In this document: piece by piece, positions 1-64,000 of the stretch
How positions within the stretch are numbered: position 1 is the first letter of the stretch
Layout of the letters: each line of letters begins with the position of its first letter
Assembly (NCBI GenBank): GCA_965242965.1
Contig: OZ251518.1
Span: forward strand, 3,513,838 to 3,577,837
DNA: 64,000 nt
Source of the DNA: Candidatus Poribacteria bacterium
Lineage (GTDB): Bacteria; Poribacteria; WGA-4E; WGA-3G
Reading direction: 5' to 3'
The notes under the pieces: generated by a model
Databases searched by the model: none
What the model saw: only the letters and a program-made list of their open reading frames with translations
Told to the model about the DNA's origin: nothing
Position numbers and translations under genes: made by a program

Positions 1-440
1 AGAGCCTGTTCCTTCTCTGTTAACGAAACCCCTTCTGTCAAGTTGACCTTCGTGTCAAATTCAGGGTTAACGCCTCGTGCAATCAGCGGTTTTCCGTCGG
101 CATCCATGATAATGAATGAAAACGGCTTCGATCTGTCTTCGGCGAGTGATTCCTCCCGAAGAATCTCAATCAGTTGTTTCTGTAGCGTCCTATCTTCGAC
201 GCTCGGCAACAGTGCGGCGAGATTCGCGAAAATGTCCACCTGTTTGTCAATATCGGCATCTAATTGCGAGATTTGCCGCGTATAATACGCGAACGCGAAA
301 ATCAGCGTGCCTAATCCGACGACGAAGTAGAGGAGCATTAACCGCCCGGTCGGATAGTTTTTGTTGTTCGCAACCTGTTGCGCGCTTTTGCGAAGCAACG
401 CACGCAGTTTGTCTAGGCGTAACCTTTTTGGTGCAATCAT
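1..440 (-). CDS. membrane protein, N-terminal portion (partial; gene continues past window start)
   Basis: Minus-strand ATG at 440..438 gives MIAPKRLRLDKLRALLRKSAQQVANNKNYPTGRLMLLYFVVGLGTLIFAFAYY...; one predicted TM helix, open to position 1. Absent from the ORF track because it has no in-window stop. Confidence 0.5.
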   Translation of the reverse strand, partial: MIAPKRLRLDKLRALLRKSAQQVANNKNYPTGRLMLLYFVVGLGTLIFAFAYYTRQISQLDADIDKQVDIFANLAALLPSVEDRTLQKQLIEILREESLAEDRSKPFSFIIMDADGKPLIARGVNPEFDTKVNLTEGVSLTEKEQA

Positions 441-683
441 GTCTGTCTGCGTAACCTGTCAAGCGTTGTTCATTCAACGTTGTCGATGACTAGGTTTTTG
501 GGCTTAATAGACATTTTAGACAAATTTTTTGATACATTAATATTATACCCTATTTTAAACAATTTTTCAAGTTTATTTTGCAAATTTCACAAAATGGGGT
601 ATTATTTCTTGATTTTCTGGCGGCGGCGTGGTAAACTAAATGCAAGGTAACCTTGTTTCTGGGAGAGAAATAGGAAAAATTCA

Positions 684-1439
684 ATGCTCAAAGCAATTAC
701 GTTTGACTTTTGGCAGACACTTTATGCGGATTCGCATGAAAATTGGATGAGACGGCAGGCGGTGCGCGTAGACAAATGCCACGATTACCTGCGCGGCCGC
801 GGGTATGCGTGTGACGTGCCAGGCGTTCAGTCTGCCTTGTCCGCCGCTTACGAGTTGACGCACGTTCGGTGGCATCGGCATGTAGGTGTGCCTGTGGCAG
901 TGGGGATGCAGGAATTAGCATCGGCACTTGATTTCACGCTGGATGCCGAGGAAATTGCGGCACTCGTTTCGGTGATGGGCGCGTCCTTTTTAGCGTCACC
1001 GCCGCGTCTGATACCGCATGTTAAGCCGGTGCTGGAACGGCTCAGCGCGAAGTATCCGCTGGGGATTGTCTCCGATTCCGCGTTGACACCGGGCATGTTC
1101 GTCCGCAAGCTCATGGAACGCGATGGGCTTTTGCACTGCTTTCAAGCGTTCACGTTTTCCGATGAGACAGCGCACACCAAACCCGAAGTCGCGCAATTCC
1201 ATGCCACTTTAGCGCATCTCGGGGTGGAGCCAGCGGAAGCCGTGCATATCGGCGACATTTTCCGCACGGATATCGTCGGCGCGAAGAATGCCGGTATGAA
1301 GGCGATTCGTTTCTGTGGCTTCAACCGCAGTGAACGAAACGACACACTCAGCGATGCTGTCGTTGACGATTATCGCGAATTGGAAGAGGCTATTTTTTCG
1401 TTGTTCGCAATGCGTTTGGATAGTGCTCTGGCGCAATGA
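684..1439 (+). CDS. HAD-superfamily hydrolase
   Basis: N-terminal ITFDFWQTLY (HAD motif I-like) and C-terminal IGDIFRTDIVGAKNAGMKAI (motif IV GDxxxD). ATG at 684. Confidence 0.75.
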   Translation: MLKAITFDFWQTLYADSHENWMRRQAVRVDKCHDYLRGRGYACDVPGVQSALSAAYELTHVRWHRHVGVPVAVGMQELASALDFTLDAEEIAALVSVMGASFLASPPRLIPHVKPVLERLSAKYPLGIVSDSALTPGMFVRKLMERDGLLHCFQAFTFSDETAHTKPEVAQFHATLAHLGVEPAEAVHIGDIFRTDIVGAKNAGMKAIRFCGFNRSERNDTLSDAVVDDYRELEEAIFSLFAMRLDSALAQ

Positions 1440-1531
1440 CGTAAGTTTGCATAGCTTGTCAAGGACTGGCACACGTGCTAGCCGTTTGACGTTGTTGATG
1501 ACTACGTTTTTTTAGAGAGGAGGCGAGTCCT

Positions 1532-2431
1532 ATGGGAACCACCGTATTGATTACTGGCGCGACCGGCTTTATCGGCAGTCGCGTCTGTGACGCGCTCGTC
1601 GAGAGAGGCGATGCATTTGGAGTCCTCTCTCGAAATCCGGCACGCGCGCGTGAGAAGTTCAGCGCGGCGAAAGTTGTCCACGGCTGGGATACCGAGGCGG
1701 AGTCCGTCTCAGGCGTAGAGGCAGTGATGCATCTCGCGGGTGAGACTATCGCGGGCCGGTGGAATGCCGAGAAAAAACGGCGGATTCGAGAGAGCCGCAT
1801 CACCTCCACACAGCAGCTTGTCGGTTTGCTCGCCGCTGCTGAAAAGAAGCCTTCCGTGCTGGTTTGCGCCTCGGCAATCGGTTACTACGGCGATAGCGGC
1901 GATGCAGATTTCACAGAAACTTCCGCTGCCGGTACCGACTTCCTCGCCGAAGTCTGCCAGGAGTGGGAGGCGGAGGCACTCAAAGCGACAGAACTCGGCA
2001 TCCGTGTCGTCACGGTGCGCATTGGCCTGGTGCTTGGTAACGGCGGTGGATTGTTGGCGCAGGTGCTTCCGCCGTTTAAAATGGGTGTGGGCGGCAAACT
2101 CGGCAGTGGTAATCAGTGGATGTCGTGGATTCACGTTGACGATGTCGTCGGTATCTTGCTGCATGCGATGGACAACGCCTCGGTAAGCGGTGCGCTCAAC
2201 GCGACGGCACCCGCACCGGTGAGAAACATAGAATTTACGAAGACACTCGGTGCAGTGTTAGGGCGGCCGACGTTGTTCCCCGTACCGAAGTTCGGTTTGA
2301 AGTTAATGATGGGCGAATTCGCGGATTTTGTCGTGCTGAGCCAAAAAATTCTGCCGGAGAAAACAGAAGCGAGCGGCTATGCATTTCAGCATCGGACGCT
2401 GGAATCGGCACTGAGGGCATGTCTGGCATGA
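1532..2431 (+). CDS. NAD-dependent epimerase/dehydratase family protein (TIGR01777/YfcH-like, SDR39U1)
   Basis: LITGATGFIGSRV Rossmann motif, ~300 aa with a DUF1731-like C-terminus; GGAGG RBS upstream of the ATG. Confidence 0.85.
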   Translation: MGTTVLITGATGFIGSRVCDALVERGDAFGVLSRNPARAREKFSAAKVVHGWDTEAESVSGVEAVMHLAGETIAGRWNAEKKRRIRESRITSTQQLVGLLAAAEKKPSVLVCASAIGYYGDSGDADFTETSAAGTDFLAEVCQEWEAEALKATELGIRVVTVRIGLVLGNGGGLLAQVLPPFKMGVGGKLGSGNQWMSWIHVDDVVGILLHAMDNASVSGALNATAPAPVRNIEFTKTLGAVLGRPTLFPVPKFGLKLMMGEFADFVVLSQKILPEKTEASGYAFQHRTLESALRACLA

Positions 2432-3762
2432 ACGTCCTTCGCGAGATTTCACTTTCTGAATACGGAAAAGCGTCAAGCACGCCTTCCCCGATAAATCGGT
2501 TGATGACAGATTTCGCTGTTGATTTTCGGGATGGATGGGACATCAACCTCGGCGCGGGCTATGTCAACGAAAACACTATTCCGCGCGAACAGATTCTGCA
2601 TGCGTGTGGAGAAGTGCTCGCGCGTCCCGAAAAGTATCGCGCCGCGCTCAATTACGGCGGCGCGCAAGGTTCGCCGAACCTGATTGCGTCCCTCCGCCGG
2701 TTTTACGTTGAGAACCGCATCGGCGGCATGACAGAACAAACCTTCCGCACGCGAGATATTCTCATCGGCGCGAACGGCGCGACGAGTCTGTTGGAAGGCA
2801 TCACGCAACTGCTACCGGCAGGTATCGTTCTCACTGCCGAACCGATGTATTATATTTACTGCAATGACTTGGGTAGAAAGGGCTTCCGCGTTATCGCCAT
2901 CCCTGAAGATGACGAAGGACTTCAGACAGAACTACTGAAGGCGAAGTTAAAGCGGTTGGGACGCGAGAAGGATGCGATTCGCTTTGTCTATGTCGTAACG
3001 GTGAACAACCCGACGAGCACCATCATGTCCAATCGCCGCATGCGGGAATTGGTGGAGATTGTTACGCGGTTGTCTCACGAAATCGGCAGGAAAATCCCGC
3101 TCTTTTTTGATAATGCGTATCGCGATTTAGTGCATGATTCGTCTGTGGAGCCGATAGTTTCTCCGATGCTTGATGATACCCTCGGCATCGTCTATGAAAT
3201 CGGCACGTTGTCCAAGATTCTCGCGCCGGGGATGCGTATCGGCTATCTTATCGGGCCGAAAGGTGATTTTTTCAACGGCATGGTGCAGCGGACTACAGAT
3301 ATTGGGTTTAGCGCGCCGTTAATCAACCAAGAAATCGCCAGTTACTTGCTTGACAACGGCATTGAAATGCAAATAACGAAGGTGAATGGCGCGTACCGAC
3401 AGAAGGCGACACAGGTGAAAGCGTGGATAGCAGCACTGCTCGGCGATGAGATTGCGGCGTGCAGCGGCGGGAGCGCGGGGTTCTATTTCTATCTGACACT
3501 TTCACGTGTTGAGACAGGCGCGGGGAGTGACTGTTTCAAGTTTTTGACGCGGACTACCGGGGATGCCGAGATAGATGGCACGGTAAGTGCCCCGCAGCCA
3601 AAGGTGATTTACATTCCGGGTGAGCACTGCGTCCATCCTGAAGGCGATATGGTTGAGGTTGGCAAGCGGCAGTTGCGTATCTCTTACGGGTTTGAGGAGC
3701 TCCCGCAGCTTCACACGGCGTTGAAGCTGATGAAAGCTGCGATAGATTTTAGTTCCCGGTAG
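2419..3762 (+). CDS. PLP-dependent aminotransferase (class I/II fold)
   Basis: SKILAPGMRIGYLIGP lysine-containing motif and NPTS... region typical of fold-type I aminotransferases. Overlaps the upstream stop; an alternative ATG at 2428 gives an ATGA overlap. Confidence 0.75.
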   Translation: MSGMNVLREISLSEYGKASSTPSPINRLMTDFAVDFRDGWDINLGAGYVNENTIPREQILHACGEVLARPEKYRAALNYGGAQGSPNLIASLRRFYVENRIGGMTEQTFRTRDILIGANGATSLLEGITQLLPAGIVLTAEPMYYIYCNDLGRKGFRVIAIPEDDEGLQTELLKAKLKRLGREKDAIRFVYVVTVNNPTSTIMSNRRMRELVEIVTRLSHEIGRKIPLFFDNAYRDLVHDSSVEPIVSPMLDDTLGIVYEIGTLSKILAPGMRIGYLIGPKGDFFNGMVQRTTDIGFSAPLINQEIASYLLDNGIEMQITKVNGAYRQKATQVKAWIAALLGDEIAACSGGSAGFYFYLTLSRVETGAGSDCFKFLTRTTGDAEIDGTVSAPQPKVIYIPGEHCVHPEGDMVEVGKRQLRISYGFEELPQLHTALKLMKAAIDFSSR

Positions 3763-3796
3763 GCGCGCTTTGCAAGCGCGCCTATTGATGCTTTGG
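3763..3796. terminator. hairpin TAGGCGCGCTTTGCAAGCGCGCCTA between convergent genes (family-F palindrome)
   Basis: Perfect 9-bp stem with a 7-nt loop, seen directly. The same palindrome recurs at 5103-5140, 8190-8215 and 18213-18240. Confidence 0.45.
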
Positions 3797-3801
3797 GGAA
3801 C

Positions 3802-4620
3802 CTAGGCCGATTTGACAAATCCGATGAGCGTCTGCACCAGCCATTCTGTATCTGGGAATTCCTCAAACGTCTTATGCAGCATCGCGAATTCAAGTTCCGC
3901 GAGGTAGCGTGCCTCTTCCTGCGCGTTTATCTCCTGTCTCCATTGCTTGAGAGCCGTGCGTTTACCCCCTGTTTCAATGTCGTGCATGCAAGCCGCAATA
4001 AGGTGGCTGTGCGTCTCCGCGGCTTTCATGAATTCCGAAGGATTTCCATTGAAATTTGCGCGTACGTCATCGTCAAGATGGCACCATTCTGTCATCCCTG
4101 CAAGCGCGAAAATCTGAAGTTCCTGGCGGTTCCGGTGAAGTGCATGTTGCCACGGTGCCAGTTCGTTGCGGAGATGCTGGATGTCATCACGCGTTTTTAC
4201 GGTGATGTTGAGATTTCCGTTAGTCCTCTCAATACCCTTACGGCCCGGATGGTGCCGGAAGAGTGTCAATTTGAGCCCGGTGATGGTAGTCGCGAGTAGC
4301 ACGTCTGGGTAAAGACGATGCGCGGGAACGATGTGCGCTTCGACATGTCTGCGGAGGGATTTTTCAATGTGCGCGAGCATTGCTAGCGTGTCGCCTTCAT
4401 AGTCCCACTCCTCAAGTTCATCGATGGCAGCGGGTTCAACGCCGAGGAGTTTGGCAAATTCCGATTGCGTCAGCCCAGTGGAGGTGCGTAAATTGTAGAT
4501 ATGTTCGGCAATCTTTAATTTAATCTCTTCACTAAGCGGCCCTTCTATTTTGGGGTGTCGCCCTAAATAAAACTGAGATATGGACGCAACCCCAGATGTG
4601 ATTCTGCTTTGTTCACTCAT
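3802..4620 (-). CDS. HTH XRE-family DNA-binding protein with an uncharacterised ~190-aa C-terminal domain
   Basis: TGLTQSEFAKLLGVEPAAIDELE helix-turn-helix. Start chosen at ATG 4620 (MSEQSRITS...), preceded by AGGAGA 7 nt upstream; the longer ORF to 4740 runs into a repeat. Confidence 0.65.
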   Translation of the reverse strand: MSEQSRITSGVASISQFYLGRHPKIEGPLSEEIKLKIAEHIYNLRTSTGLTQSEFAKLLGVEPAAIDELEEWDYEGDTLAMLAHIEKSLRRHVEAHIVPAHRLYPDVLLATTITGLKLTLFRHHPGRKGIERTNGNLNITVKTRDDIQHLRNELAPWQHALHRNRQELQIFALAGMTEWCHLDDDVRANFNGNPSEFMKAAETHSHLIAACMHDIETGGKRTALKQWRQEINAQEEARYLAELEFAMLHKTFEEFPDTEWLVQTLIGFVKSA

Positions 4621-4740
4621 TGGTGCTCTCCTGTGTGTGAGTGCCCGGGTCTTGCTCAAAATTGCGTTTGTTGCGGAGCGCGCGTTGGATTTCATTTTCG
4701 GGTGCGGCGGCACTCTTTTTGATGATGCCATGATCTCCAT

Positions 4741-5160
4741 ACATCCCGGTAGGAGAGACCTCCCGGTCTCGATGCCGCGGTGGGCTTATTTTCTCGTGCA
4801 GGCGTGCCTTATCTTGACCTGTTCGGGTGCAGGCGCACCCGAACTATAGGGCTTGGGTGCGCGCCGCCTGTAGTTCAGGAGCGCCTGCTCCTGAATTGGT
4901 TGTGCTAGGCGATTGCAAACGACAGCGGGTGTCTCAATGTTTTCCCGATACGAAAAATCGAGACCGGGAGGTCTCTCCTACGGGGACATCGCTTGCATCG
5001 AGATCAGGAGGTCTCTCCTACAAGGACATCGCTTGCTCGGTATTCACCCCCAATCGGGATAAATACCGAAACGGATTTATGAAACACCCTCATTTTAGTC
5101 CCCGGTAGGCGCGCTTTGCAAGCGAGCCTACCGGGCCGGGGGAGGTTTTCAAGGATACGC
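4741..5160. repeat. composite intergenic repeat island (families A, D, E, F)
   Basis: Contains CCGGTAGGAGAGACCTCCCGGTCTCGATG, the palindrome GGTGCAGGCGCACCCGAACTATAG...CTGTAGTTCAGGAGCGCCTGCTCCTGAA, two GAGACCGGGAGGTCTCTCCTAC units, TTATGAAACACCCTCA and TAGGCGCGCTTTGCAAGCGAGCCTACC. Confidence 0.85.
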
Positions 5161-5170
5161 GGATTGGAGG

Positions 5171-5629
5171 CTAGAGAATCTCGACAACAGCTCCTAGAAC
5201 TTCCAAGCGTTCCTTTATTTCCGCAGCGGCTTCGCGACTGATTCCCTCTTGGATAATGACAGGGGCAGATTCAACCTTTTCCTTTGCTTCCTTCAGGGAT
5301 AATCCGGTAATGTCACTAACGACGACAATCACGTCCGCCTTTTGATGGGATTTGCCTAAACTTTCTAGGGTAACCCCATATCCTTCGCGAGAGATCTCCT
5401 CTCTTTGGACGGTAGGACCTGTCGTTTCTCCTACGATAGGATCCCTCCTTTCTTCAGCATCCTTTTTTTCACTCGGGTGCTGCTGAAGTTTGTCCAAGCT
5501 TTGCGCAATTCTCCGAAGATCTTCCGCGATGCTCTTCAGATGCACCCGCATCCCATAGAGGCTGCTGACGATGAGGATAACGATAATGATATGGATAAGG
5601 ACGGCGATGAGATAGACTACTTCAACCAT
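5171..5629 (-). CDS. membrane-anchored protein with a ribosomal bL12 (L7/L12) C-terminal-domain-like module
   Basis: N-terminal hydrophobic helix VVYLIAVLIHIIIVILIVSSLY. C-terminus DVIVVVSDITGLSLKEAKEKVESAPVIIQEGISREAAAEIKERLEVLGAVVEIL closely matches the bL12 CTD consensus (...[50 protein letters not shown]). Its start overlaps the upstream DUF433 gene by 8 nt. Confidence 0.7.
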   Translation of the reverse strand: MVEVVYLIAVLIHIIIVILIVSSLYGMRVHLKSIAEDLRRIAQSLDKLQQHPSEKKDAEERRDPIVGETTGPTVQREEISREGYGVTLESLGKSHQKADVIVVVSDITGLSLKEAKEKVESAPVIIQEGISREAAAEIKERLEVLGAVVEIL

Positions 5630-5837
5630 TGCAATTTGCCTCCTTTCGTTGGGCTGCGAAACCGAGGGCGGCCCGAATACCTTCCTCAGTTAAGCGCGGA
5701 TGCGCCTCAAGCAGCTGCTCGAACGTTTCGCCGGCTGATAACTTCTCCAAAATTAATTCAACCGTAAGTCGCGTGCCGGCGATAACCGGCTTCCCCATCA
5801 TGATTGAGGGGTTGGATTGTATCAATTGAGTTGTCAT
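5622..5837 (-). CDS. DUF433-family small protein (antitoxin-like)
   Basis: MTTQLIQSNPSIMMGKPVIAGTRLTVELILEKLSAGETFEQLLEAHPRLTEEGIRAAL matches the DUF433 pattern. ATG at 5837 with GAGGT 7 nt upstream; the longer ORF to 5894 lacks an RBS. Confidence 0.7.
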   Translation of the reverse strand: MTTQLIQSNPSIMMGKPVIAGTRLTVELILEKLSAGETFEQLLEAHPRLTEEGIRAALGFAAQRKEANCNG

Positions 5838-5875
5838 GTTCAGACCTCGGGTTTTTGATTTGGTGTTGTGAGGTG

Positions 5876-6682
5876 CTACCACCGCACCTGACAAAACTCT
5901 TCATAATCAATAAGTTTGTCAATCGTCGGATTTGCGCCGCACATCGGACAATTCTCATCGTGACGGAGTTTCAATCGCTTGAAATCCATCGTCAGCGCGT
6001 TGAAAAGCAGCAGACTGCCGATGAGCGGTTCACCGATGTTGAGCAGCACCTTAATCGCTTCAACGGCTTGAATCGTGCCGATGATGCCGGGCAACACGCC
6101 GAAAACCCCTGCCTCTTGGCAGCTCGGCACCATCCCCGGCGGCGGGGGTTCCGGATAAAGGCACCGATAGCACGGCCCTTTGCCCGGATAAAAGACAGTT
6201 ACCTGTCCCTCAAATTGGAAGATGCTCCCGTGCACGATAGGTTTACCTAACATCACGGAGGCATCGTTGAGGAGATATCGCGTCGGCAAGTTATCGCAGC
6301 CGTCCACAATCAACTCGTATTGCTCCAAAATGCGGAAGGCATTTTCAGAGGTGATGCGTTCGTTATGCGGAATCACCTTGACATCAGGGTTCATCTCGGT
6401 AATAGTAGCTGCGGCAGACTGCGTTTTCGGGATGCCGATATCGCTGGTGCCGTGCAAAATCTGCCGTTGCAAATTGCTCCTATCTACGACATCGTCATCA
6501 ATGATACCCAGCGTGCCGACACCTGCCGCCGCCAGATACACACCCACCGGTGAGCCGAGTCCACCTGCACCGATGAGAAGCACTTTTGATTCAAGCAGGC
6601 GCGTCTGCCCCATCCCGCCTACTTCTTTGAGGATGATATGCCGACTATACCGCTCAATCTGTTCGTTGCTGAAGTTAAACAT
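5876..6682 (-). CDS. moeB: MoeB/ThiF-family E1-like adenylyltransferase
   Basis: YSRHIILKEVGGMGQTRLLESKVLLIGAGGLGSPV nucleotide-binding motif and C-terminal CxxC...CPMCG zinc motif; ~268 aa. Confidence 0.85.
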   Translation of the reverse strand: MFNFSNEQIERYSRHIILKEVGGMGQTRLLESKVLLIGAGGLGSPVGVYLAAAGVGTLGIIDDDVVDRSNLQRQILHGTSDIGIPKTQSAAATITEMNPDVKVIPHNERITSENAFRILEQYELIVDGCDNLPTRYLLNDASVMLGKPIVHGSIFQFEGQVTVFYPGKGPCYRCLYPEPPPPGMVPSCQEAGVFGVLPGIIGTIQAVEAIKVLLNIGEPLIGSLLLFNALTMDFKRLKLRHDENCPMCGANPTIDKLIDYEEFCQVRW

Positions 6683-6722
6683 TTTTTGTTGTTCCTATCG
6701 GATGAGTCAATCGGTTAAATTG

Positions 6723-7018
6723 AGGGTGTTTCATAACTCGCCCAACGTCGCGAGGACAGTCACCGGTGCTGCGGTAAAAAAACGCCGCTCCTTCACGTAG
6801 GGCGTGGGCCCTCGCATGCCACACGCGCATGCGAGCGGGTTTCCCTCGCCATGCGTTTGGCTGTCAGACCGCATCCCCTCTGTAGGTCAGGATCGCCTGA
6901 TCCTGACTCGTTTGTGATCAGGCGATCACAAACTACAGAGGTGGGCCCAATGCCTGCCGGTATTCGCCCTCCCTCCAAGGGCGGAATAAATACCGAAACG
7001 GTGTTATGAAACACCCTC
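6723..7018. repeat. repeat island bracketed by inverted TGAGGGTGTTTCATAA copies
   Basis: Left end GAGGGTGTTTCATAACTCG at 6723-6745 and right end TTATGAAACACCCTCAG at 7002-7018 in opposite orientation; interior holds the family-D palindrome CTCTGTAGGTCAGGATCGCCTGATCCTGAC...GATCACAAACTACAGAGG. Confidence 0.8.
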
Positions 7019-7020
7019 AG

Positions 7021-7599
7021 TTAACCGGTTAAATTGGCGCGGAGCTCCGAAAGCGGTTTATCGGAATTCGCGGAAATCCGAAGAGCGAACCGTTCGCGCG
7101 CGTCCTCCGAAGTCCGTTTCACCGTAAAAGCATCGTTGCCATACATCTGCTGCAGCACGGGAGTGAGAACTGCCTGGAGGGTATCCGCTGTCGCCTGCGT
7201 ATTCGGCGCGAGATTGCGGTTGTTCACCATAAATAGGAGATTCGCGCCGCTGAAATGCACGGCATCTTCCAATTCGGCGGACGCTTCCAACTGTTCGCAT
7301 TTGGACAGTACTTCCGCAAGTGCCTGGCGAATCTTTTCGGCGTTGTCGCCTTTGACGGCGTGCTTCCGGTTGTAGAGGAAGCCCGGCTGATGCCACGCGT
7401 TGTCAATGCTGTAGTTAGCGCGCTTGGAAATCAGCAGCACGCCCGGTCCCGCGTCGACATGCGAATAATCGGCGTAGTTGAGATAGTCATCTTGCTCACC
7501 TTCGTCCATCCAGCGGTTGAAAACCTTGATGAAGTCGGTGTAGTTGATACGGCTGTCTTCGGTGGTAAACACCTTGATATTAATCTGTTGTAAATCCAT
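7021..7599 (-). CDS. hypothetical protein
   Basis: 192-aa ORF with no recognisable motif; two direct copies of CGCATTGCGAA(A/C)A(G/A)ACAAAAA lie immediately upstream of its ATG (7600-7645). Confidence 0.55.
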   Translation of the reverse strand: MDLQQINIKVFTTEDSRINYTDFIKVFNRWMDEGEQDDYLNYADYSHVDAGPGVLLISKRANYSIDNAWHQPGFLYNRKHAVKGDNAEKIRQALAEVLSKCEQLEASAELEDAVHFSGANLLFMVNNRNLAPNTQATADTLQAVLTPVLQQMYGNDAFTVKRTSEDARERFALRISANSDKPLSELRANLTG

Positions 7600-7689
7600 T
7601 TTTTGTCTTTCGCAATGCGGTTTTTGTTGTTCGCAATGCGTTCGGCTACGTCTTTTGTTGTCTGACGTTTCCTTACGTTAGAGGGCTCT

Positions 7690-7780
7690 CCTACTGGGAG
7701 GAGTCGAGACCGGGAGGTCCCTCCTACCAAGGCAGGAGTCGAGACCGGGAGGTCTCTCCTACCCAGAGGGTATTGAGATT
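7690..7780. repeat. three tandem family-A hairpin units (GAGACCGGGAGGTC(T/C)CTCCTACC)
   Basis: Seen directly at 7694-7720, 7727-7750 and 7752-7776. Confidence 0.8.
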
Positions 7781-7928
7781 CTGTCATCGACTATTGACGT
7801 TGTCGATGGTTGTCGATGCCTCGTTTTCTGGTGCTAATTGCTACCAGTCGTGAAAGTGTGAAAAAACTCGTTAGGCGCGGCGTTGCAAACGCGCGTGTTC
7901 CTCGTGAAAATAGGCTCGGTTGATTCCT

Positions 7929-8174
7929 TTAGGCTATCCCCAGTTCGCTCACGTTTTGCCCATCAACGCTGACAACGGTGACTTCCGCTGAGGGTAGCCA
8001 GAAAATCTGCCCATTGTTGTCACAGATACAAACCATTGCGTATTCGCCTGCGTCTACGTTGGCGAGAAAATTGCCCAAAAAAGCGTTCGGTGCCGCCGAC
8101 TTATAGGCACCAAAACCGGTGCCGAGCAAACAGTAACGTTTGCCGGTTCGCACGTATTCCACGATTGTTGCCAT
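7929..8174 (-). CDS. hypothetical small protein
   Basis: 81-aa ORF; a plausible promoter TTGCAC-N17-TAAACT and GATTGCGAAAGACAG x2 direct repeats (8338-8367) lie upstream. Confidence 0.45.
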   Translation of the reverse strand: MATIVEYVRTGKRYCLLGTGFGAYKSAAPNAFLGNFLANVDAGEYAMVCICDNNGQIFWLPSAEVTVVSVDGQNVSELGIA

Positions 8175-8389
8175 CTGTTCTTCCTTCGTAGGCGCGCTTT
8201 GTCATCGCGCTTCCCAAATGGGCGTTTTAGGAATTCGCGTCCAGTTTGGACGTTATTAGTTTAACACAAACCGTAATCTCGTGCAAGCGATTTTCATTCT
8301 CGCTAGAAAACCGCCGTCCCTCTGTCGCGCGAGTGCCTGTCTTTCGCAATCCTGTCTTTCGCAATCCTGCCTGGCGCAATCTCGTTCCG

Positions 8390-9406
8390 TTACTGAACCT
8401 CCTCATTCGCGCGCTTCACCAACGCATTCATGTAGGCGATGGTATACGCGGTGCCAACGCGAGAATCGCCAGCCATGCTCGGAATGTGGTCTGGAATCAT
8501 CACGCCGTTGAAGTTCACCTCTCGAAGAACCTTCGCAACCTGATACATATCCTGATAGCCGTTGTCGACGAACGTCTCCACGAAGTGCGGGAGCGGCTGA
8601 TCTACGTTGCGGAAATGCACCTTGAAAATCTTGCCGCGTTCGCCGAAGTATCGGATAGATTCAATGACATCTTTGCCCATCAATTCGCCGCCTTCGAGCC
8701 AGCAGCCGACGCAGAAGCACATCCCGACGTTCGGGCTATCCGCAATCTCAAGCGCGCGTTTGTAGCCCTCGAAACTGCTGAAAATGCATCGCGGAATGCC
8801 GGCGAGATGCACTGCCGGCGGATCATCGGGATGGATGCCTATCATCACGCCTGCCTCCTCGGCGACAGGCGCGGCTTCCTTGATGAAGTGCGCGTAGTTA
8901 TCCCACAACTCCGCCTCGCTGAATTCGCGTCCGTGCGAAAGCGGCATCGGGTAGGTATTACCACCCCAGTGTCCCTCTTGCGCGGTTTCCAGATTGAACG
9001 CCCGCGCGCTTGCACCGCCACGCGTCGTCTCGCGCGCAGTGCTCCAAATGCCGTTGCCCATGTGCGCATACGTCGTGTAGGGAATCCCGGCTTTGCCCAA
9101 GTCGCGAATATACCGCTTATACTGCTCAAGTTTGGCATCGCGATTCGCTAGGTTCAACACGATGCTGTCCTGATTATGGACATCGCTGTTGCCGAATCCA
9201 TAAATTTTCAGACCGGCGTTCTCGAAAATCTCGCGGCGGCTCATGAAATAGTCGTAATTTGCATTCGCGCCGTTCGTCCACAGCACCACGTAATCAACAT
9301 CCATCTGCTTAGCAAATTGCAAGTCTTCCGGGGTTGGCTCCGGCGACATCTGCGCCGTGACTTTGATGCCGGGTTCAATGTTTTGTAACGGGTTTTGTGT
9401 TGCCAT
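8390..9406 (-). CDS. uxuA: mannonate dehydratase
   Basis: UxuA-like TIM-barrel sequence (…YFGERGKIFKVHFRNVDQPLPHFVETFVDNGYQDMYQVAKVLREVNFNGVMIPDH…). Start set at ATG 9406 with GGAGG 9 nt upstream; the ORF extension to 9439 lacks an RBS. Confidence 0.8.
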   Translation of the reverse strand: MATQNPLQNIEPGIKVTAQMSPEPTPEDLQFAKQMDVDYVVLWTNGANANYDYFMSRREIFENAGLKIYGFGNSDVHNQDSIVLNLANRDAKLEQYKRYIRDLGKAGIPYTTYAHMGNGIWSTARETTRGGASARAFNLETAQEGHWGGNTYPMPLSHGREFSEAELWDNYAHFIKEAAPVAEEAGVMIGIHPDDPPAVHLAGIPRCIFSSFEGYKRALEIADSPNVGMCFCVGCWLEGGELMGKDVIESIRYFGERGKIFKVHFRNVDQPLPHFVETFVDNGYQDMYQVAKVLREVNFNGVMIPDHIPSMAGDSRVGTAYTIAYMNALVKRANEEVQ

Positions 9407-9439
9407 TTTACGGTTCCTCCGTGAGCGGTGGTTTGTCAT

Positions 9440-9905
9440 ACTGGAAGTGAGGGTGTTTCATAAATCCCCGTAGGAGAGACCTCCCGGTCTCGATGCAATA
9501 GAGCGGCGAGCCTACCGGGGCGGCGGCAGAAAGCCCCTTCATCGTAGGGCGAGGGCCTGTCCCTCGCCATCGTCGGCGCAATCCAACGCTCGCGGGGGAC
9601 AGGCCCCCGCACTACAAAAAACGTCTCTTAGGTCCGTAGGACCTTAATGTCTATAGCATGCGCGAACGCGAAGAATCCTAAGGTCCTTTAGGTCCTTAAT
9701 AGTTTTTGACATGCGGCGCGTTTTTTATTAAGGACCTAAAGGACCTTGAAAACGTAACGACACGTGTATCTATAGACATGTAGGTCCTAAAGGACCTAAA
9801 ACGTCCCCTCTTGACGCTGGCCAACGCGGGGCCTGTCCCCCGCGCTACGGGAACATCGAGACCAGGAGGTCTCTCCTACGGGGAGCCCTCGCCTTACGGG
9901 CACAG
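9440..9905. repeat. composite repeat island (E, A, B, C, B, A)
   Basis: TGAGGGTGTTTCATAAATCC, CCGTAGGAGAGACCTCCCGGTCTCGATG, REP-like CGTAGGGCGAGGGCCTGTCCCTCGCCATCG / CGCGGGGGACAGGCCCCCGCACTAC, and a full C element. Confidence 0.85.
9616..9803. repeat. C element copy 1: ~190-bp palindromic MITE-like element with 8 AGGTCC/GGACCT hexamers
   Basis: AGGTCCGTAGGACCTTAATGTCTATAGCA ... CTAAGGTCCTTTAGGTCCTTAATA ... TATTAAGGACCTAAAGGACCTTGAAAAC ... TATAGACATGTAGGTCCTAAAGGACCTAAAACG; left and right ~75-nt arms are near-perfect reverse complements. Confidence 0.85.
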
Positions 9906-9909
9906 GCAT

Positions 9910-11307
9910 TTATTCCTCATCCTTTGCCTCTGCCTTCAGCCGATACAGTTCTGCTGTGAGTTCGGTGACGATGTCGGCATATCTCGGGTCAGCGTAGACG
10001 TTGCGCATTTCGCTCGGGTCCTTCTCCAGATCGAAGAGTTCCCATTCCGGCTGTTTCGATTCATCAACGGAGCCTGTCGTGCCGAGTGCTTCGCCGTAGT
10101 AATAGATGAGTTTATACCGATGCGTGCGGATGCCGTAGTGCGCGCCGACATAGTGGTGCGAGAGGTGCATCCAATAGCGGTAATACATGGCGGTTCGCCA
10201 GTCGTCCGGAGACTCGCCGTTAAGTAACGGACGAAGGCTGCGTCCCTGCATATCGTCAGGAATTGGGAGCCCGGCGTAATCGAGCCATGTCTCGGCGAAG
10301 TCAATGTTCAACGCCATTGCATCGCAAGAACTCCCCGGCTGAATTTCGCGCGGGTATCGGACGATGAAGGGCATCCGCAACGATTCTTCATACATGAACC
10401 GTTTGTCATACCACCCGTGGTCCCCCAAGAAAAAGCCCTGGTCGGACGTGTAGATGACTATCGTGTCATCGGCGATACCGTCGGCATCGAGATAGTCAAG
10501 CATCCTGCCGACGTTGTCATCAATTGAGGCGACGCAGCGGAGATATTCCTTCATATAACGTTGATATTGCCACTTCGCCAGTTCTTCCTCTGACAACCCA
10601 TCCGGCGGCGGACCGAGTGTGTCAAATTTCAGGTCGCGGGCGTTCATATCGCGTGCCACCCGCATTTTCGCCTCCTTCGCGGCGTTTGAGCGATTGGCGT
10701 AATCGTCAAAGAAGGTGTCAGGAAGCGGCACATCCTCGTTTTCAAACAGATGCGCGTGCTTCTCATCTGAATCCCACGGACGATGCGGTGCCTTGTGATG
10801 ACACATCAGGAAAAAAGGGCTTTCCCTGTCCCGATGCTGCAGCCATTCCAATGAGAAATCGGTGATGATATCCGTGGCGTAACCTTTATGCCTTTTCTCG
10901 CCGTCTGAATCCAGCATCACCGGATCGTGATAGAGTCCCTGTCCGGGCAAAACGTTCCAATAGTCGAATCCAGTTGGATCTGCGTTACCGCCGTGTCCGA
11001 GGTGCCATTTGCCTACCATTGCCGTTTGATAACCGGCTGCCTGTAGCATCTTCGCGACGTTCGGTTTTCTGCCATCAAGTTTGTCTGCCAGCGTTTTGAC
11101 CCCGTTGAGGTGGCTATGTTTCCCTGTCAAGATGTTTGCGCGGCTCGGCGTGCAGATAGAGTTGACACAGAAGCAGTTACGGAGGAGCATGCCGCCATCG
11201 GCGATGCGATCCAGTTGCGGGGTTTGGTTGATGCGACTTCCGTAGCAACTCATCGCGTGAGCCGCATGGTCATCGGACATGATAAATAGGATGTTCGGAG
11301 TGCTCAA
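9910..11307 (-). CDS. sulfatase (formylglycine-dependent, arylsulfatase family)
   Basis: ILFIMSDDH and the CTPSRANILTGKHSH C-x-P-x-R signature. The ORF start is TTG at 11307 with GGAG 5 nt upstream. Confidence 0.85.
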   Translation of the reverse strand: MSTPNILFIMSDDHAAHAMSCYGSRINQTPQLDRIADGGMLLRNCFCVNSICTPSRANILTGKHSHLNGVKTLADKLDGRKPNVAKMLQAAGYQTAMVGKWHLGHGGNADPTGFDYWNVLPGQGLYHDPVMLDSDGEKRHKGYATDIITDFSLEWLQHRDRESPFFLMCHHKAPHRPWDSDEKHAHLFENEDVPLPDTFFDDYANRSNAAKEAKMRVARDMNARDLKFDTLGPPPDGLSEEELAKWQYQRYMKEYLRCVASIDDNVGRMLDYLDADGIADDTIVIYTSDQGFFLGDHGWYDKRFMYEESLRMPFIVRYPREIQPGSSCDAMALNIDFAETWLDYAGLPIPDDMQGRSLRPLLNGESPDDWRTAMYYRYWMHLSHHYVGAHYGIRTHRYKLIYYYGEALGTTGSVDESKQPEWELFDLEKDPSEMRNVYADPRYADIVTELTAELYRLKAEAKDEE

Positions 11308-11309
11308 TA

Positions 11310-12540
11310 TAATCTCCTTTTCCGGTAGGAGAGACCTCCCGGTCTCGATGCTCTTTAGTAGGAGAACCCTCCCGTTCTCGTTTTCCGGTAGGAGAGACCT
11401 CCCGGTCTCGATGCGTGACTCTGCCTTTTCATGATTAACAGCCCTATTAGTGAATAGACGGCCAATTTATAGTAAGTTTATCAGAAAGTGTCAGAATTGT
11501 CAAATTCGTTCAACAATTTCCAAAAAACTTTAGGATGCATCAGCGTAACGAGCACCAAAAATCCCGCGAGAGCTCTGATAGAAAATTTATCCGCTGGGGC
11601 ACGTTTCCGCACATGTAGAAATTGAGTATACCATAAAATCGTTGGAATGGCAAATCTTTTTTCTTCACCAGAGCGATTCAGTTCTTCCCAGTAGGTGCGC
11701 CTTCCCAATCTTGATTTCTGGTAGGAGAGACCTCCTGGTCTCGATTACCGTAGGGCGTGGGCCTGTGCCTCGCCGGGGTATCGCGCGCGGAGCGATCGCG
11801 GGGGACAGGCCCCGCGCTACGGTAACAGGTCATCTTCTTCACAAAACGTCCCCTCATCGTAGGGCGAGGGCCTGTCCCTCGCCATGCTTCGATCTACCGA
11901 ATGATCGCGTGGGCCTGTCCCCCGCGCTACGGTAGGCGGATTATCTTCTTCACAAAACGCCCCCCTTCACCGTAGGGCGTGGGCCTGTCCCTCGCCGGGG
12001 TATCGCGCGCGGAGCGATCGCGGGGGACAGGCCCCCGCGCTACGGTGAAAAAAATGCCTCCTCTTCACGTAGGGCGTGGGCCTGTCCCTCGCCATGCTCC
12101 GATCTACTGAATGATCGCGGGGGACAGGCCCCCGCGCTACGGTAACGGGCTATCTTCTTCACAAAACGCCCTCATCATCGTAGGGCGAGGGCCTGTCCCT
12201 CGCCATGTCTCGGGTTACCGAATGATCGCGTGGGCCTGTCCCCCGCGCTACGGTGAAAAAAATGCCTCCTCTTTACGTAGGGCGAGGGACAGGCCCTCGC
12301 CGCTGGATCCTGACTCGTTCGGGATCAGGCAATCCCGAACTACAGAGTTAGAGTGCGCGCCGCCTAGTTCAGGAGTGTGCATCGAGACCAGGAGGTCTCT
12401 CCTACTGGGGGAGTCGAGACCGGGAGGTCTCGCCTACGCGTCGGGGTAGGAGGGACATCCTTGTCCCGATACGAAAAATCGAGACCGGGAGGTTTCTCCT
12501 ACGGTGGTGCATCGAGACCAGGAGGTCTCTCCTACCGGAT
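11310..12540. repeat. 1.2-kb repeat island: A hairpins x3, ~97-bp tandem REP/BIME-like array, D palindrome, A hairpins x5
   Basis: Seen directly. ORFs 11642..11935, 12111..12449 and 12402..12614 are artefacts of it. Confidence 0.9.
11735..12310. repeat. tandem array (~6 units, ~97-bp period) of paired GC-rich palindromes
   Basis: Unit CCGTAGGGCGAGGGCCTGTCCCTCGCCATGC-N~20-ATCGCGGGGGACAGGCCCCCGCGCTACGG-N~30 (TATCTTCTTCACAAAACGCC...). The inter-repeat segments are themselves conserved, so this is not a CRISPR. Confidence 0.85.
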
Positions 12541-13962
12541 TCAGGATTGAGTAGCTGTCCGCAAGATAGTCCGATCTGCAGTCCAATTATCCCGATACCA
12601 TGTGCATGTCTCAAACGTATCGTTGAGTGCCGCCATGCGTGCTTTCAACATCTCGCGGAGAGCATCTCGGAGAGATGTCGATGTAGGTTCACTAATGAGA
12701 TTGTGCATTTGGAACGGATCTGCGACGTTATCAAAGAGTTTCTCGCTGCCATCGGCGCGGTGAACGGCGTAGGTATGCTGCTTCGTCCGCAATGCGCGCC
12801 ACTCATACCCATCCTCCCACTTCGCCGTGCAGCCCATGCCTTGCATAAACGCGGCATCCGGTTCATCGGTTTGGGCACGGTTTCCTTGCGCCGCGGGCCC
12901 TAAATCTGTTCCTTCTACCTCATCAGGAATCGGCAGATGCATGAGTGAGAGGAGCGTCGGCATGATGTCAGGCGTATTCAGGCAGGCATCCGAGACATGT
13001 CCTGCGGGAATATGCCCCGGCCATCGGATGAGGAATGGGATGCGCACTGCTTCTTCATAAAAAATGTTTTTCGCGCGGCGGCCCTGCGCACCGAACATCT
13101 CACCGTGGTCGGACGTGAAAACGAAGAGGGTGTTATCGCGCAGTCCAAGTTCATCGATTGCGCACAGCAACCTGCCGAGTTGCCTATCCAAATTCGTCGT
13201 CATAGCGTAATAGACGCGCATCCATTCGGGTAATTTGCGACGTTCTGTGGGGAACATCTGGGCCCACGTGTCGCCGAGTGGGTCATTTTCGGCGCGGTAG
13301 TTGGGCGGCAGCGGGAAGTTGACATCTCGGAATAGTTCATAATCGGCGGCAGGGACGTTGTCTTGTGTCCACGGGTCATGCGGTGTGCCGATGGAGAGGA
13401 AGAGCGCGAACGGCTTCTCATGCGATGCTTCTCGCAATGCCGCGATTGCCATATCGGTTTGCCCCTCCGGTTCATAGCCGGGGAGCGGAATCTTCTCAGG
13501 CGAGTTTCTGTGGTAATACGCGTCAAAATAGCGGTGATGGAAATTGTAAGCCGCCCAGTCTCCATCAAAACCGAGCCGATGCGGGCCTGGCGGGATGTAG
13601 GAATTCCTCGGGTCATCGTGATTTCCGAGTTGATTTGCCCACAAGTGCCATTTGCCGATATAGTGCGTCTGGTAGCCATTTCGATGCAAGACGTGCCCGA
13701 GGCAGTCATGGTTTGGGTTCATCCGGAGTTCGTTAATCGCCATGCCGGTACTGCTGGCATATTTCCCCGTGAAAAGTGAGGCGCGGTAGGGCGCGCACAT
13801 CGGGCTTCCGGAGACAGCGTTGCAGAAGTTCACGCCTTCTGTGGAGAGTCTATCCATATTCGGCGTGCGCGCTTTTGCATCGCCGGCATAGCCGCACGAT
13901 TGATACCGGAGCTGATCGGCGAAGACATAAACGAGGTTCGGTTGGGTTTGTGAGGTTGACAT
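12541..13962 (-). CDS. sulfatase (formylglycine-dependent)
   Basis: LVYVFADQLRY and the CAPYRASLFTGKY signature; ATG at 13962. Confidence 0.85.
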   Translation of the reverse strand: MSTSQTQPNLVYVFADQLRYQSCGYAGDAKARTPNMDRLSTEGVNFCNAVSGSPMCAPYRASLFTGKYASSTGMAINELRMNPNHDCLGHVLHRNGYQTHYIGKWHLWANQLGNHDDPRNSYIPPGPHRLGFDGDWAAYNFHHRYFDAYYHRNSPEKIPLPGYEPEGQTDMAIAALREASHEKPFALFLSIGTPHDPWTQDNVPAADYELFRDVNFPLPPNYRAENDPLGDTWAQMFPTERRKLPEWMRVYYAMTTNLDRQLGRLLCAIDELGLRDNTLFVFTSDHGEMFGAQGRRAKNIFYEEAVRIPFLIRWPGHIPAGHVSDACLNTPDIMPTLLSLMHLPIPDEVEGTDLGPAAQGNRAQTDEPDAAFMQGMGCTAKWEDGYEWRALRTKQHTYAVHRADGSEKLFDNVADPFQMHNLISEPTSTSLRDALREMLKARMAALNDTFETCTWYRDNWTADRTILRTATQS

Positions 13963-14039
13963 ATTGGTGCCTCGTCATCCAGAAAATCTTGTTCTATTTT
14001 AGCATGAAAAGTCAAAAACGTGCGGATAAAAAAAGGAGG

Positions 14040-14340
14040 TGTCGGTAGGAGAGACCTCCCGGTCTCGATTACCGTAGGGCGAGGGCCTGTCCCTCGCCAT
14101 GCCTCGGCACCCCGAACGATCGCGGGGGACAGGCCCCCGCGCTACGGTGAAAAAACGCCGACTCTTCACGTAGGGCGAGGGCCTGTCCCTCGCCAGGCTG
14201 CGGTTTACCGGAAGATCGCGGGGGAAACCCGCTCGCATGCGCGTGTGGCATGCGAGGGCCCCCGCGCTACGGTAATCGTCGCGGCAGTCTCTCCTACCCG
14301 GCGGGCATCGAGCGATTTATGAAACTCCCTCAGATTAAAA
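14040..14340. repeat. repeat island (A, B x4, E at right end)
   Basis: GGTAGGAGAGACCTCCCGGTCTCGAT, REP-like pairs, and right end ATTTATGAAACTCCCTCAGATT (14318-14340). Confidence 0.85.
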
Positions 14341-14354
14341 CTGATTGCCTTTGC

Positions 14355-14392
14355 CGAGACTATCAGAATTTGCGTAAATCTTGTATAATGTT
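14355..14392 (+). promoter_or_regulatory. candidate sigma70 promoter with extended -10 (TGTATAAT at 14382-14389)
   Basis: CTTGTATAATG lies 60 nt upstream of ATG 14451; the -35 is poor (TCAGAA). Inference. Confidence 0.35.
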
Positions 14393-14450
14393 CCTAATCA
14401 ACTTTGCGAGGGCGGCTGTCTCTCCGTCCGTTACTTAAGGAGTCTTTCTC

Positions 14451-17342
14451 ATGCCTAACAATCCAACGCTCGTTTTTCTTGCTATGTTTAGTTTCATGTT
14501 CGGCTTTCTCCTCCCGGCTTTTTCACACGATGAGGGAGCGGCAGATGCGACTTTCACTCTCCAACTGCTCCACGCGGCAGACATGGAAGGCGGCGTGGAG
14601 GCACTTGAAAACGCCCCGCGCTTCTCATCCGTGCTAAACGCGCTCAAGGCAGAAGTTGCCGATACCGTGATTATCGGTGCAGGCGACAGTTACCTCCCCG
14701 GCCCGTTTTTCATCGCCGGTAATGACCCGAGTCTCCGTGACGTTTTGGGGCGCGAAGGTTCTGGACGCGCCGATATCCTAATGCTCAACGCCATGGGTTT
14801 TATGGCATCCGCGCTCGGCAACCATGAATTTGATGCTGGCACCGGAGGGCTTGCTAGTTTAATTCAAGACGATGGACGCGGCTACGTCGGCACGGCGTTC
14901 CCGTTCCTGAGCGCGAACTTAGATTTTAGCACCGATAGCAACCTCGCCGGGCTCGTCGTGAGTCCTGGGCAAGAGGCTAGCACAATTCCGAACAGCATCA
15001 CCAAAAGCGTCGTAATTACGACGGCTTCCGGTGGAAAGGTGGCGGTTGTCGGTGTGACTACACCGCGGCTCCGCATGCTCGCTTCACCGGGAGATGTGGG
15101 GATTGCGCCGGCAGCCCCGGGGGATATTGCGGCACTCGCGGCCATCGTCCAAGAAGCTGTTGACGCGCTGACAGCGGAGGGGATTAATAAAATTATCCTC
15201 ACCGGACATCTGCAGCAGATTCAACTTGACGAGACGATGGCACCCATGCTGCGCGATGTGGACATTATCATCGCTGGCGGCTCAAATACACTCCTTGCGG
15301 ATACCACCGACCGGATGCTTGATGGCGACATTGCCGAGAAAACCTATCCCATCCTCACCCATTCCGCGACGAATGAACCGATTGCCATTGTCTCCACCGA
15401 TGGGGCTTACCGATACGTCGGCCGGCTCGTCGTCGAGTTTGATGGAGTTGGTATCTTAATGCCTGAGTCCATTGATGCTGCGGTGAGTGGTGTCTTCGCT
15501 ACGGACGAACAAGGCGTTGTGGATACCGGCAACGCGGCACCTGCACCGCGCGTCGTTGAAATTACCGAAGCAATCCGGAACATCGTCGTGGTGAAAGATG
15601 GCAATCTCTTTGGGCAAACCAGCGTCTACCTGAACGGCAGTCGCCGTTCTATTCGGACAGAAGAGACGAACATGGGTAGTTTAACCGCCGCTGCAGACTT
15701 GGCAGCGGCAAGACGCGTCGACCCGGGCGTGGTGGCATGCTTCAAAAATGGCGGCGGCATCCGCGGTTCCATCGGCGTGCGGGCTTACGGCGAAACGCTT
15801 CCACCGCCTGCGAACCCGTTAGTCGGCAAAGCAGCAGGACAAATCTCGCAGATGGACATCGAAAACGTGCTGCGTTTCAACGACGATTTGTCGTTGCTCA
15901 CACTGACAGCACCGCAACTTCTGGCGGTTGTGGAGCACGCTGTGGCAGCCTCAGAGCCGGGTGCAACCGCCGGACAGTTTACGCAGGTTGCTGGGCTCGC
16001 TTTCAGTTTCGATTTGGCGCAGCCCCCGGGTTCGCGCGTGCAATCGCTTGTCATCACCGATGCCGATGGAAACCCCACCGATGTCGTTGCACAGGAAGGG
16101 AAACTTATCGGCAGCCCCAAACGGGCTTTCCGCATCGTTACGCTTAATTTCCTTGCCGATGGCGGCGATGGCTATCCGTATCCGAATTTCCCGAATACTG
16201 ACAGGGTGGAACTTCCGACGCTGTTAACGGAGGAACTTTCCGGTGGAAACGCGACGTTTGCCAGACCGGGGACGGAGCAGGACGCGCTGGCGGAATATCT
16301 CGCCGCGCATTTCTCTGAAACGCCGTTCGCCGTTGCCGATGTCGGCCCCGAAAGCGATGAACGCATTCAGAATCTAGCCTTCCGTGCGGATAGTTTGAGC
16401 GGGTTAGCACCGACACCTAGCACCTTTGACGTTGAACTCAGCGCGGGATTGAATATGGTGAGTTTACCGCTGATGCCAGCCGAACCTTATACTGCGCGTG
16501 CCTTCATGGAGAAAGTCGGCGCGACGGCTGTCATTGCGTATAATACGGCAATTGGGAAGTTTGTCGGGTTCACCGCGAATTCTGCTGGCGATGGATTTGC
16601 CATTGATGGCGGGAAAGGCTACATCGTCAACGTCACTGAAGCGAAAAGCGTCAGTTTCACCGGGAATGGATGGGAAAACGCTCTCGCTGCACCCTTGAAT
16701 GCCACACGCGCAGCCGAGCGGGTTAACGCGCACGTAGCGCGAGTGCCTGTCCCTCGCGATTCCTCGGCATGGGCATTTATTCTGCACGCGCAACTTGAAG
16801 GCATCACTGGTGTGACGTTGACTGTCTATAACAGCCGCGGCAAAGTGGTTTCCGAAAGTGTTGATGGAAGTCACGCAGTCTGGGCAAACATGAGTCAGCA
16901 GGCGGTTGTTTCTGCTGGTGATACGCTGACGATTGAGGTGCGCGATGCAAGCGATGACGTAATTCACAGGCTGCAACATCGGGTTACTGCTATGGATATC
17001 CAGCGCGCGTTCACAGAACTGCGCCTTACACCCCCTGATTTGAAACCGACGCAGACAGGCTTGTTTGCCAATTATCCGAATCCGTTTAACCCGGAAACGT
17101 GGCTGCCGTATCAGTTGGCGAATGACACTGATGTCGTCATTCACATCTACGCCGCGAACGGGCAACTTGTCCGTAGACTGGAGTTCGGATTCCAGAGTGC
17201 TGGCTATTACGTTGACAAATCACGCGCCGCGTATTGGGATGGCAGAAATGAACTGGGCGAACCGATGGCTTCCGGTGTCTATTTCTATCAACTCATCACG
17301 CCTGAATTCACAACGACTCGGAAGCTGGGTATTGTGAAGTAG
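14451..17342 (+). CDS. secreted 5'-nucleotidase/metallophosphoesterase-like protein with a C-terminal T9SS (Por_Secre_tail-like) sorting domain
   Basis: Signal peptide MPNNPTLVFLAMFSFMFGFLLPAFS; GNHEFD calcineurin-like motif; C-terminus NYPNPFNPETWLPYQL...VIHIYAANGQLVRRL...YWDGRNELGEPMASGVYFYQL matches TIGR04183-type tails. AAGGAG RBS upstream. Confidence 0.8.
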   Translation: MPNNPTLVFLAMFSFMFGFLLPAFSHDEGAADATFTLQLLHAADMEGGVEALENAPRFSSVLNALKAEVADTVIIGAGDSYLPGPFFIAGNDPSLRDVLGREGSGRADILMLNAMGFMASALGNHEFDAGTGGLASLIQDDGRGYVGTAFPFLSANLDFSTDSNLAGLVVSPGQEASTIPNSITKSVVITTASGGKVAVVGVTTPRLRMLASPGDVGIAPAAPGDIAALAAIVQEAVDALTAEGINKIILTGHLQQIQLDETMAPMLRDVDIIIAGGSNTLLADTTDRMLDGDIAEKTYPILTHSATNEPIAIVSTDGAYRYVGRLVVEFDGVGILMPESIDAAVSGVFATDEQGVVDTGNAAPAPRVVEITEAIRNIVVVKDGNLFGQTSVYLNGSRRSIRTEETNMGSLTAAADLAAARRVDPGVVACFKNGGGIRGSIGVRAYGETLPPPANPLVGKAAGQISQMDIENVLRFNDDLSLLTLTAPQLLAVVEHAVAASEPGATAGQFTQVAGLAFSFDLAQPPGSRVQSLVITDADGNPTDVVAQEGKLIGSPKRAFRIVTLNFLADGGDGYPYPNFPNTDRVELPTLLTEELSGGNATFARPGTEQDALAEYLAAHFSETPFAVADVGPESDERIQNLAFRADSLSGLAPTPSTFDVELSAGLNMVSLPLMPAEPYTARAFMEKVGATAVIAYNTAIGKFVGFTANSAGDGFAIDGGKGYIVNVTEAKSVSFTGNGWENALAAPLNATRAAERVNAHVARVPVPRDSSAWAFILHAQLEGITGVTLTVYNSRGKVVSESVDGSHAVWANMSQQAVVSAGDTLTIEVRDASDDVIHRLQHRVTAMDIQRAFTELRLTPPDLKPTQTGLFANYPNPFNPETWLPYQLANDTDVVIHIYAANGQLVRRLEFGFQSAGYYVDKSRAAYWDGRNELGEPMASGVYFYQLITPEFTTTRKLGIVK

Positions 17343-17468
17343 GGACAACCTACGCGGGGGACAGGCCCCCGCGCTGCGGAAAAAAACGGCACGTCATCGT
17401 AGGGCTTGGGCCCTCGCATGCCACACGCGCATGCGAGCGGGTTTCCCTCGCCATCGTCCGCGCTACGC

Positions 17469-17512
17469 AAAAAACGTCTCTTGTTCTCTTCAGGTCCGTA
17501 GGACCTAAAAAC
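17469..17512. repeat. solo/empty-site-like form of the C element (AAAAAACGTCTCTTGTTCTCTTCAGGTCCGTAGGACCTAAAAAC)
   Basis: Carries the conserved left flank and only one AGGTCCGTAGGACCT palindrome, joined directly to the right-flank AAAAC. Confidence 0.6.
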
Positions 17513-17726
17513 ATAACTTGACGATGGAGATCGCGGGGGACAGGCCCCCGCGCTACGATGAAAAAAACGGCGTGCGTTACCGTAGGGCGAGGGCCTGTCC
17601 CTCGCCATCGTTCTCGGCCACGGACACTCGCGAGGGACAGGCCCCCGCGCTACGGTAAAAAACGGTATGTCATTGAACGCTCGCGGGGGCCTGTCCCCCG
17701 CGCTACCGGGAAAAAACGGCACTTCA

Positions 17727-17896
17727 CCGTAGGACCTTAATGTCTATAGCACGCGCGCCCGCCAAGAACGCTAAGGTCCTTTAGGTCCTTAATAGATTTT
17801 GCCAGGTCCACGCGTTTTTTATTAAGGACCTAAAGGACCTTGAAAAGGTGCCTGCACGTGTTTCTATAGACATTAAGGACCTAAAGACCTAAAACG
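17727..17896. repeat. C element copy 3
   Basis: CCGTAGGACCTTAATGTCTATAGCACGCGCG...TATTAAGGACCTAAAGGACCTTGAAAAGG...TATAGACATTAAGGACCTAAAGACCTAAAACG; the left arm is truncated into a B repeat. Confidence 0.8.
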
Positions 17897-18212
17897 CCAC
17901 CGTTTGACGATGGAGATTGCGGGGGACAGGCCCCCGCGCTACGGGGAAAAAACGGCACTTCACCGTAGGGCGTGGGCCTGTCCCTCGCAATCGTTCGGGC
18001 ACCCCAACACTCGCGGGGGACAGGCCCCCGCCCTACGGGAACATCGAGACCGGGAGGTCTCTCCTACCGGTGTTGCATCGAGATTCGAGGTTTCTCCTAC
18101 CGGAAGGAATCGGGCCCATCTCTGTAGTTCGGGAGCGCCCGCTCCCGAACGGGTCAGGATCGGGCGCTCCTGAACTACAGAGGTGATGACGTTGCGCGAT
18201 TTATGAAACACC

Positions 18213-19628
18213 CTAGGCGCGCTTTGAAAGCGCGCCTACTGGTTTCCTCCATTGCCCCGCAGTCACCTGCTCAATCAAAATGCGCGCCTTCTGACTTTCG
18301 CGCACCTGTCTCTCAATCTCAACAGGATTCCAGTCTTCTAGGAGTTGTGCCTCCAGTTCCTCGCGAATCGCTTGATACGCGGGCTCATCAGCGAGGTTAT
18401 GAAATTCCCCCGGGTCTTCGCTGATGTCATAAAGTTCCGGCGCATCGCCGAGGCTATAGTTGAATTTGTATCTCCCTTGCCGCAGCATCGCCATAGGGCG
18501 CGCCACCCCGTGCGCGAGGTATTCCGAGAAGGCGAAATTGTTCCACTCAGGCGCAGTGCCTTGTATCAAAGGCATCAGACTATCGCCATCCATCTGTCTC
18601 CCCTGCTGCGCGTTTGCTAAATCAACCAACGTCGCCGTCAAATCGACAAGCGAGACGACTTCATCGATGCGTTTCCCTGCCTGCAGATGTCCCGGCAACT
18701 TCATTTGCAACGGCACGCGCGCCGATGCCTCGTAGAAATTAGACTTCCGCCACATCCCGTGCTCGCCGTTCATTTCACCGTGGTCGCTGGTGTAAATAAC
18801 CACGGTATTCTCCGCCTGTCCGGTTTCCTCAAGAGCCGTGAGTAACCTGCCGATTTTCTCGTCAAGGTAAGTAATCAGGCCATAATAGCCGGCTCTCCCT
18901 CTGCGCACCAGTTCTTCGGGGAAATCGATACATCCGAACATGCGCCGCATCCGTTGATAGACAGGATGCTGGTTTTCGAGGTGTCCCTTCGGGATGTGAG
19001 GCATATCGATTTCGTCAAGCGGATAGAGATTCCAAAATCGCTGCGGCACGACAAGCGGAAAGTGCGGTGCGATAAAGGAGACGTTGAGGGCCCACGGTTG
19101 CTCCTTCCGCGCCGTATCGCGGAGATATTCCAACGCCGCCGTTTCTGCTAAATCATCCACCTTGATTTCTTCAGTCGTGCCGGGGCCTGCTTGTGCGAGT
19201 CCTTGCCATGGACGCTTTGCCGGTGGCGTGCCGTTTTCCCAATCGGTGAGCGCGTGCTGTCGTTCGGCGTGCAAATCGCGGGCGAGTTGTGCGCGGAATC
19301 CGTGGAGTTGTTCCATGCCGCCGAAGTGCTGTTTCCCGGCGAGAACGACATCGTAACCTGCGTTGCGCAGCAGATGCGCCCATGTGATTTCATCGGATGC
19401 CAACGGTGTTGCATTATCCCACGTGCCGATGTGGTGGATGTATTTGCCAGTCATGAAAGACATCCGCGACGGCATGCAAAGCGGCGAGTTGCAATAGGCG
19501 TTCGTGAATGTGATGCCGTTTTCAGCGAGTCTGTCGAGATTCGGAGTCTGAACGAGTGGGTGTCCGTATGGGCTGCTGAACATGGGTGCGTGTTCATCGG
19601 ACATGATGATGAGAAGGTTTGGGGGCAT
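18213..19628 (-). CDS. sulfatase (formylglycine-dependent)
   Basis: LLIIMSDEH and the CMPSRMSFMTGKY signature; ATG at 19628 with AGGAGG upstream. Confidence 0.85.
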   Translation of the reverse strand: MPPNLLIIMSDEHAPMFSSPYGHPLVQTPNLDRLAENGITFTNAYCNSPLCMPSRMSFMTGKYIHHIGTWDNATPLASDEITWAHLLRNAGYDVVLAGKQHFGGMEQLHGFRAQLARDLHAERQHALTDWENGTPPAKRPWQGLAQAGPGTTEEIKVDDLAETAALEYLRDTARKEQPWALNVSFIAPHFPLVVPQRFWNLYPLDEIDMPHIPKGHLENQHPVYQRMRRMFGCIDFPEELVRRGRAGYYGLITYLDEKIGRLLTALEETGQAENTVVIYTSDHGEMNGEHGMWRKSNFYEASARVPLQMKLPGHLQAGKRIDEVVSLVDLTATLVDLANAQQGRQMDGDSLMPLIQGTAPEWNNFAFSEYLAHGVARPMAMLRQGRYKFNYSLGDAPELYDISEDPGEFHNLADEPAYQAIREELEAQLLEDWNPVEIERQVRESQKARILIEQVTAGQWRKPVGALSKRA

Positions 19629-19655
19629 GGTTGGGGTTTCCTCCTATAAACATAG

Positions 19656-21668
19656 TTACCTGAACTCATTGGCGACTTGCACCAGATCCAGCACATTCAC
19701 AACACCATCGCCGTTGACATCTGGAGCGGCTTTGCCGAAACCATTCGCCACGTGAACGAGGTCCAGAATGTTGATAACGCCATCGCCGTTGACATCGTTT
19801 TTGTCGGTTGTCTGTTTCAGATAGATTTCGCCATCCAAATCGGGGAGGGTGTGGCGTGTGTTTCGCAAGCCGCTCTCAACGCCTGTCGCTTGCTGTGGTA
19901 GATGGATGGTTTGCTGCGCACGGCTGCGGTTGTAAACAGCCCATCCGTTGGTGAATTCGCGGATGAAGACCCCGGGGCGATTTCCATAAAGTTGCGCTTT
20001 GGGGCCGATGGGTTGTCCGAGCTCTGCATCCCAGAAATCATACCAGTAGTGTTCGTGCTGATGGTCATGCGCTTTTCCACTCACGTGCTCTGCCGCATGC
20101 CCAGCCCAAATCTCGTAGTGATGTTCATGATCTTGCGAGCCGATTCCGGTGACATAGACGACATATCCATCGGAATGCGTGAGACTGAGGGTTGTGATAA
20201 CTCGCATCCACCGCTGATTCTTCGGGGTATCAAGCGGTTCAGTCTCAATTCCCCACCCTTCCAAGCCGTTTATTTGAGGGGCTCGTAAATTTTCCTCGGC
20301 CCAGAGAAGCGTGCTTTCAAGTTCGTAAAGGCCACCGTGGGTGTAACCCTCGTCGTGATCTCGGCCCGTTTCCATAAACGTCCCGTTCACATAAGGCGCA
20401 GAACGCGGGATCTTACTACGATTGGTGTTCACCATAATGAGAAAATCATCGCCAACCTCGGCCCGAATGCGCTGGAGGATGCTTACCATCGCATCCACCT
20501 CCGTGGCGAGGTCGCGATGGCCCTGTAACGCGCTCCACTCCTCACTCCACCAATCAAAGAAGATACCGTCGTAGAGTCCGCATCTTGCCACGGCTATTGC
20601 CTTTTGAACGATTCCCTCTTGCACGTCCGGATGTGTGAAGTCAATGAGGAAGCTACTCCATCCTACATCCCTGACACGGTTGCCAGCTTCATCTCTGACC
20701 CAGTGCGGCCAGTCCTCTGGATACTCCTTGGGCCCCGCCAAATTAAACTCAACTCCGACAAGGAACAGCATGTTTGGATTTTGAGAAAACAGTGCATCGC
20801 GTTGTTCCTGTGCCGCCGCCAAATCACCCATAAGTTGAACCCCTTGGGCGGTAGATTGCCAATACAGTCCAAACAAGGGACAACAAAAATACAGGTCATG
20901 ATACGCCAATCGCTCGTCCCGTGACAAGGTAGGCAGATTGATGATGTTATGCCATGCGGCAAAAATGGAAGGAAAGTTTCGTTCCATGAGCCGGTCGGCG
21001 AGCTGTGTTCCCGGCAGTTCGCAACTCATATCGTATTTAAACTCCAACAATGGCAGCGCACGAAGCGGCTCATAATCTTGAATAGGGTTGCCCTGCAGAT
21101 GGAGTGACTTCAAATTTGTTAGGTTCACAAGCGGTGTCACATCAAAAATCTGATTGCCTGCCAACCACAAATCTTCCAGTCGTGTCAGACGTGCTAACGG
21201 TATTATATCTTCGATCAAATTCCACTGAACGCGAAGCCCTTCCAGTTGTGTTAAGTTTTGAATCGGGGTGAGATCTGAAATTTGACATCCCCCCAGATCC
21301 AGCCATGTCAAATTCGTGAGGTTTGATAACGGCGTGAGATCTGAAATTGCGTTCTCAAAGCCCACGATACTTTCTAAGCGAATTAATTCCGCTAAAGGCG
21401 TAAGATCTCGAATAGCATTGCGTGCAATTCCGAGATACGTCAAATGTGTTGCGTGCTCCAACCCGGTCAGGTCTGTTATCTGGCGACCGGAAGCCTCCAG
21501 TCGAGTTAACCGAAGCATTTCGACTGGCTGCAATGAGAGCTCATTCGGCATCCCGAGTTCGTCGCGCACGGCCTGTCGTAAGCTCGGGTCGGGCATCCAC
21601 TCTTCCTGCGCCGCTGCAATGCCGACAGCAATCAAGGAGGAGATGCAGCCTATCAAAATCTGCTTCAT
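19656..21668 (-). CDS. secreted leucine-rich-repeat protein with a central unknown domain and two C-terminal dockerin-like repeats
   Basis: Signal peptide; internalin-like LRRs (LTPLSNLTNLTWLDLGGCQISDLTP ...); C-terminal DVNGDGVINILDLVHVANGFG and DVNGDGVVNVLDLVQVANEF (dockerin type-I-like Ca-binding repeats). Confidence 0.8.
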   Translation of the reverse strand: MKQILIGCISSLIAVGIAAAQEEWMPDPSLRQAVRDELGMPNELSLQPVEMLRLTRLEASGRQITDLTGLEHATHLTYLGIARNAIRDLTPLAELIRLESIVGFENAISDLTPLSNLTNLTWLDLGGCQISDLTPIQNLTQLEGLRVQWNLIEDIIPLARLTRLEDLWLAGNQIFDVTPLVNLTNLKSLHLQGNPIQDYEPLRALPLLEFKYDMSCELPGTQLADRLMERNFPSIFAAWHNIINLPTLSRDERLAYHDLYFCCPLFGLYWQSTAQGVQLMGDLAAAQEQRDALFSQNPNMLFLVGVEFNLAGPKEYPEDWPHWVRDEAGNRVRDVGWSSFLIDFTHPDVQEGIVQKAIAVARCGLYDGIFFDWWSEEWSALQGHRDLATEVDAMVSILQRIRAEVGDDFLIMVNTNRSKIPRSAPYVNGTFMETGRDHDEGYTHGGLYELESTLLWAEENLRAPQINGLEGWGIETEPLDTPKNQRWMRVITTLSLTHSDGYVVYVTGIGSQDHEHHYEIWAGHAAEHVSGKAHDHQHEHYWYDFWDAELGQPIGPKAQLYGNRPGVFIREFTNGWAVYNRSRAQQTIHLPQQATGVESGLRNTRHTLPDLDGEIYLKQTTDKNDVNGDGVINILDLVHVANGFGKAAPDVNGDGVVNVLDLVQVANEFR

Positions 21669-21750
21669 CGTTTTTCATTTCCCTTTGTGTGCGGGCGGAT
21701 GTTGACATCCGTCCTGGGTTTAGGTTTTCGCGATGGCATTGTGCTATCGA

Positions 21751-22917
21751 TTACGCCGCGAATTGCTGGAGATTGGTGCCGTTCTGGTTCTGGAGCGAGT
21801 CCGTTGATAGTTGGCGCATCTCGCGGTTAAATTTTCCGTGCTGAATCAGGTTTTCCTCCGCAGGTTGTGTGCGGCTTTCCTCTTCTCGCTCCCCTGTCAG
21901 CATTGCAGCAATATCTTCCGGCAATTCAACGCCTCGTTCGCGGGCGGCAGCCAGATCTACTTCGGCTTTTTCCCATTCGCGCAGGTATGCCGACGCTAGG
22001 GCACGGGCGTAATAGGCTTGCCCATCAGGTTTCAATTTTATCGCTTTCGTGTAGTCAGCAATGGCTCGTGTAATCTTGCCTTTGCTAAAGTAAGCGTTGC
22101 CACGGATGAAATAGGCCTGAGATTCATTGGGCTCTCGTTCTATTGCCGCGTCATAGTTTGCAATAGCCTTATCTATCTCGTCTTTTAGAAGATAAGCAAC
22201 GCCGAGATTGAGATAGGCTCTCGCCTCCTCAGGGGTAAGTTCTATCGCTTTTTGGCAGTTTGTAATAGCCGAATCAGTTTCGCCTTTTTCGATGAAAGCA
22301 AAACCGAGACTGAGATAGGTTCTTGCATCAGTGGGATTCAGTCTTATTGCCTGCGTGTAGTCTTCAATCGCCAAGTCAACTTCGCCATTAGTGTAGTGAA
22401 CGTCGCCGCGCTTGACGTAGGCAGCGGCGTATTTGGGATTGAGTTCTATTGCCGTGGTAAAATCCATAACGGCTCTGTCAAACTCGCCTGCGAGTATGTA
22501 GACACCGCCGCGGTTATGGTAGAACTTAGCGTTCTCCGGATTGATGCGTATCGCCTGAGCGCAGTCCTTGATGGCGAGGCCGAACTTGCCTTTGATGGCA
22601 TAGGCAGTTCCTCGTTGCGCGTATGCTTCGGCATAGTCCGAATCAGACCGGATTGCGGCGGTGAAGTCCTGAATCGCTAAGTCAACTTCACCTTTTCCAT
22701 TGTAGGCGATGCCGCGGCTGTAATGGACGCGAGCACGCCGCCGGGTTCGTCTTAACGCGGAAGTAAAGTCCGCAATCGCCAGATCGAACTCCCCCATGCT
22801 GAGGTAGACATCGCCGCGGTGAATGTAGGGCACGACAAAGGGGTGACTCATCTCAATCGCGTTGGTAAAGTGCTTGACAGATTGTCTGTAATGCTCAAGC
22901 TGCGTTTGGGTTACCAT
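21751..22917 (-). CDS. tetratricopeptide (TPR) repeat protein
   Basis: About nine 34-aa repeats of the AYxxRGxAYxxKGxxDLAIxDxxxAIRLNP type. Confidence 0.8.
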   Translation of the reverse strand: MVTQTQLEHYRQSVKHFTNAIEMSHPFVVPYIHRGDVYLSMGEFDLAIADFTSALRRTRRRARVHYSRGIAYNGKGEVDLAIQDFTAAIRSDSDYAEAYAQRGTAYAIKGKFGLAIKDCAQAIRINPENAKFYHNRGGVYILAGEFDRAVMDFTTAIELNPKYAAAYVKRGDVHYTNGEVDLAIEDYTQAIRLNPTDARTYLSLGFAFIEKGETDSAITNCQKAIELTPEEARAYLNLGVAYLLKDEIDKAIANYDAAIEREPNESQAYFIRGNAYFSKGKITRAIADYTKAIKLKPDGQAYYARALASAYLREWEKAEVDLAAARERGVELPEDIAAMLTGEREEESRTQPAEENLIQHGKFNREMRQLSTDSLQNQNGTNLQQFAA

Positions 22918-23635
22918 TTTCTGAGTCTCCTTTCCGTTTATAGGCTAAGCCCAGATAAATCTCCGTGTAGAGTTCTAGGGTGCGGCGTTGATGGCCAATA
23001 AATCCGTGGATGTCGTTATAGATAGTCGCCGGCGTGATACCGTGATACCTATCAAGGTGTTCCCGCAACGGCTTTTTGAGGCCTGCTGGAATGTTGATAA
23101 CGTCGTTCCTGTTCGGTTCAATAAAACCGTCGGGATGTTCGACAAATACGCTTTTCTGTGCGATAACGCGATTTATCGGTTCATAAGGTTCTGCGATGTA
23201 GGCATTTAACAGTGCCTTTTCCTGCAAGATAACCCTACCGTTTTCACCAGGCGAACCGTCGCAGGCAAAGAAGAGCGCGATGAGGTAGTCCTCCGTAAAA
23301 TCGATGAGGTTGGTTTTTCCACCGTAGTGTTGGATTTCGGAGAGGCGTTCAAGTTCCTCCACCGGTTTACGGGAAAACTCTTTCACCGTGTCCAACATTT
23401 CTGTTTGGACTTCCGCTATATCAAATTGCTCCTGCACAACGTCAAAACCTTCGCGTCTGAGGAAGACGCGGTAGAGGTTTGATGAAACTTTCCCATGATA
23501 AGGCGGTTCCTGATAATGCGCCGGTTCACCGCGAAAAAGGTAATCGTCCTCGCGCGATTTTGCCTCAATTTTTCGGAGAAGTCCCTCAACGGTAGATTCC
23601 CCGTTGAGGGACTCGGTTTTGTTCGGTTTGCTCAT
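22895..23635 (-). CDS. FRG-domain protein
   Basis: DYLFRGE...IQHYGGKTNLIDFTEDYLIALFFAC matches the FRG domain pattern. ATG at 23635 with GGAG upstream; the longer ORF to 23671 lacks an RBS. Confidence 0.65.
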   Translation of the reverse strand: MSKPNKTESLNGESTVEGLLRKIEAKSREDDYLFRGEPAHYQEPPYHGKVSSNLYRVFLRREGFDVVQEQFDIAEVQTEMLDTVKEFSRKPVEELERLSEIQHYGGKTNLIDFTEDYLIALFFACDGSPGENGRVILQEKALLNAYIAEPYEPINRVIAQKSVFVEHPDGFIEPNRNDVINIPAGLKKPLREHLDRYHGITPATIYNDIHGFIGHQRRTLELYTEIYLGLAYKRKGDSENGNPNAA

Positions 23636-23706
23636 TCCTGCTCCTTTTAAAAATGATACCTTATTTGACAAAAGATATCAACCAAAAAGCGAGGCAGTGA
23701 ATGCGA

Positions 23707-24750
23707 CTAACCCGCAGCAGTCTCTCCTGCTTCCTGCAAGGCCGCCGCTGCGCGCACTGCCGGTTCCGCAGTCGCGTCGCGCTTGATGATGCGGTTTAAA
23801 TGCAACACGGCACGGGCATCGCCACCCCTCGCTAACTCCAACGCTTCCTCGAAACCTCTGTTGCCGTAACTGAAGTCTCTCGGAATCACCGTGAGTTCGT
23901 GAGCCTTCCAATAATACTTCAGTTCATCGGAGTGCCAGTCGCGGTAGACATCTTCCCACTGGAGCGCGTTGAAGATGTTCAGGTGCGGCTCAAGCATGTG
24001 CTCCGCGATGGGCGCGTCGACTGCCTGATAACGGTTGTCTAGAGACACGCGAAGCCGGTCTTCCGTTAAATTCGGCAGTGCCTTGTGGATAGTCAGCGCA
24101 GGGAAAATCAGCGTATCCCCGATTTCGTAGTTTGTAGAGTGCCATTCGCCTTCCAAATCGTCGGTATTGACGCACAGCCCACCGGCCCCGAGCGAGAAGT
24201 GGTGTTCCAGCACCTTATTGGATTTGTGCGAACCCGGCAGCACCGCCAAGCCGCCTAACTCAATGGGGCAATCCCCGACAGGTGCCCAGCAGGTATACGT
24301 CTCGAAATTGCCTTGGAAGTGGACGAAGTCCTGATGGATAGGGGTGGTATGCGCCGTATACTTCGGAAACCAGAGGCGCGCAATCTTCTGTGGGTGCGGC
24401 AGCACCGGCTTGCCGATAATCTTCTCCACCATCCCGATGACCTCGGGCCAATGCCCCGAGCGGTGGAACGCCTCTAGTTTATACACCTCGTGGTAAACCT
24501 CCGCGTATTCCGAGTCGCCTTCGGTGCATTGGGTGGAGATATCGGCGATGCCATCTATCGGTTCGGTGCCAGCGACGAGCCAGCCGCCGGCTTGGATGGT
24601 TGTAAGCATCTCCTCGCGGAGAGCCCAGAGTTTACCCGGGTCTTGCAACTTCTTGAAGAAGAGGTATCCTTCCTCGGCGATGCGGAGACGGAGTTCTTCC
24701 GGGTTATTCATCGCGTCGTTTGAGACGCGGAGTTCTTTTAATGCTGACAT
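23707..24750 (-). CDS. phytanoyl-CoA dioxygenase (PhyH) family Fe(II)/2OG oxygenase
   Basis: HQDFVHFQG ... H motif and jelly-roll-like length; GGAGA RBS upstream. Confidence 0.75.
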   Translation of the reverse strand: MSALKELRVSNDAMNNPEELRLRIAEEGYLFFKKLQDPGKLWALREEMLTTIQAGGWLVAGTEPIDGIADISTQCTEGDSEYAEVYHEVYKLEAFHRSGHWPEVIGMVEKIIGKPVLPHPQKIARLWFPKYTAHTTPIHQDFVHFQGNFETYTCWAPVGDCPIELGGLAVLPGSHKSNKVLEHHFSLGAGGLCVNTDDLEGEWHSTNYEIGDTLIFPALTIHKALPNLTEDRLRVSLDNRYQAVDAPIAEHMLEPHLNIFNALQWEDVYRDWHSDELKYYWKAHELTVIPRDFSYGNRGFEEALELARGGDARAVLHLNRIIKRDATAEPAVRAAAALQEAGETAAG

Positions 24751-24829
24751 CTGACTTTCTCCTTGCTAATAGGTGTAAATTAAGGATACCACATGAGGAG
24801 GTCTGGAGTCAAGTTGTTTTGCGTTTTTA

Positions 24830-25180
24830 GTCAGAGCGGTTCCGTTTTCCGTTTGGATTGAGGATTTGCGAGGGACAGGCTCTCGCCAGCATCCGCGCAC
24901 TCCAACGCGCGCGGGGGCCTGTCCCCCGCGCTACGATAAAAAACGCCGCCCCTCACCGTAGGGCGAGGGCCTGTCCCTCGCCATCGTTCTTGCGCCAGGC
25001 CCTGTAGTTCGGGCTCGCCGGATCCTGACCTGTTTGTGATCAGGCGCGCACAAACTACAGCGGGGGAAACACACATCATGCCGATGGAGATCGCGGGGGA
25101 CAGGCCCCCGCGCTACGGGACAATCGAGACCGGGAGGTCTCTCCTACCGAACACATCGAAATATGAAACACCCTCATTTA
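24830..25180. repeat. repeat island (B x3, D, B, A, E)
   Basis: Seen directly; right end ATATGAAACACCCTCATTTA abuts the stop of the next gene. Confidence 0.85.
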
Positions 25181-27088
25181 TTCTAGGTTATTGTGCCCTG
25201 CACCAATCCCCAACTCCTTTTTCGCAATAGGGATGTTAAACACAGCGCGATGCACTTGCAAAGTTATCTTTCGCCGCGGCCAGGTTAGATGTTCTTCGCG
25301 GAACGATTCAGGGAGGAATGCCTCGCTCACCATCACGGGATACTCGGATGCCAGCGTGTCTGGAAAGATACTATCCATATCGTGGTAACCGAATGCTTCG
25401 GCAATAACTGTTTTCGGAAACCAGATGCCCGGTTCGTATATTGCGAGTTGATACGTTTGGCTAGAGATATGAAGCACTTCTATAGGTTGCACACTTGGCT
25501 GGCTTAGAGGCCAGATGTTACCCTCAACGGGGAAAAGCGAAGTTATTCGATTGCACGTCATCATGCGCGTCGCGTGATAGGCTTTCTGCGGATGCATCCA
25601 GATTTCGTGCGTCGTGGCTGTATCCGCGTTGTCTTTTTCCGCCTCGCGGTACAACTTGAGATAATAGTAAGGGGTGCCCTCAAGTTCAACGGTTTCTACC
25701 TCCACCGGTTTGGAGGAGTGGATGAATCTTTCAAAGGTAGTGCCGTGAGGGGCCCAACTCCACCAGCGAGGATTGAAACGCTTATCAAAAAATGACCCGG
25801 GGATATTTGGCGATGGGTACTGTTTCCATTCCGTCCCATCACGGATGAACAGCCTTTGCCCTTTTCTCAGGTATTGATGGTGTGTCTCCTGCCAAATGTC
25901 GGAACTGACTCCATCTTCTATCCAAGTTAGGGTAGGGCGGCCGTTAAGTTCCTCCTTTTTACGGGCTTTCACATCATAAAATTGATATTCACCATCAAAC
26001 CGGTGGGTGATATACCAGTATCCTCTGTCTTCATACGAGGGGACATTCTCCACAGTGTCCACCTTCGGTGACTGAAGCAATTTTAAAAGAGAGTCCCAGA
26101 AATTCCGCCGTTGTGGGAGTTTTCTACTGAGTGTCAATGAGAATTCAAGTTCGCCGCTTTTCAACTGCGCGGTGTGGGCGGCAACTGCCGTTTTGAGATG
26201 TTCTAGCTGTTGTGCAGATTCGGTGCGCTGAATGGGTGGAATGTAGGGTTCTCCCGACTCAATGCCGTGGAGATGTGCTTGTGCGACGATGTCATTCTCG
26301 GGCCTTTCTTTGAGAATGTCTAACGCTTTGTCGTAGTCTCCAAGTCTTTGGTATGCAAAGGCTAAATAGGCATTTGCGAGACCAGGGTCCTTCAGTTTTG
26401 CCTTTTCGAGATGTTGAACGGCTTCTTCGGGTTGCACCCAATAAATTGATTCTCCGAGTCCAACTAATGCTGTGAGAGAAGTGGGCTCCATTTCCAGCAG
26501 TTTGCGATAGCCTGCCTCCCGTTCTGGGTTGTGGGCATAACTCTGGTAAGGCTGGAGCCGGGTCCACAGGAGAATTGTGTCAAAGTCATTTGGGTTCTCT
26601 GCGAGTGCTTGGACTGTCAATTCACGAATATACGGAGTATAGCGTCCTTCGCGTCCGCGGTTTAACTCGTAGAGAAACTTCGCTGCGGTGAAGGCATCCA
26701 TTCCTGCGGTGAGGTTTTCAACCCGCTCTTCCTCCTGCTGCAACCACGCTTTTGCCTGCTCTGTTTCGCTTGGTAACTGAGAGGCGGCCGGCAGTGATGG
26801 TGGGAGTTGAGAGGGTGCTAGTTGAGAAGGCGGCAGGGACACAGGGAGGCTGTTTACATGGACTCCCTGCTTGTTGAATGCCCCTTGTGACGGCCCCTCA
26901 ACCGGAATTCTCCCTGCGGGGTTAGTTTTCTGCAGACCTATCGCTTTGGCCATTGGCTCAGGTGGCAACGGCGTGGATGCGCTGCGCTGGCGGTGGATAA
27001 ACAAAAGGACTGCACCAAGGAGGAGACAAAGCACAGCGAATGCCAACATGTGTCGATTCTTCAGTTGGTTAAGCATGGGTAACCTCAT
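25178..27088 (-). CDS. hypothetical membrane-anchored protein with a TPR-like central region
   Basis: N-terminal TM helix (HMLAFAVLCLLLGAVLLFI), a low-complexity Pro/Ser/Gln linker, TPR-like helices, and a C-terminal unknown domain. Confidence 0.6.
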   Translation of the reverse strand: MRLPMLNQLKNRHMLAFAVLCLLLGAVLLFIHRQRSASTPLPPEPMAKAIGLQKTNPAGRIPVEGPSQGAFNKQGVHVNSLPVSLPPSQLAPSQLPPSLPAASQLPSETEQAKAWLQQEEERVENLTAGMDAFTAAKFLYELNRGREGRYTPYIRELTVQALAENPNDFDTILLWTRLQPYQSYAHNPEREAGYRKLLEMEPTSLTALVGLGESIYWVQPEEAVQHLEKAKLKDPGLANAYLAFAYQRLGDYDKALDILKERPENDIVAQAHLHGIESGEPYIPPIQRTESAQQLEHLKTAVAAHTAQLKSGELEFSLTLSRKLPQRRNFWDSLLKLLQSPKVDTVENVPSYEDRGYWYITHRFDGEYQFYDVKARKKEELNGRPTLTWIEDGVSSDIWQETHHQYLRKGQRLFIRDGTEWKQYPSPNIPGSFFDKRFNPRWWSWAPHGTTFERFIHSSKPVEVETVELEGTPYYYLKLYREAEKDNADTATTHEIWMHPQKAYHATRMMTCNRITSLFPVEGNIWPLSQPSVQPIEVLHISSQTYQLAIYEPGIWFPKTVIAEAFGYHDMDSIFPDTLASEYPVMVSEAFLPESFREEHLTWPRRKITLQVHRAVFNIPIAKKELGIGAGHNNLE

Positions 27089-27639
27089 GGTAGATCTAAA
27101 AACTCGTAAGGAGCGATACCGCCTTCTGAAAAAGAAAGCACTTTTATATCCGATGGAATGTCTGCCTCCGTAAAACGGACTCCCTTTTCATCTTCAATAG
27201 CTCGAATCCGATCGCAAGCATCCGGGTCTCCTGCCATATTGCGGATATATTGTCTACGCGCTGTTTTTGCCCATTCGACGTAGACGGTATCTGAAATCGT
27301 TGGGTATACCAAGCCGTTTTCCATGATGGAACCCATGACATCTATTCCCTGATGAGCCAGTTTTATCTCAACGCGCGTCATTAATTCATGGTTTGCAGAA
27401 ATGCAGGGCCAGATCTGATCGGCTGGCCACCCTGCTGGCAATTCAGGATAGGGCCCGAAACCGTAAGGGGAAACGGGGATGTCGGCTATCTTCTTTGGAA
27501 TGCGTTCGCCATGCCAACGATAGAGCAGGCTGCCGGCGATGAGAAGGACGCAGCCGATGAGCCCGGCGCGAACGAGTTTGCTTGAGAGCATGTCCCGTAA
27601 CATGTGCATTCTCCTGGGTAAGGATGCCCGATGTTGCAA
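27085..27639 (-). CDS. membrane-anchored hypothetical protein (paralog of 29478..30308)
   Basis: Conserved N-terminus (R/H)xSLxRRMHML(R/Q)DxLSSKLVRAGLIGCVLLIAGSLLYRWHGER. A likely true start is ATG 27603 (MLRDML), 6 nt after AGGAGA. 4-nt overlap with the downstream gene. Confidence 0.6.
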   Translation of the reverse strand: MQHRASLPRRMHMLRDMLSSKLVRAGLIGCVLLIAGSLLYRWHGERIPKKIADIPVSPYGFGPYPELPAGWPADQIWPCISANHELMTRVEIKLAHQGIDVMGSIMENGLVYPTISDTVYVEWAKTARRQYIRNMAGDPDACDRIRAIEDEKGVRFTEADIPSDIKVLSFSEGGIAPYEFLDLP

Positions 27640-27659
27640 AAAAATTCAACCAATACTTT

Positions 27660-27800
27660 CAGGTAATCAAGGGTGTTTCCTAACTCGTTGTTGTCAAAAG
27701 GGTTTCGCGACACCCTGAACAATTCCGTTTCCCCGGTAGGAGAGCCCTCCCGGTTTCGATTGCTCCCCGTAGGAGAGACCTCCTGGTCTCGATTTCTTCC
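27660..27800. repeat. repeat island (E-like, A x2)
   Basis: AAGGGTGTTTCCTAACTCG, CCGGTAGGAGAGCCCTCCCGGTTTCGAT and CGTAGGAGAGACCTCCTGGTCTCGAT. Confidence 0.8.
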
Positions 27801-27842
27801 GTGTGTTCAGAAGAGGGACGTTAGGTCTGACAGCGCAGTGGC

Positions 27843-28811
27843 TCACTTTGAGTTTCGTTGTTTGAGTGTTGCCCAGCGCGTCGTCAGTCGGTTTGTAGGT
27901 TCCACCGCATACGCGCTCTTCGTCCAGTCAAACATCGGAACACCCCCGTCACCTTTTATATTTAAAATTTCTTCATGAGGGCCTCCATCAAGAGGTGCCA
28001 CGTAGTTATGATATAAATTATCCGGCCCGTAGACGGTATAAACGAGTGCCTGTCCATCAGGTGTCCATTTGAGGGCTATAAAGGCTGAATGTTCTCCAAG
28101 GGCTATCGTCTTCAAGCGGCGACGCGGCTCAAGCGAAATAATGTTAATCGCGGTCGCGTCGGCTAAAAACGTGTGAACAAAAGCGAGGCGGTTACCTTCC
28201 GGAGAGAAAGCAGGGTAGCGGCCGTGGGCACTAACTCCTGATGAACCCCCTCTGGTTAAGACATTGTAGATATAAATACCGCCCCCCAAGACTTCATAGG
28301 CAATATGGACACCATCCGGTGCCCATGTTACATTGGATGCTTCTCTTGCAAATAGCAGCTCGGCTTTAGGGAAATCGTTTTTTAATTCGTCACGGGGAAT
28401 CAAATAGATGCCATACGGCGGTTCTGGCTCTATGCCTGTCGGCGTGTTTGTGAAAACAACATCACCCGCGTGTGAGATGTCGATGTTCCAAACGAAATCA
28501 AAGCGATTTTGCGTTAGGTTGTGTGCTTTTGCATGAACCTGATTTCTATCAATCAGGTAAGCGTCGGCAGCAAAAAACCCATTATCCGGGTCGGCAGCGA
28601 TGAGGATATAAGGCCCATCTCTTTGGACAGCCAACTCATAAATATCTTGGGTATGTTTAAACATCCGGCGTGCGTTGCGTGTATCCCCCACATCGGATAT
28701 CCATAATTCGGATTTCTTTGGATGTCCAAAGATAACTTCCGCGGTAAGTTTGGCATCCGTTGTCAGTGGCAACAGCAAGGCCAGACAGAGACTTATCAGA
28801 CCGTATTTCAT
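27843..28811 (-). CDS. secreted PD40/TolB-like beta-propeller repeat protein (paralog of 30891..31877)
   Basis: Signal peptide MKYGLISLCLALLLPLTTDA; WAPDGVHIAY, FSPEGNRLAFV and WTPDGQALVY repeats; GGAG RBS upstream. Confidence 0.7.
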   Translation of the reverse strand: MKYGLISLCLALLLPLTTDAKLTAEVIFGHPKKSELWISDVGDTRNARRMFKHTQDIYELAVQRDGPYILIAADPDNGFFAADAYLIDRNQVHAKAHNLTQNRFDFVWNIDISHAGDVVFTNTPTGIEPEPPYGIYLIPRDELKNDFPKAELLFAREASNVTWAPDGVHIAYEVLGGGIYIYNVLTRGGSSGVSAHGRYPAFSPEGNRLAFVHTFLADATAINIISLEPRRRLKTIALGEHSAFIALKWTPDGQALVYTVYGPDNLYHNYVAPLDGGPHEEILNIKGDGGVPMFDWTKSAYAVEPTNRLTTRWATLKQRNSK

Positions 28812-28905
28812 GAGGACTCCTATTTTGCTGAGGGGAGAGTGGCGGAGTTTTCCATTTCCATGGGGAATTCGCCTAAGTCAATAATGTGTGGCTTTCCTTT
28901 TTCCC

Positions 28906-29238
28906 TCACTCATGCTGAAGCGTGTTTACGTTGTTCTCAGGTTGGGTATAGTCCACAAACGCTGTCGGATCTGTCCCGTTGAGGTATTCCTCAATGTCGG
29001 TGTATCCGTCGCTGTCTCTATCCTTTGAGGCATTGGACGCGTCACGAGGATTAAGCCCGTATCTGACTTCCCATTCGTCCGGCAGACAATCTCCATCGCT
29101 GTCAAGGGGCGCAGACAGACTCTTGAGTTCCGGCCATCCGCCGACATCTGCCTGTGAGTCAATAATACCGCATTTTGTTGGTAAGATTAATAGCGCGGCG
29201 AACGTGATAATTGCGCGAAGAAAGTTTAGACTCTTCAT
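28906..29238 (-). CDS. small secreted/lipoprotein-like protein with thrombospondin type-3-like Ca-binding repeats
   Basis: Signal peptide with Cys (ALLILPTKCG); DSDGDCLPDEWE and DRDSDGYTDIEEYLNGTDP repeats. Confidence 0.55.
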   Translation of the reverse strand: MKSLNFLRAIITFAALLILPTKCGIIDSQADVGGWPELKSLSAPLDSDGDCLPDEWEVRYGLNPRDASNASKDRDSDGYTDIEEYLNGTDPTAFVDYTQPENNVNTLQHE

Positions 29239-29244
29239 GAGTTT

Positions 29245-29462
29245 ACCTGAGGATGTTTCATAACTTGTTTTCCCCGGTAGGCGAGACCTCCTGGTCTCGA
29301 TTTCTTCTCGATAGGCGAGACCTCCTGGTCTCGATTTCTTCTCGGTAGGCGAGACCTCCTGGTCTCGATGTGGTGCGTATCGGGACAGGGATGTCCCTCC
29401 TACTGGGAAACATCAAGACACCCGCTCGTTTGCAAGAAGGCGATTTATGAAACACCCTCAGT
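29245..29462. repeat. repeat island bracketed by inverted E-like motifs, with A x3 inside
   Basis: GGATGTTTCATAACTTG (left) and ATTTATGAAACACCCTCAGTTT (right); three CGGTAGGCGAGACCTCCTGGTCTCGAT units. Confidence 0.8.
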
Positions 29463-29477
29463 TTACCTCACCAAAGT

Positions 29478-30308
29478 TCAACGAGTTAAGCCTAAGAATT
29501 CATAGGCATCAATGTAACCGTCTGGCAATTCATGGACGGTTATCCCTGGTGGAATTTCACCTTCATCAAGATATGGCTCATAGATATGCGCTGTGTCGGG
29601 ATGACCGCGGGTGACTCCCGCATATCTATGAGTTATCCCGTCATCATCTGTCCAGTAGTCCCATTTAACATAAACAACATCAGGATAGAGCAGATAGACT
29701 TTACCGTCGGCATCACCTGTAACGCCTACGTTTTCAAGTGATATTCCTTGTTTCCAGAATTCAACGATGAGTCGTTTTTGGAGCTCAAGAGCTTTACGCA
29801 TATCTGAGTCTCCCATTGAAGCAAGACTTTTGAATATGTCCGGTTCAGGGAAGTCCTCTGGAATCTCTGGATAAGGCCCGAATCTGAAGGGCGATATAGA
29901 TAGGGCTACCGATTCTTCCTCGGCGGTTTCTTTGTCGGAAGCCGGCAATTCCGGGGCTGCTGCGGTATCCCCGCGCGCCGCCTTTGCATTCGGAAGACGC
30001 TCTGTGATGTCAAACACCGTTGCCGCACCATTGTCCGTTGCAACGGATTTCGCGGCTTGTTCTTCCGCGTCTCTGTCTGTTATCTGCCGCGGCTGTTGTG
30101 CATTCGTGGTCTGGCGATTTTCTAGTTGCTGTAGGAACCGTTGGGTTCTGACTTCGTCGTTTCGGATGTCGCGTTCGCCATGCCACCGATAGAGCAGGCT
30201 GCCGGCGATGAGAAGGACGCAGCCGATGAGCCCGGCGCGAACGAGTTTGCTTGAAAGTATGTCCTGTAACATGTGCATTCTCCTGAGTAAGGATACACGA
30301 TTTCGCAA
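29478..30308 (-). CDS. membrane-anchored hypothetical protein (paralog of 27085..27639, with a longer acidic/Gln-rich linker)
   Basis: Same N-terminal block and C-terminal FRFGPYPEIPEDFPEPD motif; DNA is ~95% identical to 27530-27660 across the start region. Alternative start ATG 30272. Confidence 0.6.
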   Translation of the reverse strand: MRNRVSLLRRMHMLQDILSSKLVRAGLIGCVLLIAGSLLYRWHGERDIRNDEVRTQRFLQQLENRQTTNAQQPRQITDRDAEEQAAKSVATDNGAATVFDITERLPNAKAARGDTAAAPELPASDKETAEEESVALSISPFRFGPYPEIPEDFPEPDIFKSLASMGDSDMRKALELQKRLIVEFWKQGISLENVGVTGDADGKVYLLYPDVVYVKWDYWTDDDGITHRYAGVTRGHPDTAHIYEPYLDEGEIPPGITVHELPDGYIDAYEFLGLTR

Positions 30309-30354
30309 AAGAAGTCCACCAATACTTTCAGGTAATCATCAAAGTTGCGTCGGA

Positions 30355-30860
30355 TGTCTTTAACTGAGGGGGTTTCATATTTCGATGCGTTTGGTAAGAG
30401 AGACCTCCTGGTCTCGATTTCTTCCCGGTAGGAGAGACCTCTGGTCTCGATGCAATCGGACAGCGCGCCTCCCGGGGCCGCGGCGGCAGAAATCCCCCCT
30501 TCATCGTAGGGCGGTGGGAAGACCTGTCCCTCGCCAGCATCCGCGCACTCCACCGCTCGCGGGGGAAACCCGCTCGGATGCGCGTATGGCATCCGAGGGC
30601 CCCCGCGCTACGAAAAAAAACGCCCCCTCACCGTAGGGCGAGGGCCTGTCCCTCGCCATCGTTCTCGCGCCAGGCCCTGTAGTTCGGGCTCGCCGAATCC
30701 TGACCCGTTTGTGATCAGGCGCGCACAAACTACAGCGGGGGAAACACACATCATGCCGATGGAGATCGCGGGGGACAGGCCCCCGCGCTACGGGACAATC
30801 GAGACCGGGAGGTCTCTCCTACGGTGACACTGCTTGCATCGAGACCGGGGGGTGTCAGAA
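30355..30860. repeat. repeat island (E, A x2, B, D, B, A)
   Basis: Seen directly; ORFs 30122..30592, 30385..30636 and 30501..30749 are artefacts. Confidence 0.85.
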
Positions 30861-30890
30861 GAGGGACGTTAGGGCTGACAGAGAGGCTGC

Positions 30891-31877
30891 TCACTTTGAG
30901 TTTCGTTGTTTGAGTTGTGCCCAGCGCGTCGTCAGTCGGTTTGTAGGTTCCACCGCATACGCGCTCTTCGTCCAATCAAACATCGGAACACCCCCATCAC
31001 CTTTTATATTTAAAATCTCTTCATGAGGGCCTCCATCAAGAGGTGCCACGTAGTTATGATATAAATTATCCGGCCCATAGACGGTATAAACGAGTGCTTG
31101 TCCATCAGGTGCCCATTTGAGGGCTATAAAGGCTGAGTGCTCTCCAAGGGCTATTGTCTTCAAACGGCGTATCGGCTCAAGTGAAATAATGTTAATGGCG
31201 GTCGCGTCGGCTAAAAATTTGTGAACAAAAGCAAGACGGTTACCCTCTGGAGAGAAAACAGGGTAATATCCATGTTGGGCAACACCTCTTGAAGGCCCTC
31301 GGATAACGGTATTGTAGATAAAAATATCGCCCCCTACGACATCATAGGCAATATGGACACCATCCGGTGCCCATCTGACATGGAGCGCGTCATGTCTAAT
31401 TAGCAGCTTGGCTTTAGGAAAATCGTTTTTCAGTTCGTCACGGGGAATCAAATAGACACCATACAGCGGTGCAGGCTCTATGCCTGTCGGCGTGTTTGTG
31501 AAAACAACATCACCTATGTGTGAGATGTCTACCTTAAAAATCTCATCAAAGCGCCGACGTGTGAGATTATGCGCTGCTGCATGACGATGGTTTCTATCAA
31601 TCAGGTAAGCCTCAACATCAGGAAGGTGTCCCTCATGTTCGGCAACAAAAACGACATAATCCCCATGGTTTTGGACAGCCAGTTCGTAAATATCTCGGGT
31701 ATGTTTAAACATCCGGCGTGCGTTGCGTGTGTCCCCCACATCGGATATCCATAATTCGTTGAAATCCTTCTCTGGATGTCTAAAGATGACTTCCCCGGTA
31801 AGTTTGGCATACGTTGTCAGTGGGAGAAGCAAGACCAGACAGAGGGAGAGACAGAGACTTATCAGACCGTATTTCAT
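30891..31877 (-). CDS. secreted PD40/TolB-like beta-propeller repeat protein (paralog of 27843..28811)
   Basis: Start set at ATG 31877 (MKYGLISLCLSLCL...) with GGAG 6 nt upstream, matching the paralog start; the longer ORF to 32000 lacks an RBS. Confidence 0.7.
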   Translation of the reverse strand: MKYGLISLCLSLCLVLLLPLTTYAKLTGEVIFRHPEKDFNELWISDVGDTRNARRMFKHTRDIYELAVQNHGDYVVFVAEHEGHLPDVEAYLIDRNHRHAAAHNLTRRRFDEIFKVDISHIGDVVFTNTPTGIEPAPLYGVYLIPRDELKNDFPKAKLLIRHDALHVRWAPDGVHIAYDVVGGDIFIYNTVIRGPSRGVAQHGYYPVFSPEGNRLAFVHKFLADATAINIISLEPIRRLKTIALGEHSAFIALKWAPDGQALVYTVYGPDNLYHNYVAPLDGGPHEEILNIKGDGGVPMFDWTKSAYAVEPTNRLTTRWAQLKQRNSK

Positions 31878-31962
31878 GAGGACTCCTATGGTGCTGAGAT
31901 GTATTGAGACATCGCATTGTCTTTTCGCCTCTTGCGCGAGGGCAGAGTTTTGAACTACCGCC

Positions 31963-32020
31963 TCACAAAAGGTTTTCCGGCGGTGTATTAACTTTCCCAC
32001 GGGGTTGCCCCTGGGGTTTC
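31963..32020 (-). other. 5S rRNA 3'-end-like fragment (~45-55 nt, ~85% identical to the 3' part of the 5S gene at 33085-33130)
   Basis: GGTTTTCCGGCGGTGTATTAACTTTCCCACGGGGTTGCCCCTGGGG versus the 5S gene GGTTTTCCGGCGGCGACTTACTTTCCCACGGGGTTGCCCCCGCAG. Confidence 0.55.
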
Positions 32021-32174
32021 ATCAATAAGGATACCCGATTTCGCAAAAGAAGTCAACCGAAATGTTGAAGAAAAATCGCAGCACTTACGCGCCCCACCCC
32101 GATGATAGAATTTGCATCAGGCATCTTAAGCATACCACATGAGGTGTCTGAAGTCAAGGTTTTTCTCACAGAAT

Positions 32175-32201
32175 AAAAAAGGGTAGGCCATAAGCCTACC
32201 C
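32175..32201 (-). terminator. Rho-independent terminator downstream of hicA
   Basis: Minus strand reads GGTAGGC-TTATG-GCCTACC followed by TTTTTT (complement of A6 at 32175-32180). Confidence 0.7.
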
Positions 32202-32250
32202 TGAAAAAGGTTTGCCACATTCACTATTCATCATAGTGAACCTAGCGATG

Positions 32251-32502
32251 TCACGAATTGTTTTTAGTTTTCAATCTTGTCTTCCAATCCCACCCGGCTT
32301 GGCGGTAGATCTCGCGCAGGGTTCCTCTCGCGAGTTCTTTATTTCCTCGCGACGGTCGAGGGACAACAACCCGCCCCCGCGCCGGATGTTTATAGTGGTG
32401 ATGACTCCCTCGGGTACGAAGATATTCAAAACCGTCCTGCCGCAGCCTCGCGACCACTTGATTGAAAGTCAGAAGGAAAGCCATAGAAACTCCTTTCTCC
32501 AC
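32251..32502 (-). CDS. hicA: HicA-family mRNA interferase toxin
   Basis: LRQDGFEYLRTRGSHHHYKHPARGRVVVPRP...ELARGTLREIYRQAG matches the HicA consensus (GSHHHFKHP...VPHP...GTL..I.KQAG). Confidence 0.85.
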   Translation of the reverse strand: MEKGVSMAFLLTFNQVVARLRQDGFEYLRTRGSHHHYKHPARGRVVVPRPSRGNKELARGTLREIYRQAGWDWKTRLKTKNNS

Positions 32503-32700
32503 ATGGGAGAGTTCGTAGGTTAAAACGTTCGAGATTAGTTAATCACCTTTTTCCTTTTAGTCCACCCATTGGCTTAAACGGAAGCCTGAGTGCACTTGTT
32601 TAAAGCCCGATGTGTCACAACGGGCTAAGCCTTAAGTAAGTGCCGGGGTCTCCGCATTCTGGCACAGGACACTGCCTGCTGCGGGTTTGGTTAAAGCGGA

Positions 32701-33018
32701 TTAGCCGACAGCTGCATTAGAAAAACTCGGGGACTTTCCATAGACGACTTCATCAGTCAGTGCGGCGAGATCTACTGACACCGTTTCCCACACACCATCG
32801 GCGTAATCGGGATTATTTTTATGGAAAGCGATGTTTTTGGGAGTAGGGATGGGCTCACTGTCAAGCAATAAGCCTTCAAGATAACATTCAATGGCTTCGA
32901 CAGCTTGCGTCTGCGCATCCTTGACCGTTTCCCCGGAAGTGAAGCACCCTGGTAAATCAGGCACTGTCACTCCATAGTCACTGCCCGGGTCTTTGTGGAG
33001 AACAATGGAATAACGCAT
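32701..33018 (-). CDS. hicB: HicB-family antitoxin
   Basis: MRYSIVLHKDPGSDYGVTVPDLPGCFTSGETVKDAQTQAVEAIECYLEGLLLDSEPIP matches the HicB N-terminal domain consensus. Confidence 0.85.
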   Translation of the reverse strand: MRYSIVLHKDPGSDYGVTVPDLPGCFTSGETVKDAQTQAVEAIECYLEGLLLDSEPIPTPKNIAFHKNNPDYADGVWETVSVDLAALTDEVVYGKSPSFSNAAVG

Positions 33019-33084
33019 TAAGCACCTTTAGTTCTGATAGATGAAGGGACAGGCTCGGTGCCTGTCCCCTTTTCCAAAAAGGTT

Positions 33085-33202
33085 TTCCGGCGGCGACTTA
33101 CTTTCCCACGGGGTTGCCCCCGCAGTATCATCAGCGCAGAAGGGCTTAACGGCCGTGTTCGGGATGGGAACGGGTGGTGCCCCTTCGCTATAGCCACCGG
33201 AA
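33085..33202 (-). rRNA. rrf: 5S ribosomal RNA
   Basis: Minus strand TCCGGTGGCTATAGCGAAGGGGCACCACCCGTTCCCATCCCGAACACGGCCGTTAAGCCCTTCTGCGCTGATGATACTGCGGGGGCAACCCCGTGGGAAAGTAAGTCGCCGCCGGAAAACC; ends approximate within ~3 nt. Confidence 0.9.
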
Positions 33203-33292
33203 AGGTGTTTTGTCATATATTGTATTGACAAGAAAATTTGACAATTGCATAGATTAGGTGAGGGTGTCGGTAGAAGAAATAATAAAGAAGTT

Positions 33293-36283
<2,991 letters not shown>

Positions 36284-36378
36284 ATAAGGTGATATTATTA
36301 TTCTACCGATTTACCCTCTCTATGCAATTGTCAAAGAACCCCGCCTTGCACAGGAGCGGGCGCTCCCTTACAAGACGA

Positions 36379-36451
36379 TGGAGATGAGCGGAGTTGAACC
36401 GCTGACCTTCTGGTTGCAAACCAGATGCTCTCCCAACTGAGCTACACCCCC
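36379..36451 (-). tRNA. tRNA-Ala (anticodon TGC)
   Basis: GGGGGTGTAGCTCAGTTGGGAGAGCATCTGGTTTGCAACCAGAAGGTCAGCGGTTCAACTCCGCTCATCTCCA; G3:U70 Ala identity pair present; CCA not encoded. Confidence 0.9.
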
Positions 36452-36469
36452 AAGTGGCATTACTCTTTA

Positions 36470-36901
36470 AGTATACCACAAAAAAACGCATTTGTCAAAT
36501 TTATTTTTCAAAAAAACGGATTTGCTGACACAAACCCTCGCGATGGTATATAGTATACCACGAAAACTGCGCAATGTCAAATTAAAATCAAATTAAAATG
36601 ACAATTTCGTCATCGTTGAGGTTAATTATACCACAAAAAAGATGCAATGTCAAATTAAAATGACGATTTCTGCGAATTTCTGCTGAATTACGCCACAAAA
36701 AGTGCGCGATGTCAAATTAAAACGACAATTTCGTCATCGTTGAGGTTAATTATACCACAAAAATGACGCAATGTCAAATTAAAATGACATTTTCTGCGGA
36801 ATTCTTGTTAATTCTGCCCCAAAAAGTGCGCGATGTCAAATTAAAACGACAATTTCGTCATCGTTGAGGTTAATTATACCACAAAAATGACGCAATGTCA
36901 A
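36470..36901 (-). promoter_or_regulatory. array of seven tandem sigma70-consensus promoters directed at tRNA-Ala/23S/5S
   Basis: Plus-strand coordinates of -35 (TGTCAA) and -10 (complement of the -10 hexamer), spacer exactly 17 in every case. P1: 36493-98 / 36470-75 (TATACT). P2: 36575-80 / 36552-57 (TATACT). P3: 36648-53 / 36625-30 (TATAAT). P4: 36710-15 / 36687-92 (CGTAAT). P5: 36772-77 / 36749-54 (TATAAT). P6: 36834-39 / 36811-16 (CAGAAT). P7: 36896-901 / 36873-78 (TATAAT). AT-rich UP-like TTTTAATT precedes each -35. Underlying ~125-bp tandem DNA repeats. Confidence 0.75.
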
Positions 36902-36903
36902 AT

Positions 36904-38859
36904 TTATTTAAAAAAAGTGCTCGTATCCCACAGCAGAATGGTGCCATCGAAACTGCCGCTCGCCAAAAGCGCGCCATCCGGCGAAAAGGCAAGAGACTGA
37001 ATGTCAGTGGAATGTCCCCAGAAAGTGGCGATGTTCTCACCCGTTGCAACCTCCCAGAATCTGATGGACATCTTATCCGTGCCTTGCCACGCTGCCCCCG
37101 ATACGAGATACCTGCCACATGGCGAAAATGTCAACGCCTCCGGTCTTTGGCATCCTTGCGGCAGGCATATCACCATGAGCGTTTCATACCTTTTCGCGTC
37201 CCATAGCCAAATTTCCCGGAAAATTCCACCGGCAATCACGTTCCCGCATGGCGAAAATACAACAGTCTTTGGAACAGCATTGTATTCTATCCGTTTAAGT
37301 GCGCGTTGAATTTGACGCGCATCGCCTTTATATTTCTCTAAATCTTTGGGACGGTGAGTGGACAGTTCCGTGATGAGCCGCCAATCGTCAACATCCCAAA
37401 GGAACGCTTTCGTATAGGGAGACGCGACAGCGAGGGACTTTCCATCAGGCGAAAAAGCGATGTGCCAAATCCAATCCGATTTTCCGTTCAGCGTCTGTAG
37501 CGCGGTTCCGTTTTGTAAATCCCACTCTATCAGGCCGCCGCCACCATCTGCGCTCACTAATCGTTCCTCTGTTGGAGAGAACGCGACAGCATAAATCGGT
37601 TTTTCCTGATGTCCCGTTAACTTCGCAATCGGCGCGTCGGGTTTCTCAACGTCCCACACCCTGACTATGCCATCGTAGGCACTGGCGGCGAGTTTGTTTC
37701 CACACGGCGAAAAACTGATTGAACGGATTGTCATCGGTTCTTCTGCGAAAACGACTTGCGGTTCTCGCCGCGCAACATCCCAAAAGATTATGTCTCCTAT
37801 CCAATGGCCGGCAGCCAACTTTTTTCCATCTGGGGAGAATTTGACGCAGCCACAGACATAGGGATGCTTCCGAATAAGGGCTTCGTGCGGCGTGGCCTCG
37901 CCGATATTCCACACCTGAATTGTGCGAGGACCGGCGATGGCCACGTGCGACTCTGTGGTTTGCGAAAAATGCGTGGCATGCGAAATTTCGCGCAGCTCTT
38001 TATGTTCCAACGCCGCTAATTTTTTGTTGCGTTCCATATCCCACACAATGAGCGTGGTGCCGCTGACCTCGGATGCGAGCAAAGTTCCCTTTGACGAATA
38101 AGCGAATCTCTTCCGGCCATTTGTCGAGGAGACGGTTGAAGGTTCTCCGGTTTCCGCGAGTCGGTTGACATCCCACTTCCGCAGCGTGCCCTCTCTGTCC
38201 GCTGTCGTCAGGAAAGTCCCGCACGGCGAGAAGAGCAGTGTTGTTACCGATGCCGTATGTCCGGTGAGACAAGCGATGCGTTCACCCGCTGTCAGATTCC
38301 AGACAGAAAAGGTGTTTTCAGCTGTCGCGCATGCGAGCAGAACGCCGTCCGGAGAAAAGGCGATGGGAATCCTCGGAAGAGGCCCCTTTTTAGGGGTATC
38401 GTCAACGGGGAATTCCGCAAGCGGTTCTCCGGTTTCGGCGTGCCAGACGTAAACAGTATCGTAGCGGCCCCCGGAACACGCTAAGCGTTGTCCGTCGGCT
38501 GAAAAGGCGAGCCGAGATACCTTATTCGCCTGTTTCCGGGTTCGTTCCATTTTGGCGATGCGTTGTTGGCTTGGCATATCCCAGACGCTCACGCCACCGT
38601 CCACATTGCCGGTAGCAAGCAAATGCCCGTTCGGCGAAAATGTCACCGCAGAAACCCCGCGTTCGGTATCCCATAACGCGAACGGTTCCATCGTGGACAC
38701 CTCGTAGAGCCAGAGCCCGATACCACTTCCGACGGCGAGAGTGTTCCTGTCTGGAGAGAATGCCAGTGCCCGCACCAACCCTCTGCCCAATCGTGCAATC
38801 GCGCCATCGGGGAGAATCCATGTGGTAATATCGCTATTTGCGCGATGCTGATTTTCCAC
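36904..38859 (-). CDS. WD40-repeat beta-propeller protein
   Basis: At least 12 WD40 repeats (e.g. GHSTDIQSLAFSPDGALLASGSFDGTILLWD). The start is uncertain: GTG at 38859 is preceded by GGAGG 6 nt upstream and avoids overlap with the LamG gene; the ATG-start ORF extends to 39075 but overlaps the upstream gene by 59-197 nt. Confidence 0.7.
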   Translation of the reverse strand: MENQHRANSDITTWILPDGAIARLGRGLVRALAFSPDRNTLAVGSGIGLWLYEVSTMEPFALWDTERGVSAVTFSPNGHLLATGNVDGGVSVWDMPSQQRIAKMERTRKQANKVSRLAFSADGQRLACSGGRYDTVYVWHAETGEPLAEFPVDDTPKKGPLPRIPIAFSPDGVLLACATAENTFSVWNLTAGERIACLTGHTASVTTLLFSPCGTFLTTADREGTLRKWDVNRLAETGEPSTVSSTNGRKRFAYSSKGTLLASEVSGTTLIVWDMERNKKLAALEHKELREISHATHFSQTTESHVAIAGPRTIQVWNIGEATPHEALIRKHPYVCGCVKFSPDGKKLAAGHWIGDIIFWDVARREPQVVFAEEPMTIRSISFSPCGNKLAASAYDGIVRVWDVEKPDAPIAKLTGHQEKPIYAVAFSPTEERLVSADGGGGLIEWDLQNGTALQTLNGKSDWIWHIAFSPDGKSLAVASPYTKAFLWDVDDWRLITELSTHRPKDLEKYKGDARQIQRALKRIEYNAVPKTVVFSPCGNVIAGGIFREIWLWDAKRYETLMVICLPQGCQRPEALTFSPCGRYLVSGAAWQGTDKMSIRFWEVATGENIATFWGHSTDIQSLAFSPDGALLASGSFDGTILLWDTSTFFK

Positions 38860-38878
38860 GCGCGCCCTCCGCGTTTGT

Positions 38879-39712
38879 TTACGGGGTATACCCGCGTTTG
38901 ACGTTTGCCCAAGTGGTTGCGAGTTTGTCAACCGCATCGACAGCAAAAGTGCCAGAGATGTTTTGGAGCACCTCTGCCTCGGTGAGTGCCTTATCATAAG
39001 CGCGGACGATGGCGAATGAACCGTTGAAAGTCCGCCGCCGTTCGTCGAAGGAATTCGCACCGATGGAGATGTCATTTATCGGTAACGCCTTGTCAAACTC
39101 AAAACCGGCTTGGCTGCTGACTTCTTCGCCATCTTGATATGCGACAATCGACTTGTCGTTAGTGCCGACAATCGTAAGCCAGGTCCACACGCCTTCCTCA
39201 AGTTTGAGGTTAAGCGGTTGAACGCCCTGTTTCGCACCTTGCGCATGGACAGAGATGTCCAAGTTTTGCCCGTTGACTATCCACAGCCGAATTCCCTGTT
39301 TCCCTTCCCGCGGGCTGTTTTGGAACCCGGCGAAGTGGTGTTCCTCCACAAAGAAATCGCCGTTGCGTCGGCAAAGGAACTCAAGCGTCCAGTCCTCAAA
39401 AAAGAGAGGCGGATTTTTTGCCGGCGGACCGCCGAAGGTTTGATGGGAATCCTTGGTTGTGTAATACTTCGCGTTCGGCAAGTCGATGCCGAGTGCAGGG
39501 ATTTTGATTGGCCCTTCCTCAAGTTCGGGTGCTTCGTCCGCGGCGGGTAATTCGCCTTCAGCCGTGCCGAGGTTTGTCCACGCGTCTTTGTGGCCTGGAT
39601 TATCAGCGGCATCGAGGTAAAGCACCGGGTCTGGAACGATATTAGCATTTGCGATGTTGCACGCGAGGGATAGGCAAAGTATCGTCGTGCAAAGTGAAAT
39701 AAGTGTTCTCAT
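38879..39712 (-). CDS. secreted LamG/concanavalin-A-like lectin-fold protein
   Basis: Signal peptide MRTLISLCTTILCLSLACNIANA; jelly-roll signature ...FNGSFAIVRAYDKALTEAEV. Confidence 0.6.
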   Translation of the reverse strand: MRTLISLCTTILCLSLACNIANANIVPDPVLYLDAADNPGHKDAWTNLGTAEGELPAADEAPELEEGPIKIPALGIDLPNAKYYTTKDSHQTFGGPPAKNPPLFFEDWTLEFLCRRNGDFFVEEHHFAGFQNSPREGKQGIRLWIVNGQNLDISVHAQGAKQGVQPLNLKLEEGVWTWLTIVGTNDKSIVAYQDGEEVSSQAGFEFDKALPINDISIGANSFDERRRTFNGSFAIVRAYDKALTEAEVLQNISGTFAVDAVDKLATTWANVKRGYTP

Positions 39713-39812
39713 TTGAGTCTTCCTCCTAGGGTTTGGAAAATAGATATGCCTCCGTTTCTGCTTGAAAACTATTATAACAGCATTTCAACATTTATTCAAG
39801 AGATAAAATAAG

Positions 39813-40560
39813 GGAATTTCATATTTCGATGTCTTTTTGGTAGGAGAGACCTCCCGGTCTCAATTTGTCCGTAGCGCGGGGGCCTGTCCCCCGCGATCGC
39901 AGCATGGCGAGGGACAGGCCCTCGCCCTACGGTGCGGGGGGTGGCGTTTTCGCGATCGCTGCATGGCCTACGATGAAGGGGGGAGGCGTTTTTTTTTCGT
40001 ATCGCGGGGGGGCTCGGATGCCAGACGCGCATCCGGGCTGGTTTCCCCCGCGAGTTCCATCGTCATGATGTGTGTTTCCCTCTCTGTAGTTTGTGATCGC
40101 CTGATCACAAACAGGTTAGGATCAGGCAATCCTGACCTACAGGGCCTGGCGCGAGAACGATGACGAGGGCCTGTCCCTCGCCATCGTTCGCGCTGCGGAA
40201 AAACCGTCTCTTGTTCTCTTCAGGTCCGTAGGACCTGAATGTCTATAGCAGCCGATACGCAAAATGCTCTAAGGGCCTTTAGGTCCTTAATAGCTTTTGC
40301 CAGGGCCGCGTGTTTTCTTATTAAGGACCTAAAGGACCTTGACAACGGTACGACACGTTTTTCTATAGACATGTAGGTCCTAACGGACCTAAAACGCCAC
40401 CTTGTGACGATGGAACAACGCGGGGGACAGGCCCCCGCGCTCCGGTAAAAAACGCCATCCCCTCACCGTAGGGCGGGGGCCTGTCCCTCGCCATCGTCCG
40501 CGCAATCCAATCCTCGCGGGGGACAGGCCCCGCGCTACGGATGCATCGAGACCAGGAGGT
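39813..40560. repeat. repeat island inside the 16S-23S insertion (E-like, A, B x3, D, B, C, B x2, A)
   Basis: Seen directly; ORFs 39837..40163, 39865..40068 and 40363..40803 (N-terminal part) are artefacts. Confidence 0.9.
40197..40397. repeat. C element copy 4
   Basis: AAAAACCGTCTCTTGTTCTCTTCAGGTCCGTAGGACCTGAATGTCTATAGCAG...TATTAAGGACCTAAAGGACCTTGACAAC...TATAGACATGTAGGTCCTAACGGACCTAAAACGCCAC. Confidence 0.85.
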
Positions 40561-40669
40561 CTCTCCTACCGGGATGCATGGATACCCGGCGCGCCTACCG
40601 GCAATTCCCCGTTTTTTGACTGTAGCTGAAGAAAACGCAATCGAAATCAGCAGCCATTGTGCATGTCTC

Positions 40670-40840
40670 CTAGCGAGTGTTTTCTGTAACGGCCGAGGGA
40701 TGTGGGCAGGTAACTTGCCCGGGTCTGTAATCACAATAACCTCTCCACCGGCATCCCTTCGTAACTGTTTGAGTCTTTTGACACCGGCTTCGTTCTGAGG
40801 CAACGATGAGAACCAGGAGAAAAACGATAAAGGCTTTCAT
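40670..40840 (-). CDS. possible small secreted Cys-containing peptide (56 aa)
   Basis: MKAFIVFLLVLIVASERSRCQKTQTVTKGCRWRGYCDYRPGQVTCPHPSAVTENTR; GGAG 8 nt upstream of the ATG. Below the 60-aa ORF-track cutoff; lies between a repeat island and tRNA-Ile. Confidence 0.3.
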   Translation of the reverse strand: MKAFIVFLLVLIVASERSRCQKTQTVTKGCRWRGYCDYRPGQVTCPHPSAVTENTR

Positions 40841-40988
40841 AAAACACTCCTTTTAAGAGCGACGGGCCATCGGGCAATTTGAAAAAACGAGGGGACAACG
40901 AGTAGGAAAGAAGGTATCCGTTCAGAAAACAACGACGATTTGAAAAGGGACCTTCCTTGAAAACCGCGCGATGTCAGTTTGATGTTGA

Positions 40989-41062
40989 TGGGCTTATCTG
41001 GAGTCGAACCAGAGACCTCGCGCTTATCAGGCGCGCGCTCTAACCGTCTGAGCTATAAGCCC
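40989..41062 (-). tRNA. tRNA-Ile (anticodon GAT)
   Basis: GGGCTTATAGCTCAGACGGTTAGAGCGCGCGCCTGATAAGCGCGAGGTCTCTGGTTCGACTCCAGATAAGCCCA; perfect 7-bp acceptor stem. Confidence 0.92.
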
Positions 41063-41160
41063 GAAGTAATGTTCTTGAAAGTTAAATAGTTTCAGTGAGT
41101 GTGCCCGTTAAGGTTCAGAGCGTGAACAGATGATTTGTGTGAGAAAGCATCTGTTGTATG

Positions 41161-42712
<1,552 letters not shown>

Positions 42713-42868
42713 CCACAAAAGTATTGAAGCACATCTCAAACGCAGGTAAGTGGAAAATCATACCCACGTCTTAATTGAGGTGCACTCACAAGCTATAAAA
42801 TAGGCACGTCACGTTCACTATTTAACTTTCAAAGAACAACTTCACCTTTCGTTGAAAGGTTATCTTTA

Positions 42869-42897
42869 ATTATACCCAATAAAAATCCGTTTGTCAA
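42869..42897 (-). promoter_or_regulatory. consensus sigma70 promoter for 16S rRNA (TTGACA-N17-TATAAT)
   Basis: Minus strand TTGACAAACGGATTTTTATTGGGTATAAT (-35 = 42892-42897, -10 = 42869-42874, plus coordinates), ~150 nt upstream of the 16S 5' end. A-tract inverted repeats AAAAAGACCTTTTTTTT / AAAAAAAAGGTCTTTTTTTT lie upstream at 42935-42988. Confidence 0.75.
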
Positions 42898-43189
42898 GTT
42901 AAAATGATAAAAAAATGCAGAATTTTGCATAAAAAGACCTTTTTTTTACGATTTTTTCACTTTTTTTCAAAAAAAAGGTCTTTTTTTTTACGATGCGCGC
43001 GGTTTGCGTGCAAAAAAACGCGCATTTTGCGCGCGCGACGGACCAAAAACGCGCGCGGGTGAACAATACGCAAAATAAATTGGAATCAGGATTTTTGGGA
43101 TATGGGGTTCTTTTTCCTCGCGCGCAGGGCTCATTTCTCGCTCACAACGTCTGCATCGCAAAGATTCCGGGCGTTTTTCAGAAGATCGA

Positions 43190-43470
43190 GTCCGGCGAGG
43201 GCCTGTCCCTCTCCCTACTTTTGGAAATCGCGCATCCGCGAAAAACGTCTCTTCAGGTCCTTTAGGTCCTGCATGTCTATAGTAGCCCCGACGAAAAAAA
43301 CACTAAGGTCCTTTAGGTCCTTAATATATAGCAGACGTAACCGATGAGAAGCATTAAGGACCTAAAGGACCTTGAAGAAGCGGGTGCCTGCGCGTGCTAT
43401 AGACATTCAGGTCCTACGGACCTAAAGAGCGCGCCTTTTCATCAAGTAGGCATCTTCCCTGAAAGACTCC
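43190..43470. repeat. repeat island with C element copy 5 (43241..43433)
   Basis: A half-B repeat (GGCGAGGGCCTGTCCCTC) then AAAAACGTCTCTTCAGGTCCTTTAGGTCCTGCATGTCTATAGTAG...CATTAAGGACCTAAAGGACCTTGAAGAAG...TATAGACATTCAGGTCCTACGGACCTAAAGAGCGCG. Confidence 0.85.
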
Positions 43471-43477
43471 CTTTAAT

Positions 43478-43850
43478 TGAGGGTATTTCATAAATCGTTC
43501 AACGTCGCGGTGATGAGCGCACCCGTAAAAAACGTCTCTTCAGGTCCTTTAGGTCCTGCATGTCTATAGTAGCCCCGACGCAAAAAAACACTAAGGTCCT
43601 TTAGGTCCTTAATATACAGCAGACGTAACCGATGAGAAGCATTAAGGACCTAAAGGACCTTGAGGACGCGGGTGCCTGCGCGTGCTATAGACATTCAGGT
43701 CCTACGGACCTGAAGAGCGCGTCTTTTCATCGTAGGTCAAGATCGCCTGATCTTGACCCGTTCGGGAGCGGGCGCTCCCGAACTACAGAGGTGGGTCCGA
43801 TGCCCCCCGGTAGGAGAGACCTCCCGGTCTCGATGGCTCTCCTACTTTTT
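43478..43850. repeat. repeat island: E motif, C element copy 6 (43529..43723), D palindrome, A hairpin
   Basis: TGAGGGTATTTCATAAATCGTTCAACGTCGCGGTGATGAGC; a near-identical duplicate of copy 5 (~97% identity); GTAGGTCAAGATCGCCTGATCTTGACCCGTTCGGGAGCGGGCGCTCCCGAACTACAGAGGTG; CCGGTAGGAGAGACCTCCCGGTCTCGATG. Confidence 0.85.
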
Positions 43851-43909
43851 TGACGATGCGCGCGGTTTGCATGAAAAAAACGCGCATCGGACGAAAAGGT
43901 ATGCAGTGC

Positions 43910-44176
43910 CTAGCCGCCACTGATTGCAGGCAGGAAATGAATCTCTGCATCTGCATTGAGGCGTTCGCGCATACCCTCGCGGGTGGTGAGGATACCATCA
44001 ATATAGACAGCGATACCGGGTTTGATACGCCCCTCTTCGCATAAGCGCGCTTTGACACCGGGATAGCGGTGCTCTAAATTGTCAATGACTTCTCGGACGG
44101 TGGTGCCGGGGACGGTGACCTGCTCTTCTCCAGCGGTTAGTTTGCGCATGAGGGAGGGAATGGCTACGTGTGGCAT
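43910..44176 (-). CDS. MoaD/ThiS/CysO-family sulfur-carrier protein (C-terminal GG)
   Basis: MPHVAIPSLMRKLTAGEEQVTVPGTTVREVIDNLEHRYPGVKARLCEEGRIKPGIAVYIDGILTTREGMRERLNADAEIHFLPAISGG resembles CysO/MoaD-type carriers ending in GG. The longer ORF to 44290 begins in a repeat. Confidence 0.65.
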   Translation of the reverse strand: MPHVAIPSLMRKLTAGEEQVTVPGTTVREVIDNLEHRYPGVKARLCEEGRIKPGIAVYIDGILTTREGMRERLNADAEIHFLPAISGG

Positions 44177-44194
44177 TGAAGATGTTCCTGGCAA

Positions 44195-44330
44195 TGGGTG
44201 GATATGGCGAGGGACAAGCCCTCGCCCGAGGGTAAATGGGCGGATAGAGACATCCGCCCTTGTAGGCGAGACCTCCTGGTCTCGATGCATCCGTAGGGTA
44301 AATGGGCGGATAGAGACATCCGCCCTTACA
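44195..44330. repeat. repeat cluster (B half, A hairpin) with a 45-nt direct repeat CCGTAGGGTAAATGGGCGGATAGAGACATCCGCCCTT x2
   Basis: GTAAATGGGCGGATAGAGACATCCGCCCTTGTAGG at 44229-44265 and again at 44291-44327, each containing the inverted repeat GGGCGGAT...ATCCGCCC. Confidence 0.7.
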
Positions 44331-44334
44331 GTAA

Positions 44335-46590
44335 CTAGATTTTGCCCATCGCTTTCAACATCCGTTCGGGTGACATCGGAAGTTCTGTCATCCGAATGCC
44401 GATGGCATCGTAGATGGCGTTGGCGATGGCCGCGGGCGGCGGCACAATCGGCACCTCGCCGACACCGCGCACGCCATACGGATGCCCCGGATTTGGCACC
44501 TCAACGATGACAGCGTCTATCATCGGAAGATCCAAGCATGTCGGCATGCGATAGTCAAGGAAGCTCGCGTTCGTCATCGTGCCTTCGGCATTGTAAATGT
44601 ATTCCTCATTCAATGCCCAGCCGATGCCCTGCACAACGCCGCCCTGAATTTGCCCCTCAACGTAACTCGGATGGATGGCTTTGCCGGCATCCTGCGTTGC
44701 GGTGTAGCGGAGGATCTGCACCTTGCCAGTTTCCTCGTCTACCTCAAGATCGACGATGTGGGTTGCGAACGCGCCGCCGGCACCCGGGGGATTCACGGCA
44801 GCACTGCCGACGACGGGACCGCCTGTCTCACCGAGTCGCGCCGACAAATCGCGGAAGCTAATCTGCTCTTCCTTGCCGTTGATGCAGGAGAATTCGCCAT
44901 CGGCGAACTGCACATCTTTCTCATCAACCTCCCAGAGTTTCGCCGCGCGCGCAATCATCTGTTTCTTGACATCTTGCGCGGCTTCATAAGCGGCGTATCC
45001 GGTCGCGAACGTCGTGCGGCTACCGCCTGTCACTGCAGTGTAACCGACAGAATTGGTATCAACAACGCTGGGATTGACAGCCTCCGCTGGGATGCCAAGC
45101 ACTTCCGCCGCCTGCATAGCGATGGACGCGCGCGTGCCGCCGATGTCCGTGGAACCTTCAACGAGGTTAATCGTGCCATCGGGATTGACGTTGATGGTGA
45201 CGCTGGATGCCAAGCCGATGTTGAACCAGAAACCGGATGCGACGCCGCGTCCGTGGTGCTTCTTGCCATTCGGCGAGGTGTAGTGCGGATGCTGTTTCGC
45301 CGCCTCAACGCTTTCAATGAAGCCGATGCGCGGGAAAACCGGTCCGTCTGCACGTTTGACACCCTCTTTTGCACCGTTCATGATGCGGAATTCCAACGCA
45401 TCGATGTTCAGTTTCTCCGCGAGTTCATCAATGACAGTCTCTGAACCGAACGCGGCGTTGGTTGCGCCGGGCGCGCGGTAAGGCGCGGTTTTCGGTTTAT
45501 TGACGACGACATCGTAGCCGTCAATCAAGACATTCTCAATGTTATAGGGTGCGAAGATACACATCGCGCCCGCGCCGACAGGTGAACCGGGGTACGCGCC
45601 TGCTTCAAAGTCAAGGCGTGTCTGCGCCGCGGTGAGTTTGCCGTCCTTCGTCGCGCCCATTTTGACGCTGATGAAAGACGCGGGTGTCGGGCCGGTGGCT
45701 TCAAACACGTCAGCGCGGTTCATCAACACCTTAACAGGCCTGCCTGTCTTCTTCGCGAGTAGTGCCGCGACCGGCTCCACATAGACGTTGATTTTGCCGC
45801 CAAATCCCCCGCCAATTTCCATCGGCACCACCTTAATCTTGGAGATGGGATACTGGAGGATTTCGGCGAGTTGTTCGCGCACGGTGAACGCGCCTTGCGT
45901 GCTACACCAAACGGTGAGTTGTCCGTCGGGGTTATAGAGCGCGGTGGCGTTGTGCGGTTCGATGTAACCTTGATGGACAGTGCCGGTGACGAACTCGCGT
46001 TCAATGACAACATCCGCTTCTGCGAACCCTTTCTCAATATCGCCTTTCTGGTGCTGGAGGTGACTGGCGATGTTGCTCGGTTTTTCAGCGGTTTCGCCCA
46101 TCGAGCTCGTCTTCAGGTTTTCATGGACGAGCGGTGCATCCGGCTCCATCGCTTGACGCACCTCTAAGACAGGCGGCAGCACTTCGTATGCCACATCAAT
46201 AAGCGCGCACGCTTCTTCCGCGATGTGTGCATTCGTCGCGGCGACAGCGGCGATGGCGTGTCCCTTGTAAAGTGCCTTGTCGCTAGCGAGGATGTTGTCG
46301 CAGAGGTATTTGAGATTGACTGCGCCTTCACCCAAGTCTGCGATTTTGTCTGCCGCTGTAGGCAAGTCTTCGGCGGTGACAACGGCTTTGACACCGGGGT
46401 ATGCCTCGGCGCGGCTCGTGTCAATAGAGAGGATGCGTGCATGTGCATGCGGACTGCGGAGCACGATGCCGTGCAGGAGGCCGGCGGTATGGAAATCGGC
46501 ACCATAGAGCGCACGGCCGGTGACTTTATCAACACCGTCGTGTCGGATGGGCCGGGTTCCGATGACTTTGTATTCTTTCTTTTCGGGCAT
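44335..46590 (-). CDS. xanthine dehydrogenase/aldehyde oxidase/CoxL-family molybdopterin-binding large subunit
   Basis: ~750 aa with the Ald_Xan_dh_C/C2 domain pattern (KVTGRALYGADF...; GGGFGGK...). Start set at ATG 46590 (MPEKKEYKVIG) with GGAGG upstream. Confidence 0.85.
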   Translation of the reverse strand: MPEKKEYKVIGTRPIRHDGVDKVTGRALYGADFHTAGLLHGIVLRSPHAHARILSIDTSRAEAYPGVKAVVTAEDLPTAADKIADLGEGAVNLKYLCDNILASDKALYKGHAIAAVAATNAHIAEEACALIDVAYEVLPPVLEVRQAMEPDAPLVHENLKTSSMGETAEKPSNIASHLQHQKGDIEKGFAEADVVIEREFVTGTVHQGYIEPHNATALYNPDGQLTVWCSTQGAFTVREQLAEILQYPISKIKVVPMEIGGGFGGKINVYVEPVAALLAKKTGRPVKVLMNRADVFEATGPTPASFISVKMGATKDGKLTAAQTRLDFEAGAYPGSPVGAGAMCIFAPYNIENVLIDGYDVVVNKPKTAPYRAPGATNAAFGSETVIDELAEKLNIDALEFRIMNGAKEGVKRADGPVFPRIGFIESVEAAKQHPHYTSPNGKKHHGRGVASGFWFNIGLASSVTINVNPDGTINLVEGSTDIGGTRASIAMQAAEVLGIPAEAVNPSVVDTNSVGYTAVTGGSRTTFATGYAAYEAAQDVKKQMIARAAKLWEVDEKDVQFADGEFSCINGKEEQISFRDLSARLGETGGPVVGSAAVNPPGAGGAFATHIVDLEVDEETGKVQILRYTATQDAGKAIHPSYVEGQIQGGVVQGIGWALNEEYIYNAEGTMTNASFLDYRMPTCLDLPMIDAVIVEVPNPGHPYGVRGVGEVPIVPPPAAIANAIYDAIGIRMTELPMSPERMLKAMGKI

Positions 46591-46664
46591 TGCGAATTTC
46601 CTCCGATGCGCGCTTAGCACGCGCGCGTTTGCGGTTGAAGCACCGCGGGAGACAGGCCCCCGCG

Positions 46665-47132
46665 CTACGCTGATGCCGCGTCAAGCACGGCACGGACGAT
46701 TTTATCGTAACCGGTGCAGCGGCACAGATTGCCGGCTAACCAGTATCGAACTTCGTGCTCCGTCGGGTTCGGGTTGGTATCCAGCAGTGCCTTGGCACTC
46801 ATGATAAACCCGGGTGTGCAGATACCGCACTGGAGCGCGGCGTTTTCGAGGAAGGCATCCTGAATAGGGTGCAGCTTATCCGCTGCTGCGAGGCCTTCCA
46901 CAGTTTCGACAGCTTTGCCCTCAGTCTCTACGCCGAGGACGAGGCATGAATTGACCAGGGTGCCGTCTAAAATGACACTGCAGGCACCACAATTCCCATT
47001 ATTGCATCCCTCTTTTGCACCGGTGAGATGAAGTTCATCTCGGAGAACTTCCAAGAGACTCTGCCGGGCTTCGCAGAGGAATTCAACGGGTTCGCCATTA
47101 ATCTGGGTTTGAACGTGCGTTTTTCTCGCCAT
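46665..47132 (-). CDS. (2Fe-2S)-binding small subunit of the molybdoenzyme (CoxS/XdhC-type)
   Basis: CNNGNCGACSV...CLVLG and CGICTPGFIMSA...C motifs. Confidence 0.88.
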   Translation of the reverse strand: MARKTHVQTQINGEPVEFLCEARQSLLEVLRDELHLTGAKEGCNNGNCGACSVILDGTLVNSCLVLGVETEGKAVETVEGLAAADKLHPIQDAFLENAALQCGICTPGFIMSAKALLDTNPNPTEHEVRYWLAGNLCRCTGYDKIVRAVLDAASA

Positions 47133-47183
47133 AGTGTGGGCTCCTTTTTTGCGCGCTTGGAAAGCACGGATTCGGTTGATAGG

Positions 47184-48059
47184 TTAGACATCCAAGATTC
47201 GCTGAATGGCTCCCTTGAGGGCGCGCCGGGTTAGCACACCGACGAGGTGCGTTCGCTGTTCGGCGGTGCCGCGCATATCGCTGATAGGACGCGCGATGGC
47301 TTGCGCCGCTGCGGCGGCTTCGTCAATCGCTTCGTCAGAAATCTTTTTCCCAGCAAGTAACGCGCTCGCTTCCTCTGCAAAGAGCGGTGTCGGGGCAACG
47401 GCTGCCAATGCGATGCGTGCAGAGACAATCGTCTCTTTCGCCGCGTCAAGCGTTACGGCTGCGCCCGCGCCGACGACAGCGATATCCATCTCATTGCGCG
47501 GGATAAACCGGAGGTAATAGGAACTGGAATTGCTCGGCGGCTGCGGTATCTTGATTTCAACCAGCATTTCGCCTTCTTCCAGGACTGTCTGTCCGGGCCC
47601 CGTGCAGAATGCCGCGGCTGGGAGTTCTCTCTCACCGTCGGGTCCGGCGATAACGCAGGTAGCGTTAAGAACGATGAGCGGCGGGATGCTATCCGCTGCA
47701 GGCGAAGCGTTACATAAGTTACCGCCAACGCAAGCGCGTCCCTGAATCGCGGTGCCGCCGATAATTTTGGTTGCGTCAATTAGGCCGGGGAAACTCTCGC
47801 AGATGGACTCCGTGCCGTAAATCCGATGACACGGCACCGCGGCACCGAGTCTCAGTCCATTTTGCGAGTCGTGCGAGAGGACATTCACTTCGGGGATGGC
47901 TTTGATGTCCACCATCCAGTCCACGTCGCGCTTTGCCTCCCTGACTTGCACGATAATGTCTGTGCCGCCAGCGAGGACGCGGGCTTGTTGTCCTTTTTCT
48001 TTCAGCACCGCTACGGCTTCGGGCACCGTTTGCGCGGCGACATATTCAAATGCTTGCAT
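47184..48059 (-). CDS. FAD-binding medium subunit of the molybdoenzyme (CoxM/XdhB-type)
   Basis: LAGGTDIIVQ... FAD-binding PCMH-type domain and a CO-dehydrogenase flavoprotein C-terminal domain. Confidence 0.85.
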   Translation of the reverse strand: MQAFEYVAAQTVPEAVAVLKEKGQQARVLAGGTDIIVQVREAKRDVDWMVDIKAIPEVNVLSHDSQNGLRLGAAVPCHRIYGTESICESFPGLIDATKIIGGTAIQGRACVGGNLCNASPAADSIPPLIVLNATCVIAGPDGERELPAAAFCTGPGQTVLEEGEMLVEIKIPQPPSNSSSYYLRFIPRNEMDIAVVGAGAAVTLDAAKETIVSARIALAAVAPTPLFAEEASALLAGKKISDEAIDEAAAAAQAIARPISDMRGTAEQRTHLVGVLTRRALKGAIQRILDV

Positions 48060-48177
48060 AACAGGTTCTCCGTTTTGCTCTATTGGAGCGGGTTAAAGAG
48101 TTGATGAAAAGTGGTTGCGTCTCTACTATCATATTATAGCAAAAACGCAAAAATATGCAAGCATTTTTTTAATTTTA

Positions 48178-48743
48178 ACTGAGGGTGTTTCATATTTCGA
48201 TGGCTTCCCAGTAGGCGAGTTCTCCCGGTCTCGATTTCTTCGGGTAGGAGAGCCCTCCTGGTCTCGATGCAGTTTGTCCTCTGTCCCTCGCCATCGTTTG
48301 CACACTCAACGATCGCGGGGGACAGGCCCCCGCGCTACGGTAAAAAAACGCCCCGGGTTACCGTAGGGCGAGGGCCTGTCCCTCGCCGTGCCTGTTCCTT
48401 GTAAAAGACCGTAGTTCGGGAGCGCCCGCTCCCGAACCGTTTGTGATCAGGCGATCACAAACTACAGAGGTGGAAACACACATCATGACGATGGAGTTCG
48501 CGGGGGAAACCCGCTCGGATGCGCGGCTGGCATCCGAGGGCCCCCGCGCTACGATAAAAAACGCCATCCTTTCACCGTAGTACGTGGGCCTGTCCCTCGC
48601 CATCGTCCGCGCAATCCAACGCGCGGGGGACAGGCCCCCGCGCTACGGGAACATCGAGACCAGAGGGCTCTCCTACCGAGGATCTATTGAGACCGGGAAG
48701 TCTCTCCTACGGGTGTGCGTCGAAATATGAAACACCCTCATTT
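48178..48743. repeat. repeat island bracketed by 26-nt inverted terminal copies of the E motif
   Basis: Left ACTGAGGGTGTTTCATATTTCGATGG (48178-48203); right CGAAATATGAAACACCCTCATTTAAG (48718-48743). Interior: A x2, B pairs, D palindrome, B pairs, A x2. Confidence 0.9.
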
Positions 48744-49233
48744 AAGCCTTTTCGCCGGCCTGCTGTAATGCTTCATCAATAACCGATTTTCCCAAATAGA
48801 TTCCGTTCGTCTGCATCTGGGTTAAAAGCGGTTTGATGGTATCAATTAACCCGTTTTCCTTTGCTTCCAGCAAAACGCCGACGGTGCCTTTAACCGATAA
48901 TCCGATGTGTTGCGCATACCGTCTTGCTCGTTGCTCATCAATAATGACGAGGCGCGCGTTGTGTTCTATTGCCAAGGCAATGACTGCGGCCTCGCCCGGG
49001 TCAAGTTTTACCGGCATCAAAAGGGATGGCTGAACTGTCTTCGGAAATGTTCGGAGCCACGGCGAATTTTTCAGTGCATCCTCGCGGGCTGTCGGCTCAA
49101 CCCTAAGAAACTCATTTTTGACTTCTTCAGGCATCCACACCTCTGTATAGAGTTCGCGTAGCAGCGGCAGATGGTTGAGCATCCATAGCGCGACGAGTGG
49201 GCTATTATTGATTATTACCGGATGTGTGGGCAT
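48742..49233 (-). CDS. DUF3368-family PIN-like protein (putative toxin partnered with UPF0175)
   Basis: VIINNSPLVAL...GTVGVLLEAKENGLIDTIKPLL matches the DUF3368 pattern. Start set at ATG 49233 (MPTHP...); it overlaps the stop of the upstream UPF0175-containing gene by 29 nt. Confidence 0.65.
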   Translation of the reverse strand: MPTHPVIINNSPLVALWMLNHLPLLRELYTEVWMPEEVKNEFLRVEPTAREDALKNSPWLRTFPKTVQPSLLMPVKLDPGEAAVIALAIEHNARLVIIDEQRARRYAQHIGLSVKGTVGVLLEAKENGLIDTIKPLLTQMQTNGIYLGKSVIDEALQQAGEKA

Positions 49234-50419
49234 CCGCGCATTTTTGGCCATTCGCAAAATCCGCTGCCAGTTCCCCTGGTGTTTCGCCAAAGGGAGAAAG
49301 TCGGTATTTTCCCATAAAAATCATAAACTCGCTATACGGCATGCATGCCAGCCGTGCGGCAAGTCCGCTGCTGAGTTCATGGGTTTTGTAGTATTTCAAT
49401 GCTAACATCTGACGAGTCTCTTTTTCACATTCACCCGGGTCTTTCTTGCGAGTCAGCAGGGCGGCGATGTCCTCTGGCAATTTGATGCCAATTTTCCGTT
49501 CAAAATGGCCAACGCTTTTGTAGGTGTCATGGAACGCGGCGATGATATCCAGCACCTTGAACTTGGCGGCACCCAGGTCTGCTTTTGCCTTGTCCCATTC
49601 GCGCAGCCGTAGCCACGCTTCGCCCCGGTAGTAATGCGCCTCAGCATACGCCGGGTTGAGTGTTATCGCCGTGTTGTAGTCCTGGATCGCGCGTTCGGTT
49701 TTCCCTTGGCGAAGGTAAGCCACACCGCGATTGTTGTAAGCAATCGGTTCATCCGGTGCCAAGGCTATTGCGCGATTATAGTCCGCGATGGCACGTTCGC
49801 GCTCACCTTTTCTATCATAGACAATGCCTCGATTGATATACGCCTCGGTGCAATCTGGTTTGAGCATGATTGCAGTGCTATATTCTGCAATAGCAACGTC
49901 AATCTCCTCTTTTTTACACAAAGCGATGCCGCGGTTGACATACGCCTCGGCAAGTTTGGGATCGAGTGCTATCGCCGTGTTATAGTCTTCAATGGCGACG
50001 GCCATCGCTGTCGGATAGGGAGTTTCGCTGCAACGGCTAGGGGCCGGGTTCATGCCTACTGGGACGTTATAGCGTTTGAGGATTGCGTCAACCTCGCCGT
50101 TTTTTTCGTAAGCGATGCCGCGATTGACGTAGGCTTCGGCAAACGTTGACTCTAATTCAATCGCCTTGCTCAACACTGTGATAGCCATGTCATGGGAGCC
50201 GCATTTGATGGAATCCAACCCCAAATTGTAGTAGGCGTTCACGTAATCCGGACGCAATTCGATCGCCTGCATAAAAGCACCGATTGCCAAACCGTGCTCG
50301 CCTTCTTCACTATAAGCGATACCGCGGGCGTTGTATGTTTCGGCTAATTCTGCCTCTTGCAGTGTGTCAAGTGCCGTGTCAGCAAAGCCGACAGGAACTG
50401 CGATGAACTCTAGCATCAC
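49205..50419 (-). CDS. TPR-repeat protein fused to a C-terminal UPF0175-like antitoxin domain
   Basis: About eight TPR repeats (AYxNRGxAYxxxGxxxxAIxDYNxAIxLxP), then C-terminal ETRQMLALKYYKTHELSSGLAARLACMPYSEFMIFMGKYRLSPF, characteristic of UPF0175. Confidence 0.7.
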   Translation of the reverse strand: MMLEFIAVPVGFADTALDTLQEAELAETYNARGIAYSEEGEHGLAIGAFMQAIELRPDYVNAYYNLGLDSIKCGSHDMAITVLSKAIELESTFAEAYVNRGIAYEKNGEVDAILKRYNVPVGMNPAPSRCSETPYPTAMAVAIEDYNTAIALDPKLAEAYVNRGIALCKKEEIDVAIAEYSTAIMLKPDCTEAYINRGIVYDRKGERERAIADYNRAIALAPDEPIAYNNRGVAYLRQGKTERAIQDYNTAITLNPAYAEAHYYRGEAWLRLREWDKAKADLGAAKFKVLDIIAAFHDTYKSVGHFERKIGIKLPEDIAALLTRKKDPGECEKETRQMLALKYYKTHELSSGLAARLACMPYSEFMIFMGKYRLSPFGETPGELAADFANGQKCADAHTSGNNQ

Positions 50420-50498
50420 TTTTTCTCCTTTACAAAGTTGATTGCGTCTGGGAATATAATAACGGATTAGCGGACAGAAGTCAAGCGAAATTCGCGAT

Positions 50499-50890
50499 TT
50501 GTCTGAGGGTATTTCATATCTCGATGGCTTCCCCGTAGGAGAGCCCTCCCGGTCTCGATGCGAGCGGTGTCCCCGTAACCGAGCTCTCCTGGTCTCGATG
50601 CAATTTGTCCTTGTCCCTCGCTATCGTCCGCGTAATCCAACGCTCGCGGGGGACAGGCCCCCGCGCTACGGTTGTCAAGGCCGCTTCCTTTCATCGTAGG
50701 GCGAGGGCCTGTCCCTCGCCATGCTTCGATCCACCGAACGCTCGCGGGGGACAGGCCCCCGCGCTACGGTAACGGGAGGGGTTCTTAGTCGAAAAACGCC
50801 GTCCTTTCCCGTAGGGCGAGGGCCTGTCCCTCGCCATGCTGCGGTCTACCGGACAGTCGCGGGGGACAGTCCCCCGCGCTACGGTACTGT
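50499..50890. repeat. repeat island (E, A x3, B pairs x3)
   Basis: CTGAGGGTATTTCATATCTCGATGGCTTCCCCGTAGGAGAGCCCTCCCGGTCTCGATG... then REP-like pairs. Confidence 0.85.
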
Positions 50891-52960
50891 GACATTAATG
50901 CCATAAAGCGCAGCCACCTCCCGTTCCAGCACAACCTCAAGCGCAGATACATCCGCCGCAAAATCCGCGCGTTTCGCAGACAGAATCGCATCAACTAACG
51001 CAACAACCGGTGCCTGCCGCGCCGGCGAAACATCTGGAATCGGCAGTTTCTTCCAATCATCCGGATAGAGGTGGATATTGCTCCGACGATTTGCCATTAA
51101 GAAATCACGCGCTACGTTTGAATTCATCACGCCGAGCAGGAACTTCACCGAGAATCGACGACTCGTTTTTTCCAATTCTTCGCGCCGCGGGAGTTCCGGA
51201 CGCTGAGGCTTTTCATCACGATAACGAGCCTTCTGTTTTATCGAGCGGTTCCGAACCCCTGCTAAATCGTGCCAAAGCACGAAGGACCAGGCTGATTGAT
51301 TATGACGGAGATGCTGAGCATCGTAGGATACCTTCAATTTCTCAACGCCAGCCGCCATGTCCGCCGAAATTAATCTTTCCGCAACTTCGTATAATTCGGG
51401 AAACGTTGTTGACGTGAATAAGGCAGGCGCGCGTTCTGTCCCCCACTCCAGCCATTTCTTTGTCGCGGGCAGCCAGCGCGCGAGATGTTTGCCTTCCACA
51501 AACGGTTTCGGGTGAGTTGCGTCTTGGATATCTGAAACCAAATCCCGCACGCCAAACGCGCCGCGCGCGTGCTTGTTCGCATGAACTACCATCCCAACAG
51601 AGATATAGCAGAGGGTTTCAAGCGTCACCGTTGGAACAGAAAACTGCTGAACCTCGGTATCTTCCGGAAAAAAGAGACGATAGGTGAGGTTCCGTTGTGC
51701 GTCGGTTGGCAATAGAGTAACGTTCCCAAATTCGGGCCCGTGCAGCCTGCGTTCCGGTTGATGCTCGCGCCCATCAACTCTCTGAAACAGATAGGTGATA
51801 TTCCGCACGGCGGCATCGAAGATTCGGATATCGCGGAAGAAGTCAAGGCGACATATCCGACTATTCTCCCGAAACCACTCCTGCGATTTCTGGGCATACT
51901 TCGCGTGACAATAGGCATCCGAAACGATGAATGTCGTGAAACCTCCCGGCTTGAGCAGTTTGTAGCTGCGCTCAATAAATGGAATGTAGAGATCCCACTT
52001 TCCGAAGAGGGTTTCATACTGCGCGCTATCCTTAATTGCCTGACGCAACGCCTGTTGCCCCGGTGCATCCGCTCTCACGTAAGGCGGATTACCAATCGTA
52101 ATATCAAATCCTGCCGAAATCCCAAACATCCATTCCGCATTGAAGAAATCAGCAGAGGCGTTCTGATTATACGGGTCCCACGCTGCCAACTCTTGCGCCG
52201 TGCCACTCGGTAAGCCTAAGTCAGCAAGCAACGCGCTTATCTCCGTGCGCAAACGTTTATCCTGCCGGCGATACCGCGCCTTCGTCCGAAGCGTGCGAGC
52301 CGTGAAATGACGACGACGCACCTCTGATAGCTCCCGCTCCTTCTCGCTGATGTCGGGGCTGCGGAGAGACAATTGTCCTTCAATGCCGAGCAGCGTGTTC
52401 GCCGCAACGAACTTCGTTTCCAAATTCGGCAACGGCCGCACACCGCGATTCGCCTGTGTTTCGTCTAGCCGCTGATCGACGATAAGCGAGATGAAGAAGC
52501 GCAGCTTGGCAATCTGCGTCGCAATCGGCTGGATGTCCACGCCGTAGATGCAGTTTTCTATCAGATAGAGTTTCCTGCCGTAGTCCAGTTCGTTCCGTTC
52601 AAACGCGTCGTTGATGCTCTCTATCTCGCTTTCAAGTTCGTGGAGCGTGTTTTCGCGGAACGTGCTGTCGTCAATCTGTTCGGCGGCGGCGATGGTGCGG
52701 CGCACCCTGTCTATCTGGCGTTGCCGCCACTGTGCATTGCCCGGGTCAAGTTTACCAAGCAGGAAGACGAGTTTGTGCAGGATGCCCATCGGGAAGGCAC
52801 CGGAGCCGCAGGCAGGATCGAGGATTTTGAGCGCGTCAATGGCGGTGATGAGGCACTCGGTTTCTGCTTCGGTGAACCGATGCGGTTCATCGGTATAGGC
52901 GAGGAGGTGGCGCAGGGCTGCGTCCAAATCGGTGGACTTTACCCCCCCCCTTCGCGTCAC
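50879..52960 (-). CDS. MmeI-like Type IIG restriction-modification enzyme, C-terminal part (gamma-class N6-adenine methyltransferase motifs I and IV plus target-recognition region); frameshifted from the upstream ORF
   Basis: ILDPACGSGAFPMGIL (motif I) and ITIGNPPYVRAD (motif IV). The ORF begins with GTG inside a G9 run; it is out of frame by 1 nt with 52887..54515. Confidence 0.7.
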   Translation of the reverse strand: MTRRGGVKSTDLDAALRHLLAYTDEPHRFTEAETECLITAIDALKILDPACGSGAFPMGILHKLVFLLGKLDPGNAQWRQRQIDRVRRTIAAAEQIDDSTFRENTLHELESEIESINDAFERNELDYGRKLYLIENCIYGVDIQPIATQIAKLRFFISLIVDQRLDETQANRGVRPLPNLETKFVAANTLLGIEGQLSLRSPDISEKERELSEVRRRHFTARTLRTKARYRRQDKRLRTEISALLADLGLPSGTAQELAAWDPYNQNASADFFNAEWMFGISAGFDITIGNPPYVRADAPGQQALRQAIKDSAQYETLFGKWDLYIPFIERSYKLLKPGGFTTFIVSDAYCHAKYAQKSQEWFRENSRICRLDFFRDIRIFDAAVRNITYLFQRVDGREHQPERRLHGPEFGNVTLLPTDAQRNLTYRLFFPEDTEVQQFSVPTVTLETLCYISVGMVVHANKHARGAFGVRDLVSDIQDATHPKPFVEGKHLARWLPATKKWLEWGTERAPALFTSTTFPELYEVAERLISADMAAGVEKLKVSYDAQHLRHNQSAWSFVLWHDLAGVRNRSIKQKARYRDEKPQRPELPRREELEKTSRRFSVKFLLGVMNSNVARDFLMANRRSNIHLYPDDWKKLPIPDVSPARQAPVVALVDAILSAKRADFAADVSALEVVLEREVAALYGINVTVP

Positions 52961-54515
52961 AGATGTTAACTCTTAAGGCGTTTTTCAGATAGGCGATGAG
53001 GGATTCATTTACCATGTAATTGACGATGTCGCGCGGCGTGTAAAACGAGCCGGTCTGCTTGCGTGCGGTTATCCCCGTTTCGGGGTTAGAGGCGGCGAGG
53101 AGGTTTTCAAAGACGCGCCCGAGCAACTCGGGGTCCAACGCAACTTCCTCCTCGATGGGCGTATTCTCGGATATCGTGAACTTATAGCGGTTGAGAATGT
53201 GAATGATGCCGCGCACGGTATAGCGTCGGTTTCTCGTGCCGTAAACGGCGTTGAGATCTACGGTGTGTTCTTCGGCGAAGAAGAGTTCGTTGGGGACGCG
53301 CAGTGGGTTGTCGTCCCTGTCAGAAAAGCCTTCTACCCGTAAGATGCGTTGCGGCTGTTCAGCATCGGGTTTATCCAAACACTCAAACAGGCCGCCATTG
53401 AGGAACGGAATTGTCTCAAAGAGGCGGCGTGCTTCTTCGGGTTCCCGAAAATAGCGTTTGTATCGGTAAAGCGAGGTGATGTTATAGTGCTGTTGTCCAT
53501 CGCCACGGAACTGGCGGCGGTTTGGATGTTCCGGGGTGTTCATCTCCTGATTGAGCGTCGCGAAAAAGAGGTTTTGGAGGATGGCTTTGTAGTAGGAGGA
53601 ATCGAGCCCGGCGTTCTCGCCTACGGGGGAGATGAGCAGTCTGTTTATCTCCTTTTCATCAAAGAGCGCGTCTGGGACGAGCCCTTTCTCCTTGAGAAAC
53701 CAGACGAAGATAAGCCGCGTAATGAGCCGGATGACGCACGTAGCATTGCGCCCGGCAACGTCTTCGCCGGCATCGGCGGGGAAGGTGACGTTGTCCACAG
53801 CCCAGAAATACCAATCGGCGAGTTCCCGGAAGAAGCGTTTGTTGAGCGCGGCACTATCCAGCGTCTTCTGCCACGCTTGATGCAATTCAAGGAAATTGGT
53901 GAACTGATGGGCTCGGTGAAGTTCGCCGAGGGATAAGTCCGCCAGAATGTCCACGTGTGCGCGGTGCGGGTTGACGATGTCAATATCCTTGATGAGACTG
54001 ACTTTTTCGAGGACATCCCGTTCTCCCTCACGCTGGCTAGGACGGCGATGGATGAGGGAGAAAGTGAGCGTCTGTCCATGCTGAAAGAGGAGCATCGCGG
54101 GCATGGCGAACACTTTGTTGATTTCGCGGGTGATGTTGGCGAGCGCGGTGCGAGTGTAGACAGTCCCCCGCAGTTTGACAGCGAGGAAGAGATAGGCACG
54201 GTAGATGTCTGGGTTGAATCCGTCCTGTGCCGCGAAGGTTATGGTGCCTTGGGACTGCTGCGCGATTTCGTCTTCGGTGAGTTGGAAGAGAAAGTCGCAG
54301 GTATCCCATTCTGACAGTAACGCCTTTTCAGGGTTGAGCGTCCAACGCGCGAGGAATCCCTCGGCGGTGTTGGGTTCAATGGTAAGCGTTCTGTCGCTAT
54401 CATAACCTAACACGCCGAGGAGATGACGCGCGTTATCGGCGAGGGAACCGGATGTGAACCGACTAAGTGCCGCTTGAATCTGGGCTTTGTGGGATGCGTC
54501 GTTCATAAGTTGCAT
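52887..54515 (-). CDS. MmeI-like Type IIG restriction-modification enzyme, N-terminal part (nuclease-like region, helical linker and methyltransferase motif X)
   Basis: LDPELLGRVFENLLAASNPETGITARKQTGSFYTPRDIVNYMV (motif X of gamma-class MTases; compare MmeI ...FGSLFQSIM...GAHYTSEANILKLI). The helix VIRLITRLIFVWFLKEKGL resembles MmeI LYLVRLLFCLFAED. No motif I/IV in this fragment; they continue in the next ORF. Confidence 0.7.
   Translation of the reverse strand: MQLMNDASHKAQIQAALSRFTSGSLADNARHLLGVLGYDSDRTLTIEPNTAEGFLARWTLNPEKALLSEWDTCDFLFQLTEDEIAQQSQGTITFAAQDGFNPDIYRAYLFLAVKLRGTVYTRTALANITREINKVFAMPAMLLFQHGQTLTFSLIHRRPSQREGERDVLEKVSLIKDIDIVNPHRAHVDILADLSLGELHRAHQFTNFLELHQAWQKTLDSAALNKRFFRELADWYFWAVDNVTFPADAGEDVAGRNATCVIRLITRLIFVWFLKEKGLVPDALFDEKEINRLLISPVGENAGLDSSYYKAILQNLFFATLNQEMNTPEHPNRRQFRGDGQQHYNITSLYRYKRYFREPEEARRLFETIPFLNGGLFECLDKPDAEQPQRILRVEGFSDRDDNPLRVPNELFFAEEHTVDLNAVYGTRNRRYTVRGIIHILNRYKFTISENTPIEEEVALDPELLGRVFENLLAASNPETGITARKQTGSFYTPRDIVNYMVNESLIAYLKNALRVNICDAKGGGKVHRFGRSPAPPPRLYR
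52942..52950 (-). other. G9 (plus-strand C9) homopolymeric tract inside the RM gene, candidate slipped-strand phase-variation switch
   Basis: ACCCCCCCCCTTCGCG seen directly. Removal of one G fuses ...NICDAKGG to VKSTDLDAALRHLL... giving a ~1215-aa protein. Confidence 0.6.
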
Positions 54516-55512
54516 TCAGAAAATCGACTAATTCCGCGAAGTTATCGAAGATGCGTTCGCAGAGGTTTTCAAAAAAAATGCTCCGTTCGCCGCTGTAAAC
54601 AGCGTAGACAGGCTTGTTATAGCGAGAGGCATAGTTCATCTCACTCAGCACGCCGGGCGACAACTTGTCCGTAGGATAGATAACCACCACGAAATCACTC
54701 TGATGGAGAAACTGATAATCACGGGAGATAGTGCGGGTTTTGATTTGTTGAATGACGTTCTCGTCGATTGTCGGGATGCGGCGGTCCAACCCTATCGTCG
54801 AAGATTGGCTTTCCCGGACGAGTGCCATGTCCTTAATCGAAAGCGGATCAAAGACAATAAATGCCTCTCGCAGTTTTGCGCCGAGTGCACGAATCTCCTC
54901 AATTTCCGCCGGTGTCTCCCGCAAAATCGTGATGGGATAGCTGAGATACAGCGACGGTTTTGAAGAGAAAATCAGTTCATAAAAGTTATCAAGCGGATGC
55001 TGGCGCGCGACGGTGTAGTGGGATTTCTGATAGAGATTCGCGAGCTGCTTCGTCAGGAATTCCTCCTCGTCAATCCAGACGTTGAGCGTATCGTGCCCGA
55101 CGTTGCTCCACTGCGGGTTGTTCGCCATCCGGTTGGAGATGTCGGCGATGTTGTCAACGACGTTAATAAAAAGGTCTGGCGGGAAGCACTCGATCTCCTT
55201 AAACGAGATGCCTTCCAGCAGTGTGCCGCGCCAGCGGAAGCAGGCGTGCAAACCGATAACGGCGTGCTCGTAGTCGTCGGCGCGTTTGGCGATTTCATAA
55301 AAGGCAGCGCGACGCGCAAGGGATAAGACAGCCGGATCCGAATCCAGCACCTTTTCCGTGAAACGGATGCCGGATGCAGCGGCGGCGTTGTGCATGAAAT
55401 CGCCGACGTTAAAGAAGCCGATGTCTATCTCTTTTTGGTGACAGAGTGCCTCGAAATCGGCGATGAGTTCCTTGCGGCCGGCGCAGCTGATGCCGGTGCA
55501 GATGATGTTCAT
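54463..55512 (-). CDS. hypothetical two-domain protein: N-terminal P-loop-like region plus C-terminal nucleoside 2-deoxyribosyltransferase-like (Rossmann) domain
   Basis: Start set at ATG 55512 (MNIICTGISCAGRKE...); the longer ORF begins in a repeat island. C-terminus SLYLSYP...SDFVVVIYPTDKLSPGVLSEMNYASRYNKPVYAV fits the YLAGP...D.VVA.LDG...GT.FE.GYA.A.GKPV pattern of PF05014-like folds. Inference from motifs only. Confidence 0.5.
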   Translation of the reverse strand: MNIICTGISCAGRKELIADFEALCHQKEIDIGFFNVGDFMHNAAAASGIRFTEKVLDSDPAVLSLARRAAFYEIAKRADDYEHAVIGLHACFRWRGTLLEGISFKEIECFPPDLFINVVDNIADISNRMANNPQWSNVGHDTLNVWIDEEEFLTKQLANLYQKSHYTVARQHPLDNFYELIFSSKPSLYLSYPITILRETPAEIEEIRALGAKLREAFIVFDPLSIKDMALVRESQSSTIGLDRRIPTIDENVIQQIKTRTISRDYQFLHQSDFVVVIYPTDKLSPGVLSEMNYASRYNKPVYAVYSGERSIFFENLCERIFDNFAELVDFLNATYERRIPQSPDSSGT

Positions 55513-55529
55513 ATTTATGTTCCAATAAT

Positions 55530-55745
55530 GGCGAGGGACAGGCAGGCATTGGGCCCACCTCTGTAGTTCGGGAGCGCCCGATCCCGAACGGGTCAAGATC
55601 GCTTGGCAAACATGCCAGAGCTTCAGACGATCTTGACCTACAGGGGTGAGGCGTTCTGAACACCAAAACGCATGGCGAGGGACAGGCCCTCGCCCTACGA
55701 TAGAGAAGATGTCTCCGGTAGGAGAGACCTCCTGGTCTCGATGCC
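55530..55745. repeat. repeat island (B half, D palindrome, B, A)
   Basis: GGCGAGGGACAGGCAGGC..., CTCTGTAGTTCGGGAGCGCCCGATCCCGAACGGGTCAAGATCG...GATCTTGACCTACAGGGGTG, GGCGAGGGACAGGCCCTCGCCCTACG, CCGGTAGGAGAGACCTCCTGGTCTCGATG. Confidence 0.85.
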
Positions 55746-55757
55746 TCGATGCCTCCC

Positions 55758-56543
55758 TCACGAAGATAACCGGGCCAATGCCGCCTGCTCCTCTTTTTGC
55801 CATGGACGGTGCGCCGGTGTCTCCAATTTCTTCGGCGGACCGCCGAAGACGAGGATGTATGCACGCCGTTCTCGCGCGGTGCTATTCGGCGCGGCGTAAT
55901 GTAACGTGCGGCAGTGATGGAACGTCGCACCACCCGCGGGAATCGGGCATGCGACTGCCTCGGACGTATCCACATCGTCCGTGACTAAGCCGTGAACGAG
56001 CGGGTCATTGTCAATATGCCGATGCCACCGAACCTCACCTTTGTGGGATTTCGGAATGAATTGGAGGCACCCGCTCTCCACCGTCGCCGTGTCAAGCGGC
56101 AGCCAGACGCTGAGGCTGTGCGGCAAGACTTCGGGATTCCAATACGCTTCGTCTTGATGCCACGGGGTTTCATTGCCGTAATGCGCAGGCTTCAAGATCA
56201 TGTGTCCACCACCGCTAACCTTTTCCGAGTCTACGCTGAGTAGCGTGGCGGCGAGTCGGTGCGCGTTTTGGAAGTAAATCGTCTCGCGGAGCACTGGGAA
56301 TTGCGCCTCCGGTCCGAGCACTTGCGGCAACGTTTCGCGTCCCTTGTGTGCACGCGGACCGGCGAGATCGAAGTAGCGTCCCTCCGCCTCGCCGGTGCGT
56401 TCCGTGAAAAGTTCATCGTAGATGCCCTTTAGGAATTCGACCTCTTCATCTGTCGTGATGCGAGGGATGCTGAGGTAGCCGTTCGCTTGGAAAAAGGCGA
56501 TTTGTTCGTCGGTCACTTCAGCGTGGAAGTTGTTAGATTTCAT
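55758..56543 (-). CDS. phytanoyl-CoA dioxygenase (PhyH) family oxygenase
   Basis: WHQDEAYW...H...H pattern; ~260 aa. Confidence 0.75.
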   Translation of the reverse strand: MKSNNFHAEVTDEQIAFFQANGYLSIPRITTDEEVEFLKGIYDELFTERTGEAEGRYFDLAGPRAHKGRETLPQVLGPEAQFPVLRETIYFQNAHRLAATLLSVDSEKVSGGGHMILKPAHYGNETPWHQDEAYWNPEVLPHSLSVWLPLDTATVESGCLQFIPKSHKGEVRWHRHIDNDPLVHGLVTDDVDTSEAVACPIPAGGATFHHCRTLHYAAPNSTARERRAYILVFGGPPKKLETPAHRPWQKEEQAALARLSS

Positions 56544-56547
56544 AAAT

Positions 56548-58326
56548 TCACCGAATTACAATATCATAAGGTAAAATAGTGATAACCTGCTCGTTTTTGA
56601 ACAGATTCAGCATCACGGAAATATAGTGCCACTGCGCTTGCATCGCGGGGAATGGGAGATACGCGGGCAGCGACATTTTCGCCCCCGGCACTTCTATCAT
56701 GTTCTCTAACATCCGTTCAAAGAAGGTGCGCGGTTTCGGCAGGACGATGAGCTGCGGCTCAGATTCCACGTTGAAACCACCCTGTTCTTTGGCGATAGCG
56801 AGTGCCTTCTCCAATCCGCCGAGTTCATCGACGAGCCCGAGCTCTTTCGCCTGCTTACCTGTCCAGACTCTCCCCTGCGCGATGGCATCGATTTCGGCGT
56901 AAGACTTGTCTCGTCCTTCTGCCGCTTTACGAACGAAGTCTTGGTAGACGGTTTTCATCAACTTTTCGACGCGTTCGCGTTCTGTCGGGGTAAAGCCGCC
57001 GTAATCAGAGTAAAGCGTGGCGTTTGTGCCGTGCGCGATGATCTCCTTTGTCAACCCGACTTTGTTATAGAGCCCTTTCATGTTGAGTTTGCCGCCCAGA
57101 ACGCCGATGGAGCCGGTGAGCGTACCGGGTTGCGCCACGATGGTGCCAGCGGCCATGGCGATATAGTAACCCCCAGAGGCGGCGATATCGGACATGGAGA
57201 CGATGACAGGTTTTGCGTTCTGTGTTCGGACAACCTCGCGCCAGATGAGGTCGGAGGCGAGGGCGGAGCCGCCGGGACTATCCACGCGCAGCACAACGGC
57301 GTGCACCAACTTATCCTCGCGCGCCTTTTCAAACGCTTCCCGCAATTCTCTCGGTGTAATCGCGGCGGAAGTGGCGAAGATGTCATCGACACCTGTCATA
57401 ATCGGGCCGCTTGCGTAGATGAGCGCGATTTTCGGTTCTTCGGTTTTCGGTTGGGCGCGCTGCGCGGTGTTTAACATGGAGAACAGCTGCATGATGCCTG
57501 CGAAGCTGCTCATATCTGGTGCGCGCCGTTTCCGTTCCCTGTCTGGCTTGTGGACATGGACGGTTTCATGGGTTTTGAGTTCGGCGAGGAATTCGTCATA
57601 ATAGTGCAATACGTCAACGAGGTTCGCCTCGCGCGCTTCTTCGGCAGTGAAAGGCCCTTGATTTATCAGCATCGCGACGGTTTCCGAGTCCATGCTGTCG
57701 CGTCCCGCCGCGACTAGAACGCAAAGTTGTCCGTAAAGTGCGTCAAGGAGCGTCGTCATTGATTCGCGGAAGGCATCGGACATGCCATCGCGCGTGTAAG
57801 GTTCGATGCCGGATTTGTATTTTCCCATCGCCAGCATATCGGCGTGGATGTCCAACTTCTCCAGCAATCCTTTGAAGAAGAGGATTTCGGCGCGCAGCCC
57901 TGTGAGAGTGAGGCTTCCGGTGGGCATCAAGACGACGCGCTTCGCCGCCGCGGCGAGGACATATTCGGCAGTGCCACCACTTTCTAGATAAGCAACGGTA
58001 TCCTTCCCTGCATCGCGAAGTTCGAGCAGTTTATTTTGAATCTCCTGCAGTTTCGCCCATCCGATGCTGACATTTCTGATTTTGAAGATAATGCCAGTGA
58101 GTTCATCGTCGCCTCGGAACCCATCAAGTTTTTTGAGGAGCCCGTGGAGGGTTTCGGTTGATGCATTTCCGCCGAATACGCTGGCGAATTTGACATCGGG
58201 ATAGGAGCCGCTCAGCGTGAGTTCGACGTAGTTCTTCGCGGGCGGCGGTGTCTCCTCGGCGTGCTCTTCGGCGAACGCGGGCGAGACGATGAGGAGGAAC
58301 GCGATAAGTATGTATAACGATTTCAT
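56548..58326 (-). CDS. sppA: signal peptide peptidase SppA (protease IV, 67K type, two S49 domains)
   Basis: Two ClpP/crotonase-like S49 units (…SPGGSALASDLIWREV… SMSDIAASGGYYIAMAA…). Start set at ATG 58326 (MKSLYILIAFLLIV signal/TM) with GGAGA 5 nt upstream. Confidence 0.85.
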   Translation of the reverse strand: MKSLYILIAFLLIVSPAFAEEHAEETPPPAKNYVELTLSGSYPDVKFASVFGGNASTETLHGLLKKLDGFRGDDELTGIIFKIRNVSIGWAKLQEIQNKLLELRDAGKDTVAYLESGGTAEYVLAAAAKRVVLMPTGSLTLTGLRAEILFFKGLLEKLDIHADMLAMGKYKSGIEPYTRDGMSDAFRESMTTLLDALYGQLCVLVAAGRDSMDSETVAMLINQGPFTAEEAREANLVDVLHYYDEFLAELKTHETVHVHKPDRERKRRAPDMSSFAGIMQLFSMLNTAQRAQPKTEEPKIALIYASGPIMTGVDDIFATSAAITPRELREAFEKAREDKLVHAVVLRVDSPGGSALASDLIWREVVRTQNAKPVIVSMSDIAASGGYYIAMAAGTIVAQPGTLTGSIGVLGGKLNMKGLYNKVGLTKEIIAHGTNATLYSDYGGFTPTERERVEKLMKTVYQDFVRKAAEGRDKSYAEIDAIAQGRVWTGKQAKELGLVDELGGLEKALAIAKEQGGFNVESEPQLIVLPKPRTFFERMLENMIEVPGAKMSLPAYLPFPAMQAQWHYISVMLNLFKNEQVITILPYDIVIR

Positions 58327-58407
58327 TGTTTTCTCCGTGATTGTTTTGATATTTTTATTATAGCATGCAGGTGGGTTTTGTGTCAAAGATTAAATGATGC
58401 TAGTTAA

Positions 58408-58975
58408 TTGAGGGTGTTTTATAACTCGCTCAACGTTGCGGTGACAGGCCCCGCGCTACGGTAAAAAAACGCCTCTCCTTTACGTAGGGCGAGGGCCTGT
58501 CCCTCGCCATGCAGCGATCGCGGGGGACAGGCCCCCGCGCTACGGGAAAAAACGGCACTTCACCGTAGGGCGAGGGCCTGTCCCTCGCCATGCCACATGT
58601 GCATGCGAGCGGGTTTCCCTCGCCATCGTTCGCTCGCCGGAAAAAACGTCTCTTGTTCTCTTCAGGTCCGTAGGACCTTAATGTCTATAGCACGCGCGCC
58701 TGCAAAGAACGCTAAGGTCCTTTAGGTCCTTAATAACTTTTGCCATGCGGCGCGTGTTTTTTATTAAGGACCTAAAGGACCTTGAAAACAGCGCGACACG
58801 TGTTTCTATAGACATTAAGGACCTAAAGGACCTAAAACGCCACTGTTTGACGATAGAGATCGCGGGGGACAGGCCCCCGCGCTACGATAAAAGACGGTTC
58901 TTGAGAAAACGCGGGGGACAGGCCCCCGCGCTACGGGAACATCGAGACCAGGAGGTCTCTCCTACCGGACAATGG
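58408..58975. repeat. repeat island (E, B pairs x3, C copy 7, B x3, A)
   Basis: ATTGAGGGTGTTTTATAACTCGCTCAACGTTGCGGTGACAGG at the left end; C element at 58641..58842. Confidence 0.9.
58641..58842. repeat. C element copy 7
   Basis: AAAAAACGTCTCTTGTTCTCTTCAGGTCCGTAGGACCTTAATGTCTATAGCACGCGCG...TATTAAGGACCTAAAGGACCTTGAAAAC...TATAGACATTAAGGACCTAAAGGACCTAAAACGCCAC. Confidence 0.85.
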
Positions 58976-59004
58976 GGAGCCCTACGTTAGACACCAGCAA
59001 AAAC

Positions 59005-59034
59005 TTGACAATGCTTTTGGAATGAGGGTATACT
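59005..59034 (+). promoter_or_regulatory. sigma70-like promoter TTGACA-N18-TATACT
   Basis: TTGACAATGCTTTTGGAATGAGGGTATACT; the -10 ends 25 nt before ATG 59059, which has a GGAGG RBS. Confidence 0.55.
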
Positions 59035-59058
59035 CTTGCATGCAGGAGGTTGAATGCG

Positions 59059-59664
59059 ATGGCTTATAGTAGTTTCACGTTAGATACAGTCGTGACAACG
59101 TTTCAGTTAAACATCGTTGAATCCGCTGCGCTCTTCGCTGGAATAGAACCGGTGGCACCGCGGGCGCATTTTACGGCGGATTTGGCGAGAAGAGTGCAGC
59201 TGGCAAGTGCCATAAACACCGAGAAAGCGAAATCGGAATTGATAGTCGCTGAGATACTGTTTGAACTACAGGAGCACTTCAACCGGCGCATCAGTCTTTT
59301 TTCCGGCATTGAGTTGAGTGTGGATAGCGAAAGCGGTCTCGTCGGCGTATGCGATTTTTTAATCAGCCTGTCGCCGGTGCAGTCAATGTTAGAGGCACCG
59401 ATTGTCAGTCTGGTTGAGGCGAAAAAAGCAGACTTGACGCTGGGCCGCGGGCAGTGCGCCGCCGAGATGCTCGCCGCGCAACGCTTTAACGCGCAAAAAG
59501 GGAATGACATCCCCTGCGTTTACGGCGCGACGACTACCGGCATCGATTGGCAATTCCTGAAATTGAGAGAAAAGGAACTGCACATCGATCTGGAGATTTA
59601 TCCTATCCAGCAGTGTGAGAAAATACTCGGTATCCTCGCGAGCATGGTGGCGCAAGAAGCTTAG
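59059..59664 (+). CDS. hypothetical protein, possible PD-(D/E)xK nuclease fold
   Basis: GLVGVCDFLISLSPVQSMLEAPIVSLVEAKK shows a D...(17 aa)...E-A-K arrangement typical of PD-(D/E)xK cores. Motif-level inference only. Confidence 0.5.
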   Translation: MAYSSFTLDTVVTTFQLNIVESAALFAGIEPVAPRAHFTADLARRVQLASAINTEKAKSELIVAEILFELQEHFNRRISLFSGIELSVDSESGLVGVCDFLISLSPVQSMLEAPIVSLVEAKKADLTLGRGQCAAEMLAAQRFNAQKGNDIPCVYGATTTGIDWQFLKLREKELHIDLEIYPIQQCEKILGILASMVAQEA

Positions 59665-59675
59665 CGTTTTGGGCA

Positions 59676-60641
59676 TCAATACCACGCCGCCTTATTGACG
59701 ACATTCTGCAACGGCTCACCTGCGGCGAACCGACGCGCGTTCTCTAAAAACACCTCAAACCGACGCGCCGGGATGTTCGCCGCATCTTTCACGGCGATGT
59801 GCGGCGTGAGCAACACGTTCGGTAACTGCCACAGCGGACTCTCCGCCGGCAACGGCTCGATTTCAAACACGTCTAACCCGCACCCGGCGATGTTACCCTG
59901 CTGGAGAGCCGCAACCAGATCGGCGAGAATCATCGTCTTGCCGCGCCCGATGTTGATGAAATAGGCGGTGCGTTTCATTAACGCGAAGCGTTCTTTATTC
60001 CACATCCCCTCCGTTTCAGGCGTGTGCGGCGTGGTGGCGATGACAAAATCGGCACGCGGGAGGAGCTGACTCAGCTCCTGCGGCGGATGTTTCTCAACCG
60101 AAGGGACATCGTATTCCCACCTCGGGTCGGTGCCGATAACCTTCATGCCGAATGCGTTACAAAGCCGCGCCGTTTCCTGTCCGATGCCTCCAACACCGAC
60201 AATCAACGCTGTCGCCTGCACCAGATCGATGTATCCGTGTTTTCGGGCATCTTTGTCCCAAATTCGTTCGCGCTGCGCGTCCATATAGTAGGGCAAGCCG
60301 CGCGAAAGTGCCAGCACGAACATCATGATGTGCTGCGCGATGTGATCATTGTAGATACCGCGCGGGTTACAGACAACGACAGGGTGTTCGATCAATGCCG
60401 GGTAGTAGAAACCGGGAGAGGGCCCTGCGGCGGGACTCTGTAGCCAACGCAGGTTTTCGGCTAACGGCAGTTGTTCCGGTGATACCCAGCCGTAGACAGC
60501 ATCTGCATTGGGGAGGTGGGTCTGGACTTCGTCGTCTGTCCTCGGCAAGACGATGTCGTAAGTTGGCAATTCAGTTTGAATGCGGTGTGCCCAGTCCTGC
60601 GATTCTGCATTTTGGGGCGGCATGATGATTAATTTTGGCAT
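59676..60641 (-). CDS. D-isomer-specific 2-hydroxyacid dehydrogenase family protein
   Basis: GVGGIGQETARLCNAFGMKVIGTDP NAD-binding motif and a catalytic R...E...H arrangement. Confidence 0.8.
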   Translation of the reverse strand: MPKLIIMPPQNAESQDWAHRIQTELPTYDIVLPRTDDEVQTHLPNADAVYGWVSPEQLPLAENLRWLQSPAAGPSPGFYYPALIEHPVVVCNPRGIYNDHIAQHIMMFVLALSRGLPYYMDAQRERIWDKDARKHGYIDLVQATALIVGVGGIGQETARLCNAFGMKVIGTDPRWEYDVPSVEKHPPQELSQLLPRADFVIATTPHTPETEGMWNKERFALMKRTAYFINIGRGKTMILADLVAALQQGNIAGCGLDVFEIEPLPAESPLWQLPNVLLTPHIAVKDAANIPARRFEVFLENARRFAAGEPLQNVVNKAAWY

Positions 60642-60654
60642 GAGGGTTGCTCCT

Positions 60655-61330
60655 GTTTAACAACAGTAGGAGAGACCTCCCGGTCTCGATTTCTTCGGGT
60701 AGGAGAGACCTCCCGGTCTCGATGTTCCCGTAGCGCGTGGGCCCTCGGATGCCACACGCGCATCCGAGCGGGTTTCCCCCGCGATGGCTCAAGAACCGTT
60801 TTTTTTTCGTAGCGCGGGGGCCTGTCCCCCGCGATCTCCATCGACAAGAGATGACGTTTTAGGTCCTTTAGGACCTACATGTCTATAGAAACACGTGCCG
60901 GTCCCACGGCAAGGTCCTTTAGGTCCTTAATAAAAAACGCGCCGCATGGCAAAGCCTATTAAGGACCTAAAGGACCTTAGCATTCTTCGCGTCTGTGCGT
61001 GCTATAGACATTCAGGTCCTACAGACCTGAAGAGAACAAGAGACGTTTTTTCCGTAGCGTGAACGATGGCGAGGGACAGGCCCTCGCCCTACGATGAAGG
61101 GGGACCTTCTGCCGCCGCGGCTCTGGTAGGCGCGCTGCCCTATTGCATCGAGACCAGGAGGTCTCGCCTACCGGGGAAACGGAAGCGTTTGAGGTTTCAC
61201 GAAACCATTTTTGACAACAACGAGTTATGAAACACCCTCATTTAACGCTCGCGGGGGACAGGCCCCCGCGCTACGGTATCATTGAGAGATGCTTGTGGGG
61301 GACAGGCCCCCGCGCTACGGTATCATTGCA
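60655..61330. repeat. repeat island (A x2, B x2, C copy 8 inverted, B, A, E, B2 x2)
   Basis: Seen directly; ORFs 60571..60792 and 60629..60847 are artefacts. Confidence 0.9.
60853..61050. repeat. C element copy 8 (opposite orientation)
   Basis: GACGTTTTAGGTCCTTTAGGACCTACATGTCTATAGAAACACGTG...TATTAAGGACCTAAAGGACCTTAGCATTC...TATAGACATTCAGGTCCTACAGACCTGAAGAGAACAAGAGACGTTTTTT. Confidence 0.85.
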
Positions 61331-61383
61331 CTGCATATTTTATCATGATTTCATAAGAAAGTCAAACGTTATATTGACATTAT

Positions 61384-61413
61384 CTTTCGCGATGTGATAC
61401 AATACATTAGCGA
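61384..61413 (+). promoter_or_regulatory. sigma70-like promoter TTGACA-N18-TACAAT
   Basis: TTGACATTATCTTTCGCGATGTGATACAAT, ~35 nt upstream of the RBS and ATG of the 61447 gene. Confidence 0.55.
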
Positions 61414-61446
61414 CGCTGTCCCAGTAAGACCACTTAATAGGAGGAA

Positions 61447-63060
61447 ATGATGCGAACGTTTGAAACCCGAGGCCCTGTGAATCCCGAAAAGAATTACGTT
61501 GTTCGCCGAGAAGGAGAGTTGGCGGATTTCATCTGGCGCGTGAAAGAGGGCCGCTATATCGTCATTTTCGCGCCGCGGCAGACAGGCAAGACGACCTTTT
61601 TCCGCGCCGCTCTCCAAACTCTCGCAGCGGAAGAACCTACCTATTTTCCGATCGAACTGAATTTCCAGGTGTATAAAAACGTCGCGCCGGATGCATTCTA
61701 CGGCCGCGTTTACAGAAAGATTCGTCAGGAAATTGAGGGCGTTTTCCACCAGCGCGGGCAGCCGCTGTCTGATGCGCTAAGTCAATTTTTGGGGAACGGC
61801 TCGGTGCATGATCATCTTTCGCTGCTAGACTTCTTTGAGAACCTCGGAGGCCTCCTAGCACCGCATCGGGTTGTGCTCATCATTGACGAGTTTGATGGCA
61901 TCCCATCCGCCGCCGTGAGCGATTTTCTGTATGCACTCCGTGACATCTATCACTCCAAGGCGGCTACTTCCTGTCCCTATAGCGTGGGCATTGTTGGGGT
62001 CAAAAACATTACGCAATTGAACTATGACAGGTCCATTTCGCCGTTCAATGTCCAAGATGAGTTTGGTTTGCCGAACTTCACGGTTGCACAGGTGGCGGAG
62101 CTCTTTGGACAATATACGTCAGAAGTCTGGCAGTCGTTCGCGCCAGAGGTTATTCAGACACTGCATCGGCAGACAGGTGGCCAACCGTTCCTTGTCAATC
62201 GACTTGCGCAAATGCTCACGGAGGAAATGGATATTCCAAATTCGGAGCCAATTGCGATGACGCACTTCGCATCCGCACATCGGCAACTCCTTGAAGAAAG
62301 GAACGTCAACATCACACACCTGACTACCAATATCCGCAGGAATCCGCGCTTTCAACGCCGCCTGATGCAAATTACCTCCTACGATGAAAGCATCGGCTTC
62401 AATCTAGATGACGACATCCTTAGTGAACTTGCCACCTACGGTGTCATCGTGAGAGGCGAGGACGGTATGTGTGAGATTGCCAACCCGATTTATCTCTACC
62501 GTATCCTACAAACGTTCCAACCGCTAATAAACGGACTTGAGGAAGAATACTACCCGCAAGACACAGGCAACGGGTATCGCGATTATCTCACGCCGGCGGG
62601 ACAGATTCATATAGTCGGGCTGCTGGATAATTTCCGAGATTTCATTGCGCGCGCGGGGTTCCGCATCCTAGCAGTGCCGGAAACACCACGAGAATACGTT
62701 GGACAGTGCCTCTTGTTTGCCTATCTGGACCAGTTTGTTCGGCAGGTGCGCGGCACTATGCATCTAGAAGTGCAGACCGGGCGCGGCCGGGCAGATCTCG
62801 TCATTTTCCATCAAGGACAAAAACATATCGTGGAGACTAAACTCTGGCAAGGCGAAAAGAGTTATCAAGTTGGTAAAGCGCAACTGTTCGCCTATCTCAA
62901 ATTGGAAGCCGCGATGGAAGGCTACTATGTCGTCTTCGACCATCGCAGGCATCCTGTGCCGCGCGTGGAGACAGAGACGTTGGATGGGGTGACGCTTCGG
63001 AGTTACGTTATTCCGGTGGTGCAGGAGATGCCTTCTAGCGCGAGAATTGAAAACGCATAA
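61447..63060 (+). CDS. AAA-ATPase-like protein with a C-terminal PD-(D/E)xK nuclease-superfamily domain (PF09820/PF08011-like architecture)
   Basis: Walker A VIFAPRQTGKTTF, Walker B-like VLIIDEFD, and C-terminal ...GRGRADLVIFHQGQKHIVETKLW (D...E-T-K). Confidence 0.7.
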   Translation: MMRTFETRGPVNPEKNYVVRREGELADFIWRVKEGRYIVIFAPRQTGKTTFFRAALQTLAAEEPTYFPIELNFQVYKNVAPDAFYGRVYRKIRQEIEGVFHQRGQPLSDALSQFLGNGSVHDHLSLLDFFENLGGLLAPHRVVLIIDEFDGIPSAAVSDFLYALRDIYHSKAATSCPYSVGIVGVKNITQLNYDRSISPFNVQDEFGLPNFTVAQVAELFGQYTSEVWQSFAPEVIQTLHRQTGGQPFLVNRLAQMLTEEMDIPNSEPIAMTHFASAHRQLLEERNVNITHLTTNIRRNPRFQRRLMQITSYDESIGFNLDDDILSELATYGVIVRGEDGMCEIANPIYLYRILQTFQPLINGLEEEYYPQDTGNGYRDYLTPAGQIHIVGLLDNFRDFIARAGFRILAVPETPREYVGQCLLFAYLDQFVRQVRGTMHLEVQTGRGRADLVIFHQGQKHIVETKLWQGEKSYQVGKAQLFAYLKLEAAMEGYYVVFDHRRHPVPRVETETLDGVTLRSYVIPVVQEMPSSARIENA

Positions 63061-63064
63061 GCCT

Positions 63065-63440
63065 GGCGCGATACGCTCCCCGGTAGGAGAGTCCTCCCAG
63101 TCTTGATGCAATAGGGCGGCGCGCCTACCGGGGCCGCGGCAGCAGAAGGTCCCCCTTCATCGTAGGACGAGGGACAGGCCCTCGCCAGCGTCCGCGGAAT
63201 CCAACGCGCGCGGGGGACAGGCCCCCGCACTACGAAAAAAACGTCTCTTAGGTCCGTAGGACCTTAATGTCTATAGCACGCGCGCCCGCGAAGAAGCCTA
63301 AGGTCCTTTAGGTCCTTAATAGGTTTTGCCAGGGCCGCGCGTTTTGTTATTAAGGACCTAAAGGACCTTGAAAACGGGCCGACACGTGCTGCTATAGACA
63401 TGTAGGTCCTAAAGGACCTAAAACGTCCTCTTGGGGAGTG
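63065..63440. repeat. repeat island (A, B pairs, C copy 9 at 63235..63425)
   Basis: CCGGTAGGAGAGTCCTCCCAGTCTTGATG..., REP-like pair, AAAAAAACGTCTCTTAGGTCCGTAGGACCTTAATGTCTATAGCACGCGCG...TATAGACATGTAGGTCCTAAAGGACCTAAAACG. Confidence 0.9.
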
Positions 63441-63527
63441 CATGCTAAATCCATCGCCGGCTCGCGGGCGCACTTCTACTGCGCGTGGTCCTGTTTTCGC
63501 GAAAATGGAATTCCCTCACATTTTTAA

Positions 63528-63557
63528 GTTGACATTTTAACAGAAAATGTGATAAAA
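63528..63557 (+). promoter_or_regulatory. sigma70-like promoter TTGACA-N18-TAAAAT
   Basis: TTGACATTTTAACAGAAAATGTGATAAAAT, ~80 nt upstream of the start of the terminal ORF. Confidence 0.5.
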
Positions 63558-63639
63558 TACCATAAATGGCAAAGAGGAAACCGGTTGACTCACCGTAGGT
63601 TGCTTGGTTTCCATTTTTCTTCAAAGGAGGTGAAAACTT

Positions 63640-64000
63640 GTGAGTGTGGATACGATATTCCCCAAACTATTTGAACTGCTACCAGATGCAGGTCATTTAT
63701 TAAGTCTTCAACCGGAGGAACTTGCCGGACCGCTTTTAATCTCTTTAGATGGCAGCGATTACATAGAGCCGTTTGCGATTATATCCTTCGATCTTATCCA
63801 GAAATACCCGGCTAAGCATGAACAGGACATTCTCTTTGCGCTCATGGAAGCTTGGCAGTGGTTGGAACGTGAAGGGTTTGTTGCGCCTAGACCGAACGGA
63901 TCTTCCACCAGGTCCTACTTCGTTACCAGACGCGGCAAGGCCATTGAGACCACCGAGGCTTTAGAGGTTTATCGCAAGGGAAACCTGTTGCCTAAACGTC
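63640..64000 (+). CDS. hypothetical protein, N-terminal part (partial; open to window end)
   Basis: GTG at 63640 lies 9 nt after AGGAGG; translation VSVDTIFPKLFELLPDAGHLLSLQPEELAGPLLISLDGSDYIEPFAIISFDLIQKYPAKHEQDILFALMEAWQWLEREGF... has no stop up to 64000. Absent from the ORF track because it has no in-window stop. Confidence 0.45.
   Translation, partial: MSVDTIFPKLFELLPDAGHLLSLQPEELAGPLLISLDGSDYIEPFAIISFDLIQKYPAKHEQDILFALMEAWQWLEREGFVAPRPNGSSTRSYFVTRRGKAIETTEALEVYRKGNLLPKR

Follow-up and report, generated by a model that had tools for sequence, protein, structure and literature searches.

Intergenic repeat islands of a Candidatus Poribacteria genome as probable two-layer mobile DNA: GTAG-headed hairpins within E-ended MITEs

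Repeat islands between the genes

The window, i.e., the whole 64,000-nucleotide stretch analysed, comes from Candidatus Poribacteria, a sponge symbiont, and the named homologues of its genes agree with this origin; a 26-mer of repeat family A gave matches in Poribacteria genomes only. Intergenic DNA amounts to 16.3 kb (25.5%), and 146 of the 147 recognised repeat modules lie between genes. By self-blastn, 11,690 of the 64,000 bases (18.3%) were repeat-covered, in about 24 islands of 100–1,300 bp, and 19 of the 24 spacers of at least 100 bp were occupied, in agreement with a previous sequence-only reading that gave about 20% repeats and at least 20 islands of 100–1200 bp in nearly all spacers. 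Three unoccupied spacers contain small real genes (DUF433, HicAB and ThiS). Since about 2 kb of the matches are a PD40 gene paralogue, the real repeat content is nearer to 15%. The spurious open reading frames encoding the peptides GRGPVPRH and AGDRPPRYG, also described before, are present in the repeats.

Modules are given here by family, with arrowheads for orientation. A solo F unit (gTAGGCGCGCTTtgcAAGCGCGCCTA, GTAG/CTAC at both ends; 3760–3784) sits in the 39-bp spacer of convergent genes and overlaps the stop codon of gene 2419–3762, followed by an island at 4741–5170 (A> D< D> A< A< E< F>). The 299-bp E-E MITE at 6721–7019 consists, in order, of one E end, two B units tail to tail (one of them with a hairpin nested in its loop), D> D<, a unique hairpin and the second E. 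Its right end abuts the stop codon of gene 7021–7599, its flanks (GTTAAAT/GTTAACC) match at 5 of 7 positions, and its DNA fold is −88 kcal/mol (z = −10.9). Two tandem A units on the minus strand (7681–7788) have a degenerate F nearby (8189–8213), and the next island (9448–9891) reads E> A> B1> B2<, a long-hairpin element with G (9630–9800), B2i< A<. A plus-strand tandem array at 11313–11415 (A, variant GAGAAC/GTTCTC, A) immediately precedes the sulfatase gene, whose start is at 11307. The largest island (11684–12549) contains A>, ten alternating B1>/B2< with repeated linkers in a BIME-like arrangement, D<, and A< A< A'> A< A<.

The island at 14039–14332 (A> B1> B2< B1> B-long E<) lies in a spacer of 488 bp, against 150 bp in the orthologous spacer of L019, a relative at 87% protein identity. 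The only intragenic module is a plus-strand B-like REP (16734–16758) in a 5'-nucleotidase gene, where it falls in a stretch of about 15 additional in-frame aa relative to L019. At 17346–18216, a B array, B-long, a long-hairpin element (17727–17873), A<, D> D< and E< were found, with E and F ends overlapping the stop codon of gene 18213–19628. The island at 24868–25176 (B1i> B2i< B1> D> D< B2< A< E<) starts 1 nt past the stop codon of gene 25178–27088; it is missing from L019, whose orthologous spacer measures 108 bp and keeps the downstream promoter. Plus-strand E> A> A> (27668–27794) marks the edge of a 1.4-kb insertion, a PD40 gene copy, which splits a gene intact in the syntenic relative L025. 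A 213-bp E-E MITE (29248–29460; E> A> A> A> A'< E<) shows a perfect 7-bp target-site duplication, GTTTACC. The island at 30365–30860 (E> A> B1> B-long D> D< B2< A<) lost its second E in the window; it is kept in another relative, L027, and L025 has a smaller E-E element.

An island at 39806–40583 lies inside a split rRNA operon ((E-like)> A> B2> B1< D> D< B1>, long-hairpin element, B2< B1> A<), and the one downstream of the 16S gene (43190–43887) combines a pair of long-hairpin (G) elements with E> at 43478, one D> D< doublet and A>. Two plus-strand copies of another GTAG hairpin (GTAGGGTAAATGGGCGGATagagacATCCGCCC) flank an A unit at 44204–44327, and a solo minus-strand B2 REP (46644–46670) fills the 44-bp intercistronic spacer of CoxL-like and CoxS-like genes. 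The 561-bp E-E composite at 48180–48740 is a module-level palindrome (E> A> A> B2< B1> D> D< B1> B2< A< E<) that ends 1 nt from the stop codon of gene 48742–49290; its flanks match at 5 of 7 positions and its DNA fold reaches −187 kcal/mol (z = −15). Further islands lie at 50504–50886 (E> A>, then B2< B1> B2< B1> B2<), at 55538–55747 (D> B1< A>), which gives the open reading frame 54463–55803 a spurious 96-codon N-terminal extension, at 58403–58973 (E> B1> B2< B1>, long-hairpin element 58638–58815, B2< B2< A<), at 60659–61328 (A> A> B-long, B2>, long-hairpin element 60910–61054, B1< A< E< B2< B2<) and at 63076–63433 (A> B1i> B2<, long-hairpin element 63250–63401 plus G).

Hairpin units and element ends

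Families A, B1/B2, D and F, together with the new family G, are one unit type, a 5' GTAG head followed by a perfect hairpin. Of 658 hairpin sides, 172 have GTAG no more than 6 nt upstream, where 12.6 would be expected, and units with GTAG and a perfect hairpin number 98, about 94 of them in islands. The exact head is present in 39 of 41 A, 55 of 60 B and 17 of 18 D units. The core of A (GAGACCTCCCGGTCTC) gave 38 copies (0.05 expected), while B1 and B2 gave 66 and 54 strand-hits (0 expected); B1 and B2 cross-match on opposite strands, leaving 60 B modules once overlaps are resolved. D gave 8–11 hits with its previous consensus, or 18 monomers if variant stems are counted, and F gave 7 in the window. 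Extra families are a long-hairpin element of about 180–200 bp that includes G, and variant B units whose loop holds a further, nested hairpin.

The stems covary. D stems are 92.8% paired with double changes at 5 of 10 pairs, a level reached by 0 of 500 shuffles. The abundant B stem variants CGCGGGGG/CCCCCGCG (71 copies) and GGCGAGGG/CCCTCGCC (65), as well as CGCGAGGG/CCCTCGCG (23) and TGCGAGGG/CCCTCGCA, are all perfectly complementary, and the A variant GGGACA/TGTCCC is a compensated change. Units pair head to head or tail to tail as dimers, or are strung into tandem arrays and alternating, BIME-like ones, bearing out the previous description of B as REP/BIME-like. In 12 of 17 cases, 22 bp separate the B units of a head-head dimer; tail-tail dimers have spacers of 21–26 bp and D doublets of 1–3 bp; tandem A copies, as had been noted, are present with a period of 30–40 bp (mode 33).

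Since the GTAG head and hairpin are common to all, A, B, D, F and G are sub-families of one super-family and belong to the known GTAG-tagged REP/BIME/REPIN class, of which no earlier report in Poribacteria was found in the literature searched. Instead of the six families distinguished previously there are two layers, and A, B, D and F are not unrelated to each other.

Family E (TGAGGGTGTTTCATAA) had been placed among the palindromic families and does not belong there: it has neither a hairpin of its own nor a GTAG head. It is always the outermost module, pointing inward, and is the terminal inverted repeat of a MITE with a 7-bp target duplication. The inverted ends, (T)GAGGGTGTTTCATAA, are conserved over 16 nt between unrelated flanks. 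The 24-mer gave 6–7 hits, and the 15-mer core 18 copies at up to 3 mismatches. Fifteen inward-facing E-E pairs from the window and related assemblies were scored for 7-bp flanking direct repeats. Eight pairs match at 7/7, allowing a 1-nt offset at an end, two at 6/7 and five at 5/7, with null probabilities per pair of 0.00045, 0.0066 and 0.051, respectively. The smallest form, of about 230–300 bp (E, a pair of B units, a pair of D units, one unique hairpin, E), is a canonical layout common to L025 (9213–9446) and the window element at 6721–7019. When E-E elements are folded, their termini pair with each other (z = −11 to −15). Different islands share conserved linkers between modules, and many islands have only one recognisable E. 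The REP arrays thus ride inside E-bounded MITEs. The sequence-only reading had proposed that each island is, or once was, a separate insertable unit bounded by terminal inverted repeats; the perfect flanking repeats and the empty site described below directly support this, and the inverted E pairs it listed are exact at 6721/7019, 29248/29460 and 48180/48740.

Relatives and mobilising enzymes

Comparison of occupied and empty homologous spacers, proposed earlier as a check, revealed both presence/absence and turnover. L025 has an empty site at the position of element 29248–29460, also writable as a deletion between short TAAAC repeats, while L027 carries a 350-bp version there. Cargo differs at orthologous sites between the window, L025 and L027, and relatives at about 90–99% nucleotide identity over aligned blocks hold different cargo at the same sites. 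Against L022, whose sulfatase is 96% identical, island 11684–12549 shows whole-module indels, although a unique stretch embedded in it aligns almost without mismatch. Relatives at 81–87% protein identity have almost no repeats and lack islands in the same spacers. GTAG-hairpins per kb are 1.53 in the window, 3.5 in L022 and 0.9–1.6 in L023 and L024, against 0.33 in L019, 0.14 in L020 (81%) and 0.05 in L014.

Assembly error, which the previous reading named as what would undo it, is refuted as the source of the repeats. Many related public contigs are very short (500–1,000 bp), a sign that these repeats disturb assembly, but the same families and layouts recur in independent assemblies: the short-read scaffold L022, two long-read genomes closed into circles, with coverage of 203x and 228x (L023, L024, L029–L031), L025 and L027, one 2x long-read contig being included. 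The 3-kb Logan contig L026 (about 93% nucleotide identity) has two E ends, and some independent assemblies are 92–99% nucleotide-identical to the window across islands.

As reported before, no REP-associated tyrosine transposase gene was found in the window: neither a RAYT nor any other transposase was detected by Pfam on all open reading frames of at least 150 aa, and a RAYT/TIRYT profile, run on all frames of at least 50 aa, detected no RAYT. Since RAYTs are typically single-copy, their absence from 64 kb says little about the genome. The profile also found no RAYT/Y1 gene in about 340 kb of other Poribacteria loci, about 140 kb from repeat-rich relatives; as the expected yield for single-copy RAYTs was only about 0.2, this absence is uninformative. 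No autonomous insertion sequence with E ends was found, and a 1.2-kb E-E element in L023, considered as a holder of IS5-like transposase remnants, was unsupported by Pfam, blastp and tblastn.

Origin of the islands

The islands are probably (roughly three chances in four) two-layer non-autonomous mobile DNA, in which GTAG-hairpin REPs are packaged in E-ended MITEs. Its directly supported components are the unit structure, the conserved GTAG, covariation in the stems, the inverted ends with their target duplications, an empty site, turnover between strains and restriction to a lineage. The first layer consists of the REP units (A, B1/B2, D, F, G and loop-expanded B), each a short hairpin preceded at its 5' side by an unpaired GTAG. 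These would be mobilised by a RAYT-type HUH/Y1 transposase presumably encoded elsewhere in the genome. In the second layer, a DDE-type transposase, likewise presumably encoded elsewhere in the genome of about 5.7 Mb, would act in trans on E, and the MITE, its interior almost wholly REP dimers, would duplicate 7 bp of an AT-rich, TTAA-like target when inserting. Such targets would cluster at stop codons and immediately before start codons, which would explain why elements often begin 1 nt past a stop codon. Composite blocks, linkers included, would be copied into many spacers and remodelled in place by single REP gain or loss, array expansion and recombination between islands, which may be co-transcribed as highly structured 3'-UTR or intercistronic RNA. 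Some observations count against the two-layer reading: tandem head-to-tail A arrays are atypical for REPs, slippage or recombination could change arrays without a transposase, five of the 15 E-E pairs have flanks matching at only 5/7, the perfect ones need the 1-nt offset at an end, many islands have a single E, and neither a RAYT/Y1 gene nor an autonomous E-ended insertion sequence was found.

It is unlikely that mainly a host-selected function, rather than mobility, keeps the islands in place, whether as terminators, 3' hairpins that stabilise mRNA, binding sites for nucleoid proteins or gyrase, or small RNA genes. REPs in E. coli do have roles of this kind. The compensatory stem changes, the islands starting right past stop codons with the downstream promoter intact and the solo REP within the cox-like operon would fit, yet stem conservation is equally expected from a transposase that recognises the hairpin. 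Terminator-like sites are not enriched in the only region scanned, 4,500–24,400 (23 against 22.6 in shuffles), the repeats match no Rfam family, the target duplications show insertion, and both the island-free spacers at 81–87% protein identity and the differing content of close strains at a given site speak against it.

A pure REP/REPIN-RAYT system, with E as one more RAYT-associated inverted repeat, comparable to the TIRs of 'TIRtrons', and HUH/Y1 single-strand transposition moving all the elements, is a still weaker candidate. HUH/Y1 (IS200/IS605-type) transposition proceeds without target-site duplication, which the perfect 7-bp repeats at 8 of 15 E-E units contradict, and E lacks both hairpin and GTAG head. 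In its favour are the GTAG head on all hairpin families and the description by Di Nocera et al. 2013 (PMC3733652) of RAYT-like genes with long TIRs on both sides, forming repeat families of moderate abundance. Spread by slippage, unequal crossing-over and gene conversion among palindromes, with the target duplications as recombination scars, seems the least credible of these three. Many strain differences are unit-length indels within tandem or alternating arrays, the L025 site has its deletion reading, and islands coincide with rearrangements (PD40 duplication, gene deletions). However, slippage cannot seed one composite into dozens of unrelated spacers, and eight different 7-bp duplications lie exactly at E ends conserved over 16 nt between unrelated flanks.

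REPs and MITEs are both known kinds of element; their packaging, density and recent turnover are what is unusual here. As in bacterial MITEs (Correia/NEMIS of Neisseria, Nezha of cyanobacteria, ERIC, RUP), the E-E elements are non-coding, 200–900 bp long, with terminal inverted repeats and target-site duplication, gene-adjacent insertion, long hairpin folds and presence/absence polymorphism, but their interior is GTAG-REP dimers and highly variable between copies. The Correia target duplication is TA, whereas that found here is 7 bp.

The REP layer resembles GTAG-tagged REPs, BIMEs and SMAGs (Di Nocera, De Gregorio and Rocco 2013, PMC3733652, whose definition of the class is used here; Nunvar et al. 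2010, PMC2817692). Common features are 20–30 nt units with an unpaired 5' GTAG and a short loop on a GC-rich stem of 6–10 bp, the presence of several families in one genome with compensated sub-families, head-head and tail-tail dimers, heterodimers such as B1/B2, conserved head-head spacers, clusters, long-loop variants, and mostly extragenic location with rare in-frame intragenic copies. In the 2013 survey, Poribacteria fall outside the 8 phyla listed and head-to-tail tandem arrays, the main form of family A here, are rare; the density here is also far higher (about 15–18% of sequence, 1.5 units per kb), the units are packaged inside TIR/TSD elements and the associated RAYT is presumed. The window repeat sequences themselves had no match in the literature searched. 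Like REPIN-RAYT systems (Bertels and Rainey 2011, PMC3116915), the doublets consist of two inverted REPs with a short fixed spacer (22 bp in B, 1–3 bp in D), forming a longer hairpin as the replicating unit, and are lineage-specific and vertically inherited; unlike them, they are nested (A around B around D) within a MITE shell, and no flanked RAYT gene was found in the window or the 340 kb screened. In Pseudomonas putida and P. fluorescens, double inverted repeats are degenerate GTAG-1 units beside unrelated stem-loops that flank RAYT genes in hundreds of copies; the section of PMC3733652 on REPs and tyrosine transposases describes no target duplication for them. The E-bounded units differ from them in their 7-bp duplications and in carrying no gene, and share with them the hybrid of a GTAG REP and an unrelated terminal sequence, amplified as a unit.

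Repeat islands and their GTAG hairpin families

The window has a G+C content of 52–55%. It carries an rRNA operon and a cox-like operon, besides genes for sulfatases, for restriction-modification and for TPR, LRR and WD40 proteins. By self-comparison, repeats make up 18.3% of it (about 2 kb of this fraction being a gene paralogue), grouped in about 24 islands, all of them between long ORFs. Intergenic DNA represents 25.5% of the window, and 146 of the 147 assignable modules in the 64 kb are intergenic. Islands occupy 19 of the 24 spacers of at least 100 bp, and small real genes are present in three island-free spacers: a DUF433 protein gene (5631–5837), the HicA toxin and HicB antitoxin genes (32284–32466 and 32767–33018) and a ThiS gene. 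A DUF3368/UPF0175 pair lies at 48742–50419. All the repeat families named in the sequence-only reading were present, far above chance.

GTAG was found at most 6 nt upstream of the hairpin sides in 172 of 658 cases, against 12.6 expected, and 98 units consist of GTAG and a perfect stem of 6–11 bp with a loop of 3–8 nt. GTAG-tagged REPs are defined as units of 20–40 bp with a stem of 6–13 bp, a short loop and an unpaired GTAG at one end in more than 90% of members. The window repeats are likewise short palindromes with short loops and a conserved unpaired tag, mostly extragenic and of high copy number (147 modules in 64 kb), and they fall into sub-families whose stems carry different, but again complementary, residues. 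Exact heads occur in 39/41 copies of family A, 55/60 of B and 17/18 of D; F (3/4) and G (4/7) are too poorly represented for this to be judged. The families read GTAGGA-GAGACC-tccy-GGTCTC (A), GTAG-GGCGAGGG-cctgt-CCCTCGCC (B1), GTAG-CGCGGGGG-cctgt-CCCCCGCG (B2), GTA-GTTCGGGAGC-gccc-GCTCCCGAAC plus variants (D), G-TAGGCGCGCTT-tgc-AAGCGCGCCTA (F) and G-TAGGTCC-taaa-GGACCTA (G, new here).

Stem pairing is conserved across sequence variants. In D, 92.8% of cells are paired, with double changes in five of the ten pairs; this was reached by none of 500 shuffles, and slid controls collapse. The abundant B variants over all loci are each perfectly complementary, and the A variant GGGACA/TGTCCC is doubly compensated. 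This pattern indicates that the stems evolve by compensation, and the shared head that the hairpin families are one super-family rather than independent inventions. Masking of the known modules uncovered two further families: one with the B2 stem and a nested hairpin in its loop (CTCGGATGC-cacacgc-GCATCCGAG), at eight places, and a long-hairpin element of about 180–200 bp that contains G, in 8 copies. The latter is probably what had been named family C. F units are perfectly palindromic and carry GTAG/CTAC at either end; the copies at 3760–3784 and 18214–18239 overlap the stop codons of the genes 2419–3762 and 18213–19628, respectively. Since F-type units are the commonest GTAG hairpin in L019, the one repeat-poor relative with several, F may be the oldest family.

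The units are combined in dimers and clusters with characteristic spacers, head-head or tail-tail, as in BIMEs. B head-head heterodimers (B1>/B2<) have a 22 bp spacer in 12 of 17 cases and B tail-tail pairs one of 21–26 bp; B units also alternate in arrays joined by repeated linkers; the array at 11750–12305 has ten units. D occurs as head-head doublets (D>/D<) with 1–3 bp between the units, and the predicted fold of 6721–7019 pairs its doublet. The 60–70-nt family D palindrome of the earlier reading is such a doublet. The short spacers of the inverted B1>/B2< and D>/D< pairs would let both REPs of a pair fold into a single long hairpin, as in REPINs. A units are mostly arranged head-to-tail with a period of 33 bp. 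In CRISPR arrays, identical repeats alternate with unique spacers of about equal length, and cas genes usually lie close by; a CRISPR origin of the tandem A units was rejected on the basis of the 33-bp period, the 5–10 nt linkers that are themselves repeated and the number of units, at most 3–5. No cas genes were detected by Pfam on the window ORFs.

REPs and MITEs have usually been studied separately, in a few Proteobacteria, and GTAG REPs, BIMEs, REPINs and MITEs are all known kinds of element. A survey of GTAG-tagged REPs (Di Nocera et al. 2013, PMC3733652) detected them in Proteobacteria, Cyanobacteria, Chloroflexi and the PVC group, and the window units match the elements described there feature for feature (dimers, heterodimers, clusters and long-loop variants). 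In the literature searched, no match was found to the window repeat sequences, nor any report of such elements in Poribacteria, the matches listed for "palindromic" concerning CRISPR or general sponge microbiology (titles and abstracts).

Family E and the units it bounds

Family E, TGAGGGTGTTTCATAA (16 nt), has neither a hairpin nor a GTAG head. Its 18 copies in the 64 kb are each the outermost module of an island and point inward. In total, 15 inward-facing E-E pairs were collected, 3 in the window and 12 in relatives; the three inverted pairs reported in the sequence-only reading were recovered where it had placed them. The pairs provide the terminal inverted repeats expected of a MITE, and their flanks the target duplication: direct repeats agree at 7/7 positions in 8 of the 15 pairs, at 6/7 in 2 and at 5/7 in 5. 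For random pairs of window positions scored identically, P = 0.00045 (7/7), 0.0066 (6/7) and 0.051 (5/7). The perfect 7-bp repeats are GTTTACC (twice, at unrelated sites), ATTTTAT, TATTAAC, CTAAACT, GGTACAA, GTTACCT and CTTAATT. The AT-rich, TTAA-like nature of the duplicated targets accounts for the TTAA motif found before most E copies. It also explains why several elements start 1 nt after a TAA stop codon (7019, 25176 and 48740) or at a distance of a few tens of nucleotides before a start.

The pairs span 211–1,229 bp, and a sizeable ORF occurs only in the longest, so the units are small, lack a transposase and occur in multiple copies, as MITEs do. In the predicted folds of E-E units, the two termini pair with each other (z = −11 and −15). 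The longest pair, at 3526–4754 of the closed-genome locus L023, has its ends 1,229 bp apart and flanks agreeing at 5/7; it contains no REP modules and holds a 176-aa ORF (no Pfam match) and non-coding sequence. This unit could represent either a decayed parent element or a carrier of cargo. The idea of IS5-like remnants in this unit (GRPR and ADSGY motifs) was dropped: Pfam gave no support, and neither blastp against E. coli IS5, IS30, IS1 and rve proteins nor tblastn against plasmids returned anything significant.

A polymorphic site was found between the window and L025, a syntenic relative with blocks of about 92–99% nucleotide identity. Where the window and the related long-read contig L027 carry the E-E element 29248–29460, L025 reads ...CTCGTTAAAC directly followed by TCATGAAAAG..., as an empty site would. 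The junction is not a textbook single target duplication, the filled alleles having 15 extra bases on the left, and a deletion in L025 is a possible explanation of this imperfect fit. Either as an insertion or as the object of a deletion, the element behaves as a discrete unit bounded by E. Inverted ends, flanking duplications, size and polymorphism together identify family E, at the sequence level, as the end of a MITE. The earlier proposal that the islands are insertable units with terminal inverted repeats gains support from the E-E pairs, their 7-bp flanking repeats and the pairing of the termini in the folds.

Composite structure, turnover and candidate enzymes

Across genomes the smallest E-E units share one plan, in which a tail-tail pair of B, a head-head doublet of D and a unique hairpin follow one another between the two E ends, as at 9213–9446 of L025 (234 bp) and 6721–7019 of the window (299 bp). 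Larger islands are palindromic at the module level, such as 48180–48740, which reads E> A> A> B2< B1> D> D< B1> B2< A< E<. Since the inter-module linkers are conserved among islands, composite blocks were copied as units. One orthologous E-E site contains B-D-D in L025, A-B-D-D-B-BL in the window (BL being a loop-expanded B) and A-B-D-D-B-BL-B-BL in L027. In addition, the island 11308–12540 differs from its counterpart in the short-read scaffold L022 by single A units (32–33 bp), a B pair (about 150 bp) and a 560-bp composite, while a unique stretch inside it aligns almost without mismatch and the L022 sulfatase is 96% identical. These comparisons indicate that island content changes in place after insertion. 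Because close strains show differences of single units, natural variation allows MITE insertion, REP colonisation, array growth and recombination to be placed in order.

A more speculative reading, with a probability of about 0.3, is a hitherto undescribed composite mobile element in which a DDE-type MITE shell (E ends, 7-bp duplication) would enclose an interior made entirely of HUH-type GTAG-REP dimers. Two unrelated transposition systems would then amplify the same DNA, or else the MITE shell alone would spread the REPs with no RAYT. Such elements would make up about 15–20% of 5.7-Mb sponge-symbiont genomes and, since strains differ, would still be active. A load of this size, if true, would be one of the highest REP/MITE burdens known in bacteria. 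No description of a putative MITE with an interior of REP dimers, at about 15–18% of the sequence, was found in the literature searched. The uncultivated animal symbiont studied here carries both REPs and MITEs, and at extreme density.

Regarding the enzymes, a DDE-type transposase would act on E because a 7-bp duplication is present and HUH/Y1 enzymes, to our knowledge, make none. RAYT-type enzymes would act on the REPs, as the GTAG and hairpin signature suggests through the definition of the family. With E. coli RayT and a profile of 19 RAYT/TIRYT sequences (Di Nocera et al., Additional file 5) as queries, no RAYT/Y1 enzyme was found in the window ORFs or in about 340 kb of other Poribacteria loci (about 140 kb of it from repeat-rich relatives), where about 0.2 hits would be expected for a single-copy gene. 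Pfam gave no transposase of any type in the window, in agreement with the absence of RAYT noted earlier. Repeat-rich DNA was sampled with a spurious B-array ORF, which led to five loci from closed genomes; these yielded more E-E pairs and no transposase. The islands may have a host function, but as their primary reason it is argued against by several results: terminators were not enriched over shuffles in the 20-kb region scanned, the repeats had no Rfam match (only rRNA and tRNA were returned), relatives lack islands, and the islands vary from strain to strain. An assembly artefact was ruled out, since short-read, long-read and Logan assemblies agree.

Distribution in Poribacteria and effects on genes

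Using one genome for each of 185,579 species, the exact family A 26-mer was found only in Candidatus Poribacteria genomes, which are also the source of the named homologues of one window protein; the window thus belongs to a sponge-associated poribacterium. The density of GTAG-hairpins is 1.53 per kb in the window, 3.5 in L022 and 0.9–1.6 in the closed circular 5.7–5.8 Mb genomes of L023 and L024. It falls to 0.33 in the syntenic L019 (87% protein identity), 0.14 in the closed genome of L020 (81%) and 0.05 in L014, a 48% G+C relative. The L019 spacer orthologous to 24751–25177 is 108 bp long and island-free, with the downstream gene's promoter and ribosome-binding site preserved; at 87% protein identity, L019 spacers are too diverged for island junctions to be placed at base level. 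A, B and F also occur in other Poribacteria species, and E was found only in close relatives. The declining density and the restriction of E indicate a lineage-specific, recent repeat bloom. Confined as it is to one Poribacteria lineage, the bloom may be relevant to the effects of population size or host restriction on symbiont genome evolution.

The islands have practical consequences for the annotation and assembly of sponge-symbiont genomes. They create many false ORFs, and a search of public databases with one spurious ORF returned at least 225 such "proteins". The E repeat, as its reverse complement, also supplies spurious ORFs with ATG starts (MKHP...). ORF calls are distorted at 54463–55803, 43913–44300 and 18203–18424; the first 96 codons of ORF 54463–55803 are island sequence, its homologues aligning only from residue 97, and the ThiS-family gene 43913–44128 has a REP-derived N-terminal extension. 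Because many related contigs are only 500–1,000 bp long, the islands probably contribute to fragmenting short-read assemblies of these symbionts.

Islands also coincide with gene duplications, deletions and disruptions between strains. A 270-aa TSP3-repeat gene, intact at 11907–12719 of L025, is split in the window (27089–29180) into halves at 28907–29180 and 27089–27493. The halves are separated by a 1.4-kb insertion containing E> A> A> and a second copy of a PD40 beta-propeller gene (27843–28811), paralogous to 30891–32000. Only the signal-peptide codons of the neighbouring 355-aa gene of L025 are left in the window (a deletion of about 1.16 kb), and both changes lie at island borders. The 117-aa gene of L022 (4052–4405) is internally deleted at 11420–11700 of the window, where its 3' end and a promoter-like TTGCCA-17-TATACT remain in a large island. 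At 16692–16769, a B-type REP was found inside a 963-aa 5'-nucleotidase-like gene, within about 15 extra in-frame amino acids (...ERVNAHVARVPVPRD...) absent from the L019 orthologue; intragenic REPs of this kind are on record in other GTAG families.

The rRNA operon is split, at 33085–42719 on the minus strand. Its order on that strand is 16S (41169–42719), tRNA-Ile (40989–41062), a gap of about 4.5 kb, tRNA-Ala (36377–36452), 23S and 5S. The gap contains a repeat island, a Laminin_G_3 gene (38879–39712), a 723-aa WD40 gene (36904–39075) and a repeated 443-bp stretch (36467–36909). The independent long-read contig L027 matches 33049–39805 at 98.5%, covering the protein genes, tRNA-Ala, 23S and 5S, and ends short of tRNA-Ile and 16S.

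Follow-up and report, generated by a model that had tools for sequence, protein, structure and literature searches.

What is the palindromic sequence of about 190 bp, rich in AGGTCC/GGACCT hexamers, that begins at position 9616 of the window (the whole 64,000-nt stretch of Poribacteria DNA analysed here)? The initial annotation called it MITE-like and considered that it might act as a hairpin RNA or as an array of protein-binding sites. The sequence is an interspersed, lineage-specific repeat of a sponge-symbiont Poribacteria lineage, not described before, and it is a variant of a familiar type of bacterial non-coding repeat and not a novel kind of system. With modest confidence, we consider it a non-autonomous, BIME/MITE-like modular intergenic repeat whose boxes are putative binding sites on duplex DNA.

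Copies of the repeat and their distribution

The 15-mer AGGTCCGTAGGACCT occurred eight times in the window with at most one mismatch, against 0.00 expected from 100 shuffles, and nine clusters took up 61 of the 74 AGGTCC/GGACCT hexamers. A search with an nhmmer profile returned exactly eight full copies, in agreement with the number and positions first proposed, and one short site (17469-17509) (Table 1). The eight copies and the single-dyad site are all intergenic and non-coding. The core measures 168-170 bp and the element with its flanks about 200 bp, at a density of eight copies per 64 kb; the intergenic regions that contain the copies are convergent, divergent or tandem, and the copies occur in both orientations. 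Overall identity between paralogous copies is 60-91%, with invariant boxes. Only the copy at 60853 had been listed as inverted, whereas nhmmer also placed those at 43241 and 43529 on the minus strand. These two are 98% identical (the earlier estimate was about 97%) and constitute a separate subfamily (subfamily 2), with another centre, other spacers and different, inverted linker-like flanks.

Table 1. Positions in the window of the repeat copies, the parts of copy 1 and neighbouring features
Feature	Position	Strand	Basis and remarks
Flanking REP doublet (REPIN), example, GTAGG-GCGAGGGCCTGTCCCTCGC ... GCGGGGGACAGGCCCCCGC-ACTAC	9549-9610
Full copy 1 (reference)	9616-9811	+	nhmmer, 207 bits
Copy 1, linker-like left flank	9616-9629	+
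Copy 1, dyad 1	9630-9644	+
Copy 1, TAATGTCTATAG box	9645-9656	+
Copy 1, spacer A	9657-9680	+
Copy 1, dyad 2	9681-9696	+
Copy 1, centre	9697-9730	+
Copy 1, dyad 3	9731-9746	+
Copy 1, spacer B	9747-9769	+
Copy 1, CTATAGACAT box	9770-9779	+
Copy 1, dyad 4	9782-9797	+
Copy 1, linker-like right flank	9798-9816	+
Solo site, both flanks and a single dyad AGGTCCGTAGGACCT (17492-17506)	17469-17512	+	nhmmer, sequence reading
Full copy 2	17711-17904	+	nhmmer; last dyad degenerate
Full copy 3	40199-40404	+	nhmmer; in split rRNA operon, between tRNA-Ile and LamG gene
Full copy 4	43241-43437	-	nhmmer; subfamily 2; upstream of 16S gene
Full copy 5	43528-43725	-	nhmmer; subfamily 2; tandem duplicate of copy 4
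Full copy 6	58641-58847	+	nhmmer; REPIN-like frame (REP_A ... REP_G)
Full copy 7	60847-61051	-	nhmmer; REPIN-like frame
Full copy 8	63236-63432	+	nhmmer; inserted block terminates in ...AAAACGTCCTCTTGGG

Beyond the window, copies were found in the Poribacteria MAG AGPOR5 and in the related loci L005, L007-L009, L017 and L019, in which the identity of the dehydrogenase or LamG orthologue is 91% or more. The more distant Poribacteria loci L010 and L012-L016, which were fetched via a conserved xanthine-dehydrogenase subunit and gave negatives only, lack both the element and the REP1 family described below. Pattern scans of viral contigs and of metagenomes gave one match each (L011 and L004, respectively), attributed to chance and with none of the other features of the element; the match in L004 resembles coding sequence.

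No Rfam family reached threshold: the search of the window at the gathering cut-off returned rRNA and tRNA only, and a permissive search with one copy gave only sub-threshold, generic miRNA-hairpin noise. BLAST of the element against plasmids and phages gave no matches, and the literature searched for the motif and for REP, RAYT and MITE in Poribacteria contained no relevant paper, so that the initial remark that no named counterpart was known still holds. Poribacteria are uncultivated sponge symbionts; the literature search found no description of their non-coding DNA, and the window reveals that their intergenic DNA can be saturated with repeats.

Module anatomy and folding

The basic unit of the repeat is a module and not the 190-bp palindrome. 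Each module is 51-52 bp long. It combines a 15-16-bp dyad, formed by two AGGWCCT heptamers, with a TAATGTCTATAG box and with about 23 bp of spacer whose conservation is loose; the 190-bp element is a 2+2 inverted arrangement, with two modules pointing rightward and two leftward. The direct and inverted hexamer pairs distinguished in the initial annotation do exist, but they differ solely in the central A/T of AGGWCCT. The centre-to-centre distance between dyads is 50-53 bp in 45 of 47 intervals, and this phasing holds across the central interval, though the sequence of the centre differs between the subfamilies. Other arrangements of the module also occur. In L007 two direct arrays were seen, one of 2 modules and the other of at least four, and in L019 a direct array of 2 modules together with 3+3 divergent ones; these two related genomes, at two loci, are the sole source of direct and divergent arrays. 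Half copies were seen in L003 and a quarter copy in L009.

The two arms had been described as near-perfect reverse complements. In the RNAalifold consensus only the outer dyad with TAATGTCTATAG and the inner dyad with TTAAT are complementary between arms, while the two 22-nt spacers have no mutual complementarity and form large internal loops. The element also has a polarity, scoring about 200 bits in forward and about 100 bits in reversed orientation with nhmmer. Terminal inverted repeats are present, formed by the outer dyad and the ATGTCTATAG box (about 28 bp), which are inverted at both ends and invariant.

A function through single-stranded structure, either as a long RNA hairpin (terminator, mRNA stabiliser, RNase III substrate or small-RNA precursor) or as an extruded DNA cruciform, was kept under consideration because the hairpin is very stable on either strand. 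Folding energies were -89.5 and -98 kcal/mol on the two strands, far better than those of shuffled controls (z = -11.5 and -12.4). In the main subfamily the centre contains a weak terminator-like hairpin with a T-run after it, and loop-inversion variants (GTA/TAC in dyad 1 and CCTGT/ACAGG in the REPs) show that the palindromes behave as hairpins at some stage. However, all paired columns of the alignment are invariant, with a covariation term of +1.44, and the central W of AGGWCCT flips with no compensating change in the other arm, leaving uncompensated mismatches. Folding energy showed no strand bias (9 versus 5 copies, mean -2.3 +/- 6.0 kcal/mol), the copies have no consistent orientation relative to genes, and direct module arrays cannot form the hairpin. 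The length of the central interval is moreover kept, although that of a hairpin loop need not be, and no Rfam family was found. We therefore consider a structural role of this kind, including the 190-nt hairpin RNA first proposed, very unlikely.

Three narrower readings were rejected. Instead of a U-run, the whole hairpin has AAAACG after it on one strand and GAAGAG on the opposite strand, which does not fit an intrinsic terminator; the terminator-like remainder is a central hairpin of 5 bp with its T-run, confined to the main subfamily. As a promoter, the centres of subfamily 2 give only 9/12 matches, and the real rRNA promoter, a perfect consensus, is located 350 bp further downstream. A CRISPR-like reading of 28-bp boxes and 23-bp spacers was discarded because the spacers are homologous to each other, both between modules and between copies; in addition, the arms are inverted, and no cas genes were found in the window.

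REP context, spread and loss of copies

The intergenic regions of the window are saturated with at least three GTAG-tagged REP families (REP1, REP2 and REP3) together with the modular element, which is embedded among about 55 GTAG-tagged REP hairpins. REP1, REP2 and REP3 are REP hairpins in the usual sense (20-40 bp, G+C-rich, with a GTAG tag) and the AGGWCCT module is not; GTAG is present in the GTA-type dyad 1 and absent from the TTT- and TAAA-type dyads. A recurrent frame was observed, REP_A - catcgttcgcgctacgg - linker - core - linker - ttgacgatggagatc - REP_G, in which 7 of the 14 copies and both solo sites lie between REP_A and an inverted REP_G like the spacer of a REPIN. This frame, with GTAGG-REP_A as its left and REP_G-GCTAC as its right member, has the same geometry as the ordinary REPINs of the genome, and the flanks of framed copies match the standard inter-REPIN linker GAAAAAACGnCnnCTCTTCAC. 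No such frame surrounds subfamily 2, the right side of copy 63236, or the copies L001a and L002c. The flanks AAAAAACGTCTCTT(GTTCTCTTC) and AAAACG(C/T)C.., which had been taken as conserved parts of the element, are indeed present in six of the eight copies, but they are not specific to it and resemble the REP-doublet linker of the genome. With its recurrent oriented REPs and conserved non-REP motifs, the whole is a BIME-like mosaic. Neither this context nor the 51-bp module had been noticed in the initial annotation.

The frame raises the possibility that the outer REP_A ... REP_G doublet is the mobile unit, which a RAYT (HUH tyrosine transposase) would excise and reinsert in single-stranded form, and that the AGGWCCT core, or one dyad, is cargo in its spacer. 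Besides the framed copies and solo sites, the element and REP1 are present together or absent together at all loci, the solo sites, though at unrelated positions, share a right-flank variant of their own as if a framed unit had been copied, and in copy 17711 REP-linker sequence replaces the first hexamer, with the junction exactly at the REP tag (caccGTAGG/ACCT, the slash marking the junction). Against this stand the unframed copies, the faster turnover of REPs than of the element around orthologous copies, and the lack of a RAYT or other Y1 transposase gene in the window and the fetched loci. The co-occurrence with REP1 may be mere shared lineage, and no description of a REPIN with a spacer of about 250 bp is known to us. 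Such transport of a cargo is possible but on balance rather unlikely; it concerns the spread of the copies, is compatible with the boxes being binding sites and, if true, would widen the range of what RAYT-type systems move.

Comparison with related genomes showed presence/absence polymorphism of the copies. In L005, the closest relative, the flanking dehydrogenase is 96% identical and copies 60847 and 63236 are both missing; copy 60847 is also missing from the orthologous intergenic regions of L007, L009 and L019. Copy 3 has an orthologue at L017:79-280, 94% identical and with an AGGGCC mutation in common, and copy 6 one at L005:11805-12010; at the site of copy 6, L007 and L019 have their 2-module direct arrays only and L009 its quarter copy. 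In the two orthologous pairs, the boxes account for 41% of positions but for only two of the 29 differences, the other 27 lying outside them (Fisher P = 3.9e-5); such conservation may also be due to gene conversion among copies and not to selection. Since the surrounding REP clusters also differ between strains, no clean empty site could be defined for 60847 and 63236 against L005, L007 and L009, and ends or target duplications were not readable there.

The site at 17469-17512 had been regarded as empty or excised. It keeps both flanks and one dyad, lies between REP_A-type and REP_G-type hairpins, and has a counterpart in a related genome (L005:12127-12142) with the same right-flank variant. 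The hybrid dyads of the two solo sites differ, being GTA-type and TAAA-type, as would be expected from independent deletions between outer dyads, and the site is better read as an internal-deletion derivative, from outer dyad to outer dyad.

Presence/absence differences between close strains would also be produced by a classical MITE, derived from a DDE-type transposon by internal deletion, mobilised in trans and using the REP linker as target. The transposase would then bind several subterminal AGGWCCT/TATAG sites per end, as TnsB does on Tn7 ends and MuA on Mu ends. The size of the element, its inverted outer 28-bp boxes and the two sites per arm in inverted order agree with this, and the linker-like direct repeats AAAACG(T/C)C..CTCTT that bracket the core might represent a specific target that was duplicated; IS elements with REPs as their target are on record (PMC1525189). 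On the other hand, apart from copy 17711, the two flanks of a copy resemble each other no more closely than they resemble those of other copies; a target duplication is thus not supported, the linker-like flanks being similar in all copies, and in subfamily 2 they are inverted and not direct. Direct tandem and divergent module arrays are unlike transposon ends, and the copies are old and diverged, yet their boxes are intact in orthologous copies. The window and about 300 kb of related loci yielded neither a transposase with these ends nor a parent autonomous element. The initial term MITE-like is apt for a multi-copy, non-coding element with inverted repeats, but not in its strict sense, as neither a demonstrable target-site duplication nor a cognate transposase came to light in the loci examined, and an origin as a classical MITE is unlikely.

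Putative binding sites and related systems

In the preferred reading, a sequence-specific and probably dimeric protein most likely recognises the boxes as sites on double-stranded DNA. Recognition of the duplex is favoured because the W flips are uncompensated, the spacers are non-complementary and the covariation term is +1.44, and an array of binding sites because of the 50-53-bp phasing, the occurrence of both direct and inverted arrays and the box-specific conservation. The binding suggested in the initial annotation, by a dimeric protein on an array of sites, consequently fits better than a hairpin RNA. With about five helical turns from one dyad to the next, proteins bound at the four dyads would line up along one face of the helix, a geometry suited to cooperative assembly or DNA wrapping as in BIMEs (IHF, gyrase) and SopB-bound sopC. 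We infer that the 2+2 arrangement was copied to many intergenic REP clusters of the sub-lineage, new copies probably arising along with REP-linker sequence, either by the REP/RAYT machinery acting on the REPIN-like frame, by some transposase or by recombination between REP clusters. Arrays may then grow, invert and collapse through recombination between near-identical dyads, and the solo site 17469-17512 would represent such a collapse.

As to the identity of the protein, the initial annotation named an HTH-XRE gene at 3802-4620 as a candidate. That gene (3802-4740) has only a match to HTH_37 below the Pfam cut-off (E = 2e-4), nothing ties it to the element, and it was rejected. No operator-like isolated dyad was found in front of, or near, any gene in the window.

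Given its box-specific conservation between orthologues, strict five-turn phasing and free module orientation, the repeat is a good candidate for an architectural or recombination site bound by protein, and not plain junk. In a stronger form, which we think distinctly unlikely, the four-dyad array may be a domesticated architectural element, seeded through the REP machinery and kept by purifying selection at each locus, that provides several hundred nucleoprotein assembly sites genome-wide for a dedicated protein of Poribacteria, such as one that organises the nucleoid or acts as an occlusion-type factor. If this were true, the repeat family would be a built-in chromosome-structuring system and not selfish DNA.

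The eight AGGWCCT-type sites could also be recognised by a restriction-modification system or methyltransferase, the cluster serving as an epigenetic or decoy element. AGGWCCT fits RGGWCCY (PpuMI-type) and contains GGWCC (AvaII-type), and a degenerate central W is what GGWCC enzymes tolerate. Outside the elements GGACC and GGTCC are mildly under-represented (observed/expected 0.68 and 0.65) and are among the 35 lowest of 1024 pentamers. This depletion is, however, weak and similar to that of many other pentamers, the full heptamers occur outside the elements at expectation (1 versus 1.4 and 1 versus 1.7), and the TATAG box, the 51-bp phasing and the REP context are left unexplained. The element has no linked gene for a fitting enzyme; the methylase encoded nearby belongs to the Eco57I family, the founding member of which has an asymmetric recognition site. 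We judge this account highly improbable.

Among known systems, BIME-1 (RIP/RIB) of Escherichia coli, in which REP doublets flank an IHF-binding L motif, is similar: it too is a mosaic in which a conserved non-REP motif lies between inverted GTAG-type REPs, and it is found only between genes, in many copies and with variation between strains. The central motif of BIME-1 is a site for protein binding to duplex DNA, and that of the Poribacteria element is a putative one. The Poribacteria centre, however, spans about 170 bp and comprises four phased dyads together with two TATAG boxes, against a single IHF site of about 30 bp, and the element occurs in an unrelated phylum and also without REP frames and as tandem module arrays. 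The pneumococcal BOX element (boxA-boxB(n)-boxC) is likewise modular and intergenic, and the number of its internal modules, each of about 45-50 bp, varies. BOX has one fixed order and orientation and is thought to act as an RNA structure, whereas the Poribacteria modules contain dyads, invert freely and give no RNA signal. The sopC site of the F plasmid consists of twelve 43-bp repeats, in each of which SopB binds to a 7-bp inverted repeat. It shares with the Poribacteria arrays the tandem 40-50-bp modules, the short dyad as binding site (predicted in Poribacteria) and the importance of spacing above spacer sequence. In contrast to sopC, a single locus adjoining sopAB, the Poribacteria modules are dispersed, at about one site per 8-20 kb, and no par-like genes were found linked to them.

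REPs and REPINs mobilised by RAYTs are palindromic, non-autonomous and intergenic, and combine long vertical inheritance with strain variability (PMC3116915, PMC3337134 and PMC3733652), all of which the Poribacteria element shares. The repeats that flank it are textbook GTAG-tagged REP doublets, and singlets, doublets and clusters occur. The 51-bp module itself, made up of a dyad and an asymmetric box, is not a 20-40-bp G+C-rich hairpin, and the GTAG of dyad 1 is not kept in the other dyads. Correia elements of Neisseria, enterobacterial ERIC sequences and the minisatellite-containing MITE of Porphyromonas gingivalis (PMC4596501) resemble the element in being imperfect palindromes of 100-250 bp, intergenic and strain-variable, and the P. 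gingivalis case is a precedent for tandem modules inside a MITE. Unlike these, the Poribacteria element showed neither a target-site duplication nor a parent insertion sequence in the loci examined, its copies are old with box-specific conservation in place of uniform decay, and its modules form direct, convergent and divergent arrays.

The pattern of presence and absence of the element could serve as a strain marker. The element also breaks short-read and even some long-read assemblies, and two related contigs begin near the orthologous site, that of L017 78 bp before the element and that of L018 before the element is reached.

The repeat and its anatomy

The eight copies of a ~190-bp repeat reported in the initial annotation were borne out. 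The motif AGGTCCGTAGGACCT (at most one mismatch) occurred 8 times in the window against 0.00 in 100 dinucleotide-preserving shuffles, and the nine clusters annotated contained 61 of the window's 74 AGGTCC/GGACCT hexamers. A profile made from the eight copies gave exactly eight full matches (184-214 bits) and a short site. All copies are intergenic, in tandem, convergent and divergent gene contexts. Copies 43241 and 43529 (named by start coordinate), estimated earlier as ~97% identical, are tandem duplicates with 98% identity; remaining pairs share 60-91%.

Repeats and neighbouring features of the window and related loci
Feature	Coordinates	Strand	Remark
Full copy	9616-9811	+	profile match
Full copy	17711-17904	+	profile match
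Full copy	40199-40404	+	profile match
Full copy	43241-43437	-	profile match
Full copy	43528-43725	-	profile match
Full copy	58641-58847	+	profile match
Full copy	60847-61051	-	profile match
Full copy	63236-63432	+	profile match
Short site	17469-17509		same profile
REP1, dense hairpins	11755-12300, 14079-14193, 17354-18031, 50646-50877		examples
REP2	12381-12535, 29277-29369, 60666-60723		examples
REP3	6880-6938, 18122-18180, 25002-25060, 30677-30735, 40084-40142
REP3 in relatives	L007:20340-20420, L009:16290-16350, L019
HicB-like antitoxin gene	32701-33018	-
Split rRNA operon	33085-42719	-
WD40 gene	36904-39075
LamG gene	38879-39712
rRNA promoter	42897-42869	-
UP element-like region	42900-43020
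Methylase cluster	50879-55803	-
2-Hydroxyacid dehydrogenase gene	59676-60641

The same profile scored each copy at ~200 bits forward and ~100 bits reversed; the element therefore has polarity. In the consensus fold of a 13-copy alignment base pairs were confined to the conserved boxes, and two 22-nt spacers lay opposite each other as big internal loops. The arm symmetry first described thus holds for the boxes, but not for the spacers or the element as a whole. The hexamer pairs annotated as inverted and direct are present, but represent one repeated word, the quasi-palindromic heptamer AGGWCCT, differing solely in the central A/T, which flips in single copies without compensating change in the opposite arm. 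Polarity, box-only pairing and this word give the following anatomy, a dyad being two heptamers: dyad 1 with TAATGTCTATAG, together 28 bp, then the 22-nt spacer A and dyad 2 followed by TTAAT; a centre of about 25 nt; ATTAA followed by dyad 3, the 22-nt spacer B and finally CTATAGACAT with dyad 4.

The suggestion that the element acts as a hairpin RNA fared poorly. Folding was very strong on both strands (z about -11.5 and -12.4), but covariation was absent from the 13-copy alignment, where all paired columns were invariant (covariation term +1.44), strand bias was absent, orientation relative to genes was inconsistent and an Rfam search returned no match. Promoter or terminator matches were weak only, and a CRISPR was ruled out because the spacers are homologous to one another.

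Modules, phasing and constraint

Related genomes carried other arrangements of the module (dyad, TATAG-type box and spacer). At the orthologous site of copy 58641, L007 and L019 each had two direct modules. L007 carried, at another site, a direct array of four or more modules broken by an inserted REP, and L019, at its second site, three leftward modules, ~110 bp of other DNA and three rightward modules; a remnant in L009 consisted of one dyad and one box. These forms argue that the unit is a 51-52-bp module and that the 190-bp palindrome is one of its layouts, 2+2 and convergent; it is this layout that multiplied in the Poribacteria MAG AGPOR5 and the window's lineage.

Among all genomes compared, 45 of 47 dyad centre-to-centre intervals were 50-53 bp. 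These include the central interval, which keeps its length even though the sequences of the main subfamily and of subfamily 2 (copies 43241 and 43528) are unrelated there. Since 51-52 bp is about five turns of B-DNA, all dyads would lie on the same side. A constant central length has no reason in a hairpin loop, and a hairpin is impossible for direct arrays.

Constraint was assessed in two orthologous pairs, copy 40199 with L017:79-280 (94% identical, sharing a diagnostic AGGGCC mutation) and copy 58641 with L005:11805-12010. Only 2 of 29 core differences fell within the boxes (AGG.CC cores, ATGTCTATAG and CCTTAAT), which occupy 140 of 339 positions (Fisher P = 3.9e-5), pointing to preservation of the boxes in place by selection or conversion, beyond mere inheritance from a recent burst.

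It is close to certain that the repeat family is real and non-autonomous. The element is an apparently undescribed, lineage-specific modular repeat, most similar in type to BIMEs, REPIN clusters and structured MITEs. Given the 50-53-bp phasing, the box constraint and the direct arrays, the binding-site array proposed initially is favoured as the most likely principle, and we lean modestly towards a phased array of predicted duplex-DNA binding sites for a protein, propagated with REP-cluster sequence. A cluster of restriction or methylation sites would be compatible with AGGWCCT, which fits RGGWCCY, but outside the elements GGWCC was only mildly depleted (0.65-0.68) and heptamer counts matched expectation.

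Turnover and REP context

L005, the closest relative (flanking protein 96% identical), carried the copy 58641 orthologue and one solo (single-dyad) site. Copies 60847 and 63236 were missing from its orthologous spacers, where insertion boundaries were not readable because the REP clusters differ too. The solo site of the window (17469-17512), annotated as empty, retained both flanks and one GTA-type dyad; that of L005 (12127-12142), at a non-orthologous place, had a TAAA-type dyad. Both have a right-flank variant also found in full copy L002b. The differing dyads would fit independent deletions between two near-identical outer dyads, and both sites are read as collapsed copies rather than unoccupied targets; an excision footprint is possible. 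The MITE-like label stood in part: inverted terminal repeats and insertion polymorphism are those of a classical MITE, but target duplication was unsupported and a parent element was not found in the window or fetched loci.

Three GTAG-tagged repeat families were present in the window. REP1 comprised about 55-59 hairpins in 64 kb (GCGAGGGCCTGTCCCTCGC or GCGGGGGACAGGCCCCCGC), arranged as inverted, REPIN-like doublets with the conserved, A-rich linker GAAAAAACGnCnnCTCTTCAC; its stems were GCGAGGG... or GCGGGGG..., and its loop occurred both ways round (CCTGT or ACAGG) with the GCTACGG tail unchanged. REP2 (38 copies of GTAGGAGAGACCTCCYGGTCTCGAT) often formed tandem pairs or triplets beside gene ends. 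REP3 consisted of five 59-bp double hairpins with ends CTGTAG...CTACAG; in related genomes this repeat was inserted within AGGWCCT modules, just after the TATAG box.

One frame recurred around 7 of 14 full copies and both solos: GTAGG-REP_A-catcgttcgcgctacgg-AAAAAACGTCTCTT(GTTCTCTTC)-core-AAAACGCCACC..TTGACGATGGAGATC-REP_G-GCTAC, REP_A and REP_G denoting two types of REP hairpin. The frame has the geometry of a REPIN whose spacer contains the core. Left and right core flanks resembled the ordinary REP linker, and the copy 17711 junction lay exactly at the REP tag, between caccGTAGG and ACCT; in subfamily 2 the linker-like flanks were inverted and the REP frame was lacking. Element and REPs make up a BIME-like mosaic, which REP/RAYT machinery may copy; neither a RAYT nor any other transposase was found in the window or fetched loci.

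Distribution and genomic surroundings

A pattern scan of reference genomes matched solely AGPOR5, with three full copies, one degenerate copy and two half copies at three loci. The gene content of the window (sulfatases, WD40, LamG, TPR and PhyH proteins) was consistent with Poribacteria. Among orthologous loci retrieved via the 2-hydroxyacid dehydrogenase and LamG genes, the modules and the same REP family occurred in L005, L007-L009, L017 and L019 (orthologue identity at least 91%). Both were absent from the more distant Poribacteria L010 and L012-L016.

The 542- and 446-aa proteins encoded after the Eco57I-family methylase gene had no Pfam match. Synteny of this cluster extends to L005, L007 and L019, whose version of the third gene faintly matches nucleoside deoxyribosyltransferase; the cluster may be a defence island.

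The rRNA operon is split in the order 16S, tRNA-Ile, copy 40199, LamG gene, WD40 gene, tRNA-Ala, 23S, 5S. The split looks conserved in Poribacteria, since L013, L014 and L017 likewise have protein genes after 16S-tRNA-Ile or before tRNA-Ala-23S. The 16S gene has a perfect sigma-70 promoter (TTGACA-17-TATAAT) some 150 bp upstream; long runs of A and T in front of this promoter resemble an UP element. Contigs L017 (1-280) and L018 (1-25) begin beside or near the orthologous position of copy 40199, suggesting that the repeat breaks assemblies; contigs beginning there include one long-read assembly (3.65x coverage). Directly downstream of the 5S gene lies the HicB-like antitoxin gene, and L017 has HicB and HicA at the equivalent place.

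Follow-up and report, generated by a model that had tools for sequence, protein, structure and literature searches.

In class 2 hicBA loci the gene order is reversed, the HicB is small (63-103 codons) and carries no DNA-binding domain, and the two genes are closely linked or overlapping (Gerdes 2024, mBio, PMC10865869). HicBs that lack such a domain occur commonly, and the control of their operons has been described as an open question (Gerdes 2024, mBio, PMC10865869). Additional genes next to rRNA genes have been reported as well. In the rrnA, rrnB and rrnD operons of E. coli, the small RNAs rrA, rrB and rrF are expressed by transcription that reads past the first terminator (PMC8144298). In SAR11, HVR2, a region of about 48 kb with cell-surface genes, is located between 23S and 5S, and rRNA genes were proposed as the sites of homologous recombination (PMC2217521).

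The locus studied here is a hicB-hicA pair in a window of 64,000 nucleotides from a Candidatus Poribacteria bacterium, a symbiont of sponges (contig OZ251518.1); "the window" refers to this whole stretch. We consider it rather probable that a functional, class-2-like hicBA module is present at a cassette site anchored on the 5S rRNA gene and is reached by partial read-through of rRNA transcription.

Layout of the locus

The minus strand of the window carries, in this order, 16S rRNA (42719-41169), tRNA-Ile, 4.5 kb in which two protein genes are located, tRNA-Ala, 23S rRNA (36286-33290) and 5S rRNA. The features from the 5S rRNA onward are as follows.

33085-33201, minus strand: 5S rRNA, closing the tRNA-Ala-23S-5S unit (full-length match to Rfam RF00001, 109.9 bits)
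33045-33071, minus strand: 11-bp GC hairpin that may serve in termination, processing or stabilisation of the rRNA
32701-33018, minus strand: hicB antitoxin gene, 105 aa (Pfam PF15919)
32485-32700, minus strand: hicB-hicA spacer, 216 nt, conserved and non-coding, a candidate structured RNA or leader
32251-32484, minus strand: hicA toxin gene, 77 aa, with a GSHHH motif (Pfam PF07927)
32174-32202, minus strand: intrinsic terminator of the hicBA module, 10-bp stem and T-run
32028-32157, minus strand: two tandem sigma-70-like promoters found by consensus scan, presumably serving the downstream PD40 gene
31966-32024, minus strand: pseudo-5S, the 3' end of 5S repeated directly in degenerate form (blastn; copies in relatives by nhmmer)
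30891-31877, minus strand: secreted PD40/TolB-like beta-propeller protein, the next gene, given for context

The start of hicB lies 66 nt past the 3' end of 5S in the same orientation, in good agreement with the spacing of about 65 nt in the original prediction. Little weight should be given to the shared orientation, because all sizeable ORFs between about 21.7 kb and 42.7 kb are on the minus strand.

Metagenome assemblies are frequently broken or wrongly joined at rRNA genes, and several short contigs (L006-L009) do end within 5S, so that the junction could be an artefact in which a repeated rRNA gene was linked to an unrelated contig. This explanation is extremely improbable. An identical HicB was found on 10 contigs from sponge metagenomes, and an assembly artefact is excluded because these contigs share one gene order, i.e., LamG, WD40, tRNA-Ala, 23S, 5S, hicB, hicA and PD40. 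The same junction occurs in at least nine independent assemblies from different samples, and also in L182 and in L020, a closed chromosome of another species assembled from long reads.

The hicB and hicA genes

Both proteins matched the families named in the original prediction when the proposed profile searches were run. HicB scored 96.6 bits against Pfam HicB_lk_antitox (PF15919; cut-off 27, E 1.5e-27), and HicA scored 63.9 bits against HicA_toxin (PF07927; cut-off 27, E 1.5e-17), covering profile positions 2-58 of 58. Residues 1-88 of HicB align to residues 2-90 of B. pseudomallei HicB 6g1n (4.9e-15), and HicA aligns to the solved HicA structures 4c26 and 6g26 (1.5e-08). The segment GSHHHYKHP of HicA aligns with GSAHHFKHP of 4c26, which we take to be the H24A mutant of HicA, and the place of the catalytic residue is occupied by a His. 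The NCBIfam search gave no match for HicB or HicA, and PADLOC returned only a weak HicA-like match for the module.

The start of hicA was placed at ATG 32484, 7 nt upstream of which there is an AGGAG Shine-Dalgarno sequence. The N-terminus (M/L)AFLLTF common to the HicA relatives is consistent with this start, and HicA is 77 aa long in every gene call on related metagenome contigs. A start at GTG 32502 was ruled out by the position of the Shine-Dalgarno sequence, the N-terminus of the relatives and the 77-aa gene calls. The gap between hicB and hicA is consequently 216 nt (32700-32485), and the 198 nt given in the original prediction has to be corrected.

Between lineages, dN/dS was 0.05-0.14 for hicB and 0.11-0.31 for hicA, with dS saturated in both cases, which indicates that both genes are under purifying selection at this level. 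In the window group, the identical HicB is encoded by seven nucleotide haplotypes with at most 10 synonymous differences; since these loci were retrieved by their identical protein, the within-group dN/dS of hicB is zero by construction and the figure is to be read as a count of synonymous haplotypes only. The Pfam scores above threshold, the matches to solved structures and the purifying selection all bear out the toxin-antitoxin assignment, and judged from its sequence the hicBA module is a real, selectively maintained toxin-antitoxin pair. From its family membership, HicA would be expected to cleave RNA independently of the ribosome, and HicB would neutralise HicA through direct binding.

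According to Pfam, HicB carries neither an RHH nor an HTH DNA-binding domain, and the protein stops 17 aa past the HicB domain. Most HicB homologues at 60-74% identity are 136-137 aa long with a C-terminal RHH (PF07878). In the 105-aa subfamily, the RHH is absent and hicA is downstream; hicB comes first in every 105-aa lineage in which both genes are intact. In the 160 other HicB loci, hicA was directly upstream of hicB in 117, and the order hicB then hicA was never found. The HicB domain of the window is 65-74% identical to those of RHH-bearing (class 4) HicBs, which suggests a derivation from class 4 by loss of the RHH.

The spacer between hicB and hicA

A length of 216 nt was found for the window, L010 and L012 have spacers of 218 and 254 nt, respectively, and the L016 lineage alone has a short one (51 nt). 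The three long spacers share 72-76% identity over aligned positions, with scores 7-8 standard deviations above those of shuffled sequences, and this conservation holds among three lineages with saturated synonymous sites. Stops are present in all six frames and no conserved ORF was found by tblastx in the three lineages, by which a small protein in the spacer was ruled out. A decayed RHH domain was likewise rejected, as tblastn with five RHH-bearing homologues found nothing past HicB residues 1-90. In a search with an nhmmer profile of the spacer, matches were confined to these modules within 1.45 Mb of loci, and homology to the leader of classical hicAB operons was thereby dismissed. Rfam at E<=5 across the module gave only weak sub-threshold matches around the terminator, and none in the spacer.

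A consensus fold was obtained with an enclosing helix and three hairpins, in which 87% of cells were paired and eight pairs were compensated, as compared with 34-46% paired in controls with slid partners; the fold is based on three lineages and was derived from the same alignment on which it was tested. The folding energy of the spacer is ordinary (z -0.75). A hairpin sequestering the hicA Shine-Dalgarno sequence is present in several lineages, and it was rejected as no better than in shuffled sequences. Scans of the spacer in the window, L010 and L012 gave no promoter for hicA.

The original prediction had proposed that 32503-32700 be inspected for a small ORF or a structured RNA. The first can be discarded, there being no conserved ORF, and the second is represented by a possible fold in three lineages. 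The spacer is a conserved non-coding element and possibly a structured leader for hicA, and it may act in cis on the expression of hicA.

Linkage of hicB and 5S among the Poribacteria

Among species-representative genomes, the best match of HicB was in the Poribacteria chromosome L020 (OX638351.1), and the other close relatives are likewise Poribacteria. Relatives in JGI metagenomes reached at most about 66% identity, except for two partial matches at 70-72%, and no close relative was found on viral contigs, where the best match was 55% identical. Linkage of 5S and hicB was observed in four Poribacteria lineages, i.e., the window group (10 contigs), L182, L020 and L010/L011, whose 23S genes are about 91% identical. 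With the same 5S profile, no 5S was found near hicB in about 160 HicB loci of other organisms.

The four lineages differ in what has been kept. In L182 (HicB 75% identical), 23S and 5S are followed by a terminator, a promoter and hicB with an altered tail, and hicA is absent. In L020 (23S 91% identical), 23S, 5S and a hairpin are followed by a TIR gene and a frameshifted hicB pseudogene, again without hicA; the 312-aa TIR protein matched Pfam CAP12-PCTIR_TIR (2.6e-39) and the PADLOC candidate system PDC-S35 (2.4e-64). In L010/L011 (HicB 81% identical), no 23S is nearby, and a promoter and a degenerate 5S are followed by an intact hicB, the 218-nt spacer and hicA. This degenerate 5S covers positions 10-90 and was detected by nhmmer (1.6e-10), being below Rfam detection. 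Both genes are kept on the L010 and L011 contigs, and hicA is missing from L180 of the L010 lineage. Three of the four linked lineages thus show decay of the module (hicA missing from L182, L020 and L180; hicB a pseudogene in L020), which argues that the 5S position does not protect the module and that the position may lack functional meaning.

The module also occurs away from 5S: in L012-L015 its neighbour is an IS630-type transposase, and in L016-L019 and L183 a cobalamin riboswitch lies close by. Overall, the 5S-hicB arrangement is an old, lineage-wide and recurrent linkage, and it resembles the product of recombination at 5S.

Recombination at the 3' end of 5S

The pseudo-5S (32024-31966) is a 59-nt sequence comprising the last ~53 nt of 5S and ~8 nt of the 3' flank. 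It shares 75-86% identity over 59 nt with 33133-33075 (blastn: 86% over 58 nt), and it is a pseudogene fragment because its helix pairing is lost. It lies past the hicA terminator and the two promoter-like sites (TTGACT-17-TATGCT with a TG, and TTGACT-17-TATCCT), and together with the end of the real 5S it brackets a 1.1-kb unit which holds hicBA only. Equivalent copies detected by nhmmer in L001, L002, L003 and L006 map to 5S positions 65-117.

In the strain variant L001 the order is 5S, a 1.5-kb cassette, a second full 5S, hicBA and pseudo-5S. The cassette encodes two secreted proteins without an assigned family, and an extra promoter and pseudo-5S copy are found 2.6 kb downstream, beside a 96-nt fragment of 23S. 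About 30 nt beyond the pseudo-5S, the identity between L001 and the window drops from 96% to 79%. All four cassette junctions are within 2-4 nt of ...CCGGAAAACC(TT).

These junctions bear on the possibility of a site-specific mobile cassette. Islands integrate at tRNA or tmRNA genes, and a hicBA element could similarly have integrated at the 3' end of 5S, restoring the end of the gene and displacing the old end to the other side of the insert. The 59-nt direct repeat around the module, the narrow clustering of the four junctions and the variation of cassettes among strains and species would all be expected in this case. However, no integrase or recombinase was found in the 1.1-kb unit, in the nine downstream ORFs (about 10 kb) or in the gene tables of L001-L004, and no close relatives are carried on viral contigs. 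Moreover, the second 5S of L001 is complete, a finding more in keeping with homologous (Campbell-type) recombination than with an att site, and the pseudo-5S is restricted to the window group while the linkage of 5S and hicB is older. Site-specific integration is therefore considered unlikely. No foreign base composition was seen, the GC content being unremarkable.

The pseudo-5S, the second 5S and cassette of L001 and the TIR gene of the other species point to the 3' flank of 5S as a recombination hotspot. The simplest reading of the locus would be that the conserved 5S sequence served repeatedly for homologous recombination of the Campbell type. The module would then come first in a strain-variable region of cassettes immediately 3' of 23S-5S, and its location would stem from recombination at the 5S gene, since the module is bracketed by the 5S end and its degenerate copy and since cassettes, extra 5S copies and decayed hicB are found at this place in its neighbours.

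Transcription of the module

An intrinsic terminator after hicA, as originally predicted, is present at 32202-32174 (AGGGTAGGC-TTA-TGGCCTACCCT and a T-run), with a 10-bp stem, -17.3 kcal/mol and z -4.0, and L012 has an equivalent one after hicA. The further claim that this is the first terminator downstream of 5S holds only under a strict T-run rule, as an 11-bp GC hairpin precedes hicB. This hairpin (33071-33045, AGGGGACAGGC-ACCGA-GCCUGUCCCUU) begins 12 nt after 5S, and the 72-nt region folds at -27 kcal/mol (z -3.45). Its tail, UUCAUCUAUC, has too few U for the terminator rule of the scan, even in the lenient T-run version. The hairpin is built of two inverted copies of the 9-mer GGGACAGGC, and because the window has 61 copies of this 9-mer where 0.5 would be expected, the hairpin belongs to a genome-wide palindrome repeat family. 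The position after 5S is the natural site of the rRNA terminator. Hairpins are placed likewise after the first 5S of L001 and at the matching place after 5S in L020 (AGGGCAGGT-TCATC-ACCTGCCCT, flagged as terminator-like). In L182, 5S is followed by an 11-bp hairpin and TTTTCTCTT, i.e., a canonical terminator, then by TTGACA-17-TACTAT and hicB.

With scans that detect sigma-70 consensus sites only, no sigma-70-like promoter was found on the minus strand at 33019-33300, which includes the 66-nt gap, 5S and the sequence up to 23S. Outside rRNA contexts, the promoters upstream of hicBA match 10-11 of 12 consensus positions (TTGACA-17-TATACT in L012, TTGACA-17-TATCAT in L016, TTGACC-17-TATACT in L010).

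As HicB has no DNA-binding domain and no recognisable hicB promoter is present, transcription of hicBA is most likely by read-through, and its co-transcription with rRNA is plausible. The hairpin, with its poor U-tract, is the only barrier recognised between the 23S-5S unit and hicB; a fraction of the rRNA transcripts would pass this weak-tailed structure and supply hicBA mRNA. The hairpin may still stop most transcription, because its 11-bp stem is strong and it stands at the position of the canonical terminator of L182.

The module could also be an insulated neighbour of the rRNA genes. The hairpin would then terminate rRNA transcription efficiently, or be processed by an RNase with degradation of the downstream RNA, hicBA would be transcribed from an unrecognised promoter or be near-silent, and the adjacency to 5S would be a recombination scar. 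The strength of the stem and the low folding energy agree with this, as do the hairpins at the matching position in L020 and in L182, where terminator, promoter and hicB follow one another, and the decay of the module in other 5S-linked lineages. Against it, the tail fails even the lenient T-run rule, no promoter-like site is present in the 66-nt gap, 5S or spacer, and HicB is identical across the seven haplotypes of this promoter-less arrangement. We regard insulation as possible, though on the doubtful side.

A stronger version of read-through would give the arrangement a function. When rRNA synthesis falls, as in the stringent response, the supply of labile HicB would stop and HicA would be freed to cleave RNA, so that the module would report on ribosome synthesis. 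A HicB without a DNA-binding domain cannot autoregulate, the scan found no promoter belonging to the module here, and the linkage to 5S is old, going by the 23S identity of the four lineages. However, L182 has a terminator and its own promoter between 5S and hicB, the same module uses ordinary promoters elsewhere, and several 5S-linked lineages have lost it or carry it in decayed form. The L182 arrangement and this decay disfavour a conserved functional coupling; coupling of the toxin-antitoxin balance to rRNA synthesis is speculative, and the scheme as described is very unlikely. It is also improbable that all elements hold at once, namely that the 3' end of 5S is a conserved homology anchor at which small defence and toxin-antitoxin cassettes are swapped by recombination with 5S-derived repeats left behind, that hicBA, having lost its DNA-binding domain and its promoter, is expressed through a leaky rRNA terminator, that a new structured RNA in the 216-nt spacer sets the toxin level and that the toxin-antitoxin balance is tied to rRNA synthesis.

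The module offers a concrete, testable example for the control of HicB operons without a DNA-binding domain. The same hicBA has ordinary promoters in some genomes; in others it has none and follows what is the cell's strongest transcription unit, its antitoxin and toxin being separated by a conserved non-coding element. If read-through does not occur, the locus is simply a toxin-antitoxin pair beside an rRNA operon. In this phylum of uncultured symbionts, the 3' flank of 5S is a candidate hotspot for small cassettes, among which are a toxin-antitoxin pair, a defence gene of the TIR type and genes for secreted proteins, and, if this is true, a stable-RNA gene beyond tRNA and tmRNA would join the known recombination anchors.

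Comparison with known systems

The window module shares with classical HicAB systems (B. pseudomallei 4c26, 6g26 and 6g1n; E. coli) the HicA fold signature with GSH(H) and the N-terminal domain of HicB. However, in the classical systems hicA precedes hicB in tight coupling, an order which is reversed here, and the autoregulating C-terminal RHH or HTH of classical HicBs is absent from the window HicB.

As regards position, the locus resembles E. coli rrnA, rrnB and rrnD in that a gene lies between the first terminator after 5S, here the candidate hairpin, and a second, cleaner one. It differs from the E. coli small RNAs (PMC8144298) in that the cargo, about 0.9 kb long, codes for the two proteins of a toxin-antitoxin pair and that read-through is inferred here. 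Strain-variable gene content adjoining rRNA genes is shared with HVR2 of SAR11 (PMC2217521), whereas the Poribacteria cassettes are small (toxin-antitoxin, TIR and secreted proteins), are located 3' of 5S and are split by 5S-derived repeats.

The closest match is with class 2 hicBA (Gerdes 2024, PMC10865869), as hicB comes before hicA, the small HicB has no recognisable DNA-binding domain and HicA has 77 aa. At 105 codons, the window HicB just exceeds the class 2 range of 63-103, and the linked or overlapping genes of class 2 are replaced here by a conserved non-coding spacer of 216-254 nt. Judged by these sequence features, the class-2-like hicBA with a long conserved spacer at the 5S cassette site of Poribacteria is a variant of a known HicAB type.

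Decayed 5S sequence and a promoter-like site

The degenerate copy of the 5S 3' end that lies past the hicA terminator (pseudo-5S, window 31966-32024) is directly adjoined by a promoter-like site, TTGACT-17-TATCCT (window 32028-32056). Alignment points to the 5S segment CCGTTAAGCCC as a possible source of this site's -35 box, so the downstream PD40 gene may have gained its promoter from the decayed 5S copy.

Further rRNA fragments were found in two related sponge-metagenome contigs. In the strain variant L001, the promoter and pseudo-5S recur together at 13611-13828; this second copy is 95% identical to window 32092-31969 and is fused directly to a 96-nt internal fragment of 23S (window 34093-33998), and L003 carries a third fragment of the 5S end (10038-10076). 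L001 also contains a 1.5-kb insert (8305-9806) that is flanked by two full 5S genes, has its own hairpin after 5S and in part resembles window 30142-30273. The two signal-peptide proteins encoded by this insert (247 and 159 aa) had no family match in Pfam or PADLOC.

Split rRNA operon and repeats

The rRNA operon is split in the window, with 4.5 kb separating tRNA-Ile from tRNA-Ala (36452-40989), and the same arrangement was seen in related contigs. The interval is also rich in dense repeats, and the copy number of the tandem repeat listed below varies across related contigs.

39712-38879, LamG gene, co-oriented with the WD40 gene, inside the interval
39075-36904, WD40 gene, co-oriented with the LamG gene, inside the interval
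36588-36904, tandem repeat, 62/124-nt period, 5.1 copies, between tRNA-Ala and the end of the WD40 gene

Dispersed REP-like palindromic repeats with the core GGGACAGGC/GCCTGTCCC numbered 61 copies in the window versus 0.5 expected, and longer units of this family (100-350 nt) showed 72-98% identity to window 39800-40600.

Clusters of the palindromic repeat (window, kb)
9.5, 11.8-12.3, 14.1, 17.4-18.0, 24.9-25.1, 30.6-30.8
39.8-40.6, 48.3-48.7, 50.6-50.9, 58.5-58.9, 60.8-61.3, 63.2

hicBA and the 5S flank in relatives

An in-frame HicB-HicA fusion and a tandem double-HicB protein occur among the relatives (P0024, 118 aa, and P0002, 178 aa), which shows that the hicBA module is still being rearranged. 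Just upstream of the short-spacer hicBA in two relatives, on the opposite strand, is a cobalamin riboswitch, which serves a divergent dockerin-domain gene cluster.

L016 5488-5676, cobalamin riboswitch, strand opposite to hicBA
L183 4629-4851, cobalamin riboswitch, strand opposite to hicBA

In the chromosome of another Poribacteria species (L020, OX638351.1), 5S is immediately followed by a gene for a TIR-domain protein (2818-3756) and then by a frameshifted hicB; the TIR-domain protein matches PDC-S35, a candidate defence system.

Follow-up and report, generated by a model that had tools for sequence, protein, structure and literature searches.

The window analysed here is a 64-kb stretch of the genome of a sponge-associated member of Candidatus Poribacteria. 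On its minus strand it carries one ribosomal RNA locus, whose five genes were placed by an Rfam search and by ARAGORN as follows:

42719..41169, minus strand: 16S rRNA gene (positions 41169..42719; Rfam, 1537.8 bits, full length)
40989..41062, minus strand: tRNA-Ile(GAT) gene (Rfam and ARAGORN; CCA not encoded; break point at the 3' end)
36377..36452, minus strand: tRNA-Ala(TGC) gene (Rfam and ARAGORN; the start of the proximal -35 hexamer lies 46 nt before the gene)
33290..36286, minus strand: 23S rRNA gene (Rfam)
33085..33201, minus strand: 5S rRNA gene (Rfam; a REP-like hairpin follows the gene)

The canonical order and common strand of an rrn operon are retained, and within the window the 23S-5S unit is single. 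The two spacer tRNAs are separated, however, not by a short spacer without protein genes but by 4536 nt that include a gene for a LamG protein and one for a WD40 protein, so that 4882 nt lie between the 16S end (41169) and the 23S start (36286). A preliminary description of the locus had given the same order and had placed the break precisely between tRNA-Ile and tRNA-Ala, and its coordinates agree with the Rfam and ARAGORN ends to within a few nt. The 16S is 88–99% identical to the 16S of Candidatus Poribacteria reference genomes, which places it in that phylum, and it matches perfectly at both Poribacteria-specific 16S primer sites.

The locus was compared with about 70 Poribacteria 16S loci, for which the reference genomes were scanned with an 18-mer from the 16S; its hits fell mostly in Candidatus Poribacteria records. 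In 23 loci tRNA-Ile and tRNA-Ala are linked, 9 nt apart, while about 44 loci are split, and the clade of the window is always split, with gaps from 394 nt to 12.2 kb. Reference-genome loci were taken as 8-kb tiles, so most gap lengths are lower bounds only; the gaps covered completely measure 394 (L083), 1666, 1683, 3580, 4183, 4536 (window), 7169 (L001; ENA ERZ26050812, ~98% identical) and 12237 nt (L130). In a 16S-only, neighbour-joining, midpoint-rooted tree the bipartition between split and linked loci (29 versus 21 full-length 16S sequences) has a bootstrap value of 100/100, and the group of the window, L043 and L083 one of 97. Two loci that seem to depart from this pattern, L010 and L025, have chimeric 16S sequences.

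Between tRNA-Ile and tRNA-Ala the following features lie in the window, in the direction of rRNA transcription:

40573..40854, minus strand: gene debris, an FtsX-like C-terminal relic of an older gene (includes the mechanical ORF 40670–40840)
39839..40570, no strand assigned: cluster of REP/MITE-like palindromic elements that occur genome-wide, with 43-nt inverted repeats at its ends
39771..39799, minus strand: LamG promoter-like site, TTGAAT-N17-TATAAT with TG
38879..39712, minus strand: LamG (Laminin_G_3) gene (Pfam, E = 1e-12; signal-peptide-like N-terminus)
36904..38859, minus strand: WD40-repeat gene, 651 aa (Pfam WD40, E = 2e-68; GTG start 19 nt past the LamG stop)

Both protein identities had been proposed before and are confirmed by Pfam. 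LamG is a conserved Poribacteria protein with 240 homologs, the best 120 at 76–99% identity. The homologs carry Poribacteria names; together with the 16S identity this agrees with the organism that had been guessed from the DNA. The promoter-like sequence upstream of LamG also precedes LamG in L126 (ENA ERZ25070167), a close relative. The WD40 protein clusters with WD40 ORFs from the same gap in related genomes, and the corresponding position in L001 also has a 651-aa product called. A 56-aa Cys peptide suggested at 40670–40840 finds no support as a gene; the ORF is a mechanical one across a deletion junction. The window is without ~370 nt that are present in L043, and what is conserved with L043 is another frame, which overlaps the 56-aa ORF. 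The proposed repeat island is present, but it is not specific to the locus because its core motif has 62 matches across the 64-kb window. Its short GC-rich palindromic units, clustered and often in inverted pairs, recall REP and BIME elements, which are interspersed palindromic repeats; the sequence family in the window is lineage-specific. The gap as it now stands is a mosaic whose parts differ in age.

Each half of the split locus has its own candidate signals for transcription and processing:

42869..42897, minus strand: 16S promoter-like site, TTGACA-N17-TATAAT, 12/12, with A-tract-rich DNA before the site
42827..42838, minus strand: boxA-like element TGTTCTTTGAAA in the 16S leader (regex)
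41063..41168, minus strand: 16S trailer, pairing with the 16S leader (42720–42868) into a processing stem
36470..36901, minus strand: tandem array of seven promoter-like units with 62-nt spacing (Tandem Repeats Finder)
36518..36537, minus strand: hairpin followed by a T7 run, terminator-like, separating the proximal unit from the distal ones
36329..36340, minus strand: boxA-like element GGTTCTTTGACA in the spacer from tRNA-Ala to 23S (regex; conserved in the split and linked clades)

The -35 hexamers of the array start at 36901, 36839, 36777, 36715, 36653, 36580 and 36498. Five of the seven units fit a strict TTGACA-N17-TATAMT motif with an extended -10 (TGTGGTATAMT) and score 11–12 of 12 with TG, as expected of an extended -10 sigma-70 sequence (TTGACA, 17-nt spacer, TGn, TATAAT), while in the units at 36839 and 36715 the -10 hexamer is degenerate. 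Across both strands of the window the strict motif has only six matches, five of them preceding tRNA-Ala and the sixth preceding the 16S, where base frequencies would predict ~0.015. In 50 of 51 Poribacteria loci one site of this type precedes the 16S by 147–216 nt, and every split locus with a visible tRNA-Ala has between one and six such sites upstream of that gene. The dedicated promoters that the preliminary description had assigned to the 23S-5S half are thus found as promoter-like sites with elements conserved across eight genomes.

The rRNA flanks are organized in the same divided way. The 16S leader-trailer duplex has a predicted energy of -69.5 kcal/mol (shuffles, -36.0 ± 4.9), and the 23S flanks 36287–36376 and 33202–33289 pair into a processing stem of -59.9 kcal/mol (shuffles, -25.9 ± 3.7), whereas cross-pairing controls reach only shuffle-level scores. 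As each rRNA has its own processing helix, neither would need the other for maturation. The element TGTTCTTTGAAA resembles the E. coli boxA consensus, and a regex search of the gap between tRNA-Ile and tRNA-Ala yielded no boxA-like element. Control of E. coli-type rrn operons combines tandem P1/P2 promoters, an UP element, a boxA antitermination site and RNase III processing stems. The Poribacteria locus is similar in its consensus sigma-70 hexamers with 17-nt spacing and A/T-rich upstream DNA, the boxA-like GTTCTTTGA in both leader and spacer, and the long leader-trailer helices around 16S and 23S; it differs in that a single promoter-like site precedes the 16S but five to seven precede tRNA-Ala, spaced 62 nt apart and located in the former spacer. 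Judged by these elements, the promoters would fire and the two halves would form two separate transcription units.

Alternatively, the locus could still be one operon, in which a boxA-modified polymerase from the 16S promoter reads through LamG and WD40 to the 5S, the array only boosts the 23S, and the protein genes ride on rRNA transcription. A canonical intrinsic terminator was found within 160 nt past tRNA-Ile in none of 46 split loci. Among the ORFs of at least 130 aa that follow tRNA-Ile, 96 of 103 have the orientation of the rRNA genes, and so do all five WD40 genes in the L130 gap, an array before which no consensus promoter was found. In the window, the WD40 stop codon and the first -35 hexamer are 2 nt apart, and no terminator separates them. 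Given the lack of a canonical terminator past tRNA-Ile and the shared direction of the gap genes, some read-through from the 16S promoter is conceivable. The co-orientation is, however, only modestly above background because elsewhere in the window, too, ~80% of the genes share the rRNA strand. L083 has a hairpin and a T8 run 30 nt after tRNA-Ile, in the repeat cluster T-runs follow GC-rich hairpins on the rRNA strand, and LamG has a promoter-like site of its own. The strong, conserved and repeatedly amplified sites before tRNA-Ala argue against a 23S supply by read-through, and we consider a single operon unlikely.

A further alternative is that the array is no set of working promoters but a tandem repeat, such as a satellite, slippage products or an array for protein binding, whose match to the sigma-70 consensus is accidental, with the 23S started elsewhere. 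The 62-nt spacing is shorter than the footprint of RNA polymerase, a palindrome GGTATACTATATACC overlaps the -10 hexamer in several units, and the -10 hexamers of two window units are degenerate; the terminator-like hairpin within the array is awkward if all seven units drive the 23S. Against this stands the pattern of conservation: in 25 distinct units from eight genomes the information content is highest at the -35, the A/T stretch upstream, the T-run with TGTGG and the -10, with low values at the remaining positions. The promoter also persists as a single copy without an array before tRNA-Ala in L029, L104, L118 and L130, the proximal unit keeps a fixed 43–50 nt from tRNA-Ala in five genomes, and the same type of site stands before nearly every 16S. 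A repeat with no promoter function is on these grounds very improbable.

The contents of the gap differ widely between members of the split clade. The 394-nt gap of L083 holds promoters only, several related genomes have between one and five WD40 genes in the gap, L126 has OpuAC where the window has WD40, L001 has ~3 kb of extra DNA after tRNA-Ile, and the gap of L118 contains a DDE transposase. LamG lies ~1.75 Mb from the 16S in the sister genome and ~2.5 Mb from it in another, and no rRNA gene was found at the LamG loci of four other relatives. As the split is common to the whole clade while its gap contents differ, the break is an old trait of that clade and the contents turn over. The earlier picture of a single 4.5-kb insertion with a visible break point and cargo finds no support here.

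A recent insertion of a 4.5-kb mobile segment or genomic island into an intact operon of this lineage would fit the position of the break, as the sequences of the two clades diverge precisely at the CCA of the tRNA-Ile 3' end and tRNA 3' ends are classic integration sites for islands; it would also fit the sister gap without LamG. Yet, with up to 3 mismatches allowed, the 22-nt tRNA-Ile 3' end has no match in the window other than itself, and there is hence no second copy that could represent an att-like scar. Among gap ORFs of at least 100 aa, family matches are confined to LamG and WD40, and none is integrase-, recombinase- or transposase-like; the GC content of LamG and WD40, 0.50–0.58, is similar to that of the flanks. 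With the segment itself a mosaic of parts with different histories, and the split shared by relatives with very different contents, we give a recent insertion scarcely any credence. Finally, an assembly artefact that wrongly joined the rRNA halves to LamG and WD40, which the preliminary description had named as a possible refutation, can be dismissed for practical purposes, since, common as misassembly is at rRNA genes (two public contigs of the comparison set have a chimeric 16S), the junctions are common to three independent assemblies, that of the window included (L001 with all five genes and the gap in the same order, L126 with the 23S-side junction), a 186-kb JGI contig covers the complete 12.2-kb gap, and dozens of complete Poribacteria chromosomes are split likewise.

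Split rRNA loci are a known kind of arrangement, for which the Lyme-group spirochaetes of the genus Borrelia offer a close precedent. The rrs-rrl spacer of B. garinii spans 4617 bp and contains trnA, trnI, mag and cof (PMC2688082), and in Borrelia tRNA-Ala adjoins the 16S, tRNA-Ile is oriented the other way, 23S-5S is present as a tandem duplication, and a further 16S copy, degenerate in sequence, occurs in some species (PMC4370689). The window shares with Borrelia a multi-kb 16S-23S spacer containing both spacer tRNAs and two intact protein genes, but here tRNA-Ile adjoins the 16S, tRNA-Ala stays with a single 23S-5S unit in canonical order and strand, and a tandem promoter-like array precedes tRNA-Ala. 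Unlinked rRNA genes have been defined by a spacer of >1500 bp and are conserved along lineages (Brewer et al., bioRxiv 10.1101/705046; ISME J 2020); most such pairs are >6 kb apart, with a mean of ~410 kb, and Poribacteria are not mentioned (bioRxiv 10.1101/705046). The window exceeds that spacer length and the trait is likewise lineage-conserved, although, unlike most of those pairs, the Poribacteria halves share one strand and stay close and in order, the fully observed gaps measuring 0.4–12 kb. The separation of 16S from 23S-5S also recalls Wolbachia, in which they are transcribed as separate units, and Buchnera, in which the 16S operon includes ORFs and is without the 23S (PMC7761764). For the window, separate transcription is proposed; the arrangements in those small-genome obligate endosymbionts are usually put down to genome degradation, whereas related Poribacteria chromosomes measure 4–7 Mb.

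Our preferred reading, which we hold to be probable, is that an ancestral operon of 16S, tRNA-Ile, tRNA-Ala, 23S and 5S suffered a single break, at the 3' end of tRNA-Ile, that left two modules, with subsequent promoter amplification and a gap that became a hot spot of turnover. The linked state is taken as ancestral from the general bacterial norm, the tree being midpoint-rooted. The first module would comprise the 16S and tRNA-Ile behind one consensus promoter and a boxA-like leader; the second would have its own promoters ahead of tRNA-Ala, then a boxA-like spacer followed by the 23S and 5S. In the lineage of the window, tandem duplication would have amplified the promoters of the second module into five strong and two degenerate copies. 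Promoter gain may have preceded the accumulation of genes, an order suggested mainly by L083, whose short gap could also be a secondary deletion. Once the second module had promoters of its own, the intervening DNA would have been free to change and may have become a hot spot of gene turnover, which in the window holds a decaying older gene, a repeat cluster, a LamG gene whose counterpart in the sister genome lies elsewhere, and one WD40 gene of a gap-filling family.

All RNA genes of the window's rRNA locus lie on the minus strand, with ends within a few bases of those in the preliminary description. The tRNA-Ile gene follows 16S after 106 nt, 23S follows tRNA-Ala after 90 nt and 5S follows 23S after 88 nt, while 4536 nt, hereafter the gap, lie between tRNA-Ile and tRNA-Ala. 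Within the gap, Rfam run under permissive settings returned the two tRNAs and no further known RNA.

Features of the rRNA locus and its flanks, in rRNA direction (RNA genes from Rfam and ARAGORN)
50879-52960, Eco57I-like restriction-modification methylase gene, upstream, beyond the molybdopterin dehydrogenase operon
44335-48059, molybdopterin dehydrogenase operon, three genes (FAD-binding, 2Fe-2S and Mo-cofactor subunits), upstream flank
43199-43440, REP/MITE-like copy upstream of 16S
43018-43036, terminator (hairpin and T-run) separating the molybdopterin dehydrogenase operon from the region upstream of 16S
41169-42719, minus strand, 16S
40989-41062, minus strand, tRNA-Ile(GAT)
40573-40854, gene debris of about 280 nt, the first item in the gap
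39839-40570, cluster of GC-rich palindromic repeats (730 nt) in the gap
39771-39799, promoter-like site between the repeat cluster and LamG
38879-39712, Laminin_G_3 protein gene (LamG), 277 aa, signal-peptide-like N-terminus
36904-38859, WD40-repeat protein gene (WD40), 651 aa, GTG start codon, beginning 19 nt past LamG
36470-36901, seven promoter-like units with 62-nt spacing, from 2 nt past the WD40 stop codon to 17 nt before tRNA-Ala
36377-36452, minus strand, tRNA-Ala(TGC)
33290-36286, minus strand, 23S
33085-33201, minus strand, 5S
33035-33066, REP/MITE-like copy (hairpin) right after 5S
32701-33018, HicB antitoxin gene, directly after 5S

The separation of the two tRNAs is not an assembly artefact, as a nearly identical locus is present in two assemblies from other ENA samples, L001 (ERZ26050812) and L126 (ERZ25070167; L-numbers denote comparison Poribacteria loci). 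L001 is about 98% identical to the window across LamG, WD40, the promoter array and 23S, and has the order 16S, tRNA-Ile, 7169 nt, tRNA-Ala, 23S, 5S. L126 reads LamG, OpuAC, promoter array, tRNA-Ala, 23S, 5S, HicB, and its LamG protein sequence is 96% identical to that of the window. A complete gap of 12.2 kb is furthermore contained in L130, a 186-kb JGI contig of a related lineage.

The window 16S gene perfectly matches two primer sequences that we take to be specific for Poribacteria. Scanning one of these over reference genomes gave a set of loci; most of the records bear the title Candidatus Poribacteria, and many are complete chromosomes (4-7 Mb). The 8-kb tiles around each 16S were annotated with blastn and ARAGORN. 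The loci fall into a linked group (23 loci, 16S 88-90% identical to the window's) with a canonical operon, in which a tRNA-Ile with encoded CCA is followed 9 nt on by tRNA-Ala and then 23S, and a split group (about 44 loci, 93.6-99% identical), none of which has tRNA-Ala following on from tRNA-Ile. A neighbour-joining tree built from 29 split and 21 linked 16S sequences, all of them full-length and non-chimeric, separates the two groups with 100/100 bootstrap support and, within the split group, joins the window with L043 (100) and both of these with L083 (97). The split is a property of the whole clade and not of the window genome alone. L010 and L025, which might have signalled an older or recurrent split, were set aside because both 16S sequences are chimeric; in L010 the first approximately 1100 nt match the linked clade at 95-99%, and the 3' end with the downstream DNA matches the split-clade locus L103 at 96-99%. 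Both are public MAG contigs (L010, JAGFCA010000084.1; L025, JAJDUH010000023.1) in which one lineage supplies the 5' part of the 16S gene and the split clade supplies its 3' part and the DNA beyond. Two other loci have unusual 16S surroundings: L038 (OZ219753.1, 339-3722) has a full 16S with a partial second copy 1.2 kb later (model positions 874-1520), and L121 (OZ244821.1) lacks tRNA-Ile in the 5.5 kb that follow 16S.

Where both tRNAs are visible, the gap measures 394 nt in L083, 1666 in L114, 1683 in L029, 3580 in L104, 4183 in L118, 4536 in the window, 7169 in L001 and 12237 in L130. The point at which split-clade sequences diverge from the linked form is precisely the tRNA-Ile CCA tail (GCCCA/TCAAC in the window, GCCCACC/TTTTTT in L083 and GCCCAC/TTTT in L007, the slash marking the break point). 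An integrase-type island at tRNA-Ile was rejected, since the second copy of the tRNA 3' end that such an island leaves as a scar was looked for in the window and is absent. The shortest gap, that of L083, holds an imperfect hairpin with a T8 run 30 nt past tRNA-Ile, then three promoter repeats and tRNA-Ala, and may picture the minimal state, although so short a gap could also be a secondary deletion. The preliminary description had read the locus as one operon split by a single 4.5-kb insertion; the locus itself is confirmed, but the split is clade-wide and the contents of the gap differ between close relatives, and the reading as one insertion is only partly supported.

LamG has 240 homologs, the best 120 of which are 76-99% identical and named Candidatus Poribacteria. 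On the chromosome of the sister lineage L083, a LamG gene 84% identical to the window's lies at about 0.29 Mb, adjoining the ATP synthase operon, and 16S lies at about 2.03 Mb; a second genome with an 84% identical LamG has the same ATP synthase context, and two more genomes show a different context again, with about 2.5 Mb between LamG and 16S in one of them. No rRNA gene is present at the LamG loci of four other relatives, so only the window's species group has LamG between the tRNAs. When the borders of the moved segment were traced, homology between the window LamG and the other LamG loci was confined to the ribosome-binding site and coding sequence. A 761-aa ORF upstream of 16S was considered as the ortholog of a thioredoxin/DsbD-like gene of about 762 aa that precedes LamG elsewhere; it is the large subunit of molybdopterin dehydrogenase and has no similarity to that gene, and with it fell the idea that the 16S module had moved between the thioredoxin/DsbD-like gene and LamG.

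WD40 genes are counted in the sponge-symbiont literature among the eukaryote-like repeat proteins. The window WD40 clusters with 27 WD40 ORFs found after tRNA-Ile in related genomes; L104 has one between the tRNAs, the L130 gap contains exactly five (626-768 aa), all in rRNA direction and with no other ORF of at least 150 aa, and in L128 a WD40 gene ends just upstream of the promoter and tRNA-Ala. Identity of these gap proteins to the window protein is only 30-49%, so orthology is not established, and in L126 the gene adjoining the promoter array is OpuAC and not WD40. A relocation of the 23S block, under which WD40 would be expected downstream of the linked-clade 5S, was discarded because no WD40 match occurs there in the linked-clade tiles.

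Further gaps carry sulfatase genes, or WD40 genes preceded by one for an ECF sigma factor, and that of L118 has a DDE transposase gene 1091-2323 nt after tRNA-Ile. The ECF sigma factor is the first ORF after tRNA-Ile in L063, L088, L102 and L105, and may form a partner module with the WD40 genes. In a third sub-clade, tRNA-Ile is followed in rRNA direction by tandem paired genes for ABC-2 family permeases of about 500 and 470 aa (L120, L008, L021, L037, L053, L074, L089, L098, L124). The spacer between 16S and tRNA-Ile is also enlarged in this sub-clade, to 1.1-2.9 kb; such spacers were seen in L007 (4740-5873), L023, L055, L096, L097, L123, L008, L021, L037, L039, L089 and L098, of which at least L007, L039 and L098 have a co-oriented gene there whose secreted product measures about 257 aa. 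The C-terminus of that protein (KLAATWGAIK) is similar to that of the window LamG (KLATTWANVK) and may be a shared sorting tag, at an overall identity of 19%.

Two items in the window gap turned out differently from their first reading. The repeat island had been taken as cargo of this locus; its core motif GGGCCTGTCCCYCGC has 62 matches across the window against 0 expected, which marks it as a genome-wide repeat family and no feature of the rRNA locus. The family is REP/MITE-like and palindromic, is present throughout the window, for example at 9553-9843, 11759-12296, 17354-18027, 48315-48637 and 58493-58925, and includes composite copies of about 300 nt. Copies bracket both rRNA modules, lying upstream of 16S, in the gap and right after 5S. 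Another repeat type, marked by AAGGACCTAAAGGACC and CTATAGACAT, is found in the gap (40229-40382) and upstream of 16S (43260-43430). The supposed 56-aa Cys peptide ORF is gene debris: conservation with L043 includes the region of its start codon, but L043 has about 370 nt at this position that the window lacks, and the reading frame that is conserved between the two, PQNEAGV.RL.QLRRDAGGEVIVITDP, is another one that overlaps the ORF. Different remnants of this old gene survive in L001, an FtsX-like piece among them, along with about 3 kb of additional DNA.

Counting both strands, the 64-kb window has six copies of the strict motif TTGACA-N17-TATAMT, one of them 178 nt upstream of 16S and the other five ahead of tRNA-Ala. 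Of 51 Poribacteria loci, 50 have a single such site 147-216 nt ahead of 16S, which is hence the lineage's likely rRNA promoter. Wherever tRNA-Ala is visible in a split locus, between one and six of these sites precede it: L126 has six, the window and L001 have five strict sites, L083 and L114 have three, and L029, L104, L118, L128, L129, L130 and L131 have one each. In five genomes, 43-50 nt separate the start of the proximal -35 hexamer from tRNA-Ala. When 25 distinct units (8 genomes) are compared, information content is near-maximal in the -35 hexamer, an upstream AAAATWAAT, a T-run with TGTGG (extended -10) and the -10 hexamer, and low in the rest of the spacer and the flanks, the pattern that would be expected under selection on promoter function. 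The window array is built of a 124-nt superunit (93% identity) and that of L083 of 136-nt units; arrays so unlike between lineages must have been amplified independently and recently.

In the window, five to seven promoter-like units precede the 23S half as against one for 16S, and a hairpin with a T7 run (36518-36537) separates the six distal units from the proximal one. In four genomes (the window, L126, L083 and L114), non-proximal units, several in number, have a -10 hexamer overlapped by the palindrome GGTATACTATATACC, which could be an operator for a dimeric regulator; in the window it is seen in unit P-C (36552-36580). The proximal tRNA-Ala promoter of the window shares AAA after the -35 and TTAAAGA after the -10 with the 16S promoter, a weak lead that it may be a duplicate of the latter; the resemblance is not kept in other genomes. 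In L083 (5275-5668), the tRNA T-arm-like fragments GAAGGTCAGTAGTTCAAAT and GGGGGTGCGATTCCTCCC within the 136-nt units hint at an origin of these promoter units from duplicated tRNA-containing sequence.

Processing stems and boxA-like elements are normal for bacterial rRNA operons. In the window, pairing of the 16S leader with the 16S trailer yields a duplex at -69.5 kcal/mol (shuffles -36.0 +/- 4.9) and pairing of the 23S flanks one at -59.9 kcal/mol (shuffles -25.9 +/- 3.7), with cross-pairing of the two sets at shuffle level. The 16S leader carries the boxA-like element TGTTCTTTGAAA and the spacer between tRNA-Ala and 23S the element GGTTCTTTGACA, with none in the gap. As each half has its own stems and boxA-like element, neither needs co-transcription with the other.

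The locus consists of two structurally complete modules, with a clade-wide break, position-specific promoter conservation and shifting gap contents. We propose that the modules are separate transcription units, that the gain of a promoter before tRNA-Ala would have relaxed selection on the spacer, and that genes, repeats and pseudogenes would afterwards have accumulated and been exchanged in it. Read-through from the 16S promoter across the gap is also possible, given that a scan under strict rules found no canonical terminator after tRNA-Ile in any of 46 split loci, that, among the 103 ORFs beyond tRNA-Ile with 130 aa or more, 96 are co-oriented with the rRNA genes, and that no consensus promoter precedes the L130 WD40 array; however, about 80% of the genes in the rest of the window are on the rRNA strand anyway. 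The missing terminators, the missing WD40 promoter in L130 and the strict co-orientation are likewise compatible with a super-operon, in which WD40, and here also LamG, would be read from the rRNA promoter by antitermination-modified RNA polymerase, coupling their expression to ribosome synthesis, and the tRNA-Ala promoter array would rebalance 16S and 23S; we regard this as quite improbable.

Split or unlinked rRNA genes are common. Our literature search found no earlier statement of them in Poribacteria, and the first poribacterial fosmid is said to have been described with an unlinked 16S gene by Fieseler et al. in 2006. The window locus falls under the definition of unlinked rRNA genes by a spacer of more than 1500 bp in Brewer et al. 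(bioRxiv 10.1101/705046), who do not mention Poribacteria and record the pattern of unlinking, not its path. The closest described anatomy is the rrs-rrl region of Borrelia, where the spacer of B. garinii measures 4617 bp and holds trnA, trnI and two protein genes, mag and cof (PMC2688082); it differs in that the Borrelia tRNA-Ile is inverted and the 23S-5S unit duplicated (PMC4370689). Wolbachia has 16S and 23S-5S as separate transcription units, and Buchnera a 16S operon with ORFs and without 23S (PMC7761764). The kind of arrangement is therefore already known. What may be new is how it is distributed within Poribacteria and precisely where the break falls, along with the gradation of gap sizes, the arrays of promoters and the recurrence of WD40 genes.

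In sponge microbiome studies, amplicons spanning 16S, spacer and 23S will miss or misjudge an abundant symbiont clade, and two public Poribacteria contigs have to be reckoned with as carrying chimeric 16S genes. For the study of how rRNA operons come apart, and why this is tolerated, the main value of the locus is that its Poribacteria clade may offer a graded natural series for rRNA operon break-up, from the intact operon with 9 nt between the tRNAs, through a 394-nt gap with only a terminator-like hairpin and three promoters, to gaps of 1.7-12 kb with changing genes. The series suggests a testable order in which the downstream half gains a promoter first and only then is the spacer free for genes, with promoters, processing stems and boxA-like sites as the concrete elements to test.
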